Assembly: GCA_031394795.1 (NCBI GenBank) | Contig: JANNUB010000585.1 | Location: 1-38,164, forward strand | Source of the DNA: Ignavibacteriota bacterium | GTDB taxonomy: Bacteria > Bacteroidota > Ignavibacteria > UBA10030 > UBA6906 | Direction: 5' to 3' | Length of the DNA: 38,164 nucleotides | In this document: positions 1 to 38,164 of the stretch, in pieces | How the letters are laid out: every line of letters starts with the position of its first letter | Position numbering within the stretch: position 1 is the stretch's first letter | Notes under the pieces: model-generated | What the model was told of the DNA's origin: nothing | Databases searched by the model: none | Seen by the model: only the letters and a program-made list of their open reading frames with translations | Position numbers and translations under genes: made by a program

Positions 1-383
1 AGAGAATGAAGTTCATCCGGAGAAATCGTCCCGACGGTTCGCAGCGCGGCAGGATTGTCGTGCTCATGATTGAAGAATCTCACTTTCGCGTATGTCGTGC
101 GGGACTCCTCTTCCGTTATTCCGACATGACGAAGGATGTGCTTGCGAGGCATCGGGTGGTGCGTGCCGGTAGCAATCAAATAGTCCAGCGCTTCGACTTG
201 CTTGCCGATGAGATCGAAGAGGATACGAAAGAAAAGATCAATCGGCGCGTGGCGCGTGCGATCGGGAATCAGCACGAGCACGCGCTTGTGGTGGAGCGGA
301 ATTTGCGCAATCGCTTCCGCGCAGATGTTTTTGATTTCCTGCGCGGAGAGCGCGCCGCTCAATGCTTCTCTTCCTATCAGCAT
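1..383 (-). CDS. LarA/DUF2088-family (lactate racemase-like) protein, 3' end beyond the window; candidate mannonate/gluconate 2-epimerase
   Basis: Not in the ORF track. My translation from the ATG at 383 is MLIGREALSGALSAQEIKNICAEAIAQIPLHHKRVLVLIPDRTRHAPIDLFF...YLIATGTHHPM...RFFNHEHDNP, open to the window edge. It has the LarA-type D-x-T-R, A-x-G-T-H and NH motifs and starts 5 nt after the gnd stop. Confidence 0.8.
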   Translation of the reverse strand, partial: MLIGREALSGALSAQEIKNICAEAIAQIPLHHKRVLVLIPDRTRHAPIDLFFRILFDLIGKQVEALDYLIATGTHHPMPRKHILRHVGITEEESRTTYAKVRFFNHEHDNPAALRTVGTISPDELHS

Positions 384-388
384 GTTTG

Positions 389-1840
389 CTACACTTTATA
401 TGTTGACGACGCTGTTGCCCCGCCCCGCCCCGTCCAGTTCGTGTGAAAGAATTCTCCACGCGGCGCGTCGGTCCGCTCATACTGATGCGTGCCGAAATAA
501 TCGCGTTGCGCCTGCAAAAGATTCGCGGAGACGCGTCCGTTGCGAAGCCCGTCATAAAAGGCGAGCGCAGTCGCATGCGCAGGTATCCAGGCGCCGTTCA
601 TCGCGGCTGTTGCAACAACTCTGCGCCACGCGTCCTGCGACGCCGCCATCTTCTCTTGGAAAAATGGATCGAAGAGAAGGTTTGACAACGAGGGATTACT
701 ATCAAACGCGTCTTTGATTTTGCCGAGAAACGCCGAGCGGATGATGCATCCACCGCGCCAGAGCAGCGCGATGCCGCCGTAATTTAAATTCCAATTGTAC
801 TCTTTCGCCGCTTCCGCCATGAGCATGTAGCCTTGCGCGTACGAAATGAGTTTCGACGCATAAAGCGCTTTCTCCAAATCATCAAGGAAGCCTTTCTTGT
901 CGCCGACGAATTTCGCTGTCGGTCCGGCAAGAATGCCCGATGCTTTCACGCGTTCATCCTTCATCGCCGAAAGGCATCTGCCGAACACTGCTTCGCCAAT
1001 CAACGTGAGCGGAATGCCGAGGTCGAGAGCGACAACGCTTGTCCATTTGCCCGTTCCTTTTTGTCCGGCGGTATCGAGAATTTTGTCCACGAGCGCCGAG
1101 CCGTCAGTATCTTTGTACGCGAGAATATCGCGCGTGATTTCGATCAGGTAACTGTCAAGCTCGCCTTGATTCCAGCGCTTGAACACTTCGTGCATTTCAC
1201 CGGCAGACATACCGAGCAGGTCTTTCATCATCTGATATGATTCGCAAATCAACTGCATGTCGCCATACTCAATACCGTTGTGGACCATCTTCACAAAATG
1301 TCCCGCGCCGTCGCTGCCGACCCAATCGCAGCACGGCGTGCCATCGTCAACTTTTGCCGCAATGGATTGAAAGATTGACTTCACATGTTGCCACGCCGCG
1401 AGCGAACCGCCGGGCATGATGGATGGACCTGTCAATGCGCCCTCCTCGCCGCCCGAAACGCCCGTGCCGATATAGAGAAGTCCTTTGCTCTCTACGTACT
1501 TCGTGCGGCGAATCGTGTCGGGGAAATGACTGTTGCCGCCATCAATGAGAATGTCGCCCGCTTGCAAATGCGGCAGAAGAAGTTCGATAAATTCATCCAC
1601 CGGTTTGCCCGCCTTCACCATCAACATCACGCGTCGCGGCGTTTTGAGGCTCTGCACAAATTCCTGAATCGAGCGCGCGCCCACGAGATTTTTTCCTTTG
1701 CCGCGACCGGCGATGAAGTTGTCCACCTTGTCAACTGTTCGATTATAGACAGCGACGGTGAAGCCGCGGCTCTCCATATTGAGCACGAGATTTTCTCCCA
1801 TCACCGCAAGTCCTATGAGTCCGATGTCAGCTTTGTTCAT
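389..1840 (-). CDS. gnd: 6-phosphogluconate dehydrogenase (decarboxylating, NADP-dependent)
   Basis: GLIGLAVMGENL, YNRT, GVSGGEEGA, KMVHNGIEYGDMQ, GQKGTGKW and QAQRDYFG motifs; 483 aa. Confidence 0.97.
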   Translation of the reverse strand: MNKADIGLIGLAVMGENLVLNMESRGFTVAVYNRTVDKVDNFIAGRGKGKNLVGARSIQEFVQSLKTPRRVMLMVKAGKPVDEFIELLLPHLQAGDILIDGGNSHFPDTIRRTKYVESKGLLYIGTGVSGGEEGALTGPSIMPGGSLAAWQHVKSIFQSIAAKVDDGTPCCDWVGSDGAGHFVKMVHNGIEYGDMQLICESYQMMKDLLGMSAGEMHEVFKRWNQGELDSYLIEITRDILAYKDTDGSALVDKILDTAGQKGTGKWTSVVALDLGIPLTLIGEAVFGRCLSAMKDERVKASGILAGPTAKFVGDKKGFLDDLEKALYASKLISYAQGYMLMAEAAKEYNWNLNYGGIALLWRGGCIIRSAFLGKIKDAFDSNPSLSNLLFDPFFQEKMAASQDAWRRVVATAAMNGAWIPAHATALAFYDGLRNGRVSANLLQAQRDYFGTHQYERTDAPRGEFFHTNWTGRGGATASSTYKV

Positions 1841-1899
1841 TCATTTCATCCTTTTTATTTTTGTCATTCGAGTTTGCAATTGATTTCGTGAATCTCCAC

Positions 1900-2745
1900 C
1901 TACACTCCGCTGTTCGCGGAAAATCCTCCATCAACAGGAACGACGATTCCGGTCACGAACTTTGACATCGGCGACAGAAGCCAGAGCGCCGCGCCGAGCA
2001 AATCTTCCGGCGCGCCGAACCGCGCCATCGGCGTGTGGTCAATGATTTTTTTGCCGCGTTCCGTCAACGCCCCGGTTGCCTCATCCATCAGTAAGAATCT
2101 GTTTTGCTTCGTAAGAAAAAATCCCGGCGCAATTGCATTTACGCGAATGTTCGGCGAGTACTCTTGCGCCATGTGTACGGCGAGCCACTGTGTAAAACTA
2201 TTGACCGCTGCTTTTGCCGACGAGTATGCAACAACCCTCGTGAGCGGACGCTCCGCCGCCATCGAGGAGACATTCAGAATCACTCCTTGCTTCGTTTCCG
2301 CCATATGCTTCGCGACGATTTGAGATGGAATAATCGTGCCCAGCAAATTCAAATCGAATACCATCTTGAGCGCGTCGGGTGGAAGGTCGAAGAACTTCGT
2401 TGCCGGGTTTGTTGTCGCCTTGGGATTGTTGCCGCCTGCCGCGTTCACCAAGCAATCTATCCGGTTTGTCTCCGCGAGAATCTGTTTCACGGCTCTTTCA
2501 ACCATCTCCGGTTTCAAAACATCGGCTTCGAGAATGTTCAATCGCTCGCCCGACACGCCGAGTTCCATCAGCTCTCTCGTTGATTTCGCCGCGTCGCGCT
2601 GAATGACATAGACACTCGCATTACAGCCAAGCAATGCACGCGTAATTTCCGCGCCGAGAATACCTGCCCCGCCCGTAATCACCACCGTTCGTCCGGCAAA
2701 ATCGAATTGCGTTTTCAGTTTTTCGAGATTCACAATTGTTCTCAC
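1900..2745 (-). CDS. uxuB: SDR oxidoreductase, D-mannonate oxidoreductase (fructuronate reductase) type
   Basis: TGGAGILG, NAAGGN, YSSAK, AIAPGFF and VDGGF motifs; context of uxaC/uxaE/exuT. Confidence 0.8.
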   Translation of the reverse strand: MRTIVNLEKLKTQFDFAGRTVVITGGAGILGAEITRALLGCNASVYVIQRDAAKSTRELMELGVSGERLNILEADVLKPEMVERAVKQILAETNRIDCLVNAAGGNNPKATTNPATKFFDLPPDALKMVFDLNLLGTIIPSQIVAKHMAETKQGVILNVSSMAAERPLTRVVAYSSAKAAVNSFTQWLAVHMAQEYSPNIRVNAIAPGFFLTKQNRFLLMDEATGALTERGKKIIDHTPMARFGAPEDLLGAALWLLSPMSKFVTGIVVPVDGGFSANSGV

Positions 2746-2751
2746 TTTTAT

Positions 2752-4119
2752 CTATACGGTTGCAGCCTCATCCACCGGAGCCGGTTCAAGCTTCGGCGCG
2801 AGGATGTGAATTACCAATAACGCGATCAGATATGCCGAGCCTGCCATGATGAAAATCGGAACATAACTTCCGGTCTTCTGCAAAATTGCTCCGACGACAA
2901 GTGCGATCACCATTCCGCCCACCGCGCCAGCCATTCCGCCAATACCAACGACGGAGCCAACGGCGCGGCGCGGAAACATGTCGGACGCCGTCGTAAACAG
3001 ATTCGCCGACCATCCTTGATGCGCCGCAGCTGCGAGCGAGACAAGACCGACGGCAACCCAAAGATTAGAAACGTTTGCCGCAAACACAATCGGCACGACC
3101 GCGAGCGCGCAGACAAGCATCGCTGTTTTGCGCGCACGGTTGGACGTCCATCCCTTCTTGATCAAACTCGAAGAGAGCCATCCGCCGCCGATACTCCCAA
3201 CGTCGGCAACAAGATAAATGACGACCAACGGCAGACCAATGGACTTTAAGTCAAGCCCATGATTGCGATGCAAGAAATCCGGAATCCAAAATAAATACAA
3301 CCACCAAATCGGATCGGTCATGAACTTGCCGATTGCAAACGCCCACGTTTGGCGATGTGGAAGAAGGTTGCCCCATTTGATCGGCGCAATGTTTTCGGGG
3401 GGATCACTTCGAATGTAGTCAAGCTCCGCCTTGCTGAGTCGTGGATGTGATTCCGGAGAACGATACATGAAAAACCAAAACAGAACCCACACAGCTCCCG
3501 TCATCCCCGTCGCAATGAACGCGCCCTGCCAACCCCAATGACTTGCAATCCACGGCACCATCAACGGCGTCGCGAGCGCGCCAACATTCGTTCCTGAATT
3601 GAAGATGCCGGTTGCGAGAGCGCGTTCTTTTTTCGGAAACCATTCGGCGACTGTTTTGATAGACGCGGGAAAATTTCCCGCCTCGCCGATGCCAAGCAAG
3701 AAGCGGGCGAATGCAAACCCCGCCGCCGCGCCGCCCAACATGATAACTGATGGAGGATTGATGAGCACTGTTGGCAAACTTAACCAGGGAAACAAATCCG
3801 CCGCTGCATGACCGATGGCGGCGATACTCCAAATCACGACTGCGAGAGTGAAGCCAAGTCGCGTACCTAACCTGTCCATCACGCGCCCAGCAATGAGCAT
3901 ACCGATCGCATAGGCAAGTTGAAAACTAAACACAATCGCCGCGTAGTCCGTCTCGCTCATCTTGAACTCCCCTTGCAGCGTGGTCTTCAGCAAACCGATG
4001 ACCTGGCGGTCAATGTAGTTCACCGTTGCCGCGAAAAAGAGGAGCGCGCAAATAACCCACCGATAATATCCAACGGACGTCTTGACTTCACTGGTTGAGT
4101 TGATATTTTCTGTCCGCAT
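2752..4119 (-). CDS. exuT: MFS hexuronate transporter (ExuT-like)
   Basis: RW...LLFFAATVNYIDRQ, GEAGNFPA, EWFPKKERALATGIFNSG and DPIWWLYLFW motifs; about 12 hydrophobic segments. Confidence 0.88.
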   Translation of the reverse strand: MRTENINSTSEVKTSVGYYRWVICALLFFAATVNYIDRQVIGLLKTTLQGEFKMSETDYAAIVFSFQLAYAIGMLIAGRVMDRLGTRLGFTLAVVIWSIAAIGHAAADLFPWLSLPTVLINPPSVIMLGGAAAGFAFARFLLGIGEAGNFPASIKTVAEWFPKKERALATGIFNSGTNVGALATPLMVPWIASHWGWQGAFIATGMTGAVWVLFWFFMYRSPESHPRLSKAELDYIRSDPPENIAPIKWGNLLPHRQTWAFAIGKFMTDPIWWLYLFWIPDFLHRNHGLDLKSIGLPLVVIYLVADVGSIGGGWLSSSLIKKGWTSNRARKTAMLVCALAVVPIVFAANVSNLWVAVGLVSLAAAAHQGWSANLFTTASDMFPRRAVGSVVGIGGMAGAVGGMVIALVVGAILQKTGSYVPIFIMAGSAYLIALLVIHILAPKLEPAPVDEAATV

Positions 4120-4167
4120 CGTTTCTCTGAATTATGAATTGATGATAAATGAATGTGAGTTGTTCAG

Positions 4168-5472
4168 TTATCCGACGTCGGCACGAACGTCTTTCCTCGC
4201 GTCGCTTGCCTCGCCGTTTGCCGCTTGTCCGAGGAACAGCGGTCGAATGTGTCGCTCGAAGATGTTTGTTGTAACATTCGATTCAATTGTGCTTCGGCAT
4301 TCCTGCAACATGCCGCTATAGCGAGAGCCCATTTCTGCTGCGACTCTAAACGAGACGTGTACGAACTGTCGGAAATGTATGTTGTAGTTCTTGCATGATT
4401 GATCGTGCCGAAGGGCTTCAACGTACTCCTTCGAGCTCCACCCTTCAACTTCACTTGGTTCCGGAAGTCTTTTCCTGTCGATATCGATAACAGGAAGATA
4501 GGGCTTGCACATTTCCTCGTACCGTTTGAATGCTTCGGCATAAATGTTTTTCGCAAGCTTCAATGCCTCACCACCGGCAGCGGCAAGTCCGATAACTTCT
4601 TCGAGCCAAGTCGTTCCAGCGGTTTTCAGGTGAAGTCCTGCGTCAAACTTCTTGATGGCGCTATACATAATCGGGTAGAGAGAAAACTTGTCGCTCCCCG
4701 AATGAACGCTGAGCTTCAAGTTGCCTGGCAGATTGCACGTTGAGACGGCGAACGCAATCACCGCAATATCGTCTTCGAACTCACGCGCAAACCGATTGAT
4801 GTCGCCGACGTAATCAATCCCCTTAAAGAATGCGCCGGTAAATTTCGGCGCGATGGTTTGAATCGGGATACCTTCACGAGCAATCGCGGCAAGAATAAAG
4901 AACAACTCCGCCGGCGTCTGCGGGCGCTCCGCTTCGTCGAACGAAACTTCCGGAACGAAGGTGGCGCGCCCTTTTCGCAGCGCGATGCGGCGATACACTT
5001 TGCCCGCTTCTTCGACTGCGAACAAATATTTCCGCGCAACGTCCGTCAGAAGCGCGTTCGTAACCTGTATCGGCGTCGGCACTTGCAGTATCCTCAACTC
5101 GCCGAGGAATCTCGACATGTCTTTGACAAATCGCTCCGCGGATTCTTCGCGTGCAGGCTTGCCGATGTAGTCCGCGACATCTATCGTATAGAAGTCACTG
5201 GAAGCGATGAACTTGTCCACTGTCGCAAGGCCGATATGGTCAGCGTCAACATAGTGCGAGCGTTTCCAGCCGCATGCCTTTACAGCATTGTCGGCTTCAA
5301 CACGCACGTCGTTCGGCGATGTGCCGACGATTGTGTGTTCGCGATTCGATTTGTTCCAGACAGGAACAATCTGCGCTCCGAGCGCTTCCGCCTTCTGTAA
5401 CGCTCGCAATTGGGCAGCCCCTTCGAGACTGAAGCGGTCGCCGATGCCAATGGAATATTTTTCGAGTGTCAT
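4168..5472 (-). CDS. uxaE: Tagaturonate/fructuronate epimerase (UxaE family)
   Basis: SIGIGDRF, DADH, EVSFDE, APKF, KGIDY, KLSVHSGSDKF and HLKTAGTTWLE motifs. I moved the start to MTLEKY (ATG at 5472) because the longer ORF overlaps uxaC and a repeat. Confidence 0.88.
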   Translation of the reverse strand: MTLEKYSIGIGDRFSLEGAAQLRALQKAEALGAQIVPVWNKSNREHTIVGTSPNDVRVEADNAVKACGWKRSHYVDADHIGLATVDKFIASSDFYTIDVADYIGKPAREESAERFVKDMSRFLGELRILQVPTPIQVTNALLTDVARKYLFAVEEAGKVYRRIALRKGRATFVPEVSFDEAERPQTPAELFFILAAIAREGIPIQTIAPKFTGAFFKGIDYVGDINRFAREFEDDIAVIAFAVSTCNLPGNLKLSVHSGSDKFSLYPIMYSAIKKFDAGLHLKTAGTTWLEEVIGLAAAGGEALKLAKNIYAEAFKRYEEMCKPYLPVIDIDRKRLPEPSEVEGWSSKEYVEALRHDQSCKNYNIHFRQFVHVSFRVAAEMGSRYSGMLQECRSTIESNVTTNIFERHIRPLFLGQAANGEASDARKDVRADVG

Positions 5473-5553
5473 GGTGTTTTCCCATTCGGTCTTCGTGTGT
5501 GTTTTGGAATTCATTACCCTCTTCGTGAGTCGTGAATTCTTTTCGTCACCGCT

Positions 5554-5608
5554 GACGAGTCGGTCTACGACCTCCCTACGGGATCGTAGATCGTAGAGGA
5601 GACTCGTC
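5554..5608. repeat. GTAG-type REP-like palindrome overlapping the uxaC 3' end
   Basis: GACGAGTC...GACTCGTC outer inverted repeat with inner TCTACGA/TCGTAGA arms; closely resembles the sequence at 19972-20015. Confidence 0.6.
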
Positions 5609-7048
5609 CAACGATCTTCGTTGCGCAGAACCCGACACTTCATCGAACTTGAAGTATCGCTTCGCGTTGAAGTAACAAATGTCTTTCACGATTCCTCCGA
5701 CGAGTGGCATGTCATTGGGAATCAATCCTCTCTCAATTTCTTTCCCAAGAATGTTGCACAGGAGACGCCGGAAGTATTCATGGCGAGGATACGAAAGAAA
5801 ACTTCGCGAATCAGTGAGCATGCCGATAAACTGACTAAGCAGTCCCATATTCGAAAGAGCTTCGATCTGTTTAGTCATGCCGTCCATCTGATCGAGAAAC
5901 CACCATGCCGAGCCGTATTGAAGTTTTCCGGCTGCAGATCCATCTTGGAAGTTCCCAATCATTGTCGCGACAACTTCATTGTCGCGCGGATTAACATTGT
6001 AGAGAATCGTCCTGGCAAGTTTGTTTCCATCATCAAGTTTGTTGAGAAACTTCGCGAGAGGGCGAGCGATGTCGAAATCTCCCATCGAATCGAATCCCGT
6101 GTCGGGTCCGAGCGTACGCATCATGCGCGTGTTGTTGTTGCGAAGCGCGCCGATATGGAATTGCTGCACCCAGCCTTTTTCCCAATCCATTTCGGCGGTC
6201 TCGTGCAACACGGCAGATTTGAATTTGAGAATTTCCTCGTGCGTCAACGGCTGCGCTTCGAGCAGCTTTTCAAACGTCGTTTGGATTTCTTTGTCGCAGT
6301 AGTCCTCCGCATACATCGTTTCCAAGCCATGATCCGAAAGCCGGCAGCCGTTGTCGTGAAAGTAGTCGTGTCGTTGCTTCAACGCTTGAATGAAGCCTTG
6401 AAACGTGCGCACCTCAACATCGGATGCTTCAGCAAGCGCTTTGACGTAATCGAGAAACGCGCCTGGGTTCTCAACCGCCATCGTTCTGTCGGGACGAAAT
6501 GCCGGCAGCACTTTCGCCGAGACACTCCGATCGGCTTCAATGAGTTTGTGGAAATCCAAATCGTCAATCGGATCGTCTGTTGTGCAAACGACTTCGACGT
6601 TCATCTGCTTCAATATTCCGCGTGCCGTGAACTCCGGCGTCGCGAGTTTCGCGTTGCACTCATCCCAAATGCGTTTCGCTGTTGAGGGATTGAGCAAGCG
6701 ATCCGTTATGCCGAACGGTCGCGCTAATTCCAAATGCGTCCAATGATACAGCGGGTTTCGTAAAGTTTTTGGAACCGTCTCCGCCCACTTCTCGAACTTT
6801 TCCCAGTCGGAAGCGATCCCCGTTATGAAACGCTCATCAACGCCGCACGCCCGCATCGCGCGCCATTTGTAATGATCGCCCGCGAGCCAGATCTCGGTGA
6901 GATTGTTGAAACGGCGGTTCTCTGCAATGTCTTTCGGAGAGAGATGGCAGTGATAGTCAATGATCGGAAGGAACTCTCCGTACGCATGATAGAGTTCTCT
7001 CGCTGGACTATTCTCTAACAGAAAATCTTCATGGATGAATGTTCTCAC
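5576..7048 (-). CDS. uxaC: Glucuronate/uronate isomerase
   Basis: PIIDYHCHL, DHYKWRAMR, NPLYHWTHLEL, CTTDDP, GPDTGFDS, GSAWWF and TDSRSFLSYPRHEYFRR motifs. Confidence 0.96.
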   Translation of the reverse strand: MRTFIHEDFLLENSPARELYHAYGEFLPIIDYHCHLSPKDIAENRRFNNLTEIWLAGDHYKWRAMRACGVDERFITGIASDWEKFEKWAETVPKTLRNPLYHWTHLELARPFGITDRLLNPSTAKRIWDECNAKLATPEFTARGILKQMNVEVVCTTDDPIDDLDFHKLIEADRSVSAKVLPAFRPDRTMAVENPGAFLDYVKALAEASDVEVRTFQGFIQALKQRHDYFHDNGCRLSDHGLETMYAEDYCDKEIQTTFEKLLEAQPLTHEEILKFKSAVLHETAEMDWEKGWVQQFHIGALRNNNTRMMRTLGPDTGFDSMGDFDIARPLAKFLNKLDDGNKLARTILYNVNPRDNEVVATMIGNFQDGSAAGKLQYGSAWWFLDQMDGMTKQIEALSNMGLLSQFIGMLTDSRSFLSYPRHEYFRRLLCNILGKEIERGLIPNDMPLVGGIVKDICYFNAKRYFKFDEVSGSAQRRSLDESPLRSTIP

Positions 7049-7062
7049 GGTGCCCTACTTTT

Positions 7063-8139
7063 CTATGATCGAAGAAGATGAGACCGAACATTTCGTGACG
7101 GCACGATGGCTTTTTGCAATGTGCACGTCTCCCGAATCAGAAGGTCCGTGGGTAAGACAATGTGCTGGTTGCGCAGAGTTTCAGGGTCCGAGAGGTTTTT
7201 TAACAAGAGCCCGGCTGCCACTGAGCCGAGCTGGTATGATGGCTGCGAGACACAACTCAACGCGGGGGAAATCACATCGCTTACGTCGCTGTCGCCGAAG
7301 CTGATGAGATCAATATCCTCGGGAATGCGGAGTCCCAGCTTTTTCGCTGCGCTGTACACGCCGAGCGCGATCGGATACGTCATCGCAAAGACAAACTCAG
7401 GTAACCGTCGGAGAGAATGCAATCGCATGATGTTGTCATACCCGACGTTCTGCCCGTATCCTCCCTCGGCGATCCAATGCGGCTGAACGGGCACGCGGTG
7501 CTTTTTCATTGCGCTCTTGAACCCGCGCAAACGATTTCGCCCGATGTTTGTGTTCGTCGTTCCGCCGAAGCACGCGATCTTTCGGTAGCCGATGCTGATC
7601 GCATGCTCAACCGCTCTGAACGCCCCTCCCTCATCATCAACGAGCACGCTGCCGAATCCTGCCGGTAGAGGGTTTGGGCAACGGTCAATGAAGATCAGCG
7701 GGACGCCTAACTTTTTTATCCAGCCGAACACTTCGAGATCGCGCGTCGTTTCCGAAATGGAGATGAGGATGCCGTCGACGCGCATCGAGACCAATGTTTG
7801 GAGATGCTTGCGCTCGCGTTCGTCGTTTTCCTGGGAGACGGTGAGAATCGTTTCGTAATCATTGTCGAACGCTGTGTTATACACCCCTTCGATGACCGAG
7901 CCGAAAAAGGCATGCGCGACTTTCGGAATCACCAGTCCAATCATCTGCGAACGGCGCGAAGAAAGATTCCGCGCGAGAAGATTCGGGGTATAACCGAAAT
8001 CCTTTGCCGTTTTGCGAACAAGCTTCGTCGTTTCGGTCGAAATGTCGGGATGATCCCGCAGCGCTTTCGAAACAGTCACGCGAGAGACATTCAGCTGCTT
8101 GGCAATATCCTCCAACGTTACGCGTGAGTTACGTTTCAC
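7063..8139 (-). CDS. LacI-family transcriptional regulator
   Basis: N-terminal helix-turn-helix VTLEDIAKQLNVSRVTVSKAL, YTPNLLARNL hinge, IPEDIDLISFGD and LLIRET. Confidence 0.94.
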   Translation of the reverse strand: MKRNSRVTLEDIAKQLNVSRVTVSKALRDHPDISTETTKLVRKTAKDFGYTPNLLARNLSSRRSQMIGLVIPKVAHAFFGSVIEGVYNTAFDNDYETILTVSQENDERERKHLQTLVSMRVDGILISISETTRDLEVFGWIKKLGVPLIFIDRCPNPLPAGFGSVLVDDEGGAFRAVEHAISIGYRKIACFGGTTNTNIGRNRLRGFKSAMKKHRVPVQPHWIAEGGYGQNVGYDNIMRLHSLRRLPEFVFAMTYPIALGVYSAAKKLGLRIPEDIDLISFGDSDVSDVISPALSCVSQPSYQLGSVAAGLLLKNLSDPETLRNQHIVLPTDLLIRETCTLQKAIVPSRNVRSHLLRS

Positions 8140-8185
8140 TCGAATCCTCGCTCGATTACTTTATTAGTAACTTAATCGGTAACTG

Positions 8186-8214
8186 AGAATACGAAATTTC
8201 CAGGAACATGTCAA
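8186..8214 (-). promoter_or_regulatory. Sigma70-type promoter for the lacI-uxa operon
   Basis: On the minus strand TTGACA (8214-8209), a 17-nt spacer and TATTCT (8191-8186), about 47 nt upstream of the lacI start. GTAAC/TTACT motifs at 8155-8184 could be an operator (weak). Confidence 0.7.
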
Positions 8215-8489
8215 TACACGACAGACCGAATCTTGATACGATCGAACGAAAGTCACCCTCCTCATATGCAGTCGGGATGTAATCCATGTTCAGAGATGCT
8301 TTTTCTCAGAGATTTTCGGGAAGGGGTTTTGTGAAAAAACGTCTTCAAAACAAGAAGCGGCATGGAGAAGAGTTGATAACTATGGAGGCCATGCAGCACC
8401 AAATCCTTGTTTTGTAAGGGAGGCTCTGAAGCGACGCACTTTTTCCGTAGAAGAAGCCCGAGTTCGACACTTCGACACACGTTTTTTCA

Positions 8490-10928
8490 TCACAAACTCC
8501 ACCAATAACTCACCTTCAACAATAGCACATTCGAAGGCCGTATGCGAAATGTATCTCCGAAGTCGTCGGCGAATGAACGAAAGTAATCCCCCGAACCACC
8601 TCTTCTCACTTGCGACCATACAAAAAAAAGCGTGCTGCCCGGAACGTATTCCCAGCGTAAGACAAGATTTGTATTCAGTGTCTGACTATTGAAGTCAGGG
8701 TTGCCCGCAAAATTATGCTGGACGAAATCTGTCGTACCGATAAGCCGCCGGAAATTCTCATAATGTCCTTTTGCCAGAAACACTTGCCCATAAAATTGCA
8801 GCGTTAAGTCAGGCGTGAACGTAATCGTACTCCGAAGCGTAAAGTTCACTTCATGCGTACTCCGGCTGCCAAAGATACTCATGGTCGAACCGCCCGATGC
8901 CTCGTTCGCAATCCATGCCCGTTGATTCCGCACGCCGTTGTATCCCGCCTCTAATTGGTACTCCATCCACGAAGCAGGTTTCACTTCTACGCCAACCGTA
9001 GATCCCCACCCGAATCTTTGGTCATTGTCCCAGACGGTGCGAATGCTCAACGAGCCGTTCACATCTTTTCGTCCATCGGTCAATACGCTAATGTTAGCAT
9101 TGTACACGTCCGGCCGCGCATACAATCCATTTCCTCGAGTCTCCCTGTCATCATAACGACCGACATCCACCGATACCGCTGCGTTGAATGTCCAATAATT
9201 TGTGGAGAGCGCGCTTCCATTCAGTTGAGCCTGCCGGATGAGATTCACCCAATCAAAATTCTCTCGTTCGTGGAAGAACATCTGAACGCTGTAGTTTCGT
9301 ACAAGCTGCGCAGGTGCGTCTTCTTTGTACGTGAACACTCCAACAAATCCATAATCATTGGGACGACGGAAGAAACCAACGTCGTTGATGTTGTATTCCT
9401 TTGACGTGAAGTCGGAACTGACAGACCACAGCCAATGCGCGTCAGCAATTCGCGAGAAGGCTAACTTTCCGGCAGACCCTAAGCCGCGGTCGCTCACAAA
9501 ATTCTTCGTGTACGAAAGTCCGAAAAATCCATCAAGCTGATACGTGTTGGAATCGAACTTCAAATTCCAATCACCGCCGGTTGTGATTGCAGGATAGCGT
9601 TTGTCTTTCGCCGTCGTTGTAAGAATCAAACCCACAACGGAATTATCGAGAACATCTTGCCGCAGACGGACGATATTGTAGTGCGCAAACGGTTCAACAA
9701 CCTGTTCGAACGTAGTTCCTGCCGAGTCTGCAACGAAAGCGCGCTCTTCTTTTGTGAACGCCTGTATCACGCCGATGGAAGTTCCGCCATTCGTCTTGCC
9801 GCTTATCTTTGCCGCTCCAAGAATTGTGGTGGCTTGCGGCATGTCGATAATTCTTCCTTTTGTTGGAACGCTCACTTCGGACGCAGAGAGCGCACGACCA
9901 ATGCGGCGAGAATAAAACATGCCGGGACCGAAGTCATCGCCAAATGTTGTGAAGCGGATGATATGTGTTCCTTCGATGAAGAACGGTCGCTTCTCAGGAT
10001 AAAATGTCTCGAACGTCGAGAGATTCAGTACAGCCGGGTCTGCTTCTACTTGACCGAAGTCGGGATTGATTGTCGCATCGAGAAGGAAATTGTTGGAGAG
10101 GCTGTACTTGAAATCGAGTCCGGCGTTGCCGCTGAACTTGCCGATGCGTTGCTGGTCTGATTTCTCCGGTTGCCATTGCTGCTTGCTGAGAACGAACGGC
10201 AGTAGTTCAATGCGATGTGGCGCCGGTAAGTTTTTCAATCCAACCAAATGGCCGAAGCGAGAAATGAATCCGGTCTGGCTTTTCGGAACGTGAACCCATC
10301 GGTCCTGTTCGCTCTTCCTGCTGATGCGGCGGCGGAAGTTGATGCCCCACTCATGCTCCGTCGAGTCGTTGATGTCGGAGCGGTACCGAAGCATACTAAA
10401 TGGAATTCTGACTTCTGCCGACCAGCCGTTCGGAAGAATTCGTGTATGCACATCCCATACGGCGTCCCACGATTTATCTTCCTTGTTTGCGTCGTCATAC
10501 AAAAGAATGTCTATCTTCCCGCCTGCTGCGTTGAACGTGAACTCGTAGCCGTTCTGATGATCGTGAAATGAATCAATGAAAACGGCAACCCGATCCGTCT
10601 CAATGACATTGTCCCGGCGGGAAAGCCGCGCAACAATTTGGTCCGGTTGGGAGTTGTACATCATCGCGCCGATGTACAACGCTTCATCATCGTACAAGAC
10701 GCGAATCTCGGTCTGCTCGGAAGCGGGTTTGCCCTCGTCAGGATCGCGCTGTATGAAATCTGTTGCGGGCTGTGCGAACTTCCAAACGTTATCATTGAGG
10801 ATGCCATCAACGTTCGGTGATGTCGAGATGCGGACCGCCCTAATTGTTCGGGGACTGTCGCCCGCGAAAGTACTGTTTGAAAAAGCGATGATGGTTAAGG
10901 AGATAATGAGGGGAGAACTCAAATTCAT
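8490..10928 (-). CDS. CBM9-like domain + DUF5916 protein (secreted or outer membrane)
   Basis: Signal peptide; VDGILNDNVW, TEIRVLYDDEALY, GWSAEVRIPFSMLR, TINPDFGQVEAD, FYPEKRPFFIEG and FYSRRIG motifs; aromatic C-terminus KVSYWWSL. Confidence 0.82.
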   Translation of the reverse strand: MNLSSPLIISLTIIAFSNSTFAGDSPRTIRAVRISTSPNVDGILNDNVWKFAQPATDFIQRDPDEGKPASEQTEIRVLYDDEALYIGAMMYNSQPDQIVARLSRRDNVIETDRVAVFIDSFHDHQNGYEFTFNAAGGKIDILLYDDANKEDKSWDAVWDVHTRILPNGWSAEVRIPFSMLRYRSDINDSTEHEWGINFRRRISRKSEQDRWVHVPKSQTGFISRFGHLVGLKNLPAPHRIELLPFVLSKQQWQPEKSDQQRIGKFSGNAGLDFKYSLSNNFLLDATINPDFGQVEADPAVLNLSTFETFYPEKRPFFIEGTHIIRFTTFGDDFGPGMFYSRRIGRALSASEVSVPTKGRIIDMPQATTILGAAKISGKTNGGTSIGVIQAFTKEERAFVADSAGTTFEQVVEPFAHYNIVRLRQDVLDNSVVGLILTTTAKDKRYPAITTGGDWNLKFDSNTYQLDGFFGLSYTKNFVSDRGLGSAGKLAFSRIADAHWLWSVSSDFTSKEYNINDVGFFRRPNDYGFVGVFTYKEDAPAQLVRNYSVQMFFHERENFDWVNLIRQAQLNGSALSTNYWTFNAAVSVDVGRYDDRETRGNGLYARPDVYNANISVLTDGRKDVNGSLSIRTVWDNDQRFGWGSTVGVEVKPASWMEYQLEAGYNGVRNQRAWIANEASGGSTMSIFGSRSTHEVNFTLRSTITFTPDLTLQFYGQVFLAKGHYENFRRLIGTTDFVQHNFAGNPDFNSQTLNTNLVLRWEYVPGSTLFFVWSQVRRGGSGDYFRSFADDFGDTFRIRPSNVLLLKVSYWWSL

Positions 10929-11043
10929 TCTTTCTTCTTTTCAAACTTGGCAATAACAACGGCGGAATCCACGGCGGCGGAATCATTCATCAGTTCGTCA
11001 ACGGATTGATCAATGGTAATTGGCGTCGCGAAATCACCTCTTG

Positions 11044-12624
11044 CTATTTCTGAATCTGATACACGGAATCGAGCAACGTTCCATCTACCCATTTCACAAC
11101 AGCGACGACGTTGTCTTTCTTAACTTTGGGTTTCATCGGAGTGCCTCCACAGATATCGAAGACCTCTTCTTTTATTTCATCGAGTGTCCGGAGAGGAAGC
11201 GAACTTGAGGAGAGTTTTTTCTTTAGATCCTGTCGTGCAGGATTAATGGCAATGCCGCGTTCCGTAACAACAACATCAATCAGCTCGCCCGGTCCGCATA
11301 ACGTTGTCACTTCGTCAACAATAACAGGAACCCGATCTCGAAAAGACGGAATTGCAAGAATAACACATTTGCCGAAAAGGCAATCCTGCCAACCACCAAT
11401 ACCGTGAAGAAGGTAACCGTCGGAATGCGTTACTACGTTTGCATTGAAATGGACATCAACTTCGGTCGCGCCAAGCACAGCAACATCGAGCATTGAAGCA
11501 AAATTACCTTTCCCATAATAATTGTAGCTTGTAAAGGGGCTGGTGTTCACATGTCTCGCGTTATCGCGCAGAGAGCGTACGCCGTCTGCATCAAAAGCCT
11601 GTCCGTCGAGAATGTAATCCGTCAATTCTTCTTCCAACATTTCAACAAGATAGCGGGTGCTTCCACCGCGAATGAATCGCGCCTTGATGTTTCGCGCTTT
11701 CATTCTTTCTTTTAGGTACACGGCAAAGGCGAGACTGATGCCTCCTGCACCCGCTTGAAATGAAAAACCATCGTGCATTATCCCCGCCTCTTCAACAAAT
11801 CGCGCAACGTATTCCGCTATGAGAAGACGATCGGGGCTTTTCGTGAGTTGCGTCGTTCCCGATACGATCTTCGCCGGATCTCCAAGGCTTTCTACTTGAA
11901 CGACACAATCAACATTGTTGCCCTGGATGTGCCACGGCACGCACGGAAAATTCACGAGAGTATCCGTCACCACAATCACTTTGTCTGCGTATTCCGAATC
12001 GGCAAGCGCAAATCCGAGCGGACCGCACGCAGACTTTCCGTCCACACCGTTGGCGTTGCCGAAAGGATCGGCGCAGGGCGCCGCAATGACTGCTATGTCA
12101 ATGTGAACGTCTCCATTCTGGACCGCACTATATCGCCCGCCGTGTGAGCGGAGAACACCAACACCTCGCATGTGTCCATCCGACGCGTACCGTCCGAGCG
12201 GTCCGTTCATGCTTCCTTCGATGTGATGGATGGTTCCGTCGTCCAAATATTTGATGAGGTATTCGTGGCAAGGGAATGATGCGCTCGGAAACCATCGAAT
12301 ATTTTTTACTCCCATCTCTTTGATGGTATCAAAAAACAGATTCGTCAGGGCATCGCCGTTGCGCAAATGATGGTGCGTGGAAATTGTCATCCCGCTTTTC
12401 AATCCGGATTTTCTCAGCGCTTCCTTCAGGTTCTTTACCACTTTGTTTCCGTCCGAAGGGAAATCGGCGCAACTGCGAATCGGCGGACCGGAAATGTTGC
12501 GTGCTGGACGAACCGCACCGACTCCCATGTACGGCAACTGGGAAATTCCATTGACGTAACGCGGAATCAATCGGCCCGCGGCGTTCCGTATAAGTTTGGA
12601 TTTGGTTGAAGTGGATGTTGGCAT
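11044..12624 (-). CDS. citF: Citrate lyase alpha subunit / citrate CoA-transferase-like protein
   Basis: GMTISTHHHLRNGD, RSHGGR, FSFQAGAGG, LGATEVDVHFNANV and DVVVTERGIAINP motifs. Confidence 0.88.
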   Translation of the reverse strand: MPTSTSTKSKLIRNAAGRLIPRYVNGISQLPYMGVGAVRPARNISGPPIRSCADFPSDGNKVVKNLKEALRKSGLKSGMTISTHHHLRNGDALTNLFFDTIKEMGVKNIRWFPSASFPCHEYLIKYLDDGTIHHIEGSMNGPLGRYASDGHMRGVGVLRSHGGRYSAVQNGDVHIDIAVIAAPCADPFGNANGVDGKSACGPLGFALADSEYADKVIVVTDTLVNFPCVPWHIQGNNVDCVVQVESLGDPAKIVSGTTQLTKSPDRLLIAEYVARFVEEAGIMHDGFSFQAGAGGISLAFAVYLKERMKARNIKARFIRGGSTRYLVEMLEEELTDYILDGQAFDADGVRSLRDNARHVNTSPFTSYNYYGKGNFASMLDVAVLGATEVDVHFNANVVTHSDGYLLHGIGGWQDCLFGKCVILAIPSFRDRVPVIVDEVTTLCGPGELIDVVVTERGIAINPARQDLKKKLSSSSLPLRTLDEIKEEVFDICGGTPMKPKVKKDNVVAVVKWVDGTLLDSVYQIQK

Positions 12625-12757
12625 ATCAATCTCGCGTTACGATCTTTCGAGTGAATCACTCATGTTACGCAGACAAGAGTCTCCTCTGTGCGAAAGCCTG
12701 CGTATAGAGTAGAGGGGAATCTGCAATTGAACGTTTCGGTGTCGTTCTATCCCCCAT

Positions 12758-13273
12758 TTATTTTGTCCGTCCAGTTACAATCTTGTCATATTCAATGTCG
12801 TTTGGCTCCCACAATTCAACCTTATTACCTTCAACGTCTATGATGTGAACAAATTTGCCGTATTCAAATGATTCTATTTTGTCAGCAATTGTCACGCCTT
12901 CTTTTTTTAGTTGTTCGACAAGTCCTTCCAGATTTTCAACTCTATAATTTATCATAAAGTCCTTTGTCGAAGGTTCAAAATACTTTGTTGTCTCGGTAAA
13001 TGGACTCCATTGCGTAAACCCTTTTTTTGTCGTGTCTGCGCCTTGTCGCCACTCAAAATTTGTCCCGTATTGGTCGGTGTCTAGACCCAAATGAGTTTTA
13101 TACCACTCTTTCATTTTGTTGGGGTCTTTACACTTAAAAAAGATACCGCCGATGCCTGTTACTTTTTTCATTTTATTGTTGTCGTTAGATTGTTTTGAAA
13201 TGATTGTGTTAAATGCGAAACAAAAACCGAATGATGTCACAAGTGCTAAAAATATTAATGTTTTCTTTTTCAT
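12758..13273 (-). CDS. VOC (glyoxalase/bleomycin-resistance) family protein with a signal-like N-terminus
   Basis: KVTGIGGIFFKCKDP, FMINYRVENL and YGKFVHIIDVEGNKVELWEP motifs; visibly more AT-rich than its neighbours. Confidence 0.88.
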   Translation of the reverse strand: MKKKTLIFLALVTSFGFCFAFNTIISKQSNDNNKMKKVTGIGGIFFKCKDPNKMKEWYKTHLGLDTDQYGTNFEWRQGADTTKKGFTQWSPFTETTKYFEPSTKDFMINYRVENLEGLVEQLKKEGVTIADKIESFEYGKFVHIIDVEGNKVELWEPNDIEYDKIVTGRTK

Positions 13274-13396
13274 TTGTTTCCGTCTGTTTAGTGTCCGTTG
13301 TGTCGTCTTTTACGCTTACTGCTAACCACCGGGTTTGTGTCACATGAGGGAATCAATTTGTGATGAAGAATGGATTGCTATTTTGATGTCCGGACA

Positions 13397-14593
13397 TTAG
13401 CTCATTTTTGCCAATGCAAGCACTCGTTGTGCCCGTAGCACAACAGGTGCGTCAATCATTTTTGAACCGAGCGCAACCACTCCCGAACCACTTCGTTGGG
13501 CATCAGCGTAAGCCTCAACAACCCGCGTTGCGTAGGCAACCTCCTCGGCTGTCGGCGCAAATGCTTCATGGACAATTTTGATTTGTCTTGGATGAATACA
13601 ACCTTTCCCGTCAAAACCAATCGCCTTGGCTTCCAGCGCACTTTGTCTCAGACCATCGTCGTCGCTGACATCGGAAAGGACGGAATCCAACGCCTGGAGT
13701 CCGGCTGCTTTTGCAGCGTTCACAATTGCGCTGCGCGCATAGAGACTCTCAGCGCCGGCTTTCGTCCGCGCTGCGCCGATATCGGCAGTGTAATCCTCAA
13801 GCCCAATCGCGATCGCGCAATTGCGGTTACTCGCCGAGGCAATCTCGAATGCGCGGACCACACCCAATGCACTTTCGATAATCGGAAGGAGCAATACCGT
13901 GTTTTTGATATCATGAAGCGTGGAAAGCCGCTCGATCTCGCGTTCCACTTCCTTTACGTTCTCAGCTGATTCACATTTGGGAATCAAAATTGTCTGGACG
14001 TTGTAGGGAATGATGTGTCGAAGATCCTCGATGCCTTCGGGCAACTGATTTATCCTGACCATGCGCTCTGCATCGCCAAAATTCACATGCCTCAACGCAT
14101 TTCGGACAAGAACGCGAGCGCTGTCCTTCTCTGAGGGCGATACGCTGTCTTCAAGGTCAAGTATGATGCAATCCGGTTTGTGCAATGCGGCATTCACGAA
14201 AAACTTCGGTTCGTTTCCGGGCAGATACAATCTCGACCGTCTGAGTCTCTCCTTCGATGAAACCGCGAGACGTTTGCTTCGAACCGGCAAGAGAAAGTCT
14301 TTATCGTCGCTGAGATTCATTCGTCGAAGGGCTGCTTCACAACGTGCGGCAATAATCCAGGGAAGCGCTCCGAAGTCTTCAATAAGAACATGCGCATGTT
14401 TTGTTTGATAGAAGTGAAGGACTTGATTTACAAGCTCCTTGATTGAGGCGCCGTACATTGACTCGACTTTGCTCGTTAACTGAATGTACATGCCTCCGGA
14501 TCGCTTCCGCTCGATCTTAATGTAGCAATCAGATCGAACGTCGTTGCCGCGTCGACCGGAAGAAACGTGCGACGATAAATTTTTCATGTCCAT
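13397..14593 (-). CDS. citE: Fusion of a CitD-like acyl-carrier domain (about 95 aa) and a CitE/HpcH citryl-CoA lyase-like domain
   Basis: N-terminal SD...LTSKVESMYG...EDFGALPWIIAARCEAA (CitD-like). C-terminal RRSRLYLPGN, DLEDSV, VRIN, IPK, IES, GLEDY and GKGCIHPRQI (CitE). Confidence 0.85.
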   Translation of the reverse strand: MDMKNLSSHVSSGRRGNDVRSDCYIKIERKRSGGMYIQLTSKVESMYGASIKELVNQVLHFYQTKHAHVLIEDFGALPWIIAARCEAALRRMNLSDDKDFLLPVRSKRLAVSSKERLRRSRLYLPGNEPKFFVNAALHKPDCIILDLEDSVSPSEKDSARVLVRNALRHVNFGDAERMVRINQLPEGIEDLRHIIPYNVQTILIPKCESAENVKEVEREIERLSTLHDIKNTVLLLPIIESALGVVRAFEIASASNRNCAIAIGLEDYTADIGAARTKAGAESLYARSAIVNAAKAAGLQALDSVLSDVSDDDGLRQSALEAKAIGFDGKGCIHPRQIKIVHEAFAPTAEEVAYATRVVEAYADAQRSGSGVVALGSKMIDAPVVLRAQRVLALAKMS

Positions 14594-14608
14594 CACTTAA
14601 TATTTTAA

Positions 14609-14758
14609 TAACTGACGTTACGCACAGAGAAAAGATTTGCCACAAAGACTCTAAGGACACGAAGGTTTCACCAAGAAAAACATAAACTTTGTGAAGCCTT
14701 AGTGTCTTTGTACCTTAGTGGCAAAGCTTTTTTCTTGAGGCATGCGTAACGTCAGTTA
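14609..14758. mobile_element. MITE-like palindromic element (150 bp)
   Basis: Perfect 16-bp terminal inverted repeat TAACTGACGTTACGCA (14609-14624) / TGCGTAACGTCAGTTA (14743-14758), inner arms TTTGCCAC...AAGG / CCTT...GTGGCAAA, TA at both ends. Confidence 0.72.
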
Positions 14759-15735
14759 ATAAGTTGTGCCAGCTTTGATGCAACATCAAGCAAGTCCATG
14801 CCTTTCGTGAACGGTAGGCAAACGCCTGACGTAATTCGCACTTTGTTAACCCATGCTTCCGGAATGCTTTTCATGCCGTTCATTGCGCCGCTTAACGCGC
14901 CGACGATTGCAGCAATCGTGTCGGCATCGCGGCCAAAATTACCGCCGAAAATAATTCCCTTTTGAAAATCACCCTTCGTCATCTTCAGCACTGCAAAGGC
15001 AGACGCGACGGCTTCAGGAGCGGCGGCTTTGTATTCCGTCCAGAGCGCTGCATGTAACGGCATCCATGCCGCTTCCCATGTGTCGCTCTCTTCAATAATA
15101 CTGAGCGCTTTTGTGAGAGTGTATCTCATCCATGAATCGTCAGGCGTTGTGTGAACTGCTGACTGCAAAACCTCATCCAAGTTCCCGCCAGCCATCGCAA
15201 CAGCAATTCCCGCGGCAATCGCTTGAGCACCCCAGACTCCGTCGCGCGAATGACTGATGCGTGACTCAATCTCAGCCAATCGCGCTGCGCGTTCCGGATC
15301 ACCAGCACAGGCAATCCCGATTGGTGTTATGCGCATTGCCGCGCCGTCACTCAAGCAGTGCGAGTTGTACGCTCCAGAAAGCGGCGGGAAGACACCGCGC
15401 CGGATGTTGACTGCCGCTTCACGCTCGCTTGCCCCGCCGCGCTTCAACTCTTGTAGTGGCAGAACATGCGTCATCCAACTTTCAAGAACATGCGCGTCGG
15501 TAATCGCGCCCTTAGCATTGATAAGCGTGTGGGCCGTCAGGAGAGCAAACTCCGTATCGTCCGTGCCCGGTGCGGGGCCTTCGGGAAAATCCGTTGTAAT
15601 GCCAAACCGGAATTGATTCTCTGGCGATCGTGCGGCATCGCCAAACGAATCGCCGATTGCGTGTCCGATGAGACATGCGGATGCACGATCAACCAAACGT
15701 GACTTATCTTTCAGAAGTTCAGATTTCGGAATCAT
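14752..15735 (-). CDS. ADP-ribosylglycohydrolase family protein (ARH-4 in transcription order)
   Basis: GHAIGDSFG, GTDDTE, SDGAAMRITP, ISH and GRDADTIAAIVGA motifs. Confidence 0.92.
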   Translation of the reverse strand: MIPKSELLKDKSRLVDRASACLIGHAIGDSFGDAARSPENQFRFGITTDFPEGPAPGTDDTEFALLTAHTLINAKGAITDAHVLESWMTHVLPLQELKRGGASEREAAVNIRRGVFPPLSGAYNSHCLSDGAAMRITPIGIACAGDPERAARLAEIESRISHSRDGVWGAQAIAAGIAVAMAGGNLDEVLQSAVHTTPDDSWMRYTLTKALSIIEESDTWEAAWMPLHAALWTEYKAAAPEAVASAFAVLKMTKGDFQKGIIFGGNFGRDADTIAAIVGALSGAMNGMKSIPEAWVNKVRITSGVCLPFTKGMDLLDVASKLAQLIN

Positions 15736-15744
15736 GCTGTGCTT

Positions 15745-17094
15745 TCATTGTGTTGAATCTGTTGAATGAAATTGTGCGACGTGCACTGTGCGGCGTGCAA
15801 GATCGCTGAACGTCGCATTGTCGAACCCCTTGAGGCTGGTGCGAATTCGATCGTGCAGTGGCTCAATCCATTGCTGCGGGAGTTTATCGGCTCCAAGCAT
15901 TGTTCCCATGATCGAACCAACAGTGGCGCCGTTGCAATCTGTATCCCATCCCCCCATCACCGCATTGCAGATTGCGCGACCATAATCGTTATCGCTGGAA
16001 AGAAGTGCCGCTACAACAAGCGCTGCATTATTGATGGCGTGTACCCAGTGATAGGCTCCGTATTTGTCATAGAGCAGATTCACAGTCTCTTCCCAACTCA
16101 TTTTCTCCACAGGCAGGGCGAGTACAAACCGGATAGCCTCTGCAAAACGCGATTGCGGCGGGATGAATTTTAACGCGTTGGAAACTATTTCACGTATGTC
16201 ATCCCTAACAAACGAATCAGCAATTGCAGCAGCAAAGAACACTTCACCGTAGATTCCGTTCCGCACATGGCTCAGGCTCGCATCACGCCACGCCAATTCC
16301 GCTGCACGGGAAGGCTGCGCCGGTGAAGCCCATCCCCAAATATCGGCTCTGATCTGAGCGCCGATCCATTCTCGGTATGGATTTCTCTTCAGTGCAGTTT
16401 GGGGAGGCTGCAAGTCATTCAGGTAGTTAACGTATGCGACCCGTTCACCCGAGAATGTGGAGAGAACAGGAAGCATGGCGAGCCATGTTTGAGCAACATG
16501 TTCAGTGTCGAATTTTTTTCCATACGTCTCAAGAATATGGAGGTTGAGCATCGGGAAGTTCATGTCATCATCTTCTGTCATGCAGAGAATGTTTTCCCGC
16601 AAGCTCTCTCTTCCGCTATGTTTATTCCATGGATATTGTTTCAGCAGGGATTGTGGAATTCCCCGTTCCGTTATGTACTCTGTGAGAGGCCACGTGCCGT
16701 TTGACAAAAGCATTTCTTTGATTGCATGCCGTGGAATTTTTTCGACCGGCTTTCCCAAGAGACAACCCGCCGCTCTACCGAGCCATCCCCCCAGAATTCT
16801 GTTCTCGATGAAGGCTGGAGAATACGATGGAACCTCTTCAGTGTTGATGTGACAAAGCTGAGATGCGACATCCCATGATGATGGCTCGTAAGGAAAATCT
16901 CTTGCTGCCGAGAAACCTTCTTCGATCTCCCGATAGAATTCCTCAGCCCTGTTCCGAAACTCCGCCTCGGAAAATTCTTGTCTCTTCAAATCTTTCCATC
17001 GTTGAAAAAGTTCTGTAACATGAGCACCCTCTTCTTGAAGTTGCTTCAACTCATGTTCAATGCGTTCAGGTATTTCTATCCAGGAAATTCTCAT
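15745..17094 (-). CDS. ADP-ribosylglycohydrolase family protein, long form with N-terminal extension (ARH-3)
   Basis: GWLGRAAGCLLGKPVE, EDDD, NPYREWIGAQIRAD, SHVRNGIYG and GWDTDCNGATVGS motifs. Confidence 0.9.
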   Translation of the reverse strand: MRISWIEIPERIEHELKQLQEEGAHVTELFQRWKDLKRQEFSEAEFRNRAEEFYREIEEGFSAARDFPYEPSSWDVASQLCHINTEEVPSYSPAFIENRILGGWLGRAAGCLLGKPVEKIPRHAIKEMLLSNGTWPLTEYITERGIPQSLLKQYPWNKHSGRESLRENILCMTEDDDMNFPMLNLHILETYGKKFDTEHVAQTWLAMLPVLSTFSGERVAYVNYLNDLQPPQTALKRNPYREWIGAQIRADIWGWASPAQPSRAAELAWRDASLSHVRNGIYGEVFFAAAIADSFVRDDIREIVSNALKFIPPQSRFAEAIRFVLALPVEKMSWEETVNLLYDKYGAYHWVHAINNAALVVAALLSSDNDYGRAICNAVMGGWDTDCNGATVGSIMGTMLGADKLPQQWIEPLHDRIRTSLKGFDNATFSDLARRTVHVAQFHSTDSTQ

Positions 17095-18146
17095 GCTTCT
17101 TTGTCATGGTTTCTGAGGGCTGCATCAACGAGACGATCCGTAAGCTCAAGAAAATTTGTCCCCGCCAGCGAGGGAATGCATACGCCTTTCAGAGTTGTTA
17201 TTGCAGCAAGCCAGCTTGCACTTGCAATCTCTCCGGAACTCATTGCCCCAACCAGCGCTCCAACTGCTGCCGGAAGTGAATCGGCTGCCTTCGCAAACGA
17301 CGCCGCAGTTGTAAGAGCAAGTTCAAAGTCATGCCCGATCATTTTTGCGATGACGAAAGTGAGAGCAAGAGTTTCCGGTGCCGCGTTTCCATAGCTGTAC
17401 TCTCGATTGATGATCGTATTCTGAATTTTCGGATGCATCGAAAACAAAGAATCGCGATCATCTGCAAAAGCAAGCGCGTCATCGACCTTTCGTCGTACCA
17501 ATGAAGACATTGGAAGAAATTGAAGTGACGCGTCAAGAATTTCATTTACACTCTTTCCCACACACGCCAGACTTATTGCCGCAGAGAATGCCTGAGCCGC
17601 CCATACACCATCTTCAGCATTTGTGACAGAGGCATCAAGTGCAGCCATGCGTGCCGCTTTCTCCGGATTGCCCGCACAGAAAATGCCGATTGGTACTGCA
17701 CGGGAAACAGCGCCGTCGTCGAAGTAATGCGGGTTCTCTCTCCCCGAACGAGGAGGCTTAATATCTTTACGTAGGTTACTCAATGCGGCTTGCGTACTCA
17801 CTCCACCTTTGATGATTTCACCCGACTGTGCAAGCGTGAGCCACACGTCATGAAGCGCGCGTTCGAATCCATCATCTCTCTTTAAAAGAATATTCGTCGT
17901 GAACGCCGCCCACTCCGAATCGTCTGTCGGTGAAATGTCGAATGACTCCGCAGGCTGGTTCAGAGAAAACGGCATAGCCAACGCAAGTACGTTCGATGTC
18001 TCAGATGCAGCATCCATCTCGCGCCGAATCCTTCGCGTCCATGGAGGAAGTAAATAGCTGCGATGAAACATCGCAGTCCAACTGAGAGCATCACCGATTG
18101 CAAGACCCAGCATTGCATTCCGTGCACGTTCCCTGAGCGCGTTCAT
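17091..18146 (-). CDS. ADP-ribosylglycohydrolase family protein with a degenerate second metal motif (ARH-2)
   Basis: GLAIGDAL, PTDDSEW and NPHYFDDGA motifs; AKAADS in place of G-x-D-x-D-T. Start placed at the ATG (18146) that overlaps the upstream TGA. Confidence 0.85.
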   Translation of the reverse strand: MNALRERARNAMLGLAIGDALSWTAMFHRSYLLPPWTRRIRREMDAASETSNVLALAMPFSLNQPAESFDISPTDDSEWAAFTTNILLKRDDGFERALHDVWLTLAQSGEIIKGGVSTQAALSNLRKDIKPPRSGRENPHYFDDGAVSRAVPIGIFCAGNPEKAARMAALDASVTNAEDGVWAAQAFSAAISLACVGKSVNEILDASLQFLPMSSLVRRKVDDALAFADDRDSLFSMHPKIQNTIINREYSYGNAAPETLALTFVIAKMIGHDFELALTTAASFAKAADSLPAAVGALVGAMSSGEIASASWLAAITTLKGVCIPSLAGTNFLELTDRLVDAALRNHDKEA

Positions 18147-19135
18147 GTCGCTCGTCTCCATGATTCCGCAAGCCCTGCAAGTTCATCGGCAACTGAAACT
18201 ACGTTCATATTCCGGACGGCGGCAATACAAATTCCGCGGGAAGAGGATACCCGACGCGCCCAGCGTTCAGGAATTACGCCAACACCTTGGGACGCTCCAC
18301 AGATTGCTCCTGCAATGGCAGCAATCGTGTCGGTGTCTCTGCCAACATTGACAGCGCCAAGCACTGTGTCTTCGAACTTCCCTCTTGCTGCAGCAACAAT
18401 ACCGAATGCAAGTCCGACAGCTTCCGGCGCAACATCGGACCAGAAATAATATGAGCACGCAAGGGCAGTATGCAAAGGCTCAAGCGCGTTCCACACGTCG
18501 GGCGCAGACTCGCCAATCTTCACACCTTGCGCAATTGCATTCGCTGTCCATGATTCCTTCGGAAGGACATCCACTGCCGCGTGAAAAATTTTCTCCAGCG
18601 GCGCACCAGTCATTGCAACGGCAACGGCAGCCGCAACCGCCTGACCGCTGAATATTCCCTCACCTGCATGACTCACTGCACCATCCTCGGCAGCGAGATG
18701 GGCAGCCAACTGAGGATCGCCTGTTGCAGCAATCCCGAAGGGAGCGACGCGCATTGCAAGCCCGTCACTCCAACTGTGTAAATGCTGTCCGCTCGCCGGA
18801 GGCTGCATGCCTTCACGGAGATTTCTGATTGCCATCATCTCACTGAAGCCCGCGCCCTTATACGCGTTCGATGCTTTGATAATATCGCTCCGCCAGGCAT
18901 TTGCTACATGCGTAGAATTCAAATCGCGTCCATGAAGAAGCAGTAGCCGGGCGCTGAATAACGCATACTCCGTGTCGTCGCTTCCACCTTGATCATCAGA
19001 AAGGAAATCCGTTACGCGCCCCCAACGTGTTGCGATCTCGTGCGGTGATTTTCCTTCCGTCGGGCTACCGAGCGCATCGCCAACAGCCAGTCCGATGAGC
19101 ACACCACGCGCACGATCCGACAGTGTCATCACCAT
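18143..19135 (-). CDS. ADP-ribosylglycohydrolase family protein (ARH-1)
   Basis: GLAVGDALGSPTEG, GSDDTEY, SDGLAMRVAP, VSH and GRDTDTIAAIAGA motifs. Confidence 0.93.
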   Translation of the reverse strand: MVMTLSDRARGVLIGLAVGDALGSPTEGKSPHEIATRWGRVTDFLSDDQGGSDDTEYALFSARLLLLHGRDLNSTHVANAWRSDIIKASNAYKGAGFSEMMAIRNLREGMQPPASGQHLHSWSDGLAMRVAPFGIAATGDPQLAAHLAAEDGAVSHAGEGIFSGQAVAAAVAVAMTGAPLEKIFHAAVDVLPKESWTANAIAQGVKIGESAPDVWNALEPLHTALACSYYFWSDVAPEAVGLAFGIVAAARGKFEDTVLGAVNVGRDTDTIAAIAGAICGASQGVGVIPERWARRVSSSRGICIAAVRNMNVVSVADELAGLAESWRRAT

Positions 19136-20505
19136 GCCTCCCCGCGCTTCTTGTAACGTGAAAGGACAACATTACTTTCGAGTTCAATCCGTTGCGCTGC
19201 TTCTTCGATACTGAGACGCCCTGCGAACAATTCCTGGAGAACGGGATTTGCAACGCGGCTTTTCCACTCGACGTAACCGGGCGCGCCTAACCATGTGCCT
19301 GTCGAAAGAAATTGAACTGCAGAGCAGGTTATGTCCCAACCGTTCGCACTATCCTGAAACGCGGGCATCGCCAAACATGACTTGCGCGCGGGAATCATCC
19401 AATCATTGAGCGCGAGCCGCGCCATGTTTTTTGAATTGAGCATGAAGCTGATAAACTCCATTGCCTCTTTCACTCGTTTTGATTTTTTGGGGATGCTTAA
19501 CGTCTGCGCGCTCACACCGGAGAACTGTGTTGTTGCTTTGAGAGGCGGCATTACTCCCCATCTGAAATGCGTCGGAGCGTTTTCAACAAGCTGTTGCCGT
19601 CCCCACGCGCCGATGCCAATCAGCATAGCGTATCGTCCGCTGAAGAAGCCGGGAATCATTCCTGCACCGGTTTGCCCAATGCTCGAGGGTGACATAGATT
19701 TGTCGGCGTAGAGCATATCGACAATTGTTCCTAAGAGTTTCTTTTCCGGCTCTCCAACCTTCACAACAAAATGGTCTCCTTCCTTGCGGAAAAACGATCC
19801 ACCAAAACTAATCGAAGTGTTCATGATAATGTTGGCGGAATTGCGAAGACCGATGCCGGCTCCGTATTGATCAACAACGCCGTCGCTATTGAGATCTTTT
19901 GTCAACGTACGCGCAGCGTTGCGCACGTCATCCCAGGTCCACGGATGTTCGGTTGTTGGTCGACGACTCCCGACGGGTCGGCCTACGGCATCGTAGAGGG
20001 TCATCGACGACTCGTTGAGCGGCGCGATTCCCTCCCGCTCGAAAAGCGCTTTGTTGTAAAGCACCACCAGAGATTCGATCAGAAACGGAACGCCACCGAC
20101 TTCACCGTTCGGTCGTGTTACGGTTGCCCACGCAACATCAAGAATGTCATTTTTCATCTCCGGCTGAATGTACGGCGAAAGATCAGTAAGATAGCCGCGC
20201 ATCGCGTAGTCAATTATCACCGACGATTCATAGTGGAACACGTCGGGAACGTCGCCGGTCTCGAACGATGTAATCAGGTAGTCATGGACTGAATTCCATG
20301 TCCCCTGAATATATTCTACCTGAAGATTCGGATGAGCAGCATTCCATTCGTTCACAATTGATTTGTTGGTGGCAATCGCCTGTTCCTGCCACGCAAGGCT
20401 GACAAAGCGAAGATGGTCCGGGTCAGTCGCAGTATCATAGTGAAGACTCCAGTAGCCAACGACTGCAACCAAAACCAACACACCAATTACGATGTATTTC
20501 GTCAT
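19129..20505 (-). CDS. Carbohydrate ABC transporter solute-binding protein
   Basis: N-terminal hydrophobic anchor; EWNAAHPNLQVEY, GDVPDVF, LTDLSPY, LYNKALF and WTWDD motifs; follows two permeases. Confidence 0.88.
   Translation of the reverse strand: MTKYIVIGVLVLVAVVGYWSLHYDTATDPDHLRFVSLAWQEQAIATNKSIVNEWNAAHPNLQVEYIQGTWNSVHDYLITSFETGDVPDVFHYESSVIIDYAMRGYLTDLSPYIQPEMKNDILDVAWATVTRPNGEVGGVPFLIESLVVLYNKALFEREGIAPLNESSMTLYDAVGRPVGSRRPTTEHPWTWDDVRNAARTLTKDLNSDGVVDQYGAGIGLRNSANIIMNTSISFGGSFFRKEGDHFVVKVGEPEKKLLGTIVDMLYADKSMSPSSIGQTGAGMIPGFFSGRYAMLIGIGAWGRQQLVENAPTHFRWGVMPPLKATTQFSGVSAQTLSIPKKSKRVKEAMEFISFMLNSKNMARLALNDWMIPARKSCLAMPAFQDSANGWDITCSAVQFLSTGTWLGAPGYVEWKSRVANPVLQELFAGRLSIEEAAQRIELESNVVLSRYKKRGEAW
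19960..20019. repeat. In-frame 60-bp REP-like insertion inside the solute-binding protein gene
   Basis: Encodes LNESSMTLYDAVGRPVGSRR between GIAP and PTTEHPWTW. It has a TCGACGACTC direct repeat (19960, 20004), a CTACG/CGTAG hairpin and similarity to 5554-5608. Confidence 0.6.
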
Positions 20506-21338
20506 CCCTTCATCGCTCCTGACACTAAACCTTCAGTGAACCATTTCCGCAAGAAGCCAAACAGTATGACAGATGGAATTGTTGCAATCACACTCGCCGC
20601 TGCGAGAGGTCCCGTGCGCGCCTGTCCTTCCATTCCCGTGTACCGCGCCAACTCTACTTGCAACGTCACTAACTCAGGACTTTTCATGAGCACGAGAGCA
20701 AAGAAAAATTCATTCCATGCAGAAACAAATGCAAACAACGCTGACGCGCCAATTGCGGGAAGAAGCAATGGCATGATGACAAGGTAAATAACCTGTAACC
20801 GTGAAGCGCCGTCGATAGACGCAGCCTCTTCAAGTTCAATAGGAATGCTCTTGATATATCCATGCAACATCCATAAGACAAACGGCAACGCCCATACAAC
20901 ATAGACCAGTGTCAGTCCGGTGAGCGAATCAGTGAGTCCCATCCGCCGAAGCAAAACATACAACGGGATCATTATCAGAATCACAGGAAAGATTTGCGAT
21001 GTGAGAATCCATCCCAACATGACATTGTTCGCCGCGGACTTGTATCGCACAAGCGCGTATGCCGAGGGCACAGCGAGCACTATGACAATAATCGTCGAGA
21101 CGATTCCGACAACTACACTGTTCCACATACTCCGAAGAACGCGTTGCTCGCCGAGAACAGACGTGTAATGGTTCAGAGTCAGAGTCTGTGGCAGAATCGT
21201 GGGCGCCCCGGAATATATTTCCTGCGTAGGCTTCATCGAACTTGACACCACCCAGAACAATGGAAATAAGAGAAAGATGAGGTACACGATGATCAAGCTG
21301 TGAATTACTATTTTCACAAATCCTTTGTTCTCTTTCAT
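20502..21338 (-). CDS. Carbohydrate ABC transporter permease (MalG-like)
   Basis: SIPIELEEAASIDGAS (EAA loop), FVSAWNEFFFA and GLVSGAMKG motifs. Confidence 0.94.
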   Translation of the reverse strand: MKENKGFVKIVIHSLIIVYLIFLLFPLFWVVSSSMKPTQEIYSGAPTILPQTLTLNHYTSVLGEQRVLRSMWNSVVVGIVSTIIVIVLAVPSAYALVRYKSAANNVMLGWILTSQIFPVILIMIPLYVLLRRMGLTDSLTGLTLVYVVWALPFVLWMLHGYIKSIPIELEEAASIDGASRLQVIYLVIMPLLLPAIGASALFAFVSAWNEFFFALVLMKSPELVTLQVELARYTGMEGQARTGPLAAASVIATIPSVILFGFLRKWFTEGLVSGAMKG

Positions 21339-22264
21339 GCCGTAGTTCTCTCGCGAAGTTGAACACGAATATACATGAAGAGCACGATGGAAAGAACCAC
21401 CACCATGACATTGCCAATTGCCGCAGCATAACCAACATAACCATACCGGAATGCTTCTTCATACGCAGCAAGCATCGGGAGACGAGTCATCCCTCCGGGA
21501 CCGCCCTGCGTGAGAACCCAGACAAGACCAAACGTGTTGAAATTCCACATGAACGACAAGGACACAATTGCCGCCATGACGGGCTTCAGGGTCGGAAGTG
21601 TAATGTGCCAAAATTCTTCCCACCGCCCTGCGCCGTCGAGACGTGCCGCCTCGTACAAATCATTCGAGATTGATTGTAAGCCTGCAAGTAGAAAGACCGC
21701 AGCCTTGGATATCTCGCCCCAAACTCCGGCGATGACGACCGCGGGAAGAACATGCTCGAAACTTGAAAGCCAGTTTATGGGCGCGGAAATCAGCCCAACA
21801 TCCATAAGCATGATATTCAACGCGCCCGCGTCAGGATCGTAGATTTGCCGCCAGACTATGCCGCGAATAATTGGCGGCGTAGCCCACGGTATCAGCATGA
21901 CAATCGTGTAGAAGGATGTAAAACGGATTTTCGTGTTCAACAACAGAGCAAGTCCCAAACCGAGAAGCACCTGAAGCGCCGTCACAACAAGCGTCCACAT
22001 AATTCCGACTCTGAACGAATACCAGAAGTACTCATCCTTGAACAACTGGACATAATTGTCCAACCCATTGAACGTAATCGGATCGCCGAGGCGGTAATCG
22101 GTGAAGCCCAGATAAATCCCGCGCAGCAACGGGATGAGAGAGAAAAATCCCACAAGCAGAAACACCGGCAAGAGAAGCGCTACCTGTCCCTGTTTGTTGC
22201 GCTGAACCAGATTTTGTTTAGAGGATTTGTTCACCGTTGATTCGTGCATGAGGTTCTCACTCAC
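21335..22264 (-). CDS. Carbohydrate ABC transporter permease (MalF-like)
   Basis: GLDNY, LAGLQSISNDLYEAARLDGA, HITLPTLKP and LTQGGPG motifs. Confidence 0.94.
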   Translation of the reverse strand: MSENLMHESTVNKSSKQNLVQRNKQGQVALLLPVFLLVGFFSLIPLLRGIYLGFTDYRLGDPITFNGLDNYVQLFKDEYFWYSFRVGIMWTLVVTALQVLLGLGLALLLNTKIRFTSFYTIVMLIPWATPPIIRGIVWRQIYDPDAGALNIMLMDVGLISAPINWLSSFEHVLPAVVIAGVWGEISKAAVFLLAGLQSISNDLYEAARLDGAGRWEEFWHITLPTLKPVMAAIVSLSFMWNFNTFGLVWVLTQGGPGGMTRLPMLAAYEEAFRYGYVGYAAAIGNVMVVVLSIVLFMYIRVQLRERTTA

Positions 22265-24872
22265 GCCTGAACGGTGCAGTGCACGCTTCTATCAGTCGCT
22301 TTTCAAATTCTTCCTGATTTCCGCTGACCTTATTTCTTGCAGAAACAATGATCAGATCATTCTTTGGATCAACGCGAAACACTGCGCCCGACGCAGCAGC
22401 ATGCCCGAACGCTTCGCCGCTGAGTCCATGCCCTTCCATCGGAGATGTTCCGATGCCCCACCGACGATCGATGCCCGCAAGTTTCGCCGGAAGAAACTGA
22501 CGATAGGAATCTTCTGAAAAGAATCTGTATCCGTTAAGGGTTCCACGATTCAACAGCATCTGCCCGAGTCGTGCGAGATCGGCGGCAGTGCAATACAATC
22601 CGCCATAAGTGTTGTCGGCGTACGCAGATTTCATTCCAAGGGGAGTGAAGAGATAATCCTGAAACAAATACGGCACGGCGCGACCTGTTATCCGTTCCAT
22701 GATCTTTCCTGCAATCGCATAGCCTGCTCGATGATATGAAAACTTCTCTCCGACTTTTAAGAAGGGAAGAACTTGTGCAACCTGGTTTTCGAGCGCAGAA
22801 TTCCAATCCGAAGCCCACTCTCCCGCCCAACCGTCCAGCCCCGTTGTGTGGGTAAACAAGTGCCGGACTTTCAGTTTGCTTTCTACCGCCGACGATAATT
22901 CGGGGAGATATTTTTCAATGGGCGCACCAAGTTCAACAAGTCCTTGATCAACAAACTGCATCATCAACACGCCAGTGAGAAGCTTGGTGATTGATGCCAT
23001 CCAAAACGGCGAATCAATAGCAACTTCAAATTCGTCCACTTTGGTGTTGAACGCCTCATGAAAGACAATTCGTCCTTTGTAAGCAATCAGTGCTACGTGT
23101 GGCTCTGCAGCATCGCTTGCCCAAGCACGGCAGACATTCCGAATTTGTTTAAGATATGTTTGATTGAAGGGAGATGTCGAAACAGGATTCTCTTCAAGAA
23201 GAAGGCTTGTTTCATTTTCTTTCTTCGGCAACGAAAGTGGAACTGCGCCTTTTCCATAAATAGGCTGTTTGAAAGTAATCCACCATTGACGGTCCCTCAG
23301 TCGAGGCGTGTCCGTCCGACTCGCAACAGAATCAATCTCTGAGAGACCGGCAAGAAACACTGCTGCATCTGCTTCGTGCCTTGGAAACATTTTCATTGTG
23401 CCAAAAGCAAAACGGTTTTCGCTCCGTTCGTACAGTCGCCATTGTGCTTCGCTGATGCCATAGTCTTTTAACCGATTAAACTTGAGAGGAATGTTCTCAC
23501 TGTAGTCATCGAATTCAACGGGCGAGCAGTAGAGCGTAATAAAGCGTCTCATCGTGAAGCCCGAAGGTAGAACGCCTTCGACTACAGCGGCGTATCGCCC
23601 CGTCTTCTCGGCGCGCGTAACCTGTCGCATGTTCTTATCATAGTACGCTAGCTTCAGTGAAAATTTTCCCATCTCATTATCAACCATCGCGGGCCGCTTC
23701 CATCGGACTTCGGGAAATTCGCCGGGCGGAAACACGTAACGGTCGCATTCCAATTGCTCCTCAAGAAATGCTCGCAGCCTCCGTCGGTTGATTTGATCCC
23801 AATGAATCGCGTCAACGTTTTTGCCTGCGACTTGGATTGATGTAATCTGATCGTTGGATGGTTGGAGATGACGGGGAATGAGAACAGAGGTCTTTGCAAT
23901 AATTCCATCCGGGCGAAGCCGCTCTTCCGCAATCACCTTGCCTGATGACAGAACTCGTACGATGGATCCGGCATCTCTTCTTCTGCCGCAAAGCGTAAGT
24001 GACGCCTCTCCAAAATTCCACAACTCAACATGAGAAAAGAAATCGCGGCGTTCCTTCCTCTGAAGAAACTGAATCGCATCTCTGTAAGCAAACAACCTGA
24101 ACCAAACTTCAGTATTCGATTTTCTTCCACGGACGCGAACAGTAAGCGGTTTGTTCGGCGTTATCCTTGAACGAGGAACCGTCAGCGCCATATAGCCAAG
24201 ATTTGCGCCGTTCGAGTTTCTTGCCGCGGTAACGAATGCAAGGCTGCCCCCTTTGCCGGAGACAGTCCATGAACTGTTGTTCGGTGTTGAGAAGGAGAGT
24301 GCGAACGAGTTGTCGATCTCAAGATCGAACCACTCGTTGCCGAGATTATTTCCGAAGCCGCAGACCCAAAGAAACGACGCCGAATCACCTTTCCACGATA
24401 ACGGAACGGTTGCCGTCTGCCACTCGATCATCGCCTCGCCGCCGGATGTCCGTGCAACAAAAGCTGAATCGCGTCGGGGGCCGCTTCGGTGCGATGAATA
24501 GGGAGAAAACGAACCGGAGAGAATCGAATCGTACCCTTCAAACCAATTGTCCGGTTCAGATTCGATTGTGAAATGCAGTCTGGCAATAGACTCAATATCT
24601 ACTTGTCCGAATCCGACAGAGCACATCAACATCATCGCGGATGCACGCAAGATTCTGATGAGAGTAGAGTTGAGGTTACGGAGAAGCGCAGTTGAAAAGC
24701 CTGAACCGCAGAGAACGCAGAGGTCGCAGAGAAAGGAAGTTTTGTTTTTGTTCGTAATTCCAATTCTTTTCTCTGCGCTCTCGGCGGTCTCTGCGGTTAA
24801 ATTCTTTGTTTGATGGGTTTTCAACCGTGCTTCTATGATGGCGAGATGCCGCTTTTTGTTTTTCTCAATCAT
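22257..24872 (-). CDS. Multidomain serine hydrolase: uncharacterised N-terminal region + class C beta-lactamase/esterase VIII-like domain
   Basis: FWMASITK (SxxK), RHLFTHTTGL, FSYHRAGY, ADLARLGQMLLNRG and FGHAAASG motifs. Start placed at the ATG (24872) overlapping the upstream TGA; the 5' region contains a repeat element, so the start is uncertain. Confidence 0.75.
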   Translation of the reverse strand: MIEKNKKRHLAIIEARLKTHQTKNLTAETAESAEKRIGITNKNKTSFLCDLCVLCGSGFSTALLRNLNSTLIRILRASAMMLMCSVGFGQVDIESIARLHFTIESEPDNWFEGYDSILSGSFSPYSSHRSGPRRDSAFVARTSGGEAMIEWQTATVPLSWKGDSASFLWVCGFGNNLGNEWFDLEIDNSFALSFSTPNNSSWTVSGKGGSLAFVTAARNSNGANLGYMALTVPRSRITPNKPLTVRVRGRKSNTEVWFRLFAYRDAIQFLQRKERRDFFSHVELWNFGEASLTLCGRRRDAGSIVRVLSSGKVIAEERLRPDGIIAKTSVLIPRHLQPSNDQITSIQVAGKNVDAIHWDQINRRRLRAFLEEQLECDRYVFPPGEFPEVRWKRPAMVDNEMGKFSLKLAYYDKNMRQVTRAEKTGRYAAVVEGVLPSGFTMRRFITLYCSPVEFDDYSENIPLKFNRLKDYGISEAQWRLYERSENRFAFGTMKMFPRHEADAAVFLAGLSEIDSVASRTDTPRLRDRQWWITFKQPIYGKGAVPLSLPKKENETSLLLEENPVSTSPFNQTYLKQIRNVCRAWASDAAEPHVALIAYKGRIVFHEAFNTKVDEFEVAIDSPFWMASITKLLTGVLMMQFVDQGLVELGAPIEKYLPELSSAVESKLKVRHLFTHTTGLDGWAGEWASDWNSALENQVAQVLPFLKVGEKFSYHRAGYAIAGKIMERITGRAVPYLFQDYLFTPLGMKSAYADNTYGGLYCTAADLARLGQMLLNRGTLNGYRFFSEDSYRQFLPAKLAGIDRRWGIGTSPMEGHGLSGEAFGHAAASGAVFRVDPKNDLIIVSARNKVSGNQEEFEKRLIEACTAPFRRE
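24682..24834. mobile_element. MITE-like palindromic element (153 bp), in frame within the 5' end of the serine hydrolase gene
   Basis: Imperfect terminal inverted repeat AGAAGCGCAGTTGAAAA / TTTTCAACCGTGCTTCT. Inner arms are built from CGCAGAG 9-nt-period repeats. A related copy lies at 32157-32517. Confidence 0.72.
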
Positions 24873-26563
24873 CTTGTATGCGACAGAAGCCAATCATAGA
24901 TAGCAGGATTATTGTACGTTCTCGTCCAGGAGTCGTGGTAAAGATCCGGATAGATAGTAAACGTTGGATTTCCGCCGCACGCTATCAAAGCCGTGATAAC
25001 ACTTTGTGCTCTATTGAGAGTAATAATTGGATCTACAGCACCATGAAATGCCCACATCGGAATATTGGTTAGAGCGCAAACATTCCAACCGGGTTCGATA
25101 CGAAATGCAATCGGGATTATCGCCGCGAAGCGTTGCGGGTAACGGATTGCCAAATCCAATGTTCCAATTCCGCCCATGCTTAATCCTGTTAGGTAAATAC
25201 GATTTGTATCTACGGAATATCGCGCAATGACACTATCAATCAACTTGTTCAACAATACCTGGATTCCATCATTGTAGTACCATTCCGTAGTCGAAGGACA
25301 TTGTGGAGAAACAACGATGAACGGGAAAGAATTGTATCCATCCAGAATTTTCGGCAGACCTTCACCTTTCACTCGCCACAGTTCGCTCCCGCGCTCACCA
25401 ATTCCATGCAATGTTATGATGAGGGGAAATTTCCCGGCAATCACCGCCGACGTATCCCGCGGCCTAAAAAGCAAATAGTTGAGCGATGATGGATCATAAA
25501 CTTCTTGTTGGACTATCGGCGTCTCGGTAAAGTTCGGCTGGCCCAATACAAAATCTGCATTCGCTCCGTTCGCCTTCGCTGCCGCATTGTTAAAAATCAT
25601 TATACGGTTGTTTGACTCATCAGTAAGATACAATCTGCCGGCTGCATCACCAAACACTCCCCGCAGATTACTCACTCCGTTTTGTGTTGTGTTTGTCGCG
25701 TTAGAAGTAAAGTCCGGTTGCCCCAACACTCCATCAGCCGCCGCTCCGTTCGGTTTTGCCGCCGCGTTGTCAAACCGAATCGCGCGATTATTATCATCTT
25801 CACAAACCCACAAACGGCCCGCCACGTCTGCATACACGCCCATCGGTCTGTTCATTTTTGTTGATGAGAGACCGCTTGTCCCAGTTGTAAAATTAGATTG
25901 TCCCAATACTCCGTCTGCGTTCGCTCCATTCGTTTTCGCTGCCGCATTATCAAACCGTAATACGCGATGATTGAGTCTGTCTGCTACCCACAAGCGACCT
26001 GCTGCATCAACAAAAACCCCAACTGCTCCATTCATCGTGCCGGCTGTTGTGCCGCTGCTTCTCGTTGTAAAATCCGGTTGTCCTAACACACCATCGGCGG
26101 CTGATCCTGTTGCCTTCGTTGATGCGTTGTCAAATCGTAATACACGGTTGTTGGCGTAATCGCCGACCCATAACCGTCCCGCGGCATCCACATAGGCTCT
26201 GAGCGGATCATTGAACTTTGTTGAAGAGATGCCGCTTGAGCCTGTTACAAAATTAGGCTGACCAAGCACTGCTTCGGCTGCAGATCCGTTCGTCATTTTG
26301 GCGGCTGAACTCCAGCGCAGAACTCGGTTGTTGTACCGATCAACAACAAACAGTTTTCCCGTTGTAGAATCAATTGCCACTCCGGATGGAGCCTGCAACG
26401 TGCTTGATGTTGTTCCAAATGTGTTTGTTGAAAAATCCGGCTGACCTAATACACCGCTCGCGGGCATGTTGTTTGACAGAGGGAGTTGGGCATAGGCTGA
26501 CCCCGACAGTAAGAGCAGTAGCGTACATTGCACCGCTTTGTGTTTTATGACCGTCATCCTCAT
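24869..26563 (-). CDS. Secreted protein: five NHL repeats fused to a C-terminal alpha/beta-hydrolase (esterase/peptidase-like)
   Basis: Signal peptide ending AYA|Q; five G(K/R)L(W/F/Y)xxD/E..NxR repeats with VLGQPDF linkers; LHGIGERG, TGLSMGG, FHGAVD and HDSW motifs; no T9SS C-terminal domain. Confidence 0.85.
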   Translation of the reverse strand: MRMTVIKHKAVQCTLLLLLSGSAYAQLPLSNNMPASGVLGQPDFSTNTFGTTSSTLQAPSGVAIDSTTGKLFVVDRYNNRVLRWSSAAKMTNGSAAEAVLGQPNFVTGSSGISSTKFNDPLRAYVDAAGRLWVGDYANNRVLRFDNASTKATGSAADGVLGQPDFTTRSSGTTAGTMNGAVGVFVDAAGRLWVADRLNHRVLRFDNAAAKTNGANADGVLGQSNFTTGTSGLSSTKMNRPMGVYADVAGRLWVCEDDNNRAIRFDNAAAKPNGAAADGVLGQPDFTSNATNTTQNGVSNLRGVFGDAAGRLYLTDESNNRIMIFNNAAAKANGANADFVLGQPNFTETPIVQQEVYDPSSLNYLLFRPRDTSAVIAGKFPLIITLHGIGERGSELWRVKGEGLPKILDGYNSFPFIVVSPQCPSTTEWYYNDGIQVLLNKLIDSVIARYSVDTNRIYLTGLSMGGIGTLDLAIRYPQRFAAIIPIAFRIEPGWNVCALTNIPMWAFHGAVDPIITLNRAQSVITALIACGGNPTFTIYPDLYHDSWTRTYNNPAIYDWLLSHTR

Positions 26564-27099
26564 TTCAACAAACCCATCTTCCTCACTTCGTTCCTGTTTG
26601 CAGAGCGGAGTGTGTAGAAGTAAATTCCGCTTGGAAGATCCCTCGCGTCAAATGAAAGTGAATACAGTTCGTTTGCTGCTGCCACTCGGTTAAAAAGCGT
26701 CGCCACCTGCTGACCAAGCAAATCATATACTGCTACTGTTGCATGCTCGGTGTTCCGCATTGCAAATGTGATTGTTGTGCTCGGGTTAAACGGATTGGGA
26801 TAGTTCTGAGCAAGTTTGTACTGTTCCGCTCTTAACGGAGCATCTGCCTCGGATACACTCGTGAGCGACGAAACATCAAACCGCATCACACGGTTATGGT
26901 CAAAGTCTGCGACCCAGATATTTCCACTATGAGAATCTACAAAGAGAGATTGGGGATACGCGAGATTACGCGCTGTAGGAGGACTTGCTACTCTTTTGAC
27001 CGCAGGAAGATCGCTTGACAAAGAGCGTTGAGCATATGAGGACAAACTTGTTGTTATCAACAAAAGGAGCAGAGTGAATTGCATCTTGTTGTGGGTCAT
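26560..27099 (-). CDS. Small secreted protein: one NHL blade + T9SS type A C-terminal domain
   Basis: Start MTHNKMQF (ATG 27099); signal peptide ending SYA|Q; single repeat YPQSLFVDSHSGNIWVADFDHNRVMRF; LAQNYPNPFNP...LPSGIYFY...KMGLLK. Confidence 0.75.
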   Translation of the reverse strand: MTHNKMQFTLLLLLITTSLSSYAQRSLSSDLPAVKRVASPPTARNLAYPQSLFVDSHSGNIWVADFDHNRVMRFDVSSLTSVSEADAPLRAEQYKLAQNYPNPFNPSTTITFAMRNTEHATVAVYDLLGQQVATLFNRVAAANELYSLSFDARDLPSGIYFYTLRSANRNEVRKMGLLK

Positions 27100-27139
27100 A
27101 GAACATCCGGAAGAATATTTTTGCTGTTGCTGTTTTAGG

Positions 27140-27173
27140 TATTGGAAGGGTGGCTCACGCCACCCTTCCAATA
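27140..27173. other. Perfect 15-bp stem hairpin in the intergenic region (possible mRNA-stabilising, processing or atypical terminator structure)
   Basis: TATTGGAAGGGTGGC-TCAC-GCCACCCTTCCAATA, about 37 nt downstream of the large NHL gene stop. No U-tract follows it on the minus strand. Confidence 0.6.
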
Positions 27174-27210
27174 AAAACTGACATTACAATGATCGTTGCT
27201 GAGCGTGGTA

Positions 27211-29790
27211 CTATTTCATCAAGATCATTTTTTTCGATTCGTTGCTGCTTTTGGAACGGAGCGAGTAGATGTACACCCCACTCGGAAGATTTGCCGCGTC
27301 GAATGAAATCGTGTATCGGTCGTTCGCAGCCGCCACTCCACTAAAGAGCGTTGTTACTACCTGACCAAGCAAATTATAGACCGTGACTGTCGCATGTTCA
27401 GTGTTCTTCAGCGCGAAGGTAATTGTTGTGCTCGGGTTAAACGGATTGGGATAGTTTTGCGAGAGTGAATAGATCGTTGGTGTCTGAGCGAACAGATTTT
27501 CCCTAACGGCTGTGGGCAATCCAATCTGCACAGCGAACCGCACGACGCGATTATTTCCTGCATCGGCCACCCAGATCTGATTACTGGCGTTGTCGATGAA
27601 CATGGAATTGGGGGAGGAGAAACTGCTGGCTGTCGGAGGTAGCGCTGCTGTTCCAGTGACAAAATTCGGCTGGCCCAAAACATTATCAGCATTCGCTCCG
27701 TTTGCCAAACTTGCTGCATTATTGAAAACCAAAATACGGTTGTTCGCGAATTCTTCCACAGCATATATTCTTCCCCGTGCATCTCCCCATACACCACGGA
27801 CATTGCTCATTCCGTTCTGTGTCGGGGTAGGAGCCGTTTTCGTCGTGAAATTGGTTTGCCCTAAGACTCCGTCTGCAGCCGCTCCGTTGGGTTTTGATGC
27901 CGCACCGTCAAAGCGCAACACGCGATTATTCACATCATCTGCAACCCATAACCGACCACCCACATCCACAAACACACCGAACGGCTCTTCCATTTTTGTT
28001 GCACTCAAACCGGCTATTCCTGTTACAAAATCCGCTTGTCCTAAGACGCCATCCGCCGTTGCGCCATTGGCTTTCCCTGCCGCATTGTCAAACCGTAGTA
28101 CACAATGGTTGTCCCGTTCAGCCACCCACAGACGCCCGCTTCCATCTACAAAAATTCCAGTTGTGCGAGTCATTTTCGTGGCGCTAGTTCCGGCAGTGTT
28201 CGTCACAAAATCCGGTTGTCCCAATACTCCGTCAGCGGCTGCGCCTGTAGCTTTCGATGCGGCGTTGTCAAAACGTAATACTCGTCTATTGCCGTAGTCA
28301 CTCACCCACAACCGTCCACCTCCATCGACATAGAGTCTCACCGGAGTGTTCATCTTTACCGCGGATAACCCGCTGGTATTTGTTGTATCATCCGGCTGGC
28401 CCAATACCGCTTCGGCTGCCGATCCGGTAATCAACTTCGCTGCTGAACTGAAACGAAGAACCCGGTTGTTGTTACGATCGGCGACAAACAATTTCCCTGT
28501 CGTCGGGTCCACTGCAACACCAAACGCATTGTTCATCGTGCTCGCTGTTTTGCCTGTTGTCCTTGTGACAAGATTTGCCTGACCTAATACGCTGCTCGCA
28601 GGCAAACCAAATATGAATGTAACATCGTTGACAGCAAACCGCGTTACTCGATTATTTCCTGCATCAGCCACCCAAATCTGATTACTGGCATTGTCGATGA
28701 ACATCGAATTCGGGAACGCAAAACTACTTGCCGTCGGCGGATCCAGAACAATACCGGTGGTGAAATTCGCCTGACCCAACACGTTATCCGCATTCGCTCC
28801 GTTTGCAAGACTTGCTGCGTTATTAAAAACCACAATCCGGCAATTGCCTTCATCCACGAGATACAATCTTCCGCGCGCATCTCCCCATACGCCTCGGACA
28901 TTTCCCGTTCCGTTCTGGGTCGTGCTATAGGTGTTCGTCGTAAAATTGGGCTGTCCCAACACACCATCCGCCGCTGCGCCGTTGGCCTTTCCTGCCGCAT
29001 TGTCAAATCGTATCGCACGATTGTTAACATCTTCAGAAACCCACAAACGACCACCAGCATCGACAAACACACCAAACGGCTCATTCATTTTTGTTGCACT
29101 CAAACCGCTGGTCCCAGTCACAAAATCCGGCTGCCCTAATACTCCATCCGCCGCTGCACCGTTGGCCTTTCCAGCCGCATTATCAAACCGTAGTACACGG
29201 TGGTTATCTCGTTCTGCTACCCAGAGGCGACCACCTCCGTCGACATACAGTCCCGTCGTGCGTGTCATTTTCGCAGCCGTGGTTCCGGCAGTGTTCGTTA
29301 GAAAATCCGGTTGTCCCAAGACTCCATCCGCCGCTGCGCCCGTGACTTTCGCCGAGGCGTTCTCAAAGCGTAACACACGTCGGTTGCCGTAGTCACTTAC
29401 CCACAACCGCCCCGCGGCATCAACAAATACGCGGATCGGCGTGTTCATCTTCACCGCTGATAGCCCACTGGTATTTGTCGTATCATCCGGCTGACCCAGT
29501 ACCGCTTCGGCTGCCGCTCCAGTATTCAACTTCGTCGCTGAACTGAACCGCAGTACACGGTTGTTGTTACGATCGGCAACAAACAACTTCCCTGTTGTCG
29601 GATCCACTGCCACGCCAAACGCATTGTTCATCGTACTTGCTGTCTTGCCCGTCGTCCTCAACACAAAATTTGTCTGCCCTAACACGTTGCTCGCAGGCAT
29701 GTTATTTGACAACGGGGCCTGGGCATACACTGTGAGACTTACAACTACCAAAAGCAGTGTAGCAAATAGACTCTTTCTGCAGTTTTTCAT
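27211..29790 (-). CDS. Secreted double NHL-propeller protein (2 x 6 repeats) with a T9SS type A C-terminal domain
   Basis: Start MKNCRK (ATG 29790) preceded by GGAGG; signal peptide ending VYA|Q; 12 NHL repeats in two near-duplicate blocks; LSQNYPNPFNP...LPSGVYIY...KKMILMK. Confidence 0.9.
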   Translation of the reverse strand: MKNCRKSLFATLLLVVVSLTVYAQAPLSNNMPASNVLGQTNFVLRTTGKTASTMNNAFGVAVDPTTGKLFVADRNNNRVLRFSSATKLNTGAAAEAVLGQPDDTTNTSGLSAVKMNTPIRVFVDAAGRLWVSDYGNRRVLRFENASAKVTGAAADGVLGQPDFLTNTAGTTAAKMTRTTGLYVDGGGRLWVAERDNHRVLRFDNAAGKANGAAADGVLGQPDFVTGTSGLSATKMNEPFGVFVDAGGRLWVSEDVNNRAIRFDNAAGKANGAAADGVLGQPNFTTNTYSTTQNGTGNVRGVWGDARGRLYLVDEGNCRIVVFNNAASLANGANADNVLGQANFTTGIVLDPPTASSFAFPNSMFIDNASNQIWVADAGNNRVTRFAVNDVTFIFGLPASSVLGQANLVTRTTGKTASTMNNAFGVAVDPTTGKLFVADRNNNRVLRFSSAAKLITGSAAEAVLGQPDDTTNTSGLSAVKMNTPVRLYVDGGGRLWVSDYGNRRVLRFDNAASKATGAAADGVLGQPDFVTNTAGTSATKMTRTTGIFVDGSGRLWVAERDNHCVLRFDNAAGKANGATADGVLGQADFVTGIAGLSATKMEEPFGVFVDVGGRLWVADDVNNRVLRFDGAASKPNGAAADGVLGQTNFTTKTAPTPTQNGMSNVRGVWGDARGRIYAVEEFANNRILVFNNAASLANGANADNVLGQPNFVTGTAALPPTASSFSSPNSMFIDNASNQIWVADAGNNRVVRFAVQIGLPTAVRENLFAQTPTIYSLSQNYPNPFNPSTTITFALKNTEHATVTVYNLLGQVVTTLFSGVAAANDRYTISFDAANLPSGVYIYSLRSKSSNESKKMILMK

Positions 29791-29869
29791 ACAACCTCCA
29801 TAAATTAGAAACATGAAATAGTGAATCAAGTATTTTGAAATTTCTGAATAGCTGTTGTTGAAATGAAAT

Positions 29870-32083
29870 TTATTTCGCAAGGATCATCTTTCTTGTTTCG
29901 GTAATGCTCCCTGCGCTCAGTTTGTAGAAATAGACGCCGGTGGGAAAATCCGACGCGTCCCACGTAGCCTTGTGAATTCCGGCAGCCATCGGTTCATTCA
30001 CAAGCGTGGCGACTTCTCTTCCCAACACATCGTACACCTTCATCGTCACGCGACTGACCTCTGATCTCTGACCTCTGACCTCTGCTATTTGAAATCTGAT
30101 CTCTGTCGTCGGGTTGAACGGATTGGGATAGTTTTGATGCAAAGCAAAACTCGAAGGCGATGTTCCTGTTTCTTCGACCGAGACCACAAGATCATTTCGA
30201 TACACCGTCAATCCATCAATGCGCTCGGCAACGTATGCAAAGCCGCCGTCAACGGCGACACCGCGTGCAATGGGAACGCCATCGTAGAATCCCGCAAGAA
30301 CCGGAGCTGCAGGATTTGTGATATTGACTACCCGCAGACCACGATCATCGGCGGGCACGTAGACGTAATTTCCGCTGATCGCCGCGGCATAGCCGTAACC
30401 GCGTGTCCACACTTTGCCAACTTGCACCGGCGTCGCGATGTTAGAAATATTGTACACGCGAAGCGAGTCTCCATCAGGAGCGTACGCGAAATTCCCGGCA
30501 ATTGCCAAGCCTTCATTACCGCTGACGAGAGTCCCAGTTTGTCCACCTGCGACAGGGGCAGCCGGATTCGTGACATTATAGAAACGAATCAAGTTGAAAA
30601 GGCTCGTAGCGACAACGTTGCCTGCCGCTGCAACGTTTTCGACATCGATGCCTCGTACATTGGTAAGCCACGTGGGATTTGCGGGATTCGTTATGTTCAA
30701 AACAACAAGGCCGCTATCGCGTGTTGCGACGTACACATAATTGCCATTGATTGCAATTCCGCGAGCGCGTGATGTTGCAATTCCACGGATTGATACGGGC
30801 GCTGCGGGATTCGTCGCATTGATCACGCGTACACCGGAATCCATATCTGCAACATACGCATACCCGCTGCGCACCACAACATTGCGGGCTTCACCGGGTG
30901 TGTCAAGTACTCCGAGAAGCGTCGGGTTGCTGGGTGTCGAGACATCGAGAATTCGCAGACCCGCGCTGCCATACGCGACATAGACTTTGTTGTTATCATA
31001 AAATGCACTGAAGGCAGATCCGGAAGCAGCGTTCTGAGAACCGAGGAACCCTGACGTTGTCGGTGTCGCGGGAATTGAAACGTTAATTGCACTCAACCCG
31101 GATACTGTTGTACGGTTTGAAACATAGATGTGACCTGTCGGGTTACCGCCAATAGTGATCGCTCCATAATAGACAGATGCCGCGCGCCCGACGGTGCCGA
31201 TCCTACTGACATACGTTGGCGCTGCCGGGTTCACGACATTGATAATTCTCATCCCTGAGTCTCCGTTGGCGACGTAACCATAGTTTCCATCGAACACAAT
31301 GCGCGCAGTCCGGTGACCGGTCGGAACCTCCATTACATTGACCGGATTTGCAGGATTTGTGACGTTGATAACCTGGAGGCCTGCGTCGAAGTTGCAGACA
31401 TAGGCGTAGCCCGAGCGTACATTGAGATATTGGTGGTATCCGCCGTAGCCGGCTATTCTTCCAGTGTACACCGGTGCCGTGGGAGTTGAAATGTTCACGA
31501 TATGACTTCTTCCCGCTGCGGCAATGTATGCATAGGGTGACGAGATCACAACGCTCTCGCAGTACGCGAGGCTGTCAATAGATGCCGCAAGCGTTGGGCT
31601 TGCCGGAGTTGCGATGCTATATATTTTTAGCCCGGCACCTCCCGCCGCGACATACGCGTACGTTCCACTTGTCGCAACACCTTCGCATATTGCGCCGGTG
31701 CCAACCTCGACAGTCGAAGTAAGAGACGGGGTCGTTGGATTCTGTACATTGATGAGCCACATCTTGCTGCCTCCGGTAACCACGAGATATTGGTTTCCAC
31801 CAATCGATGTTCGCACCAAATCTTCAACGACTTCGGACAATGTTACACTGGCAATTCTTACAGGTGCAGACGGAACGGAGAAGCTTGCAATCTGTACCTT
31901 ACTTCCAAGTCCGTAAAACACAAGCGAGCCTGCGGCAAAAACCGCTTTCGATTCTCCTTCCCCCTTTCCGAAATTCCCAAGCTGCGTGACGTTCAGTACC
32001 TCCTGGGAGAACGCCAATTGCGCGGAGAGCACAACACACAGGAATGCAAGCAGTGGATGGAACGTTGGTATTTTTTTGTTCAT
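29870..32083 (-). CDS. Secreted LVIVD-repeat protein with a T9SS type A C-terminal domain
   Basis: Signal peptide ending AFS|Q; many GxYAYVA....GLx(I/V)(I/L)(N/D)(V/I)(S/T)NPxxP repeats; LHQNYPNPFNP...GVYFYKL...RKMILAK. Confidence 0.9.
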   Translation of the reverse strand: MNKKIPTFHPLLAFLCVVLSAQLAFSQEVLNVTQLGNFGKGEGESKAVFAAGSLVFYGLGSKVQIASFSVPSAPVRIASVTLSEVVEDLVRTSIGGNQYLVVTGGSKMWLINVQNPTTPSLTSTVEVGTGAICEGVATSGTYAYVAAGGAGLKIYSIATPASPTLAASIDSLAYCESVVISSPYAYIAAAGRSHIVNISTPTAPVYTGRIAGYGGYHQYLNVRSGYAYVCNFDAGLQVINVTNPANPVNVMEVPTGHRTARIVFDGNYGYVANGDSGMRIINVVNPAAPTYVSRIGTVGRAASVYYGAITIGGNPTGHIYVSNRTTVSGLSAINVSIPATPTTSGFLGSQNAASGSAFSAFYDNNKVYVAYGSAGLRILDVSTPSNPTLLGVLDTPGEARNVVVRSGYAYVADMDSGVRVINATNPAAPVSIRGIATSRARGIAINGNYVYVATRDSGLVVLNITNPANPTWLTNVRGIDVENVAAAGNVVATSLFNLIRFYNVTNPAAPVAGGQTGTLVSGNEGLAIAGNFAYAPDGDSLRVYNISNIATPVQVGKVWTRGYGYAAAISGNYVYVPADDRGLRVVNITNPAAPVLAGFYDGVPIARGVAVDGGFAYVAERIDGLTVYRNDLVVSVEETGTSPSSFALHQNYPNPFNPTTEIRFQIAEVRGQRSEVSRVTMKVYDVLGREVATLVNEPMAAGIHKATWDASDFPTGVYFYKLSAGSITETRKMILAK
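30054..30084. repeat. Heptamer tandem repeat (CTGA(C/T)CT, about 4.4 copies) inside the C-terminal domain coding region
   Basis: ctgacct ctgatct ctgacct ctgacct ctg; encodes AEVRGQRSEVS. Confidence 0.75.
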
Positions 32084-32156
32084 ATATCACCTCAATATTT
32101 ATTATGAATAGATTGTTGGTGAATTATAGAGATGCTGCCAAGATCATGTTCGTTCT

Positions 32157-32517
32157 TAGAAAGTCTTCTGGAAAAAATTCTAACCGCAGAGAGCGCCGAG
32201 GTCGCAGAGAAAAGAATTGAAATAGGAAAAAAAACAAAAATCCTTTCTTCGCGACATCTGCGTAGCAAACCCGAGGAATCATGTTTTCTCAGCAAGATTT
32301 TCCAAGCCAAAGAGAAAAAGCGAAACCACGGATTGCGCAGATTAACGCAGATTAGACTCCATCACCAAGGGTTGTATGTTGGTCGAATTGGACTCATAAA
32401 AAAACAATCAGTGAAAATCCGTGAAATCTGTGGTTCAGTTTTTCTTTGGTTGCGGCTTTGCTGCGCTGCGTTCTCTGCGGTTGAGTTCTTTCTTCCCAGC
32501 TTTTCGTCCGCGCTTCT
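32157..32517. mobile_element. Composite of nested MITE-like palindromic elements
   Basis: Outer AACCGCAGAG...CTCTGCGGTT element homologous to 24682-24834, interrupted by an AGCAAA...TTTGCT-bounded segment. That segment contains an AACCACGGATT...AATCTGTGGTT hairpin. Confidence 0.68.
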
Positions 32518-33547
32518 AGAATGAAAAGCCGAGAGAAAACATATGCACCTGTGTGAGATCGCCAAAATCGACATACGCATAGTTGACAGTCCCCTGCACT
32601 CCCGCAAAAGGATATGTAATACCTGCGCCGAACGTGAACCGCTGCTCGTCGTAACTAAACTTATAGCCACCGCGGAGAAAGAGAACATTATCGAATGAGT
32701 TGCTCGCGCCAACATGAAATTTTTCTCTGCCATCATTCGGATGATCTCCTTCCACGACAACCGTAAGGAGGTGAGGGCTGTCTATCTCATCAAGGAAATC
32801 CATCGCAATGCCCGCCCGCAGGTCGAGGGGCATGCGCACGTTGTCCGATTCGGTTTGAAATTCCTCGCTCCATCCACCAAATCGCGAATCCGGTCCAAAG
32901 TTCCTTGCGGCAATTGCTACGCGAAGGCTTCGGAAGCCGGTGTAATACAGCGTTCCGACATCGAGTGACCAATTGTTCATTGTCAACTCGGCAATCTTTT
33001 GGCGCATCCATCGGAAGTTTCCTCCGACGGAGAGTTTGTCTGTAATTCTTCGTGCATACGAAAATCCTGCGGCGATATCTCGCGCTGAAAAAACATCTCC
33101 GGTTACCACCGGAGTCGTCCGATTCTCTCCCGCGATCGGACTGTTGATCGTTTCCGGAATATCACCATAGTCGAGCATTGCAAGGCTAACGCCAACAATA
33201 CCAAAATCACCGAGGTTTGTCGCAAGAGCCACCGATTGATGAGATATGTCCGCAATCCATTCCATGGTATTGAGTTGAACATCGTACTCCTCAACATCGG
33301 CAAGCGCGGCAGGATTGCCAAACACGGAGTTTGCGTTTCCGCGAGAGATCGCCGTAAACGCTCCCGCCATTCCCGCCTGTCTGGCATCACCGTTGATTTT
33401 CAGAAATTGCCAGCCTGATTGCCCAACCCGCTCAACCTGATTTGGTGAGATGCCCGACTGGGCATGCAACGATGCAGTAAAGCAGGTCACTGCCAACAGT
33501 ACTTCGCCAAGTATTCTATTCTTCTGAGCCATGGGATTCATCTCCAT
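32516..33547 (-). CDS. PorV/PorQ-like (UPF0164-type) outer-membrane beta-barrel
   Basis: QFLKINGDARQAGMAGAFTA, NPAALA, FSYARRITDKLSVGGN, LFLRGGYK and a C-terminal HMFSLGFSF. Confidence 0.85.
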   Translation of the reverse strand: MEMNPMAQKNRILGEVLLAVTCFTASLHAQSGISPNQVERVGQSGWQFLKINGDARQAGMAGAFTAISRGNANSVFGNPAALADVEEYDVQLNTMEWIADISHQSVALATNLGDFGIVGVSLAMLDYGDIPETINSPIAGENRTTPVVTGDVFSARDIAAGFSYARRITDKLSVGGNFRWMRQKIAELTMNNWSLDVGTLYYTGFRSLRVAIAARNFGPDSRFGGWSEEFQTESDNVRMPLDLRAGIAMDFLDEIDSPHLLTVVVEGDHPNDGREKFHVGASNSFDNVLFLRGGYKFSYDEQRFTFGAGITYPFAGVQGTVNYAYVDFGDLTQVHMFSLGFSF

Positions 33548-35472
33548 TACTTCACGATCGCGAGTTTACCGATAAACGATTCCCCCACATGACCCGCAAC
33601 AAGCGATTCCACGCGATACAGATAAATTCCGGGAGCTACTCCGAGCGTCCATTTATTAAGTTGATAGTCTAATCGTTTTATGCTTCCCCACGCTTCGGAT
33701 CCGCTGCCGTCGTCGTGATCAATTTCTTGAACGAGATCACCTACAAGAGTGTAGATTTTTATTTTGCAGCGTGCGGGAATACCGATGAACTCCATTCTGA
33801 ACCGCTCGCCCGTTCCCGTAAGTCCGCTGTGTTGGCGAAATGGATTCGGCACAACAAATACACTTTTCGGAAACTGCTCATTCGGTGCGCGAAGTTGATA
33901 AACAGGAAATCTCGTATTGTTAACTTTACCGCTTTCGTTACCCGCCGCATCATAGCTTGTAACACAATAGTAGCTGCCGACGCCAAATGGCTGTCCTTTA
34001 TCGATGTATCTCACTTTCCCATTGGCGATAGTGGCGGAATCTTTTTTGATATCCGCAGCAATTGTCCAGGGACCAATTGTAAAATAGGTCGAACGATACA
34101 ATCTGTATCCTGCAAAATCGTCGAGTCCGGTGATCGGATCTCTGTATGATTGCGGAATTGGAGGCCAATCAATTATGATCTGTCCGGGTTCGGATCGAAT
34201 TGCGAGACTGTTTTCGTCATTTGTTGGTGTTGGGGGCGGGTGAACCGTTGGCATATAGCTATTTGCAAAAAGTCGGCGCGCTGCTCGCACATGCGCAAGC
34301 ATCGAATCCCGCGATGCAGTTGCCATCAAGTCTATGTTCGCCACTCCGCCTTCTACAATTTTTGCGCGATCCATTTCGCCCATTACTTCTGCAAAAACTA
34401 TTCTCACGGATCCGAATGGAGATAACGAAACCGGTCCGACACTGACCAAAAACTCCGGGCGGCGCTCATATTTATTGCCGCCTTCGCCACCGGCAGTCTT
34501 TGCCGCATCCCACGATAGGCGCGGTTGCTGGTGGGTCATGACTTCTTTCACACGAGCAGCAGAAGAAACTCCTTGAATAAACATCACGTCTTCGCTGGGA
34601 GCGCCTTCCGTTAGTCCCTGTCCCGTATGTTCAAGAATGTTTTGGTACACACGAGCGCCGCCCGAATCGAGCACAACAACAGTAAAATATCCCGGCGCAT
34701 CAAGTTCGTGCTCGCGAATCCCTTGCTGATAGATATCGCGCGAATCTCCGATATCACCGCGCAATGGTCCAACGCCAAAATTATAGACAATCGGCACTTC
34801 ATCTGCCGTTCTAAATCTCCTGTCATCATAAAAATAGAATAGCTTCTCACTCGCATCCCACGCATATTTTTCATCGCCTCTGCTTCCCGAACGTTGCGTG
34901 ATCCGAATTCCATATCGCATACCAAAGTAAAGGGAGTCCACAGCGGTGAGTTCATTGTTGGTAATGGTAACCTCATGAATGATGAAGTCGCTCATTCCCG
35001 GATAACTCCACACCATACTGCGGCGAGCAACATCAACATCGAGACCGTTGACATGATGAGCGCCGCTGACGATTTCCTCTCCGGCAACACCGAGATCTTG
35101 AAGGTTGTAATTTTTTGTGAGCGTCGCTTCTTCAATCGGGAAAACCTCCTGACCCGATGGAAAGAACCGCGAATTTAAAGTGTAGGAATATGCTGTAGCG
35201 CTGCGAACGCCATAGATGGCATATCCCGCTGCTTCGGCGTAGTTCAGCGCATCATTGACATTTGTTGCTTTCGAGTATCCGGGATAATCAAGCGTGTGAA
35301 ACCCATTTTGCGTTTCCGTCGGGTCTCCATACTGAAGCGAATTCCACACTGTCGCCCAGAGCTTGCCCCGTTTCAGCGTTTGTTTACCCCACGTTACCTG
35401 TGCGGAAGCGGTTCCTGCAACCAGCAGCGTCAAAACAATTACACATCTGAATTTTCTTTTGCCTGTTCTCAT
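33547..35472 (-). CDS. Secreted hypothetical receptor-partner protein with FN3-like and T9SS-CTD-like C-terminal regions
   Basis: Start MRTGKRKF (ATG 35472); signal peptide ending ASA|Q; DFAGYRLYRS, YYCVTSYDAAGNESG, VFVVPNPF, KIKIYTLVGDLV, VAPGIYLY and GKLAIVK motifs. Confidence 0.72.
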   Translation of the reverse strand: MRTGKRKFRCVIVLTLLVAGTASAQVTWGKQTLKRGKLWATVWNSLQYGDPTETQNGFHTLDYPGYSKATNVNDALNYAEAAGYAIYGVRSATAYSYTLNSRFFPSGQEVFPIEEATLTKNYNLQDLGVAGEEIVSGAHHVNGLDVDVARRSMVWSYPGMSDFIIHEVTITNNELTAVDSLYFGMRYGIRITQRSGSRGDEKYAWDASEKLFYFYDDRRFRTADEVPIVYNFGVGPLRGDIGDSRDIYQQGIREHELDAPGYFTVVVLDSGGARVYQNILEHTGQGLTEGAPSEDVMFIQGVSSAARVKEVMTHQQPRLSWDAAKTAGGEGGNKYERRPEFLVSVGPVSLSPFGSVRIVFAEVMGEMDRAKIVEGGVANIDLMATASRDSMLAHVRAARRLFANSYMPTVHPPPTPTNDENSLAIRSEPGQIIIDWPPIPQSYRDPITGLDDFAGYRLYRSTYFTIGPWTIAADIKKDSATIANGKVRYIDKGQPFGVGSYYCVTSYDAAGNESGKVNNTRFPVYQLRAPNEQFPKSVFVVPNPFRQHSGLTGTGERFRMEFIGIPARCKIKIYTLVGDLVQEIDHDDGSGSEAWGSIKRLDYQLNKWTLGVAPGIYLYRVESLVAGHVGESFIGKLAIVK

Positions 35473-35503
35473 TGTAATCTTTCGCGTTGCACGTGGTACG
35501 TTT

Positions 35504-38164
35504 TCAAAAGTCAATCTTCACTTGGAAGTTTATTCTTCGTGGCGGAACTTCATACGAATACCACTCCCATTCATTCGGCTCGGAAAAATCAACGGTCTTG
35601 GGGAGTCGTTCGCTATTCGGCAGCGACGGATTTTCTAAATACCGAGTCAGCTCGTCGCCGTACAGTAGTCGTAGAAATTTCATGTCGAGCAAATTTCTTA
35701 TGTCAACACTAAGCTCGGCTTTTAGCCCGAACAAATTGAAACCCTTTGCTATTCTTAGATCGATTTGATAATAGTTGAACCATCGCTTGTTGTTCGGTTC
35801 AGTGGAGAGATCACCCGGAGCGTGATAGGTGTACTGATCCCCCGTTCGCCACCAAAAATTTGAATACACATAAAAGTCGCTGAACGGACGAACGCCAAAG
35901 ATTTCCGGACCTTCATCTTTTTTTATCGAAAAAATCGCCCAACCCTTTACACGCTGGTAATCGCCCCACGCGCCTCGTCCTTGTCGTAATCCTTTGGGAA
36001 CATCAACACTCTGAGAACCGGTTTCGTACAATCGGCTAAACCCTACTTCCCCATTGAAGGACCAATACACTTCATGACTCAATCCGAAATTAAACATACC
36101 GTCAAATCGTGAGTCTATTTTGGTTTCGATACCTCGCACATCGGAATATCCGGAGTTGCTCACCATGAGCGCCTTGGTCGCAGGATGGGTAGCAGAATAC
36201 ACACCGGTTATCACATTCGCCTCACGCGATCCATCTTTATAGTATCCTGTAAGATCGAGTTTGAGAATATCGGCTATATTATAGTCCACGCCGAGTTCAT
36301 ATTGAATGGTTCGTTCGTACCCTAGTTTTGGATTGCCGTAGTAACCCTGGTATTCATCCATATAGGTGATTTGTTTTGCATAAGGATTCAGAAGGCTATC
36401 CCTAATTTTTGTGTAATTCACAAATGGAAGCCCAAACATCTTTGTCCAAGAAGGTCTTTGATAAACGTGGCTATAGACAAAATGAAGCACCGAATTTTCA
36501 CTCATCGGGTGAGAAATACCCAGCCGCGGTGCAATGGCAACCTGCAACTTCGTGCGCTCTCGTTCCGGCGTTCCGGGAATTCCTAATGGCGCTCCCGGAT
36601 CATGCCCGGGAGTTGACACCTGAAACGCAAGTGGGTCGAACATATTTTTCGGCGCATTACGGTTTTGGTTGAAGAAATCCACTCGAATACCGAGGTTCAT
36701 AATAAGCCCCGGAGTCTCTATCTTGTCTTGCAGATAGGCATTCCCTTCGTACGGATTCCCGTTGAAAACATTCATTTCATTTATTCTGCTGCTTCTGGAT
36801 TCGGCAGCATAGTTTTCATAATTAAAATCATGCGCGTTGAATGCGAAACCTGTTTGGAAATTATGGGTTTGTGTAATCTGATTTGTATAGTCGGCTTTCA
36901 CCTGATATGATTGCGAAAAACTTTTCGTCCACGTATGATAATATCCCTGCAGCGTAAAACGCGGGTGCATCGCTACTCGATCGCTTAACCGAAGCGAGTC
37001 GGGAAGGCGATTATCTCTGTCCGACCTATCCATTCTGTCTTTGAGATAACTGAGAGTTACTTCGTAGAACGATTGTGCATTCAACACATGAGTAACTTTT
37101 CCATATAATTGAGACCATCGGCGAAGTTCGGGCCACTGGCGAAATGCCCCACCAATCAGGTTGTATTTTGCTCGCGCGTACTGCTCATCAACTCTCATCG
37201 GCGCAAGCCAAGCAGATTCTTGTCCGTATTCAGATGTATTAAAATTCGACGACGTGTAATCCGCGCTTTCGTGCCCCCCCACAAATCCGCCGATACGTAG
37301 CTTGAATTCCGGAGAAAACTTGTAGTTAATATATCCTTGAATATTAAACTCAGGGTTATACGGTATTGCCTGTGGAAAAATACCGACACTCCGCTTGTAG
37401 CGCCCTGAGAAAAGAAAACTCAATTCATCAGTTATGCTTCCGTTCAACATTCCTTCGGATTCGTACTCCAGGCGGTTGGCGTAATTGGCAAGCGTATCGT
37501 TCGGAGTGATCTGCGTACGCCACGCTGTTAAGAGAGAGTCGGGATTTTTTCTATAGAATTGGCTGTTCAGATCCTGAGATTGGCGCGTCCAATACTCTAT
37601 GCCGGTGCTGGCATAATCGTTGTTATCTTTGCTGTACATATTACGACCAAAATGGTATATACCTGCTGGTCGTATACGCGAGACAAGAGTGCCATGAATT
37701 CCTGATGGAGCTTCTTTCGAAACAATGTTCACAACAGCAGATCGTCCTTCGCCATACTCAGCATTGTATCCTCCGGTGAGAACCGATATTTGTTCAATCG
37801 CTGTTGTGTTAGACCCAGGATAATTATCAGATACTATTCCGCTATTTACGGAAAGACCGTCAATCTTATATACCGATTGCACGCCCGAACTTCCGCGGAC
37901 GTATGACTTGGTTCGGCCACGCTGCCACGCAAGGGATGAATTATCGCCAAAAAATCCAGCTTGGGTTTCGAGAATCTCTTTGATTGTTCTGACGCCGGCT
38001 TTTTCAATTGTCTGTCCCGTTACAATCTGCTCGCTTGCAGTGAGGTTCTTATCAACAACCGGTTTCTCAGCTATCACCGTGATCAACTCTCCCTCGATCA
38101 GCGCAGGAGTAAGCGCAGTATTTATGGTCGTGGTGCGGTCCACAATCACACCGACATTTGTCTT
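35504..38164 (-). CDS. TonB-dependent receptor, 5' end beyond the window
   Basis: Frame open to the window edge; VIAEKPVVD, plug motifs YVRG, IEQISVLTGGYNAEYG and AVVNIVSK; barrel motifs AYLQDKIE, APRLGISHP and YELG; C-terminal Phe. Confidence 0.9.
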   Translation of the reverse strand, partial: KTNVGVIVDRTTTINTALTPALIEGELITVIAEKPVVDKNLTASEQIVTGQTIEKAGVRTIKEILETQAGFFGDNSSLAWQRGRTKSYVRGSSGVQSVYKIDGLSVNSGIVSDNYPGSNTTAIEQISVLTGGYNAEYGEGRSAVVNIVSKEAPSGIHGTLVSRIRPAGIYHFGRNMYSKDNNDYASTGIEYWTRQSQDLNSQFYRKNPDSLLTAWRTQITPNDTLANYANRLEYESEGMLNGSITDELSFLFSGRYKRSVGIFPQAIPYNPEFNIQGYINYKFSPEFKLRIGGFVGGHESADYTSSNFNTSEYGQESAWLAPMRVDEQYARAKYNLIGGAFRQWPELRRWSQLYGKVTHVLNAQSFYEVTLSYLKDRMDRSDRDNRLPDSLRLSDRVAMHPRFTLQGYYHTWTKSFSQSYQVKADYTNQITQTHNFQTGFAFNAHDFNYENYAAESRSSRINEMNVFNGNPYEGNAYLQDKIETPGLIMNLGIRVDFFNQNRNAPKNMFDPLAFQVSTPGHDPGAPLGIPGTPERERTKLQVAIAPRLGISHPMSENSVLHFVYSHVYQRPSWTKMFGLPFVNYTKIRDSLLNPYAKQITYMDEYQGYYGNPKLGYERTIQYELGVDYNIADILKLDLTGYYKDGSREANVITGVYSATHPATKALMVSNSGYSDVRGIETKIDSRFDGMFNFGLSHEVYWSFNGEVGFSRLYETGSQSVDVPKGLRQGRGAWGDYQRVKGWAIFSIKKDEGPEIFGVRPFSDFYVYSNFWWRTGDQYTYHAPGDLSTEPNNKRWFNYYQIDLRIAKGFNLFGLKAELSVDIRNLLDMKFLRLLYGDELTRYLENPSLPNSERLPKTVDFSEPNEWEWYSYEVPPRRINFQVKIDF

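Follow-up and report, generated by a model that had tools for sequence, protein, structure and literature searches.

What could four paralogous ADP-ribosylglycohydrolase (ARH) genes be doing in one tightly packed operon with an ABC importer and citrate-lyase-type genes, in a sediment bacterium and also in Streptomyces and several other phyla? To our knowledge, experiments have established no role for the ARH family other than undoing ADP-ribosylation. The earlier note on this DNA had read the ARHs as catabolic alpha-ribosidases whose aglycone product is activated with CoA and cleaved, and this interpretation is supported by comparative genomics. Judged from sequence, the locus probably encodes a cytoplasmic catabolic pathway for an imported O-ribosylated (probably esterified) organic acid, giving ribose and a citrate-like acid. 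We know of no ARH-fold enzyme that acts on plain ribosides, and none was found in the literature searched, which counts against this explanation.

The window, which is the whole stretch of 38,164 nt that was analysed, is an entire contig (C320) with all of its gene-size ORFs on the minus strand. From upstream to downstream, it carries:

35504..38164, minus: TonB-dependent receptor, truncated at its 5' end by the contig boundary (Pfam Plug, 42.9 bits)
33547..35514, minus: 655-aa secreted protein (p655), T9SS-cargo-like (signal peptide by inspection)
32516..33547, minus: PorV/PorQ-family outer-membrane barrel (NCBIfam NF033709, 193.4 bits against a cut-off of 90)
29870..32083, minus: LVIVD-repeat beta-propeller with a T9SS C-terminal sorting domain (Pfam LVIVD 195.5, Por_Secre_tail 37 bits)
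27211..29880, minus: NHL-repeat propeller with SMP-30/lactonase-like matches and a T9SS CTD (Pfam NHL 155.6, SGL 70, Por_Secre_tail 46.4 bits)
26560..27171, minus: small T9SS CTD protein, 203 aa (Pfam Por_Secre_tail, 45.1 bits)
24869..26563, minus: exported NHL and alpha/beta-hydrolase esterase, PHB-depolymerase-like (Pfam NHL, Abhydrolase_2, Esterase_PHB; signal peptide by inspection)
22257..24893, minus: 878-aa protein, N-terminal ~590 aa without an assigned domain, then a beta-lactamase-fold domain, family VIII esterase/PBP-like (Pfam Beta-lactamase, 139.6 bits, residues 600-867)
21335..22264, minus: ABC permease 1, CUT1 type (Pfam BPD_transp_1)
20502..21338, minus: ABC permease 2, CUT1 type (Pfam BPD_transp_1)
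19129..20505, minus: solute-binding protein, family 1, membrane-anchored or secreted (Pfam SBP_bac_1, 132 bits)
18143..19135, minus: ARH1, catalytic-looking ADP-ribosylglycohydrolase-fold enzyme, cytoplasmic, without signal peptide (PF03747, 191 bits)
17091..18161, minus: ARH2, pseudoenzyme with the ARH fold, predicted to pair with ARH1 (PF03747, 145.6 bits)
15745..17094, minus: ARH3, 449 aa, with a conserved N-terminal extension of ~100 aa (PF03747, 173.9 bits)
14752..15735, minus: ARH4, catalytic-looking, 40% identical to ARH1 (PF03747, 168.5 bits)
13397..14596, minus: CitD-CitE fusion, acyl-carrier domain plus citryl-thioester-type C-C lyase (Pfam ACP 64, HpcH_HpaI 187 bits)
12758..13273, minus: VOC/glyoxalase-fold protein (Pfam Glyoxalase, 23.3 bits; signal peptide by inspection)
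11044..12624, minus: CitF, acyl transferase of the citrate-lyase alpha subunit type (Pfam CitF 455 bits; NCBIfam TIGR01584 502.3 against a cut-off of 501.45)

The co-orientation of the genes and their spacing between 27099 and 14752 (overlapping or ~10 nt apart), as described earlier, hold. From 27171 to 14752, through the T9SS-secreted propeller and esterase proteins, two permeases, the binding protein and four ARH paralogues, neighbouring genes overlap or lie 9 nt apart. With junctions taken from the longest ORFs, the overlaps are 4 nt between the small T9SS protein and the NHL-esterase (26560-27171/24869-26563), 25 nt between the latter and the 878-aa protein (24869/24893), 8 nt from there into permease 1 (22257/22264), 4 nt between the permeases (21335/21338), 4 nt from permease 2 into the binding protein (20502/20505), 7 nt into ARH1 (19129/19135), 19 nt from ARH1 into ARH2 (18143/18161) and 4 nt from ARH2 into ARH3 (17091/17094), while ARH3 and ARH4 are separated by the 9-nt gap (15745/15735). 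The CitD-CitE fusion, the VOC gene and CitF come after ARH4, with gaps of 155 nt (ARH4-CitDE), 123 nt (CitDE-VOC) and 133 nt (VOC-CitF).

The four ARHs are the only proteins in the 4.72-Mb genome that match Pfam ADP_ribosyl_GH (PF03747, cut-off 26.2 bits), and inspection found no signal peptides in the ARHs, CitDE or CitF. In the orthologue alignments, dimetal-site residues are retained in ARH1 (DD(T) and DxDT, n=79), ARH3 (DDD and GGWDTD[SC], invariant or nearly so, n=111) and ARH4 (TDDT and RD.DT, n=30), and DD and DxD[TS] are also retained in ARHx (n=78). ARH3 is the most widespread of the four, and a search for its solved relatives at E <= 0.001 found none. By its sequence, ARH2 is a pseudoenzyme: the C-terminal DxDT reads AADS in the window, and neither metal motif is conserved across 73 orthologues. 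ARH2 is predicted to pair with ARH1, as the modelled complex scored 0.85 against 0.00 for the best of three controls, with at least 76% of contacts agreeing between runs and a partner pLDDT of at least 83. Among solved complexes 58 of 80 score this high, against 2 of 110 mismatched pairs, though these rates apply only roughly here because our own alignments were used. Among 80 actinobacterial loci, ARH1 and ARH2 occur together in 45 and one alone in none.

The binding protein's closest solved chains are sugar/oligosaccharide binders (E 4e-17 or weaker). Its orthologues in Actinomycetota are 35-39% identical and those of permease 1 are 50-54% identical; permease 2 is also conserved across phyla. 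The order perm1-perm2-SBP-ARH1-ARH2-ARH3-ARH4 was found in 35 ARH1-anchored loci, each paralogue being orthologous across phyla, and this core is present in MAGs and isolates labelled Ignavibacteriota, Calditrichia, Neomarinimicrobiota, Bacillota, Deinococcota and Actinomycetota. A cross-phylum survey, covering 30 of 80 loci chosen by title, placed it also in loci of Bacillota, Trueperaceae, Meiothermus and Neomarinimicrobiota.

Upstream of the core, the earlier likeness to a polysaccharide utilisation locus stands in part: ARH and cit genes are present and no protein of the window locus matched a glycoside-hydrolase Pfam family, but this is not a canonical SusC/SusD locus, having no SusD-like partner. 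The 655-aa protein, once labelled SusD-like, gave no match in Pfam or NCBIfam searches and resembles T9SS cargo; its nearest Atlas clusters are annotated 'putative T9SS C-terminal target domain-containing protein' (score 0.98). The label UPF0164 for the next gene gives way to a PorV/PorQ-family barrel. In L123, L131 and L236, p655 orthologues (57-65% identity) sit beside the ABC-ARH core, and the barrel is kept together with p655 in these loci and in L119. In the Neomarinimicrobiota locus L123, this pair and a TonB receptor orthologue lie directly upstream of the ABC genes. LVIVD propeller orthologues precede the ABC genes in L119, L120, L121, L129 and L131, the NHL-repeat propeller keeps its upstream position in many loci, and an orthologue of the 878-aa protein is immediately upstream of perm1 in most Ignavibacteriota- and Bacteroidota-labelled loci. 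The NHL-esterase scored 64.8 bits with the NCBIfam scl-PHA depolymerase catalytic domain, under the cut-off of 150. Esterases also directly follow ARH4 in L120, L123 and L131, and the CitE-like gene in L232.

The linkage of citE/citF to ARH orthologues, on which the earlier proposal depended, is present in related genomes. It was seen in three directly fetched genera. In the scan anchored on ARH1, 25 non-actinobacterial loci were informative, and in 14 of them CitDE(-CitF) comes right after ARH4, in some cases via an aldo-keto reductase (AKR). Within the window's family (f1), 7 of 25 genomes carry the ARH module together with CitF, always on a shared contig, and the remaining 18 lack both, neither being found alone. 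Trueperaceae loci (L232, L237) carry a family-III CoA-transferase and CitE-like pair as in Actinomycetota, and in a Meiothermus locus (L235) ARH3 is followed by a CitE-like gene, with the CoA-transferase ~4 kb further on. The cit genes are not adjacent in the other 11 of the 25 loci. In five genomes whose ARH module has no adjacent cit genes, CitF is encoded elsewhere in four, which favours the link to the lyase step; none was found in the Calditrichia genome. The 11 loci, the Calditrichia genome and the ARH-free state of most CitDE-CitF loci were counted against our preferred explanation.

The actinobacterial clusters of ABC, multiple ARH, CoA-transferase and CitE-like genes that the earlier note mentioned proved real and common, and the expected co-occurrence with CitE, CoA-transferase and ribokinase was seen. 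A family-III CoA-transferase (CoA_transf_3) and a CitE-like lyase lie directly downstream of the ARHs in 74/80 loci (three of the six exceptions are contig ends), with ribokinase in 59/80 and ABC genes in 46/80. This ribokinase, which favours ribose as a product of the pathway, scored 299.5 bits with TIGR02152 (cut-off 299.65). In Actinomycetota and Deinococcota, the lyase type is the same as in the window, whereas the family-III CoA-transferase takes the place of CitF/CitD. The phosphoribosyl-dephospho-CoA prosthetic group, an earlier candidate substrate, is unlikely because CitD is missing altogether from the actinobacterial versions.

A ribokinase homologue is likewise found beside the module in Neomarinimicrobiota L236, and others accompany solitary ARH3 homologues in Anaerolineae L263, Thermoprotei L276 and an Actinomycetes MAG (L283). 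There is no ribokinase in the window, and none was recognised in its genome (best PfkB 117.7 bits against the cut-off of 299.65; tblastn with the actinobacterial ribokinase gave nothing at E <= 1e-8), which counts against the proposed pathway.

The CitD-CitE fusion scored 294.8 bits with NCBIfam citE, under the cut-off of 443.4, and the RSDC motif of its carrier domain shows >=90% conservation across 92 sequences. CitG and CitX were found neither in this genome nor in any of 121 genomes of the class, which bears on the loading of the CitD domain and counts against the proposed pathway. All 17 ARH-linked CitF sequences, including that of the window, fall in one clade (SH-aLRT 100) separate from 47 unlinked ones. 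The two groups differ at only three clade-specific positions against 257 shared conserved columns. ARH-linked CitF therefore gives no hint of a specialised acid, and the cit-ARH adjacency within Ignavibacteriota may stem from a single event, both of which count against our explanation. The VOC gene is missing between CitDE and CitF from all other linked loci, has paralogues on contigs C517 and C217, and is probably an unrelated insertion. This foreign-looking gene and the intergenic gaps set the cit genes of the window apart, which was also counted against our explanation.

That the neighbourhood is hitch-hiking, with an ABC and ARH operon inserted beside a citDE-citF pair of central tricarboxylate metabolism, is quite unlikely. 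It would fit the gaps and inserted VOC gene, the nearly unchanged ARH-linked CitF, the 11 loci without adjacent cit genes and the fact that 72 of 80 CitDE-anchored loci show no ARH genes; in 47 of these loci the upstream DNA is free of ARHs for at least 6 kb, and in 46 of the 47 a PrpD-family gene is just upstream, within an aconitase/isocitrate-dehydrogenase (Iso_dh)-type operon. However, the perfect co-occurrence of ARHs and CitF in f1, the overlapping ARH4-AKR-CitDE-CitF genes of G013, and the independent linkage of a non-homologous CoA-transferase and CitE-like lyase in Actinomycetota and Deinococcota speak against it. The ARHs could instead be glycosidases for a target other than a ribosyl-acid, such as a ribose/furanose oligosaccharide from a polymer, with the lyase handling a side product or a sugar-derived acid. 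We consider this unlikely too, if the least so of the alternatives. The solved relatives of the CUT1 binding protein point this way, and the T9SS propellers and the PHB-depolymerase-like and beta-lactamase-fold esterases suggest a decorated polymer. In Rus PULs of Bacteroidetes, ARHs adjoin many glycoside hydrolases, according to the available text of bioRxiv 10.1101/574913, whereas no glycoside-hydrolase family was found in the window locus or in the scanned neighbouring genes of related loci, and in Actinomycetota the lyase module accompanies the ARHs more constantly than anything else, ahead of the transporter (74 vs 46 of 80).

Scavenging of ADP-ribose, poly(ADP-ribose) fragments, O-acyl-ADP-ribose or other NAD-derived nucleotides would keep the ARHs on their textbook substrates, in line with their PF03747 membership. 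ARH3-type enzymes cleave the ribose-ribose and 1''-O-acyl bonds of ADP-ribose. This is nevertheless very unlikely: no annotated locus has a Nudix, phosphodiesterase or nucleotidase gene, ribokinase takes free ribose rather than the ribose 5-phosphate expected from ADP-ribose, similarity to the DraG, Tri1 and ARH3 family models does not exceed 62 bits (cut-off 337), and the CoA/lyase module is left without a role. Reversal of protein, DNA or RNA ADP-ribosylation by DraG-like regulators or antitoxins, although it matches the family's established role, is scarcely credible, given that a single importer operon with LacI, ribokinase and lyase holds four of these paralogues, that no ADP-ribosyltransferase partner was seen in any locus, and that the DraG and Tri1 scores are low.

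Links of the core to a thioester-forming enzyme and CitE-type lyase, to ribokinase and to esterases recur, and ribosyl-acid catabolism could proceed as follows. In diderm lineages, the substrate would be captured and trimmed outside the cell by T9SS-displayed propellers and esterases and the TonB receptor, then imported by the binding protein and ABC permeases, the gene for the MalK-type ATPase lying elsewhere in this genome. Inside the cell, the ARHs would hydrolyse the ribosyl linkages successively in the cytoplasm, ARH1 as a heterodimer with ARH2, so that free ribose is released together with a citrate-family acid of the beta-hydroxy polycarboxylic type. Ribocitrin, named in the earlier note, does exist, described in the available text of PMC12381216 as 'a tririboside of (S)-homocitric acid', and ribosides of this type are a speculative fit as substrate. 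The acid could be loaded by CitF onto the CitD domain or CoA, and CitE would then split off an acetyl unit to leave a 2-oxo acid. In Actinomycetota and Deinococcota, the family-III CoA-transferase would stand in for CitF/CitD.

The locus is probably a substrate-utilisation operon, with an unprecedented enzyme set. Its source genome (4.72 Mb in 620 contigs) is 98.9% complete and 5.5% contaminated, and its relatives in public collections are labelled Ignavibacteriota or Bacteroidota. The 38,164-nt window is one entire contig (C320) of this metagenome-assembled genome, and every gene of it is carried on the minus strand. The genes, named by Pfam and NCBIfam matches, are listed in the direction of transcription.

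Genes of the locus in the direction of transcription, with window coordinates for those discussed individually.
1, minus strand: TonB-dependent receptor with a Plug domain, truncated by the contig end
2, 33547-35514, minus strand: 655-aa secreted protein (p655); no family match, nearest Atlas clusters are T9SS cargo proteins
3, minus strand: PorV/PorQ-family barrel (PorV_fam 193.4 against a cut-off of 90)
4-5, minus strand: LVIVD propeller and NHL propeller, each with a T9SS sorting domain, 432 nt past the PorV barrel
6, minus strand: 203-aa CTD protein
7, minus strand: NHL plus PHB-depolymerase-like esterase
8, minus strand: 878-aa protein with a beta-lactamase-fold domain at its C-terminal end
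9-11, minus strand: two CUT1 permeases and a family-1 binding protein
12, 18143-19135, minus strand: ARH1, ADP-ribosylglycohydrolase fold
13, 17091-18161, minus strand: ARH2, same fold
14, 15745-17094, minus strand: ARH3, same fold
15, 14752-15735, minus strand: ARH4, same fold
16, 13397-14596, minus strand: CitD-CitE fusion (CitDE), 155 nt past ARH4
17, 12758-13273, minus strand: VOC protein, 123 nt past CitDE
18, 11044-12624, minus strand: CitF, 133 nt past the VOC gene

The operon layout described in the earlier note, with genes on one strand that overlap or almost touch, was confirmed, as neighbouring genes between 27171 and 14752 either share 4-25 nt or are spaced by 9 nt. Pfam and NCBIfam also bear out that the locus holds four ARHs and Cit genes and no glycoside-hydrolase family. 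A scan of 10800-27400 gave 14 promoter sites (15.1 expected from shuffled sequence) and 17 terminator sites (18.0 expected). The ARH4-CitDE, CitDE-VOC and VOC-CitF gaps contained no site; the sigma-70 consensus is ill-suited to this phylum. The VOC protein has a signal peptide and paralogues elsewhere and is missing from all other linked loci; its gene is therefore probably an insertion between CitDE and CitF.

The likeness to a polysaccharide utilisation locus that had been pointed out holds for the TonB receptor and the secreted proteins, three of which carry a Por_Secre_tail domain (37, 46.4 and 45.1 bits against 27) as T9SS cargo. It does not extend to a SusC/SusD pair, as the gene adjoining the receptor matches neither SusD nor any other family. 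Uptake would fall to a CUT1 importer, with two BPD_transp_1 permeases and the family-1 binding protein inside the operon. The MalK-type ATPase is outside the window; a homologue 53% identical to the in-cluster ATPase of another locus (L123) is present on contig C331.

Several features of the surrounding genes were also observed. In the 889-aa and 564-aa proteins (24869-29880) the NHL regions can be aligned in several registers with 67-68% identity across about 340 aa, and are recently duplicated repeat blocks. A p655-like protein is also paired with a PorV-family barrel on contigs C72, C289 and C456 of the same genome, while C62 and C479 have a PorV-like match only (28-34% identity). This suggests a T9SS cargo family in which each member has its own PorV-like partner. 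Directly after CitF is an 812-aa protein with DUF5916 and CBM9 domains (8490-10928), found at the same position in loci L015/L097 and L125 with 82-83% identity and with several paralogues in the genome (on C557 at 70%, C285 and C205). Further downstream is a co-oriented hexuronate-type set (389-8139) which looks like a separate uronate pathway: LacI (7063-8139), UxaC glucuronate isomerase (5576-7048), a UxaE-like tagaturonate epimerase (4168-5643), an MFS transporter, an SDR and a 6-phosphogluconate dehydrogenase, with a LarA-N-like fragment at the contig end on this side. The LacI protein was considered as regulator of the locus; it is 26-30% identical to the LacI preceding the ABC genes in the monoderm versions, and it more likely regulates the downstream hexuronate genes.

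All four ARHs match PF03747 well above the gathering score of 26.2 bits (ARH1 191, ARH2 145.6, ARH3 173.9 and ARH4 168.5 bits), and they are the only ARH genes in the 4.72 Mb genome. We take the N-terminal [ST]DD and C-terminal DxD[TS] motifs, as defined in the ARH3/DraG literature, to be the dimetal site. These acidic motifs are present in ARH1 (SDDT; DTDT), ARH3 (DDD; DTDC) and ARH4 (TDDT; DADT), and they are conserved in the respective orthologues (n=79, 111 and 30) as well as in ARHx, a further paralogue in other phyla. In ARH2 the C-terminal DxDT has become AADS and both metal motifs are unconserved across 73 orthologues, which makes ARH2 a predicted pseudoenzyme. Each paralogue resembles its orthologues of other phyla more closely than the paralogues beside it, showing that the set is old. 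None reaches the DraG or Tri1 equivalog cut-offs (best 62.1 bits against 337 and 55.7 against 490). The best solved relative of ARH1 has an E value of 6e-15, ARH3 has none at E <= 0.001, and overall the relatives returned by the solved-structure searches (ARH, sugar-binding-protein and CitE-like) were all distant and gave no clue to the substrate. By inspection, no signal peptide is present in the ARHs, CitDE or CitF.

The predicted binding between ARH1 and ARH2 is supported by a complex model, which scored 0.85 while the best of 3 controls scored 0.00, although the chains are paralogous and a homodimer-like interface could score from likeness alone. Among solved complexes 58 of 80 attain that mark, and among mismatched pairs 2 of 110 do so, rough counts as our own alignments were used. 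Contacts agreed by at least 76% between runs, with a partner pLDDT of at least 83. The predicted interface (ARH1 97-122 and 224-237; ARH2 121-147 and 252-262) coincides with the most conserved paralogue-specific stretches of both chains.

The earlier note had mentioned actinobacterial clusters of ABC, multiple ARH, CoA-transferase and CitE-like genes, and these do exist. Three such loci encode LacI, perm1, perm2, SBP, ARH1, ARH2, ARHx, ARH3, ribokinase (TIGR02152 299.5 bits, cut-off 299.65), a family-III CoA-transferase (CoAT) and a CitE-like lyase. When relatives of the actinobacterial ARH3 were scanned, the best 80 of 589 loci, including Streptomyces, Micromonospora and Leifsonia, all had ARHx and ARH3 (80/80). 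In 74 of these 80 the CoAT and CitE-like genes are directly downstream, ribokinase is present in 59/80, ABC genes in 46/80, and ARH1 and ARH2 in 45/80, always jointly and never singly. The CoAT/lyase pair is missing in 6/80, three of which are cut by contig ends. An additional gene of about 620-780 aa lies between ribokinase and CoAT in 9/80 loci and in L130 (15592-17454), and its C-terminal part resembles the EgtB/SenA-like, formylglycine-generating-enzyme-like fold at 54-56 bits, far below cut-off. The Streptomyces loci L180, L200 and about 30 others (ARH1-ARH2-ARHx-ARH3-RbsK-CoAT-CitE-like) have no ABC homologue within 10 kb; upstream of them are a divergent gene of about 296 aa and a gene of about 1,560 aa.

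A scan with the ARH3 alignment gave 80 loci, of which 30 were examined, chosen by title as other lineages or MAGs. Among them were two Trueperaceae loci with ARH1-ARH2-ARHx-ARH3-CoAT-CitE-like (L232, L237), Meiothermus with LacI-ABC-ARHx-ARH3-CitE-like (L235), a Bacillota MAG with LacI-ABC-ARH1-4 (L228) and Neomarinimicrobiota with p655-PorV-ribokinase-ABC-ARH1-4 (L236). The same 30 loci included solitary ARH3 homologues in Bathyarchaeia, Armatimonadota, Thermoprotei, Anaerolineae and Gammaproteobacteria; a ribokinase homologue adjoins three of these (L263, L276 and L283). Because a non-homologous acyl-transfer enzyme recurs with the same type of lyase, and frequently with ribokinase, the ARHs would be expected to free ribose from a compound with an acid part that is handled as a thioester. 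This linkage across phyla is the strongest argument that the ARHs act on a ribose-acid conjugate.

An ARH1-anchored scan returned 35 loci, 32 of them non-actinobacterial; 7 of these end too early, leaving 25 informative. The core perm1-perm2-SBP-ARH1-ARH2-ARH3-ARH4 is conserved across the loci, and is followed by CitDE(-CitF) in 14 of the 25, in some via an aldo-keto reductase. The other 11 continue instead with an esterase gene, a gene for a MalK-type ATPase or unrelated genes. The ARH neighbourhood analysis that had been proposed gave linkage to CitE-like/CoAT and ribokinase genes in Actinomycetota and adjacency to cit genes in these 14 of the 25 informative loci outside that phylum. CitF is encoded elsewhere in 4 of 5 tested genomes without adjacent cit genes, and the fifth, of Calditrichia, has none. 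In the window's own family (25 genomes), the ARH module and CitF travel together: both occur in the identical seven genomes from four genera (G000, the window's own, with G002, G004, G011, G013, G014 and G022), on one contig in each, and neither occurs in the other 18, a count among kin and not a statistical test. In G013 the ARH4-AKR-CitDE-CitF genes overlap. The adjacency in Ignavibacteriota may stem from a single event. In G011 (C17, 5438-6822) CitF is split into two neighbouring pieces, which cover model positions 2-289 and 292-465; the assembly may be wrong there or the gene frameshifted.

A succinyl-CoA-synthetase-like pair two genes past ARH4 in a Calditrichia locus (L119) was considered as a third CoA-activating device. 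It was not counted, as it may be housekeeping SucCD and a Na/Ca exchanger lies in between; its beta subunit is 550 aa long, with a weak Citrate_bind match (20.8 bits, cut-off 26.8).

Judged by its sequence, the Cit module departs from the classical citrate lyase. CitF passes its model barely (TIGR01584 502.3 bits against 501.45; Pfam CitF 455 bits). The CitE part falls below the equivalog (TIGR01588 294.8 against 443.4 bits) but matches Pfam HpcH_HpaI at 187 bits. The CitD domain matches Pfam ACP (64 bits against 25.1) and is below cut-off for the NCBIfam CitD models (58.3 against 65; 47.7 against 63.5). Its motif RSDC is at least 90% conserved in 92 sequences, and its serine is presumably the equivalent of Ser14 of CitD. 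No match for CitG or CitX, nor a credible one for CitC, was found in the genome (98.9% complete), so the route that loads 2'-(5''-phosphoribosyl)-3'-dephospho-CoA appears to be missing. Across the 121 genomes sampled from the class, CitG and CitX are each found in 0/121 and CitF in 25 (24 above cut-off); PF08218 gives weak partial matches of at most 32.5 bits in 61/121 and none in the window's own genome. Either the CitD domain is loaded by another route or the enzymes use free CoA.

Among the best 80 of 518 CitDE relatives, CitDE and CitF are adjacent nearly everywhere, and ABC and ARH genes are upstream of CitDE in only 8. Where the upstream DNA is free of ARHs for at least 6 kb (47 loci), CitDE-CitF closes another conserved operon (Iso_dh, HD, aconitase family, MmgE/PrpD, CitDE, CitF), with PrpD in 46/47, and it thus exists independently of the ARHs. 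These loci (L018, 1710-12893, and 46 others) belong to genomes labelled Ignavibacteriota, and CstA is an occasional further member of the operon. The ARH-free CitDE-CitF is predicted to be a citrate-lyase-like enzyme of a tricarboxylate-type operon, without the known prosthetic-group machinery. A quick IQ-TREE (LG+G4) of 83 distinct CitF sequences, 19 of which have little flank and were left unlabelled, placed 17/17 ARH-linked CitF on one side of a branch (SH-aLRT 100) and 47 unlinked apart. Linked and unlinked CitF differ at 3 clade-specific positions, with 257 conserved columns in common, and CitDE differ at 1, a small difference that would count against specialisation.

Taken as a whole, comparative genomics supports the catabolic riboside and CoA/lyase interpretation put forward in the earlier note, and a cytoplasmic pathway that breaks down a riboside plus its acid is the reading that we consider probable. 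The presence of ribokinase argues for an unphosphorylated riboside and not ADP-ribose, and no Nudix or nucleotidase gene was seen in any annotated locus; no ribokinase is present in the window itself, and none was recognised in its genome. It had also been suggested that the ARHs service the prosthetic group of CitD, which is encoded beside them here. This was rejected because CitD is missing from the versions in Actinomycetota and Deinococcota, and ARHs from most CitDE-CitF loci.

For an imported riboside, the lyase module calls for an acid of the 3-hydroxy-3-carboxy type (citrate, homocitrate, citramalate or malate, for example), and the near identity of linked and unlinked CitF points to an acid of the citrate family. 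Recurrent esterases, together with the secreted lactonase-like propellers and polyester-hydrolase-like esterases of the diderm versions, suggest that the substrate is ester-decorated or part of a larger esterified form. Ribocitrin, described as a tririboside of (S)-homocitric acid (PMC12381216), has the right parts, with three glycosidic bonds for three catalytic-looking ARHs, and its linkages are said to be alpha in a 1982 paper, but as the actual substrate it is speculative and rather unlikely. On this tentative scheme, an ARH1/pseudo-ARH2 heterodimer with ARH3 and ARH4 or ARHx would form a dedicated alpha-ribofuranosidase machine, stripping the riboses off citrate or homocitrate oligoribosides of the ribocitrin type, or off polymeric or esterified forms of these. 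The freed tricarboxylate would then be cleaved by a citrate-lyase variant lacking CitG, CitX and the classical phosphoribosyl-dephospho-CoA loading. We regard this full sequence of steps as doubtful.

Of the systems described so far, the rus PULs for ribose scavenging in Bacteroidetes come closest (Glowacki et al., bioRxiv 10.1101/574913). These are nutrient loci thought to free ribose from molecules that contain it, and their defining genes are a rusC/rusD (SusC/D) pair, the RusT permease and either one ribokinase or two. Some also have ADP-ribosylglycohydrolases, esterases, LacI regulators and ribokinases, and there the ARHs are noted and not studied (bioRxiv 10.1101/574913). An outer-membrane receptor within the locus is shared with the window. 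However, the window has no SusD, no ribokinase and no RusT-type permease, with an ABC importer in place of RusT, and therefore falls outside the rus and Sus definitions; the versions in other phyla do have ribokinase. A fixed four-ARH set, including one pseudoenzyme, replaces the glycoside hydrolases, a thioester lyase module is added, and the system also occurs in monoderm phyla without the outer-membrane part.

With the ARH/DraG family (DraG, ARH1, ARH3, Tri1) the present proteins share the PF03747 fold and, in three of four, the dimetal motifs. ARH3 cleaves alpha-1''-O-ribosyl bonds, including ribose-ribose bonds and ribosyl esters, which is the chemistry that the proposed pathway would need, and mammals also have a catalytically dead paralogue, ARH2. 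In contrast to that family, the context here is catabolic (importer, ribokinase, lyase) and not regulatory, and the ARHs are conserved as a set in which two members are predicted to form a heterodimer. Citrate lyase CitDEF of Klebsiella, E. coli and lactic acid bacteria likewise has CitF, a CitE-type lyase and a CitD-type carrier domain, but here CitD and CitE are fused, CitE is under the equivalog cut-off, and the lack of CitG, CitX and CitC puts the system outside the CitDEF definition. The actinobacterial and Deinococcota versions resemble the itaconate/citramalate-type pairs (Ict/Ccl, RipC; Mycobacterium CitE) in pairing CoAT with a CitE-like lyase (best NCBIfam match RipC/Ccl, 163.8 bits against the RipC cut-off of 375). 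The pair differs in being inside an ARH/ribokinase operon, and a scan of the downstream genes of three loci recognised no homologue of a MaoC-type hydratase. No description of the cluster was found in the full texts searched, which came largely from outside subscription journals.

To our knowledge, ARH-fold enzymes have been studied almost solely as erasers of ADP-ribosylation. Here a fixed ARH set sits inside a nutrient-import operon, with ribokinase and a C-C lyase, in bacteria as far apart as Streptomyces and uncultured sediment lineages. As CitG and CitX are missing, one may ask how a CitD-type carrier works without the known prosthetic-group enzymes. If the proposed pathway is true, alpha-ribofuranosidase would be a new glycosidase activity in a fold outside the classical glycoside-hydrolase families, many bacterial 'orphan' ARH genes would have a reason, and a pair of catalytic enzyme and pseudoenzyme would be available for study. 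It would also mean that soil and sediment hold ribosylated organic acids as a pool so far overlooked. Should the ribocitrin-type reading be true, this would be the first purely catabolic, non-ADP-ribose function of the ARH fold and the first catabolic route for such natural products. The system is present in hundreds of Streptomyces and Micromonospora genomes as well as in uncultured sediment phyla, and can be tested in culturable, genetically tractable Actinomycetota.

Follow-up and report, generated by a model that had tools for sequence, protein, structure and literature searches.

A putative 5+1 beta-propeller in Ignavibacteriota in which a small neighbouring protein may supply the sixth blade and the T9SS sorting domain to an esterase

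The closest analogue of the gene pair described here is found in Sec13 and Seh1 of the COPII coat and the nuclear pore, in which an open six-bladed propeller is closed by a blade of Nup145C, Sec31 or Sec16. For the Sec13-type it is described that the partner gives three strands and that the propeller's own N-terminal residues form the outermost strand of this blade (PMC2922654). Propeller rings can also be assembled non-covalently from pieces, as is the case for tachylectin-2 fragments, the Pizza NHL designs and WRAP fragments. The Pizza6 designs were derived from an NHL propeller (PMC6805158), and in the account given there laboratory attempts to obtain hetero-oligomeric propellers failed and propellers in nature nearly always consist of one chain.

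Ordinary T9SS type A cargo, e.g., the 859-aa NHL protein of the locus analysed here and the esterases P0248 and P0256, consists of a signal peptide, a passenger and a C-terminal domain (CTD) on one chain. Hitchhiker (piggyback) export is known from the Tat pathway and from the type II secretion of multi-subunit substrates. In the literature searched, T9SS cargo is described as bearing its own CTD (PMC8545088, PMC11285876), and no report of a T9SS cargo borrowing the CTD of a partner was found there. According to a review, the T9SS translocates folded proteins (PMC9251779); mCherry leaves the cell by this system when fused to a signal sequence and a CTD (PMC10994853). The system may be present in Ignavibacteriota (PMC11285876).

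The window analysed here is the whole stretch of 38,164 nucleotides of a contig from an Ignavibacteriota bacterium. An earlier note on this DNA had claimed a split propeller, with blades 1-5 plus a hydrolase encoded by one gene and blade 6 plus the secretion domain by its neighbour, and this split holds as judged from the repeat register and the domain matches (Table 1). Blades are numbered after the intact paralogue, which contains, as the note had it, two runs of six NHL repeats, each sixth repeat having the form PPTASSF...NQIWVADAGNNRV, followed by a Por_Secre_tail CTD (Pfam NHL 156.3 bits, PF18962 46.4 bits).

Table 1. Features of the split-propeller locus and its upstream neighbours.
Feature	Position (nt)	Strand	Description
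Big gene	24869..26563	-	564 aa: putative signal peptide, closure (velcro) strand at the N-terminus, five NHL blades (1-5) and a serine esterase
Putative big-protein signal peptide	26489..26563	-	aa 1-25; predicted cleavage after AYA and before Q, by eye
N-terminal strand of mature big protein	26441..26488	-	aa 26-41; predicted fourth, outer strand of the trans-donated blade
NHL blades 1-5	25526..26440	-	aa 42-346; the last element is the VLGQ strand closing blade 5
Linker and alpha/beta-hydrolase esterase domain	24872..25525	-	aa 347-564; Pfam Abhydrolase_2
Nucleophile Ser462	25178-25180	-	within GLSMG, residues 460-464
ATGA overlap	26560..26563	-	small-gene stop within big-gene start codon; read directly
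Small gene	26560..27099	-	179 aa: putative signal peptide, variable linker, three blade-6 strands, linker, T9SS type A CTD
Donated blade	26860..26982	-	aa 40-80; strands A, B, C of blade 6
T9SS type A C-terminal sorting domain	26563..26814	-	aa 96-179
Hairpin	27142..27171	-	13-bp stem, 4-nt loop, between paralogue stop and small gene
Intact paralogue	27211..29790	-	859 aa: signal peptide, a pair of complete six-bladed NHL propellers and a T9SS CTD
LVIVD-repeat propeller protein with T9SS CTD	29870..32083	-	737 aa; part of conserved neighbourhood

The 564-aa protein (in the following big protein) carries repeats 1-5 in the order of the paralogue, since the in-register alignments reach 68% identity to paralogue residues 22-359 and 67% to residues 396-710, whereas alignments shifted by one repeat reach only 46-49%. 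Pfam NHL (PF01436) is matched with 74.9 bits (cut-off 20), and the similarity ends at residue 346 (nt 25526) after the NFT of VLGQPNFT, i.e., where the note had placed the end of the match. Five blades are obtained both by sequence and in the AF2 model, and a closed ring of six blades within one chain is found neither in the big protein (five blades) nor in the small protein (three strands). By eye, the N-terminus has the basic n-region and the Leu-rich core expected of a signal peptide and an AxA motif, followed by Q26, which is invariant in 51 homologues; in the same 51 sequences L29, A35, G37, V38 and G40 of the N-terminal stretch are invariant as well and P28, N32, M33 and P34 nearly so. 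As had been noted before, the big protein has no T9SS CTD: it has no CTD match at E <= 0.01 in Pfam and NCBIfam, and Por_Secre_tail (PF18962) occurs in 0 of 51 homologues. Among the best 120 matches to the big protein, 116 are 530-586 aa long and have no PF18962, and the other four are ~860-aa paralogues.

The 179-aa small protein complements this inventory. Residues 38-179 are 58% identical to paralogue residues 716-859, comprising blade 6 and the CTD, whereas the other paralogue blades reach 38-48% over shorter stretches. Its CTD is complete, as claimed, matching TIGR04183 with 46.1 bits (cut-off 23; aa 100-174 of 179) and PF18962 with 45.5 bits (cut-off 27), and TIGR04183 is matched by 50 of 50 small-protein homologues. 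The single NHL repeat scores 18.9 bits, just below the Pfam cut-off of 20. The N-terminus resembles a signal peptide by eye, in line with the note, its n-region being basic, its core rich in Leu and its AxA motif standing directly before an invariant Q at +1. The resemblance that the note saw between the first mature residues and the propeller N-terminus applies to close relatives only, and sequence and length of this stretch vary across 50 homologues. Within the blade, Y48, P49, Q50, S51, D55, W62, D65, R70 and R73 are invariant in 50 sequences; the signature YPQS...DF.N.RV.RF is present in all 24 loci and lies 23-25 residues from the CTD motif in the 23 loci with measurable spacing.

The ATGA overlap described in the note was confirmed at 26560-26563 on the minus strand. 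The same -4 overlap is present in four related loci (L001, L002, L023, L024), and the distance from the small to the big gene is between -35 and +33 nt in 23 of 24 loci. Upstream of the small gene, the hairpin of the window folds at -30.6 kcal/mol (z -7.8), a value equalled by none of 200 shuffles; it is not followed by a T-run and was not returned by the terminator scan. Hairpins occur at the equivalent position in most of the 24 loci, the shuffle control referring to the hairpin of the window alone. The hairpin probably marks the end of the upstream transcript, in which case the small and the big gene would form their own unit. Further upstream, the LVIVD protein scores 195.5 bits for Pfam LVIVD and 37 bits for PF18962, and an ORF of ~730-750 aa with a terminal CTD like that in the window, matched on size and CTD, lies upstream in about ten loci (e.g., L002, L005, L011, L013, L014, L019 and L020, furthermore L021, L022, L025 and L031). 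No T9SS machinery genes were recognised within the window.

Next to the domain content, the arrangement itself is conserved. The note had suggested a search of other genomes for the two-gene split, and in all 26 loci that could be assessed the esterase gene is immediately preceded by the small gene (24 intact, two in frameshifted assemblies), leaving out three further loci that are too short upstream to be judged. The loci include a closed 3.7-Mb chromosome (L013) and contigs of up to 958 kb. A single-chain form combining NHL propeller, esterase and CTD was not found among the homologues retrieved. The median pN is 0.168 for the donated blade, 0.179 for the NHL part of the big protein, 0.329 for the CTD and ~0.59 for the linkers of the small protein; in the closest pair (L002/L024) the blade shows a pN of 0.021 at a pS of 0.361. 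The donated blade is the best-conserved part of the small protein and, as judged from these values, purifying selection acts on it as strongly as on the blades of the big protein, so the relaxed selection that the note had named as a counter-indication is not seen in the blade. The small protein as a whole evolves faster, with 36-71% identity compared to 65-84% for the big protein. As far as sequence comparison can tell, the two-gene module is old and stable within Ignavibacteriota-type genomes.

The big protein continues after blade 5 into the GxSxG hydrolase reported in the note, matching Abhydrolase_2 (PF02230) with 44.6 bits (cut-off 23) and carrying GLSMG at residues 460-464. S462, D511 and H543 are invariant in the 51 big-protein sequences and were assigned by position as a putative Ser-Asp-His triad; by these residues the passenger is classed as a serine carboxylesterase with an intact Ser-Asp-His set. 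PDB sequence matches are the esterase 3doh (5.8e-28), the phospholipase/carboxylesterase 4q82 (1.1e-22) and LC-Est1C, 3wyd (5.7e-17). Membership in the PHB depolymerase family (TIGR01840; 48.1 bits, cut-off 107.85) and in the extracellular scl-PHA depolymerases (NF050058; 64.8 bits, cut-off 150) is not supported by the scores, although some database records bear a name of this type.

In P0248 and P0256 (58% and 54% identical) the esterase, an LVIVD propeller and a CTD lie on a single chain, and PF18962 is present in cis in 54 of 81 long relatives, as counted from the listing. Because relatives often carry the CTD in cis, this type of esterase is, by its domain architectures, a usual T9SS passenger. 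P0245 and P0257 combine the esterase module with truncated propellers of the LVIVD and BNR type and have no CTD; in a bolder extension of the split-propeller reading, the pair of the window would be one case of a general design, and separate genes might exist that supply the propeller remainder and a CTD to these proteins. Moreover, carbohydrate-binding and carbohydrate-esterase modules occur as fusions in relatives, suggesting that the enzyme de-esterifies polysaccharides or polyesters outside the cell.

In the AF2 monomer model the big protein forms five four-stranded blades with pLDDT mostly above 90, the strands of the first blade being residues 59-64, 71-75, 80-84 and 98-100 and those of the last blade residues 300-305, 311-315, 320-324 and 338-340. 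The near-invariant N-terminal stretch forms no strand and is unpaired, and the linker residues 346-349 have a pLDDT below 50. By Foldseek the model superposes on six-bladed NHL domains such as 8j72_B (rmsd 2.8 over 276 columns, TM by target 0.74) and matches Pizza6 designs. The small protein modelled alone shows strands at 50-55, 60-65 and 70-75 with a blade pLDDT of 52-67, and its CTD is modelled as a beta-sandwich (pLDDT 86-96).

The multimer prediction that the note had proposed places the blade of the small protein in the gap of the five-bladed propeller, between blades 5 and 1. The ipSAE is 0.96, 0.95 and 0.96 compared to 0.00 for the best of three controls; the mark used for this score is reached by 58 of 80 solved complexes and by 2 of 110 mismatched pairs. 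The runs share at least 75% of the contacts with a partner pLDDT of at least 63. On the side of the big protein the predicted interface comprises residues 25-41, blade 1 (55-76) and blade 5 (301-321, 340-342), on the side of the small protein residues 40-82 (40-59 and 61-82), and residues 35-41 of the big protein pair with residues 70-74 of the small protein at an expected error of 0.4-0.6 A. Halves of split domains tend to pass this test; thus, the pass reports on the fit of the pieces and not on binding in the cell. It may also stem from the model's memory of solved six-bladed NHL propellers or from likeness to them.

Taken together, the pair likely, though not compellingly so, forms a heteromeric propeller of 5+1 blades in which the T9SS signal is provided in trans, the assembly being predicted and the co-export deduced from the distribution of the domains. 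Among the options of the note, trans-complementation is best supported by the pairing in 26 of 26 loci, the selection on the blade, the unpaired N-terminal strand and the complex model. Both proteins would reach the periplasm via their own putative signal peptides, and the big subunit would fold its five blades, with one blade position empty and the conserved N-terminal strand unengaged. Three strands of the small subunit (aa 40-80) are predicted to insert between blades 5 and 1, and the N-terminal strand of the big subunit to lie on them as fourth strand, closing the ring. Since the CTD resides on the small subunit and none is present on the esterase subunit, the folded heterodimer would be recognised and exported by the T9SS via the small-subunit CTD; once the CTD has been cleaved off, the heterodimer would either be set free or stay attached to the surface through the C-terminus of the small subunit. 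As to the origin, the pair probably goes back to duplicated NHL-CTD genes, one piece comprising blade 6 and the CTD and another comprising blades 1-5, the latter being probably fused to a mobile esterase module. Simple gene fission does not explain why the blade-6 gene is the upstream one. Complementary deletions after tandem duplication, a further option of the note, are plausible as origin and compatible with trans-complementation.

It is conceivable, albeit rather unlikely, that the propeller assembly is real and serves something other than co-export. Conceivable roles of the small subunit are those of a partner in periplasmic assembly or quality control, of a surface-anchored docking peg catching esterase from vesicles or lysis, or of a regulator whose binding switches on a propeller ligand site. 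All evidence for assembly applies equally here, no precedent for T9SS piggybacking was found in the literature searched, and vesicle release would offer the big protein another way out, as CTD-less enzymes outside Bacteroidota cells have been ascribed to outer-membrane vesicles (PMC6247017). However, the CTD is present on 50 of 50 small homologues and on 0 of 51 big ones, and relatives with the same esterase routinely bear it in cis; most simply read, the two proteins share a single export signal between them. Moreover, export of the blade by itself would bring the two together only if the esterase subunit crossed the outer membrane, too.

Somewhat less probable still is that no physical complementation takes place and that, after duplication and complementary deletions, each protein now works alone, the five blades sufficing as the binding module of a periplasmic or vesicle-borne esterase and the small protein a minimal T9SS surface peptide with its own function. 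The gene order, which fits duplication and deletions and not fission, the modest confidence of the lone blade in the model and the partial propellers of P0245 and P0257, which may indicate that truncation is tolerated, agree with independent functions. Yet these would leave unexplained why conservation within the small protein is highest in a lone three-stranded blade, why the unpaired N-terminal strand of the big protein is nearly invariant and why the genes are adjacent, often with overlap, in all 26 loci; furthermore, the predicted interface coincides exactly with the position of the missing blade. That the locus is an assembly artefact across repeats or pseudogene debris is hardly credible. 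Near-identical NHL repeats are abundant here and can confuse assemblers, but both ORFs are intact and adjacent in 24 independent assemblies, including the closed chromosome, and both genes are under purifying selection; the mis-assembly considered in the note was rejected on these grounds.

If the heteromeric propeller with its signal in trans proves true, it would be the first T9SS hitchhiker route and the first natural heteromeric (5+1) bacterial beta-propeller, and the translocon would be shown to be able to pass a non-covalent complex. Tentatively, and with more doubt than confidence, the T9SS translocon may be proposed to tolerate a non-covalent passenger via a 17-kDa adaptor that plugs in the missing blade of its cargo. 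The prediction of T9SS secretomes would change, CTD-less neighbours of tiny CTD proteins becoming cargo. With a conserved natural 5+1 pair, a ready system would be at hand for studying fragment complementation and the splitting and rebuilding of repeat folds, and a 40-residue blade docking on a five-blade partner is a potential secretion or display adaptor. The two-gene system is small, the genes are short and the prediction is sharp, making it directly testable.

Compared to the known systems, the pair shares with ordinary T9SS cargo the TIGR04183/PF18962 domain, propeller and esterase passengers, the neighbourhood and the host group, whereas its enzyme and its CTD are on separate polypeptides. 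With hitchhiker export it has in common that a folded subunit lacking a transport signal would be carried by a signal-bearing partner; however, machinery and membrane are others, and the coupling would be via a shared domain instead of a subunit interface. The engineered propellers are laboratory homo-oligomers of identical pieces, whereas this pair would be a natural, asymmetric 5+1 heteromer. The geometry of the complex model, with residues 40-82 of the small protein and residues 35-41 of the big protein as predicted outer strand, is Sec13-like, a parallel that is a likeness of mechanism with no sequence relationship to Sec13. The Sec13 family comprises cytosolic, eukaryotic WD40 propellers of 6+1 blades, whereas the pair has NHL repeats, a 5+1 division and a bacterial periplasmic or extracellular location. 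Unlike in the Sec13 systems, the genes are translationally coupled and the complex is a predicted one, and the blade is donated not by a large helical scaffold but by a tiny protein that has, apart from the blade, just a secretion signal as domain.

Four consecutive minus-strand genes of the window encode the propeller proteins described here (see the table). The split anatomy proposed in the earlier note, with blades 1–5 joined to a hydrolase in one protein and blade 6 joined to the T9SS type A C-terminal sorting domain (CTD) in its neighbor, is confirmed, since alignments, domain scores and the ATGA in which the small gene stops and the big gene starts agree. In register, the 564-residue protein (big protein) is 68% and 67% identical to the two propellers of the intact 859-residue paralog, compared to 46–49% at best when shifted by one repeat, so that its repeats are blades 1–5 in order. 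The similarity stops at residue 346 (nt 25526), past the first strand of the would-be repeat 6, and is followed by an alpha/beta-hydrolase domain (Abhydrolase_2, 44.6 bits, cut-off 23) with GLSMG at residues 460–464; neither Pfam nor NCBIfam detects a CTD in the big protein. Residues 38–179 of the 179-residue protein (small protein) correspond to paralog residues 716–859, i.e., blade 6 and CTD, with 58% identity, the matches to the other paralog blades being weaker, and TIGR04183 scores 46.1 bits (cut-off 23). A resemblance of the small-protein N-terminus to a propeller N-terminus, also pointed out in the earlier note, holds for close relatives only. Across 50 sequences this region varies, including an indel of 6 residues, and it lies outside the predicted interface, so that its reading as a propeller relic was rejected. 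The first residue behind the predicted signal-peptidase site is an invariant Gln, Q26 in 51 big and Q24 in 50 small proteins, and the paralog likewise has a Gln there. This matches the Bacteroidetes "Q-rule," for which Ignavibacterium album is given a high Q-value of 77% (PMC5837995).

Coordinates of the split pair and of further features in the window (empty cells, no strand reported)
Feature	Position (nt)	Strand
LVIVD-repeat propeller and T9SS type A CTD, 737 aa	29870–32083	minus
Paralog: signal peptide, two full NHL propellers of six repeats each, CTD, 859 aa	27211–29790	minus
Small protein gene, 179 aa	26560–27099	minus
Big protein gene, 564 aa	24869–26563	minus
Shared ATGA	26560–26563	minus
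Codon of small-protein Q24	27028–27030	minus
Codon of big-protein Q26	26486–26488	minus
Hairpin	27142–27171	minus
ORF with PF00144 match, at most 878 aa	22257–24893	minus
Sugar-type ABC transporter	19129–22264	
Four ADP-ribosylglycohydrolase-family genes (327, 449, 356, 330 aa)	14752–19135	minus
Two ORFs, 343 and 655 aa	32516–35514	
Metabolic and other flanking genes	389–13273 and 32516–38149	

Among the 120 matches listed for the big protein, 116 are proteins of 530–586 residues (69–100% identical) with NHL repeats and hydrolase and without PF18962, the remaining four being paralogs of about 860 residues with PF18962. For the small protein, 119 of the 120 matches listed (98–310 residues) carry PF18962. 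In the family scans Por_Secre_tail is present in none of 51 big-protein homologs and TIGR04183 in all 50 small-protein homologs. With the esterase part as query, a scan covering a single genome of each species resulted in 42 loci, of which 29 contain a close relative (65–87% identity) and the other 13 distant esterases (28–47% identity; ORFs of 188–388 residues) without NHL repeats. An intact NHL-esterase ORF is found at 24 of the 29 loci, and at all 24 a homolog of the window's small protein (164–218 residues as longest ORFs) is encoded directly upstream on the same strand. The distance from its stop codon to the start of the longest downstream ORF is −35 to +33 nt at 23 loci and 185 nt at the last one (L004), and the −4 overlap of the window is found at L001, L002, L023, and L024. 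The small gene also lies upstream at L003 and L026, in two long-contig assemblies that are frameshifted throughout; every cluster gene is broken there, which looks like assembly indel error rather than gene decay. Leaving out three loci too short to judge (L018, L027, L039), the small gene precedes the big gene at 26 of 26 assessable loci, among them one on a closed chromosome of 3.7 Mb (L013) and others on contigs several hundred kilobases long. Mis-assembly across repeats, which the earlier note had offered as one cause of the split, is therefore excluded, 24 of these loci being intact and independent, and any artefact is so improbable that it can practically be disregarded. The split is a genuine, conserved feature, and its reading in the earlier note was correct.

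The gene upstream of the small gene varies, encoding an NHL-CTD protein of 493–1427 residues with one, two or more propellers, which shows that propeller copy number is fluid among the genomes while the split pair is fixed. At L001–L031 these paralogs have 493–582 residues with one propeller, 859–946 with two and 1355–1427 with three or more. Six loci with genes of this Ignavibacteriota-type pair (65–87% identity) lie in genome bins titled Chitinophagales/Chitinophagaceae (L001, L009, L010), Bacillota (L020), Parachlamydiaceae (L023) or Babeliales (L027); their contigs are probably misbinned.

The lone blade is maintained by selection. In the alignment of 50 small proteins, residues 40–80 form the best-conserved stretch, with Y48, P49, Q50, S51, D55, W62, D65, R70, and R73 invariant, and both the stretch from signal peptide to blade and the linker preceding the CTD are variable, in length as well as in sequence. 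Nei-Gojobori proportions for the window and the 24 loci (300 pairs) resulted in median pN values of 0.168 for the blade, 0.329 for the CTD and 0.588 and 0.598 for the two linkers, compared to 0.179 for the NHL part and 0.148 for the esterase of the big protein. As the median pS is about 0.8 everywhere and dS is saturated in most pairs (51–180 of the 300 usable, depending on the region), pN contrasts and the closest pairs were used instead of absolute dN/dS; in the closest pair (L002/L024) the blade has a pN of 0.021 vs. a pS of 0.361. The comparable median pN and the low ratio in the closest pair show that the constraint on the small-protein blade equals that on the big-protein blades. Relaxed selection on the short gene, which the earlier note had named as an observation speaking against its reading, is ruled out by these data for blade and CTD. 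Moreover, the signature YPQS...DF.N.RV.RF is present at all 24 loci, 23–25 residues before the CTD motif in the 23 with measurable spacing, and blade 6 of the closest paralogs reads YPNS...DAGNNRV, 25–26 residues before the CTD in cis. Signature and spacing are consistent with a single, old origin from a piece composed of blade 6 and CTD.

For the big protein, AlphaFold2 with an alignment of 51 sequences predicts (mean pLDDT 87.5, pTM 0.61) five blades of four strands each, the fifth ending with the VLGQ strand at 338–340, followed by a low-confidence linker (346–349) and the hydrolase fold. Residues 26–58 form no strand in this monomer model, and residues 26–41 are among the most conserved of the family (Q26, L29, A35, G37, V38, and G40 invariant); such a conserved N-terminal strand lacking a partner is what a closure (velcro) strand awaiting a foreign blade would look like. 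By Foldseek, the propeller part superposes on six-bladed NHL domains (Trim71 8j72_B, TM by target 0.74, 276 columns with an rmsd of 2.8) and the C-terminal part on the esterases 3doh and 4q82. The former fits five-sixths of a six-fold ring, an agreement that is suggestive only and cannot prove an open six-fold geometry. Modeled alone, the small protein has strands at 50–55, 60–65, and 70–75 (pLDDT 52–67), a CTD beta-sandwich (pLDDT 86–96) and two disordered linkers.

Mature big protein (25–564) and small-protein residues 23–95 were then modeled as a complex, each with its own alignment. The ipSAE values are 0.96, 0.95, and 0.96, compared to 0.00 for the best of three controls; in the calibration of the tool, 58 of 80 complexes of solved structure reach that mark, as do 2 of 110 mismatched pairs, proportions that are approximate here as own alignments were used. 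The runs share at least 75% of contacts with a partner pLDDT of at least 63. The confident interface comprises small-protein residues 40–59 and 61–82 and, in the big protein, residues 25–41, blade 1 (55–76) and blade 5 (301–321, 340–342), the esterase domain lying outside. Big-protein residues 35–41 pair with small-protein residues 70–74, and by these modeled contacts the predicted blade takes the vacant place between blades 5 and 1 with the big-protein N-terminal strand outermost. The pass may reflect likeness to intact six-bladed NHL propellers, of which many structures are solved, as the two parts of a divided domain are prone to pass; the model thus tells that the pieces fit, binding in the cell being beyond what it can tell.

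Two complementary propeller pieces are encoded, each behind its own signal-peptide-like N-terminus and with the CTD on the small one only. Sequence and comparison indicate that the pair occurs together at all assessable loci and is often translationally coupled, and that the elements of the putative interface are under selection. The two pieces would assemble into a closed 5+1 ring, as predicted by the model, presumably in the periplasm, as no other route through the outer membrane is known for the big protein. The CTD of the small subunit would then be recognized by the T9SS, which would export the folded heterodimer, and upon CTD removal the complex would be released or held at the surface via the C-terminus of the small subunit. 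T9SS substrates are described in a review as being transported folded (PMC9251779), mCherry with signal sequence and CTD was exported by a T9SS (PMC10994853) and a T9SS may exist in Ignavibacteriota (PMC11285876). That the two pieces assemble is quite probable; the whole explanation including co-export, for which as for binding all support is computational, we favor with less assurance.

Assembly without co-export is an alternative that we regard as unlikely, with the small protein acting as a periplasmic assembly factor or as a surface peg for an esterase set free by vesicles. For CTD-less enzymes in Bacteroidota, release by vesicles was proposed (PMC6247017). Slightly less likely still is that the proteins do not assemble and are two independent relics of complementary deletions, which leaves unexplained the constraint on the lone blade, the constraint on the unpaired N-terminal strand and the invariable adjacency. 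As an origin, complementary deletions after tandem duplication, another option of the earlier note, are a reasonable candidate and compatible with assembly and co-export as the best explanation. Simple fission would not result in the upstream position that the blade-6 gene has.

The esterase domain matches 3doh (5.8e-28), the phospholipase/carboxylesterase 4q82 (1.1e-22) and LC-Est1C (5.7e-17), and more weakly ferulic acid esterases and a PHB-depolymerase-family esterase. The name PHB depolymerase was rejected, as the NCBIfam scores of 48.1 and 64.8 stay below the cut-offs of 107.85 and 150. An exhaustive search of cluster representatives with this domain resulted in 20,590 proteins at E ≤ 0.001, in which the big-protein family is one 566-residue representative (76% identity). 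A Pfam scan covered 28 of the best 150 relatives. P0248 (924 residues, 58%) and P0256 (948 residues, 54%) combine in one chain an esterase near the N-terminus, an LVIVD propeller and a CTD, the remainder of the chain corresponding to a full LVIVD-CTD protein. P0245 (523 residues, 65%) has N-terminal LVIVD repeats and P0257 (492 residues, 59%) Sortilin/BNR-like repeats before the esterase, both without CTD. The LVIVD part of P0245 is the N-terminal portion of a protein much like the 737-residue one of the window. A junction motif before the esterase is common to these four proteins and the big protein, and other scanned relatives contain CBM9, SASA, 3-keto-disaccharide hydrolase or GNAT domains. 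Among 81 relatives of 988–2820 residues, 54 carry PF18962 in cis. Judging from these cis CTDs and varied partner domains, this esterase type is a common T9SS passenger, usually beside carbohydrate-related modules, and behaves like a movable module. The CTD-less P0245 and P0257 may represent split systems of a parallel kind.

A single-chain form was found neither among the 120 best big-protein matches (310–987 residues; divergent fused forms of 600–987 residues may rank below these) nor among the 28 scanned representatives of the best 150 esterase matches, and none of the 81 long relatives has NHL repeats. A fused form or single-chain ancestor is thus unsupported in these sets. The possibility raised earlier that relatives possess intact single-chain genes only does not apply, all 24 intact loci having the split.

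Between the paralog stop and the small gene lies a hairpin with a perfect 13-bp stem and a GTGA loop (−30.6 kcal/mol, z −7.8), not followed by a T-run. Hairpins with at least two stem sequences occupy the same spot in most of 24 related loci, folded without shuffle control. Scans of 24500–30200 were uninformative, with 10 sigma-70 promoter-like sites vs. 6.4 ± 2.7 expected and two terminator-like sites vs. 5.9 ± 2.6 expected, the latter scan missing the strong hairpin. Following the big gene, the last 270 residues of an ORF match PF00144 (beta-lactamase/transpeptidase-like, 139.6 bits), its long N-terminal part having no family match; the true start is probably further in, as the ORF at its longest reaches 25 nt into the end of the esterase gene. 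Directly downstream of the sugar-type ABC transporter the ADP-ribosylglycohydrolase-family genes form a tandem quadruplet, unusual for this family. The flanks encode 6-phosphogluconate dehydrogenase, hexuronate genes (UxaC, UxaE-like), a LacI regulator, an 812-residue CBM9 and DUF5916 protein, citrate lyase subunits and a TonB-dependent receptor; the 343- and 655-residue ORFs have no Pfam match.

T9SS cargo is described in published abstracts as bearing its own CTD, and no case of T9SS piggyback, hitchhiking or CTD-less co-secretion was found in the open-access literature; subscription papers may differ. Propellers in nature are said to consist almost always of one chain; attempts at hetero-oligomeric propellers from fragments failed, and NHL-derived Pizza designs form homo-oligomers (PMC6805158). 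The nearest mechanistic analog is eukaryotic Sec13, an open six-bladed WD40 propeller to which Nup145C, Sec31 or Sec16 donates the closing blade in trans, with three strands coming from the partner and the outermost one from Sec13 residues 1–6 (PMC2922654); the modeled complex of big and small protein has the same predicted geometry. However, the split pair has no sequence relationship to Sec13, belongs to another fold family and is bacterial and extracytoplasmic. The pair combines known kinds, a trans-completed propeller and a T9SS cargo, and the new element is that the secretion signal is carried by the blade donor.
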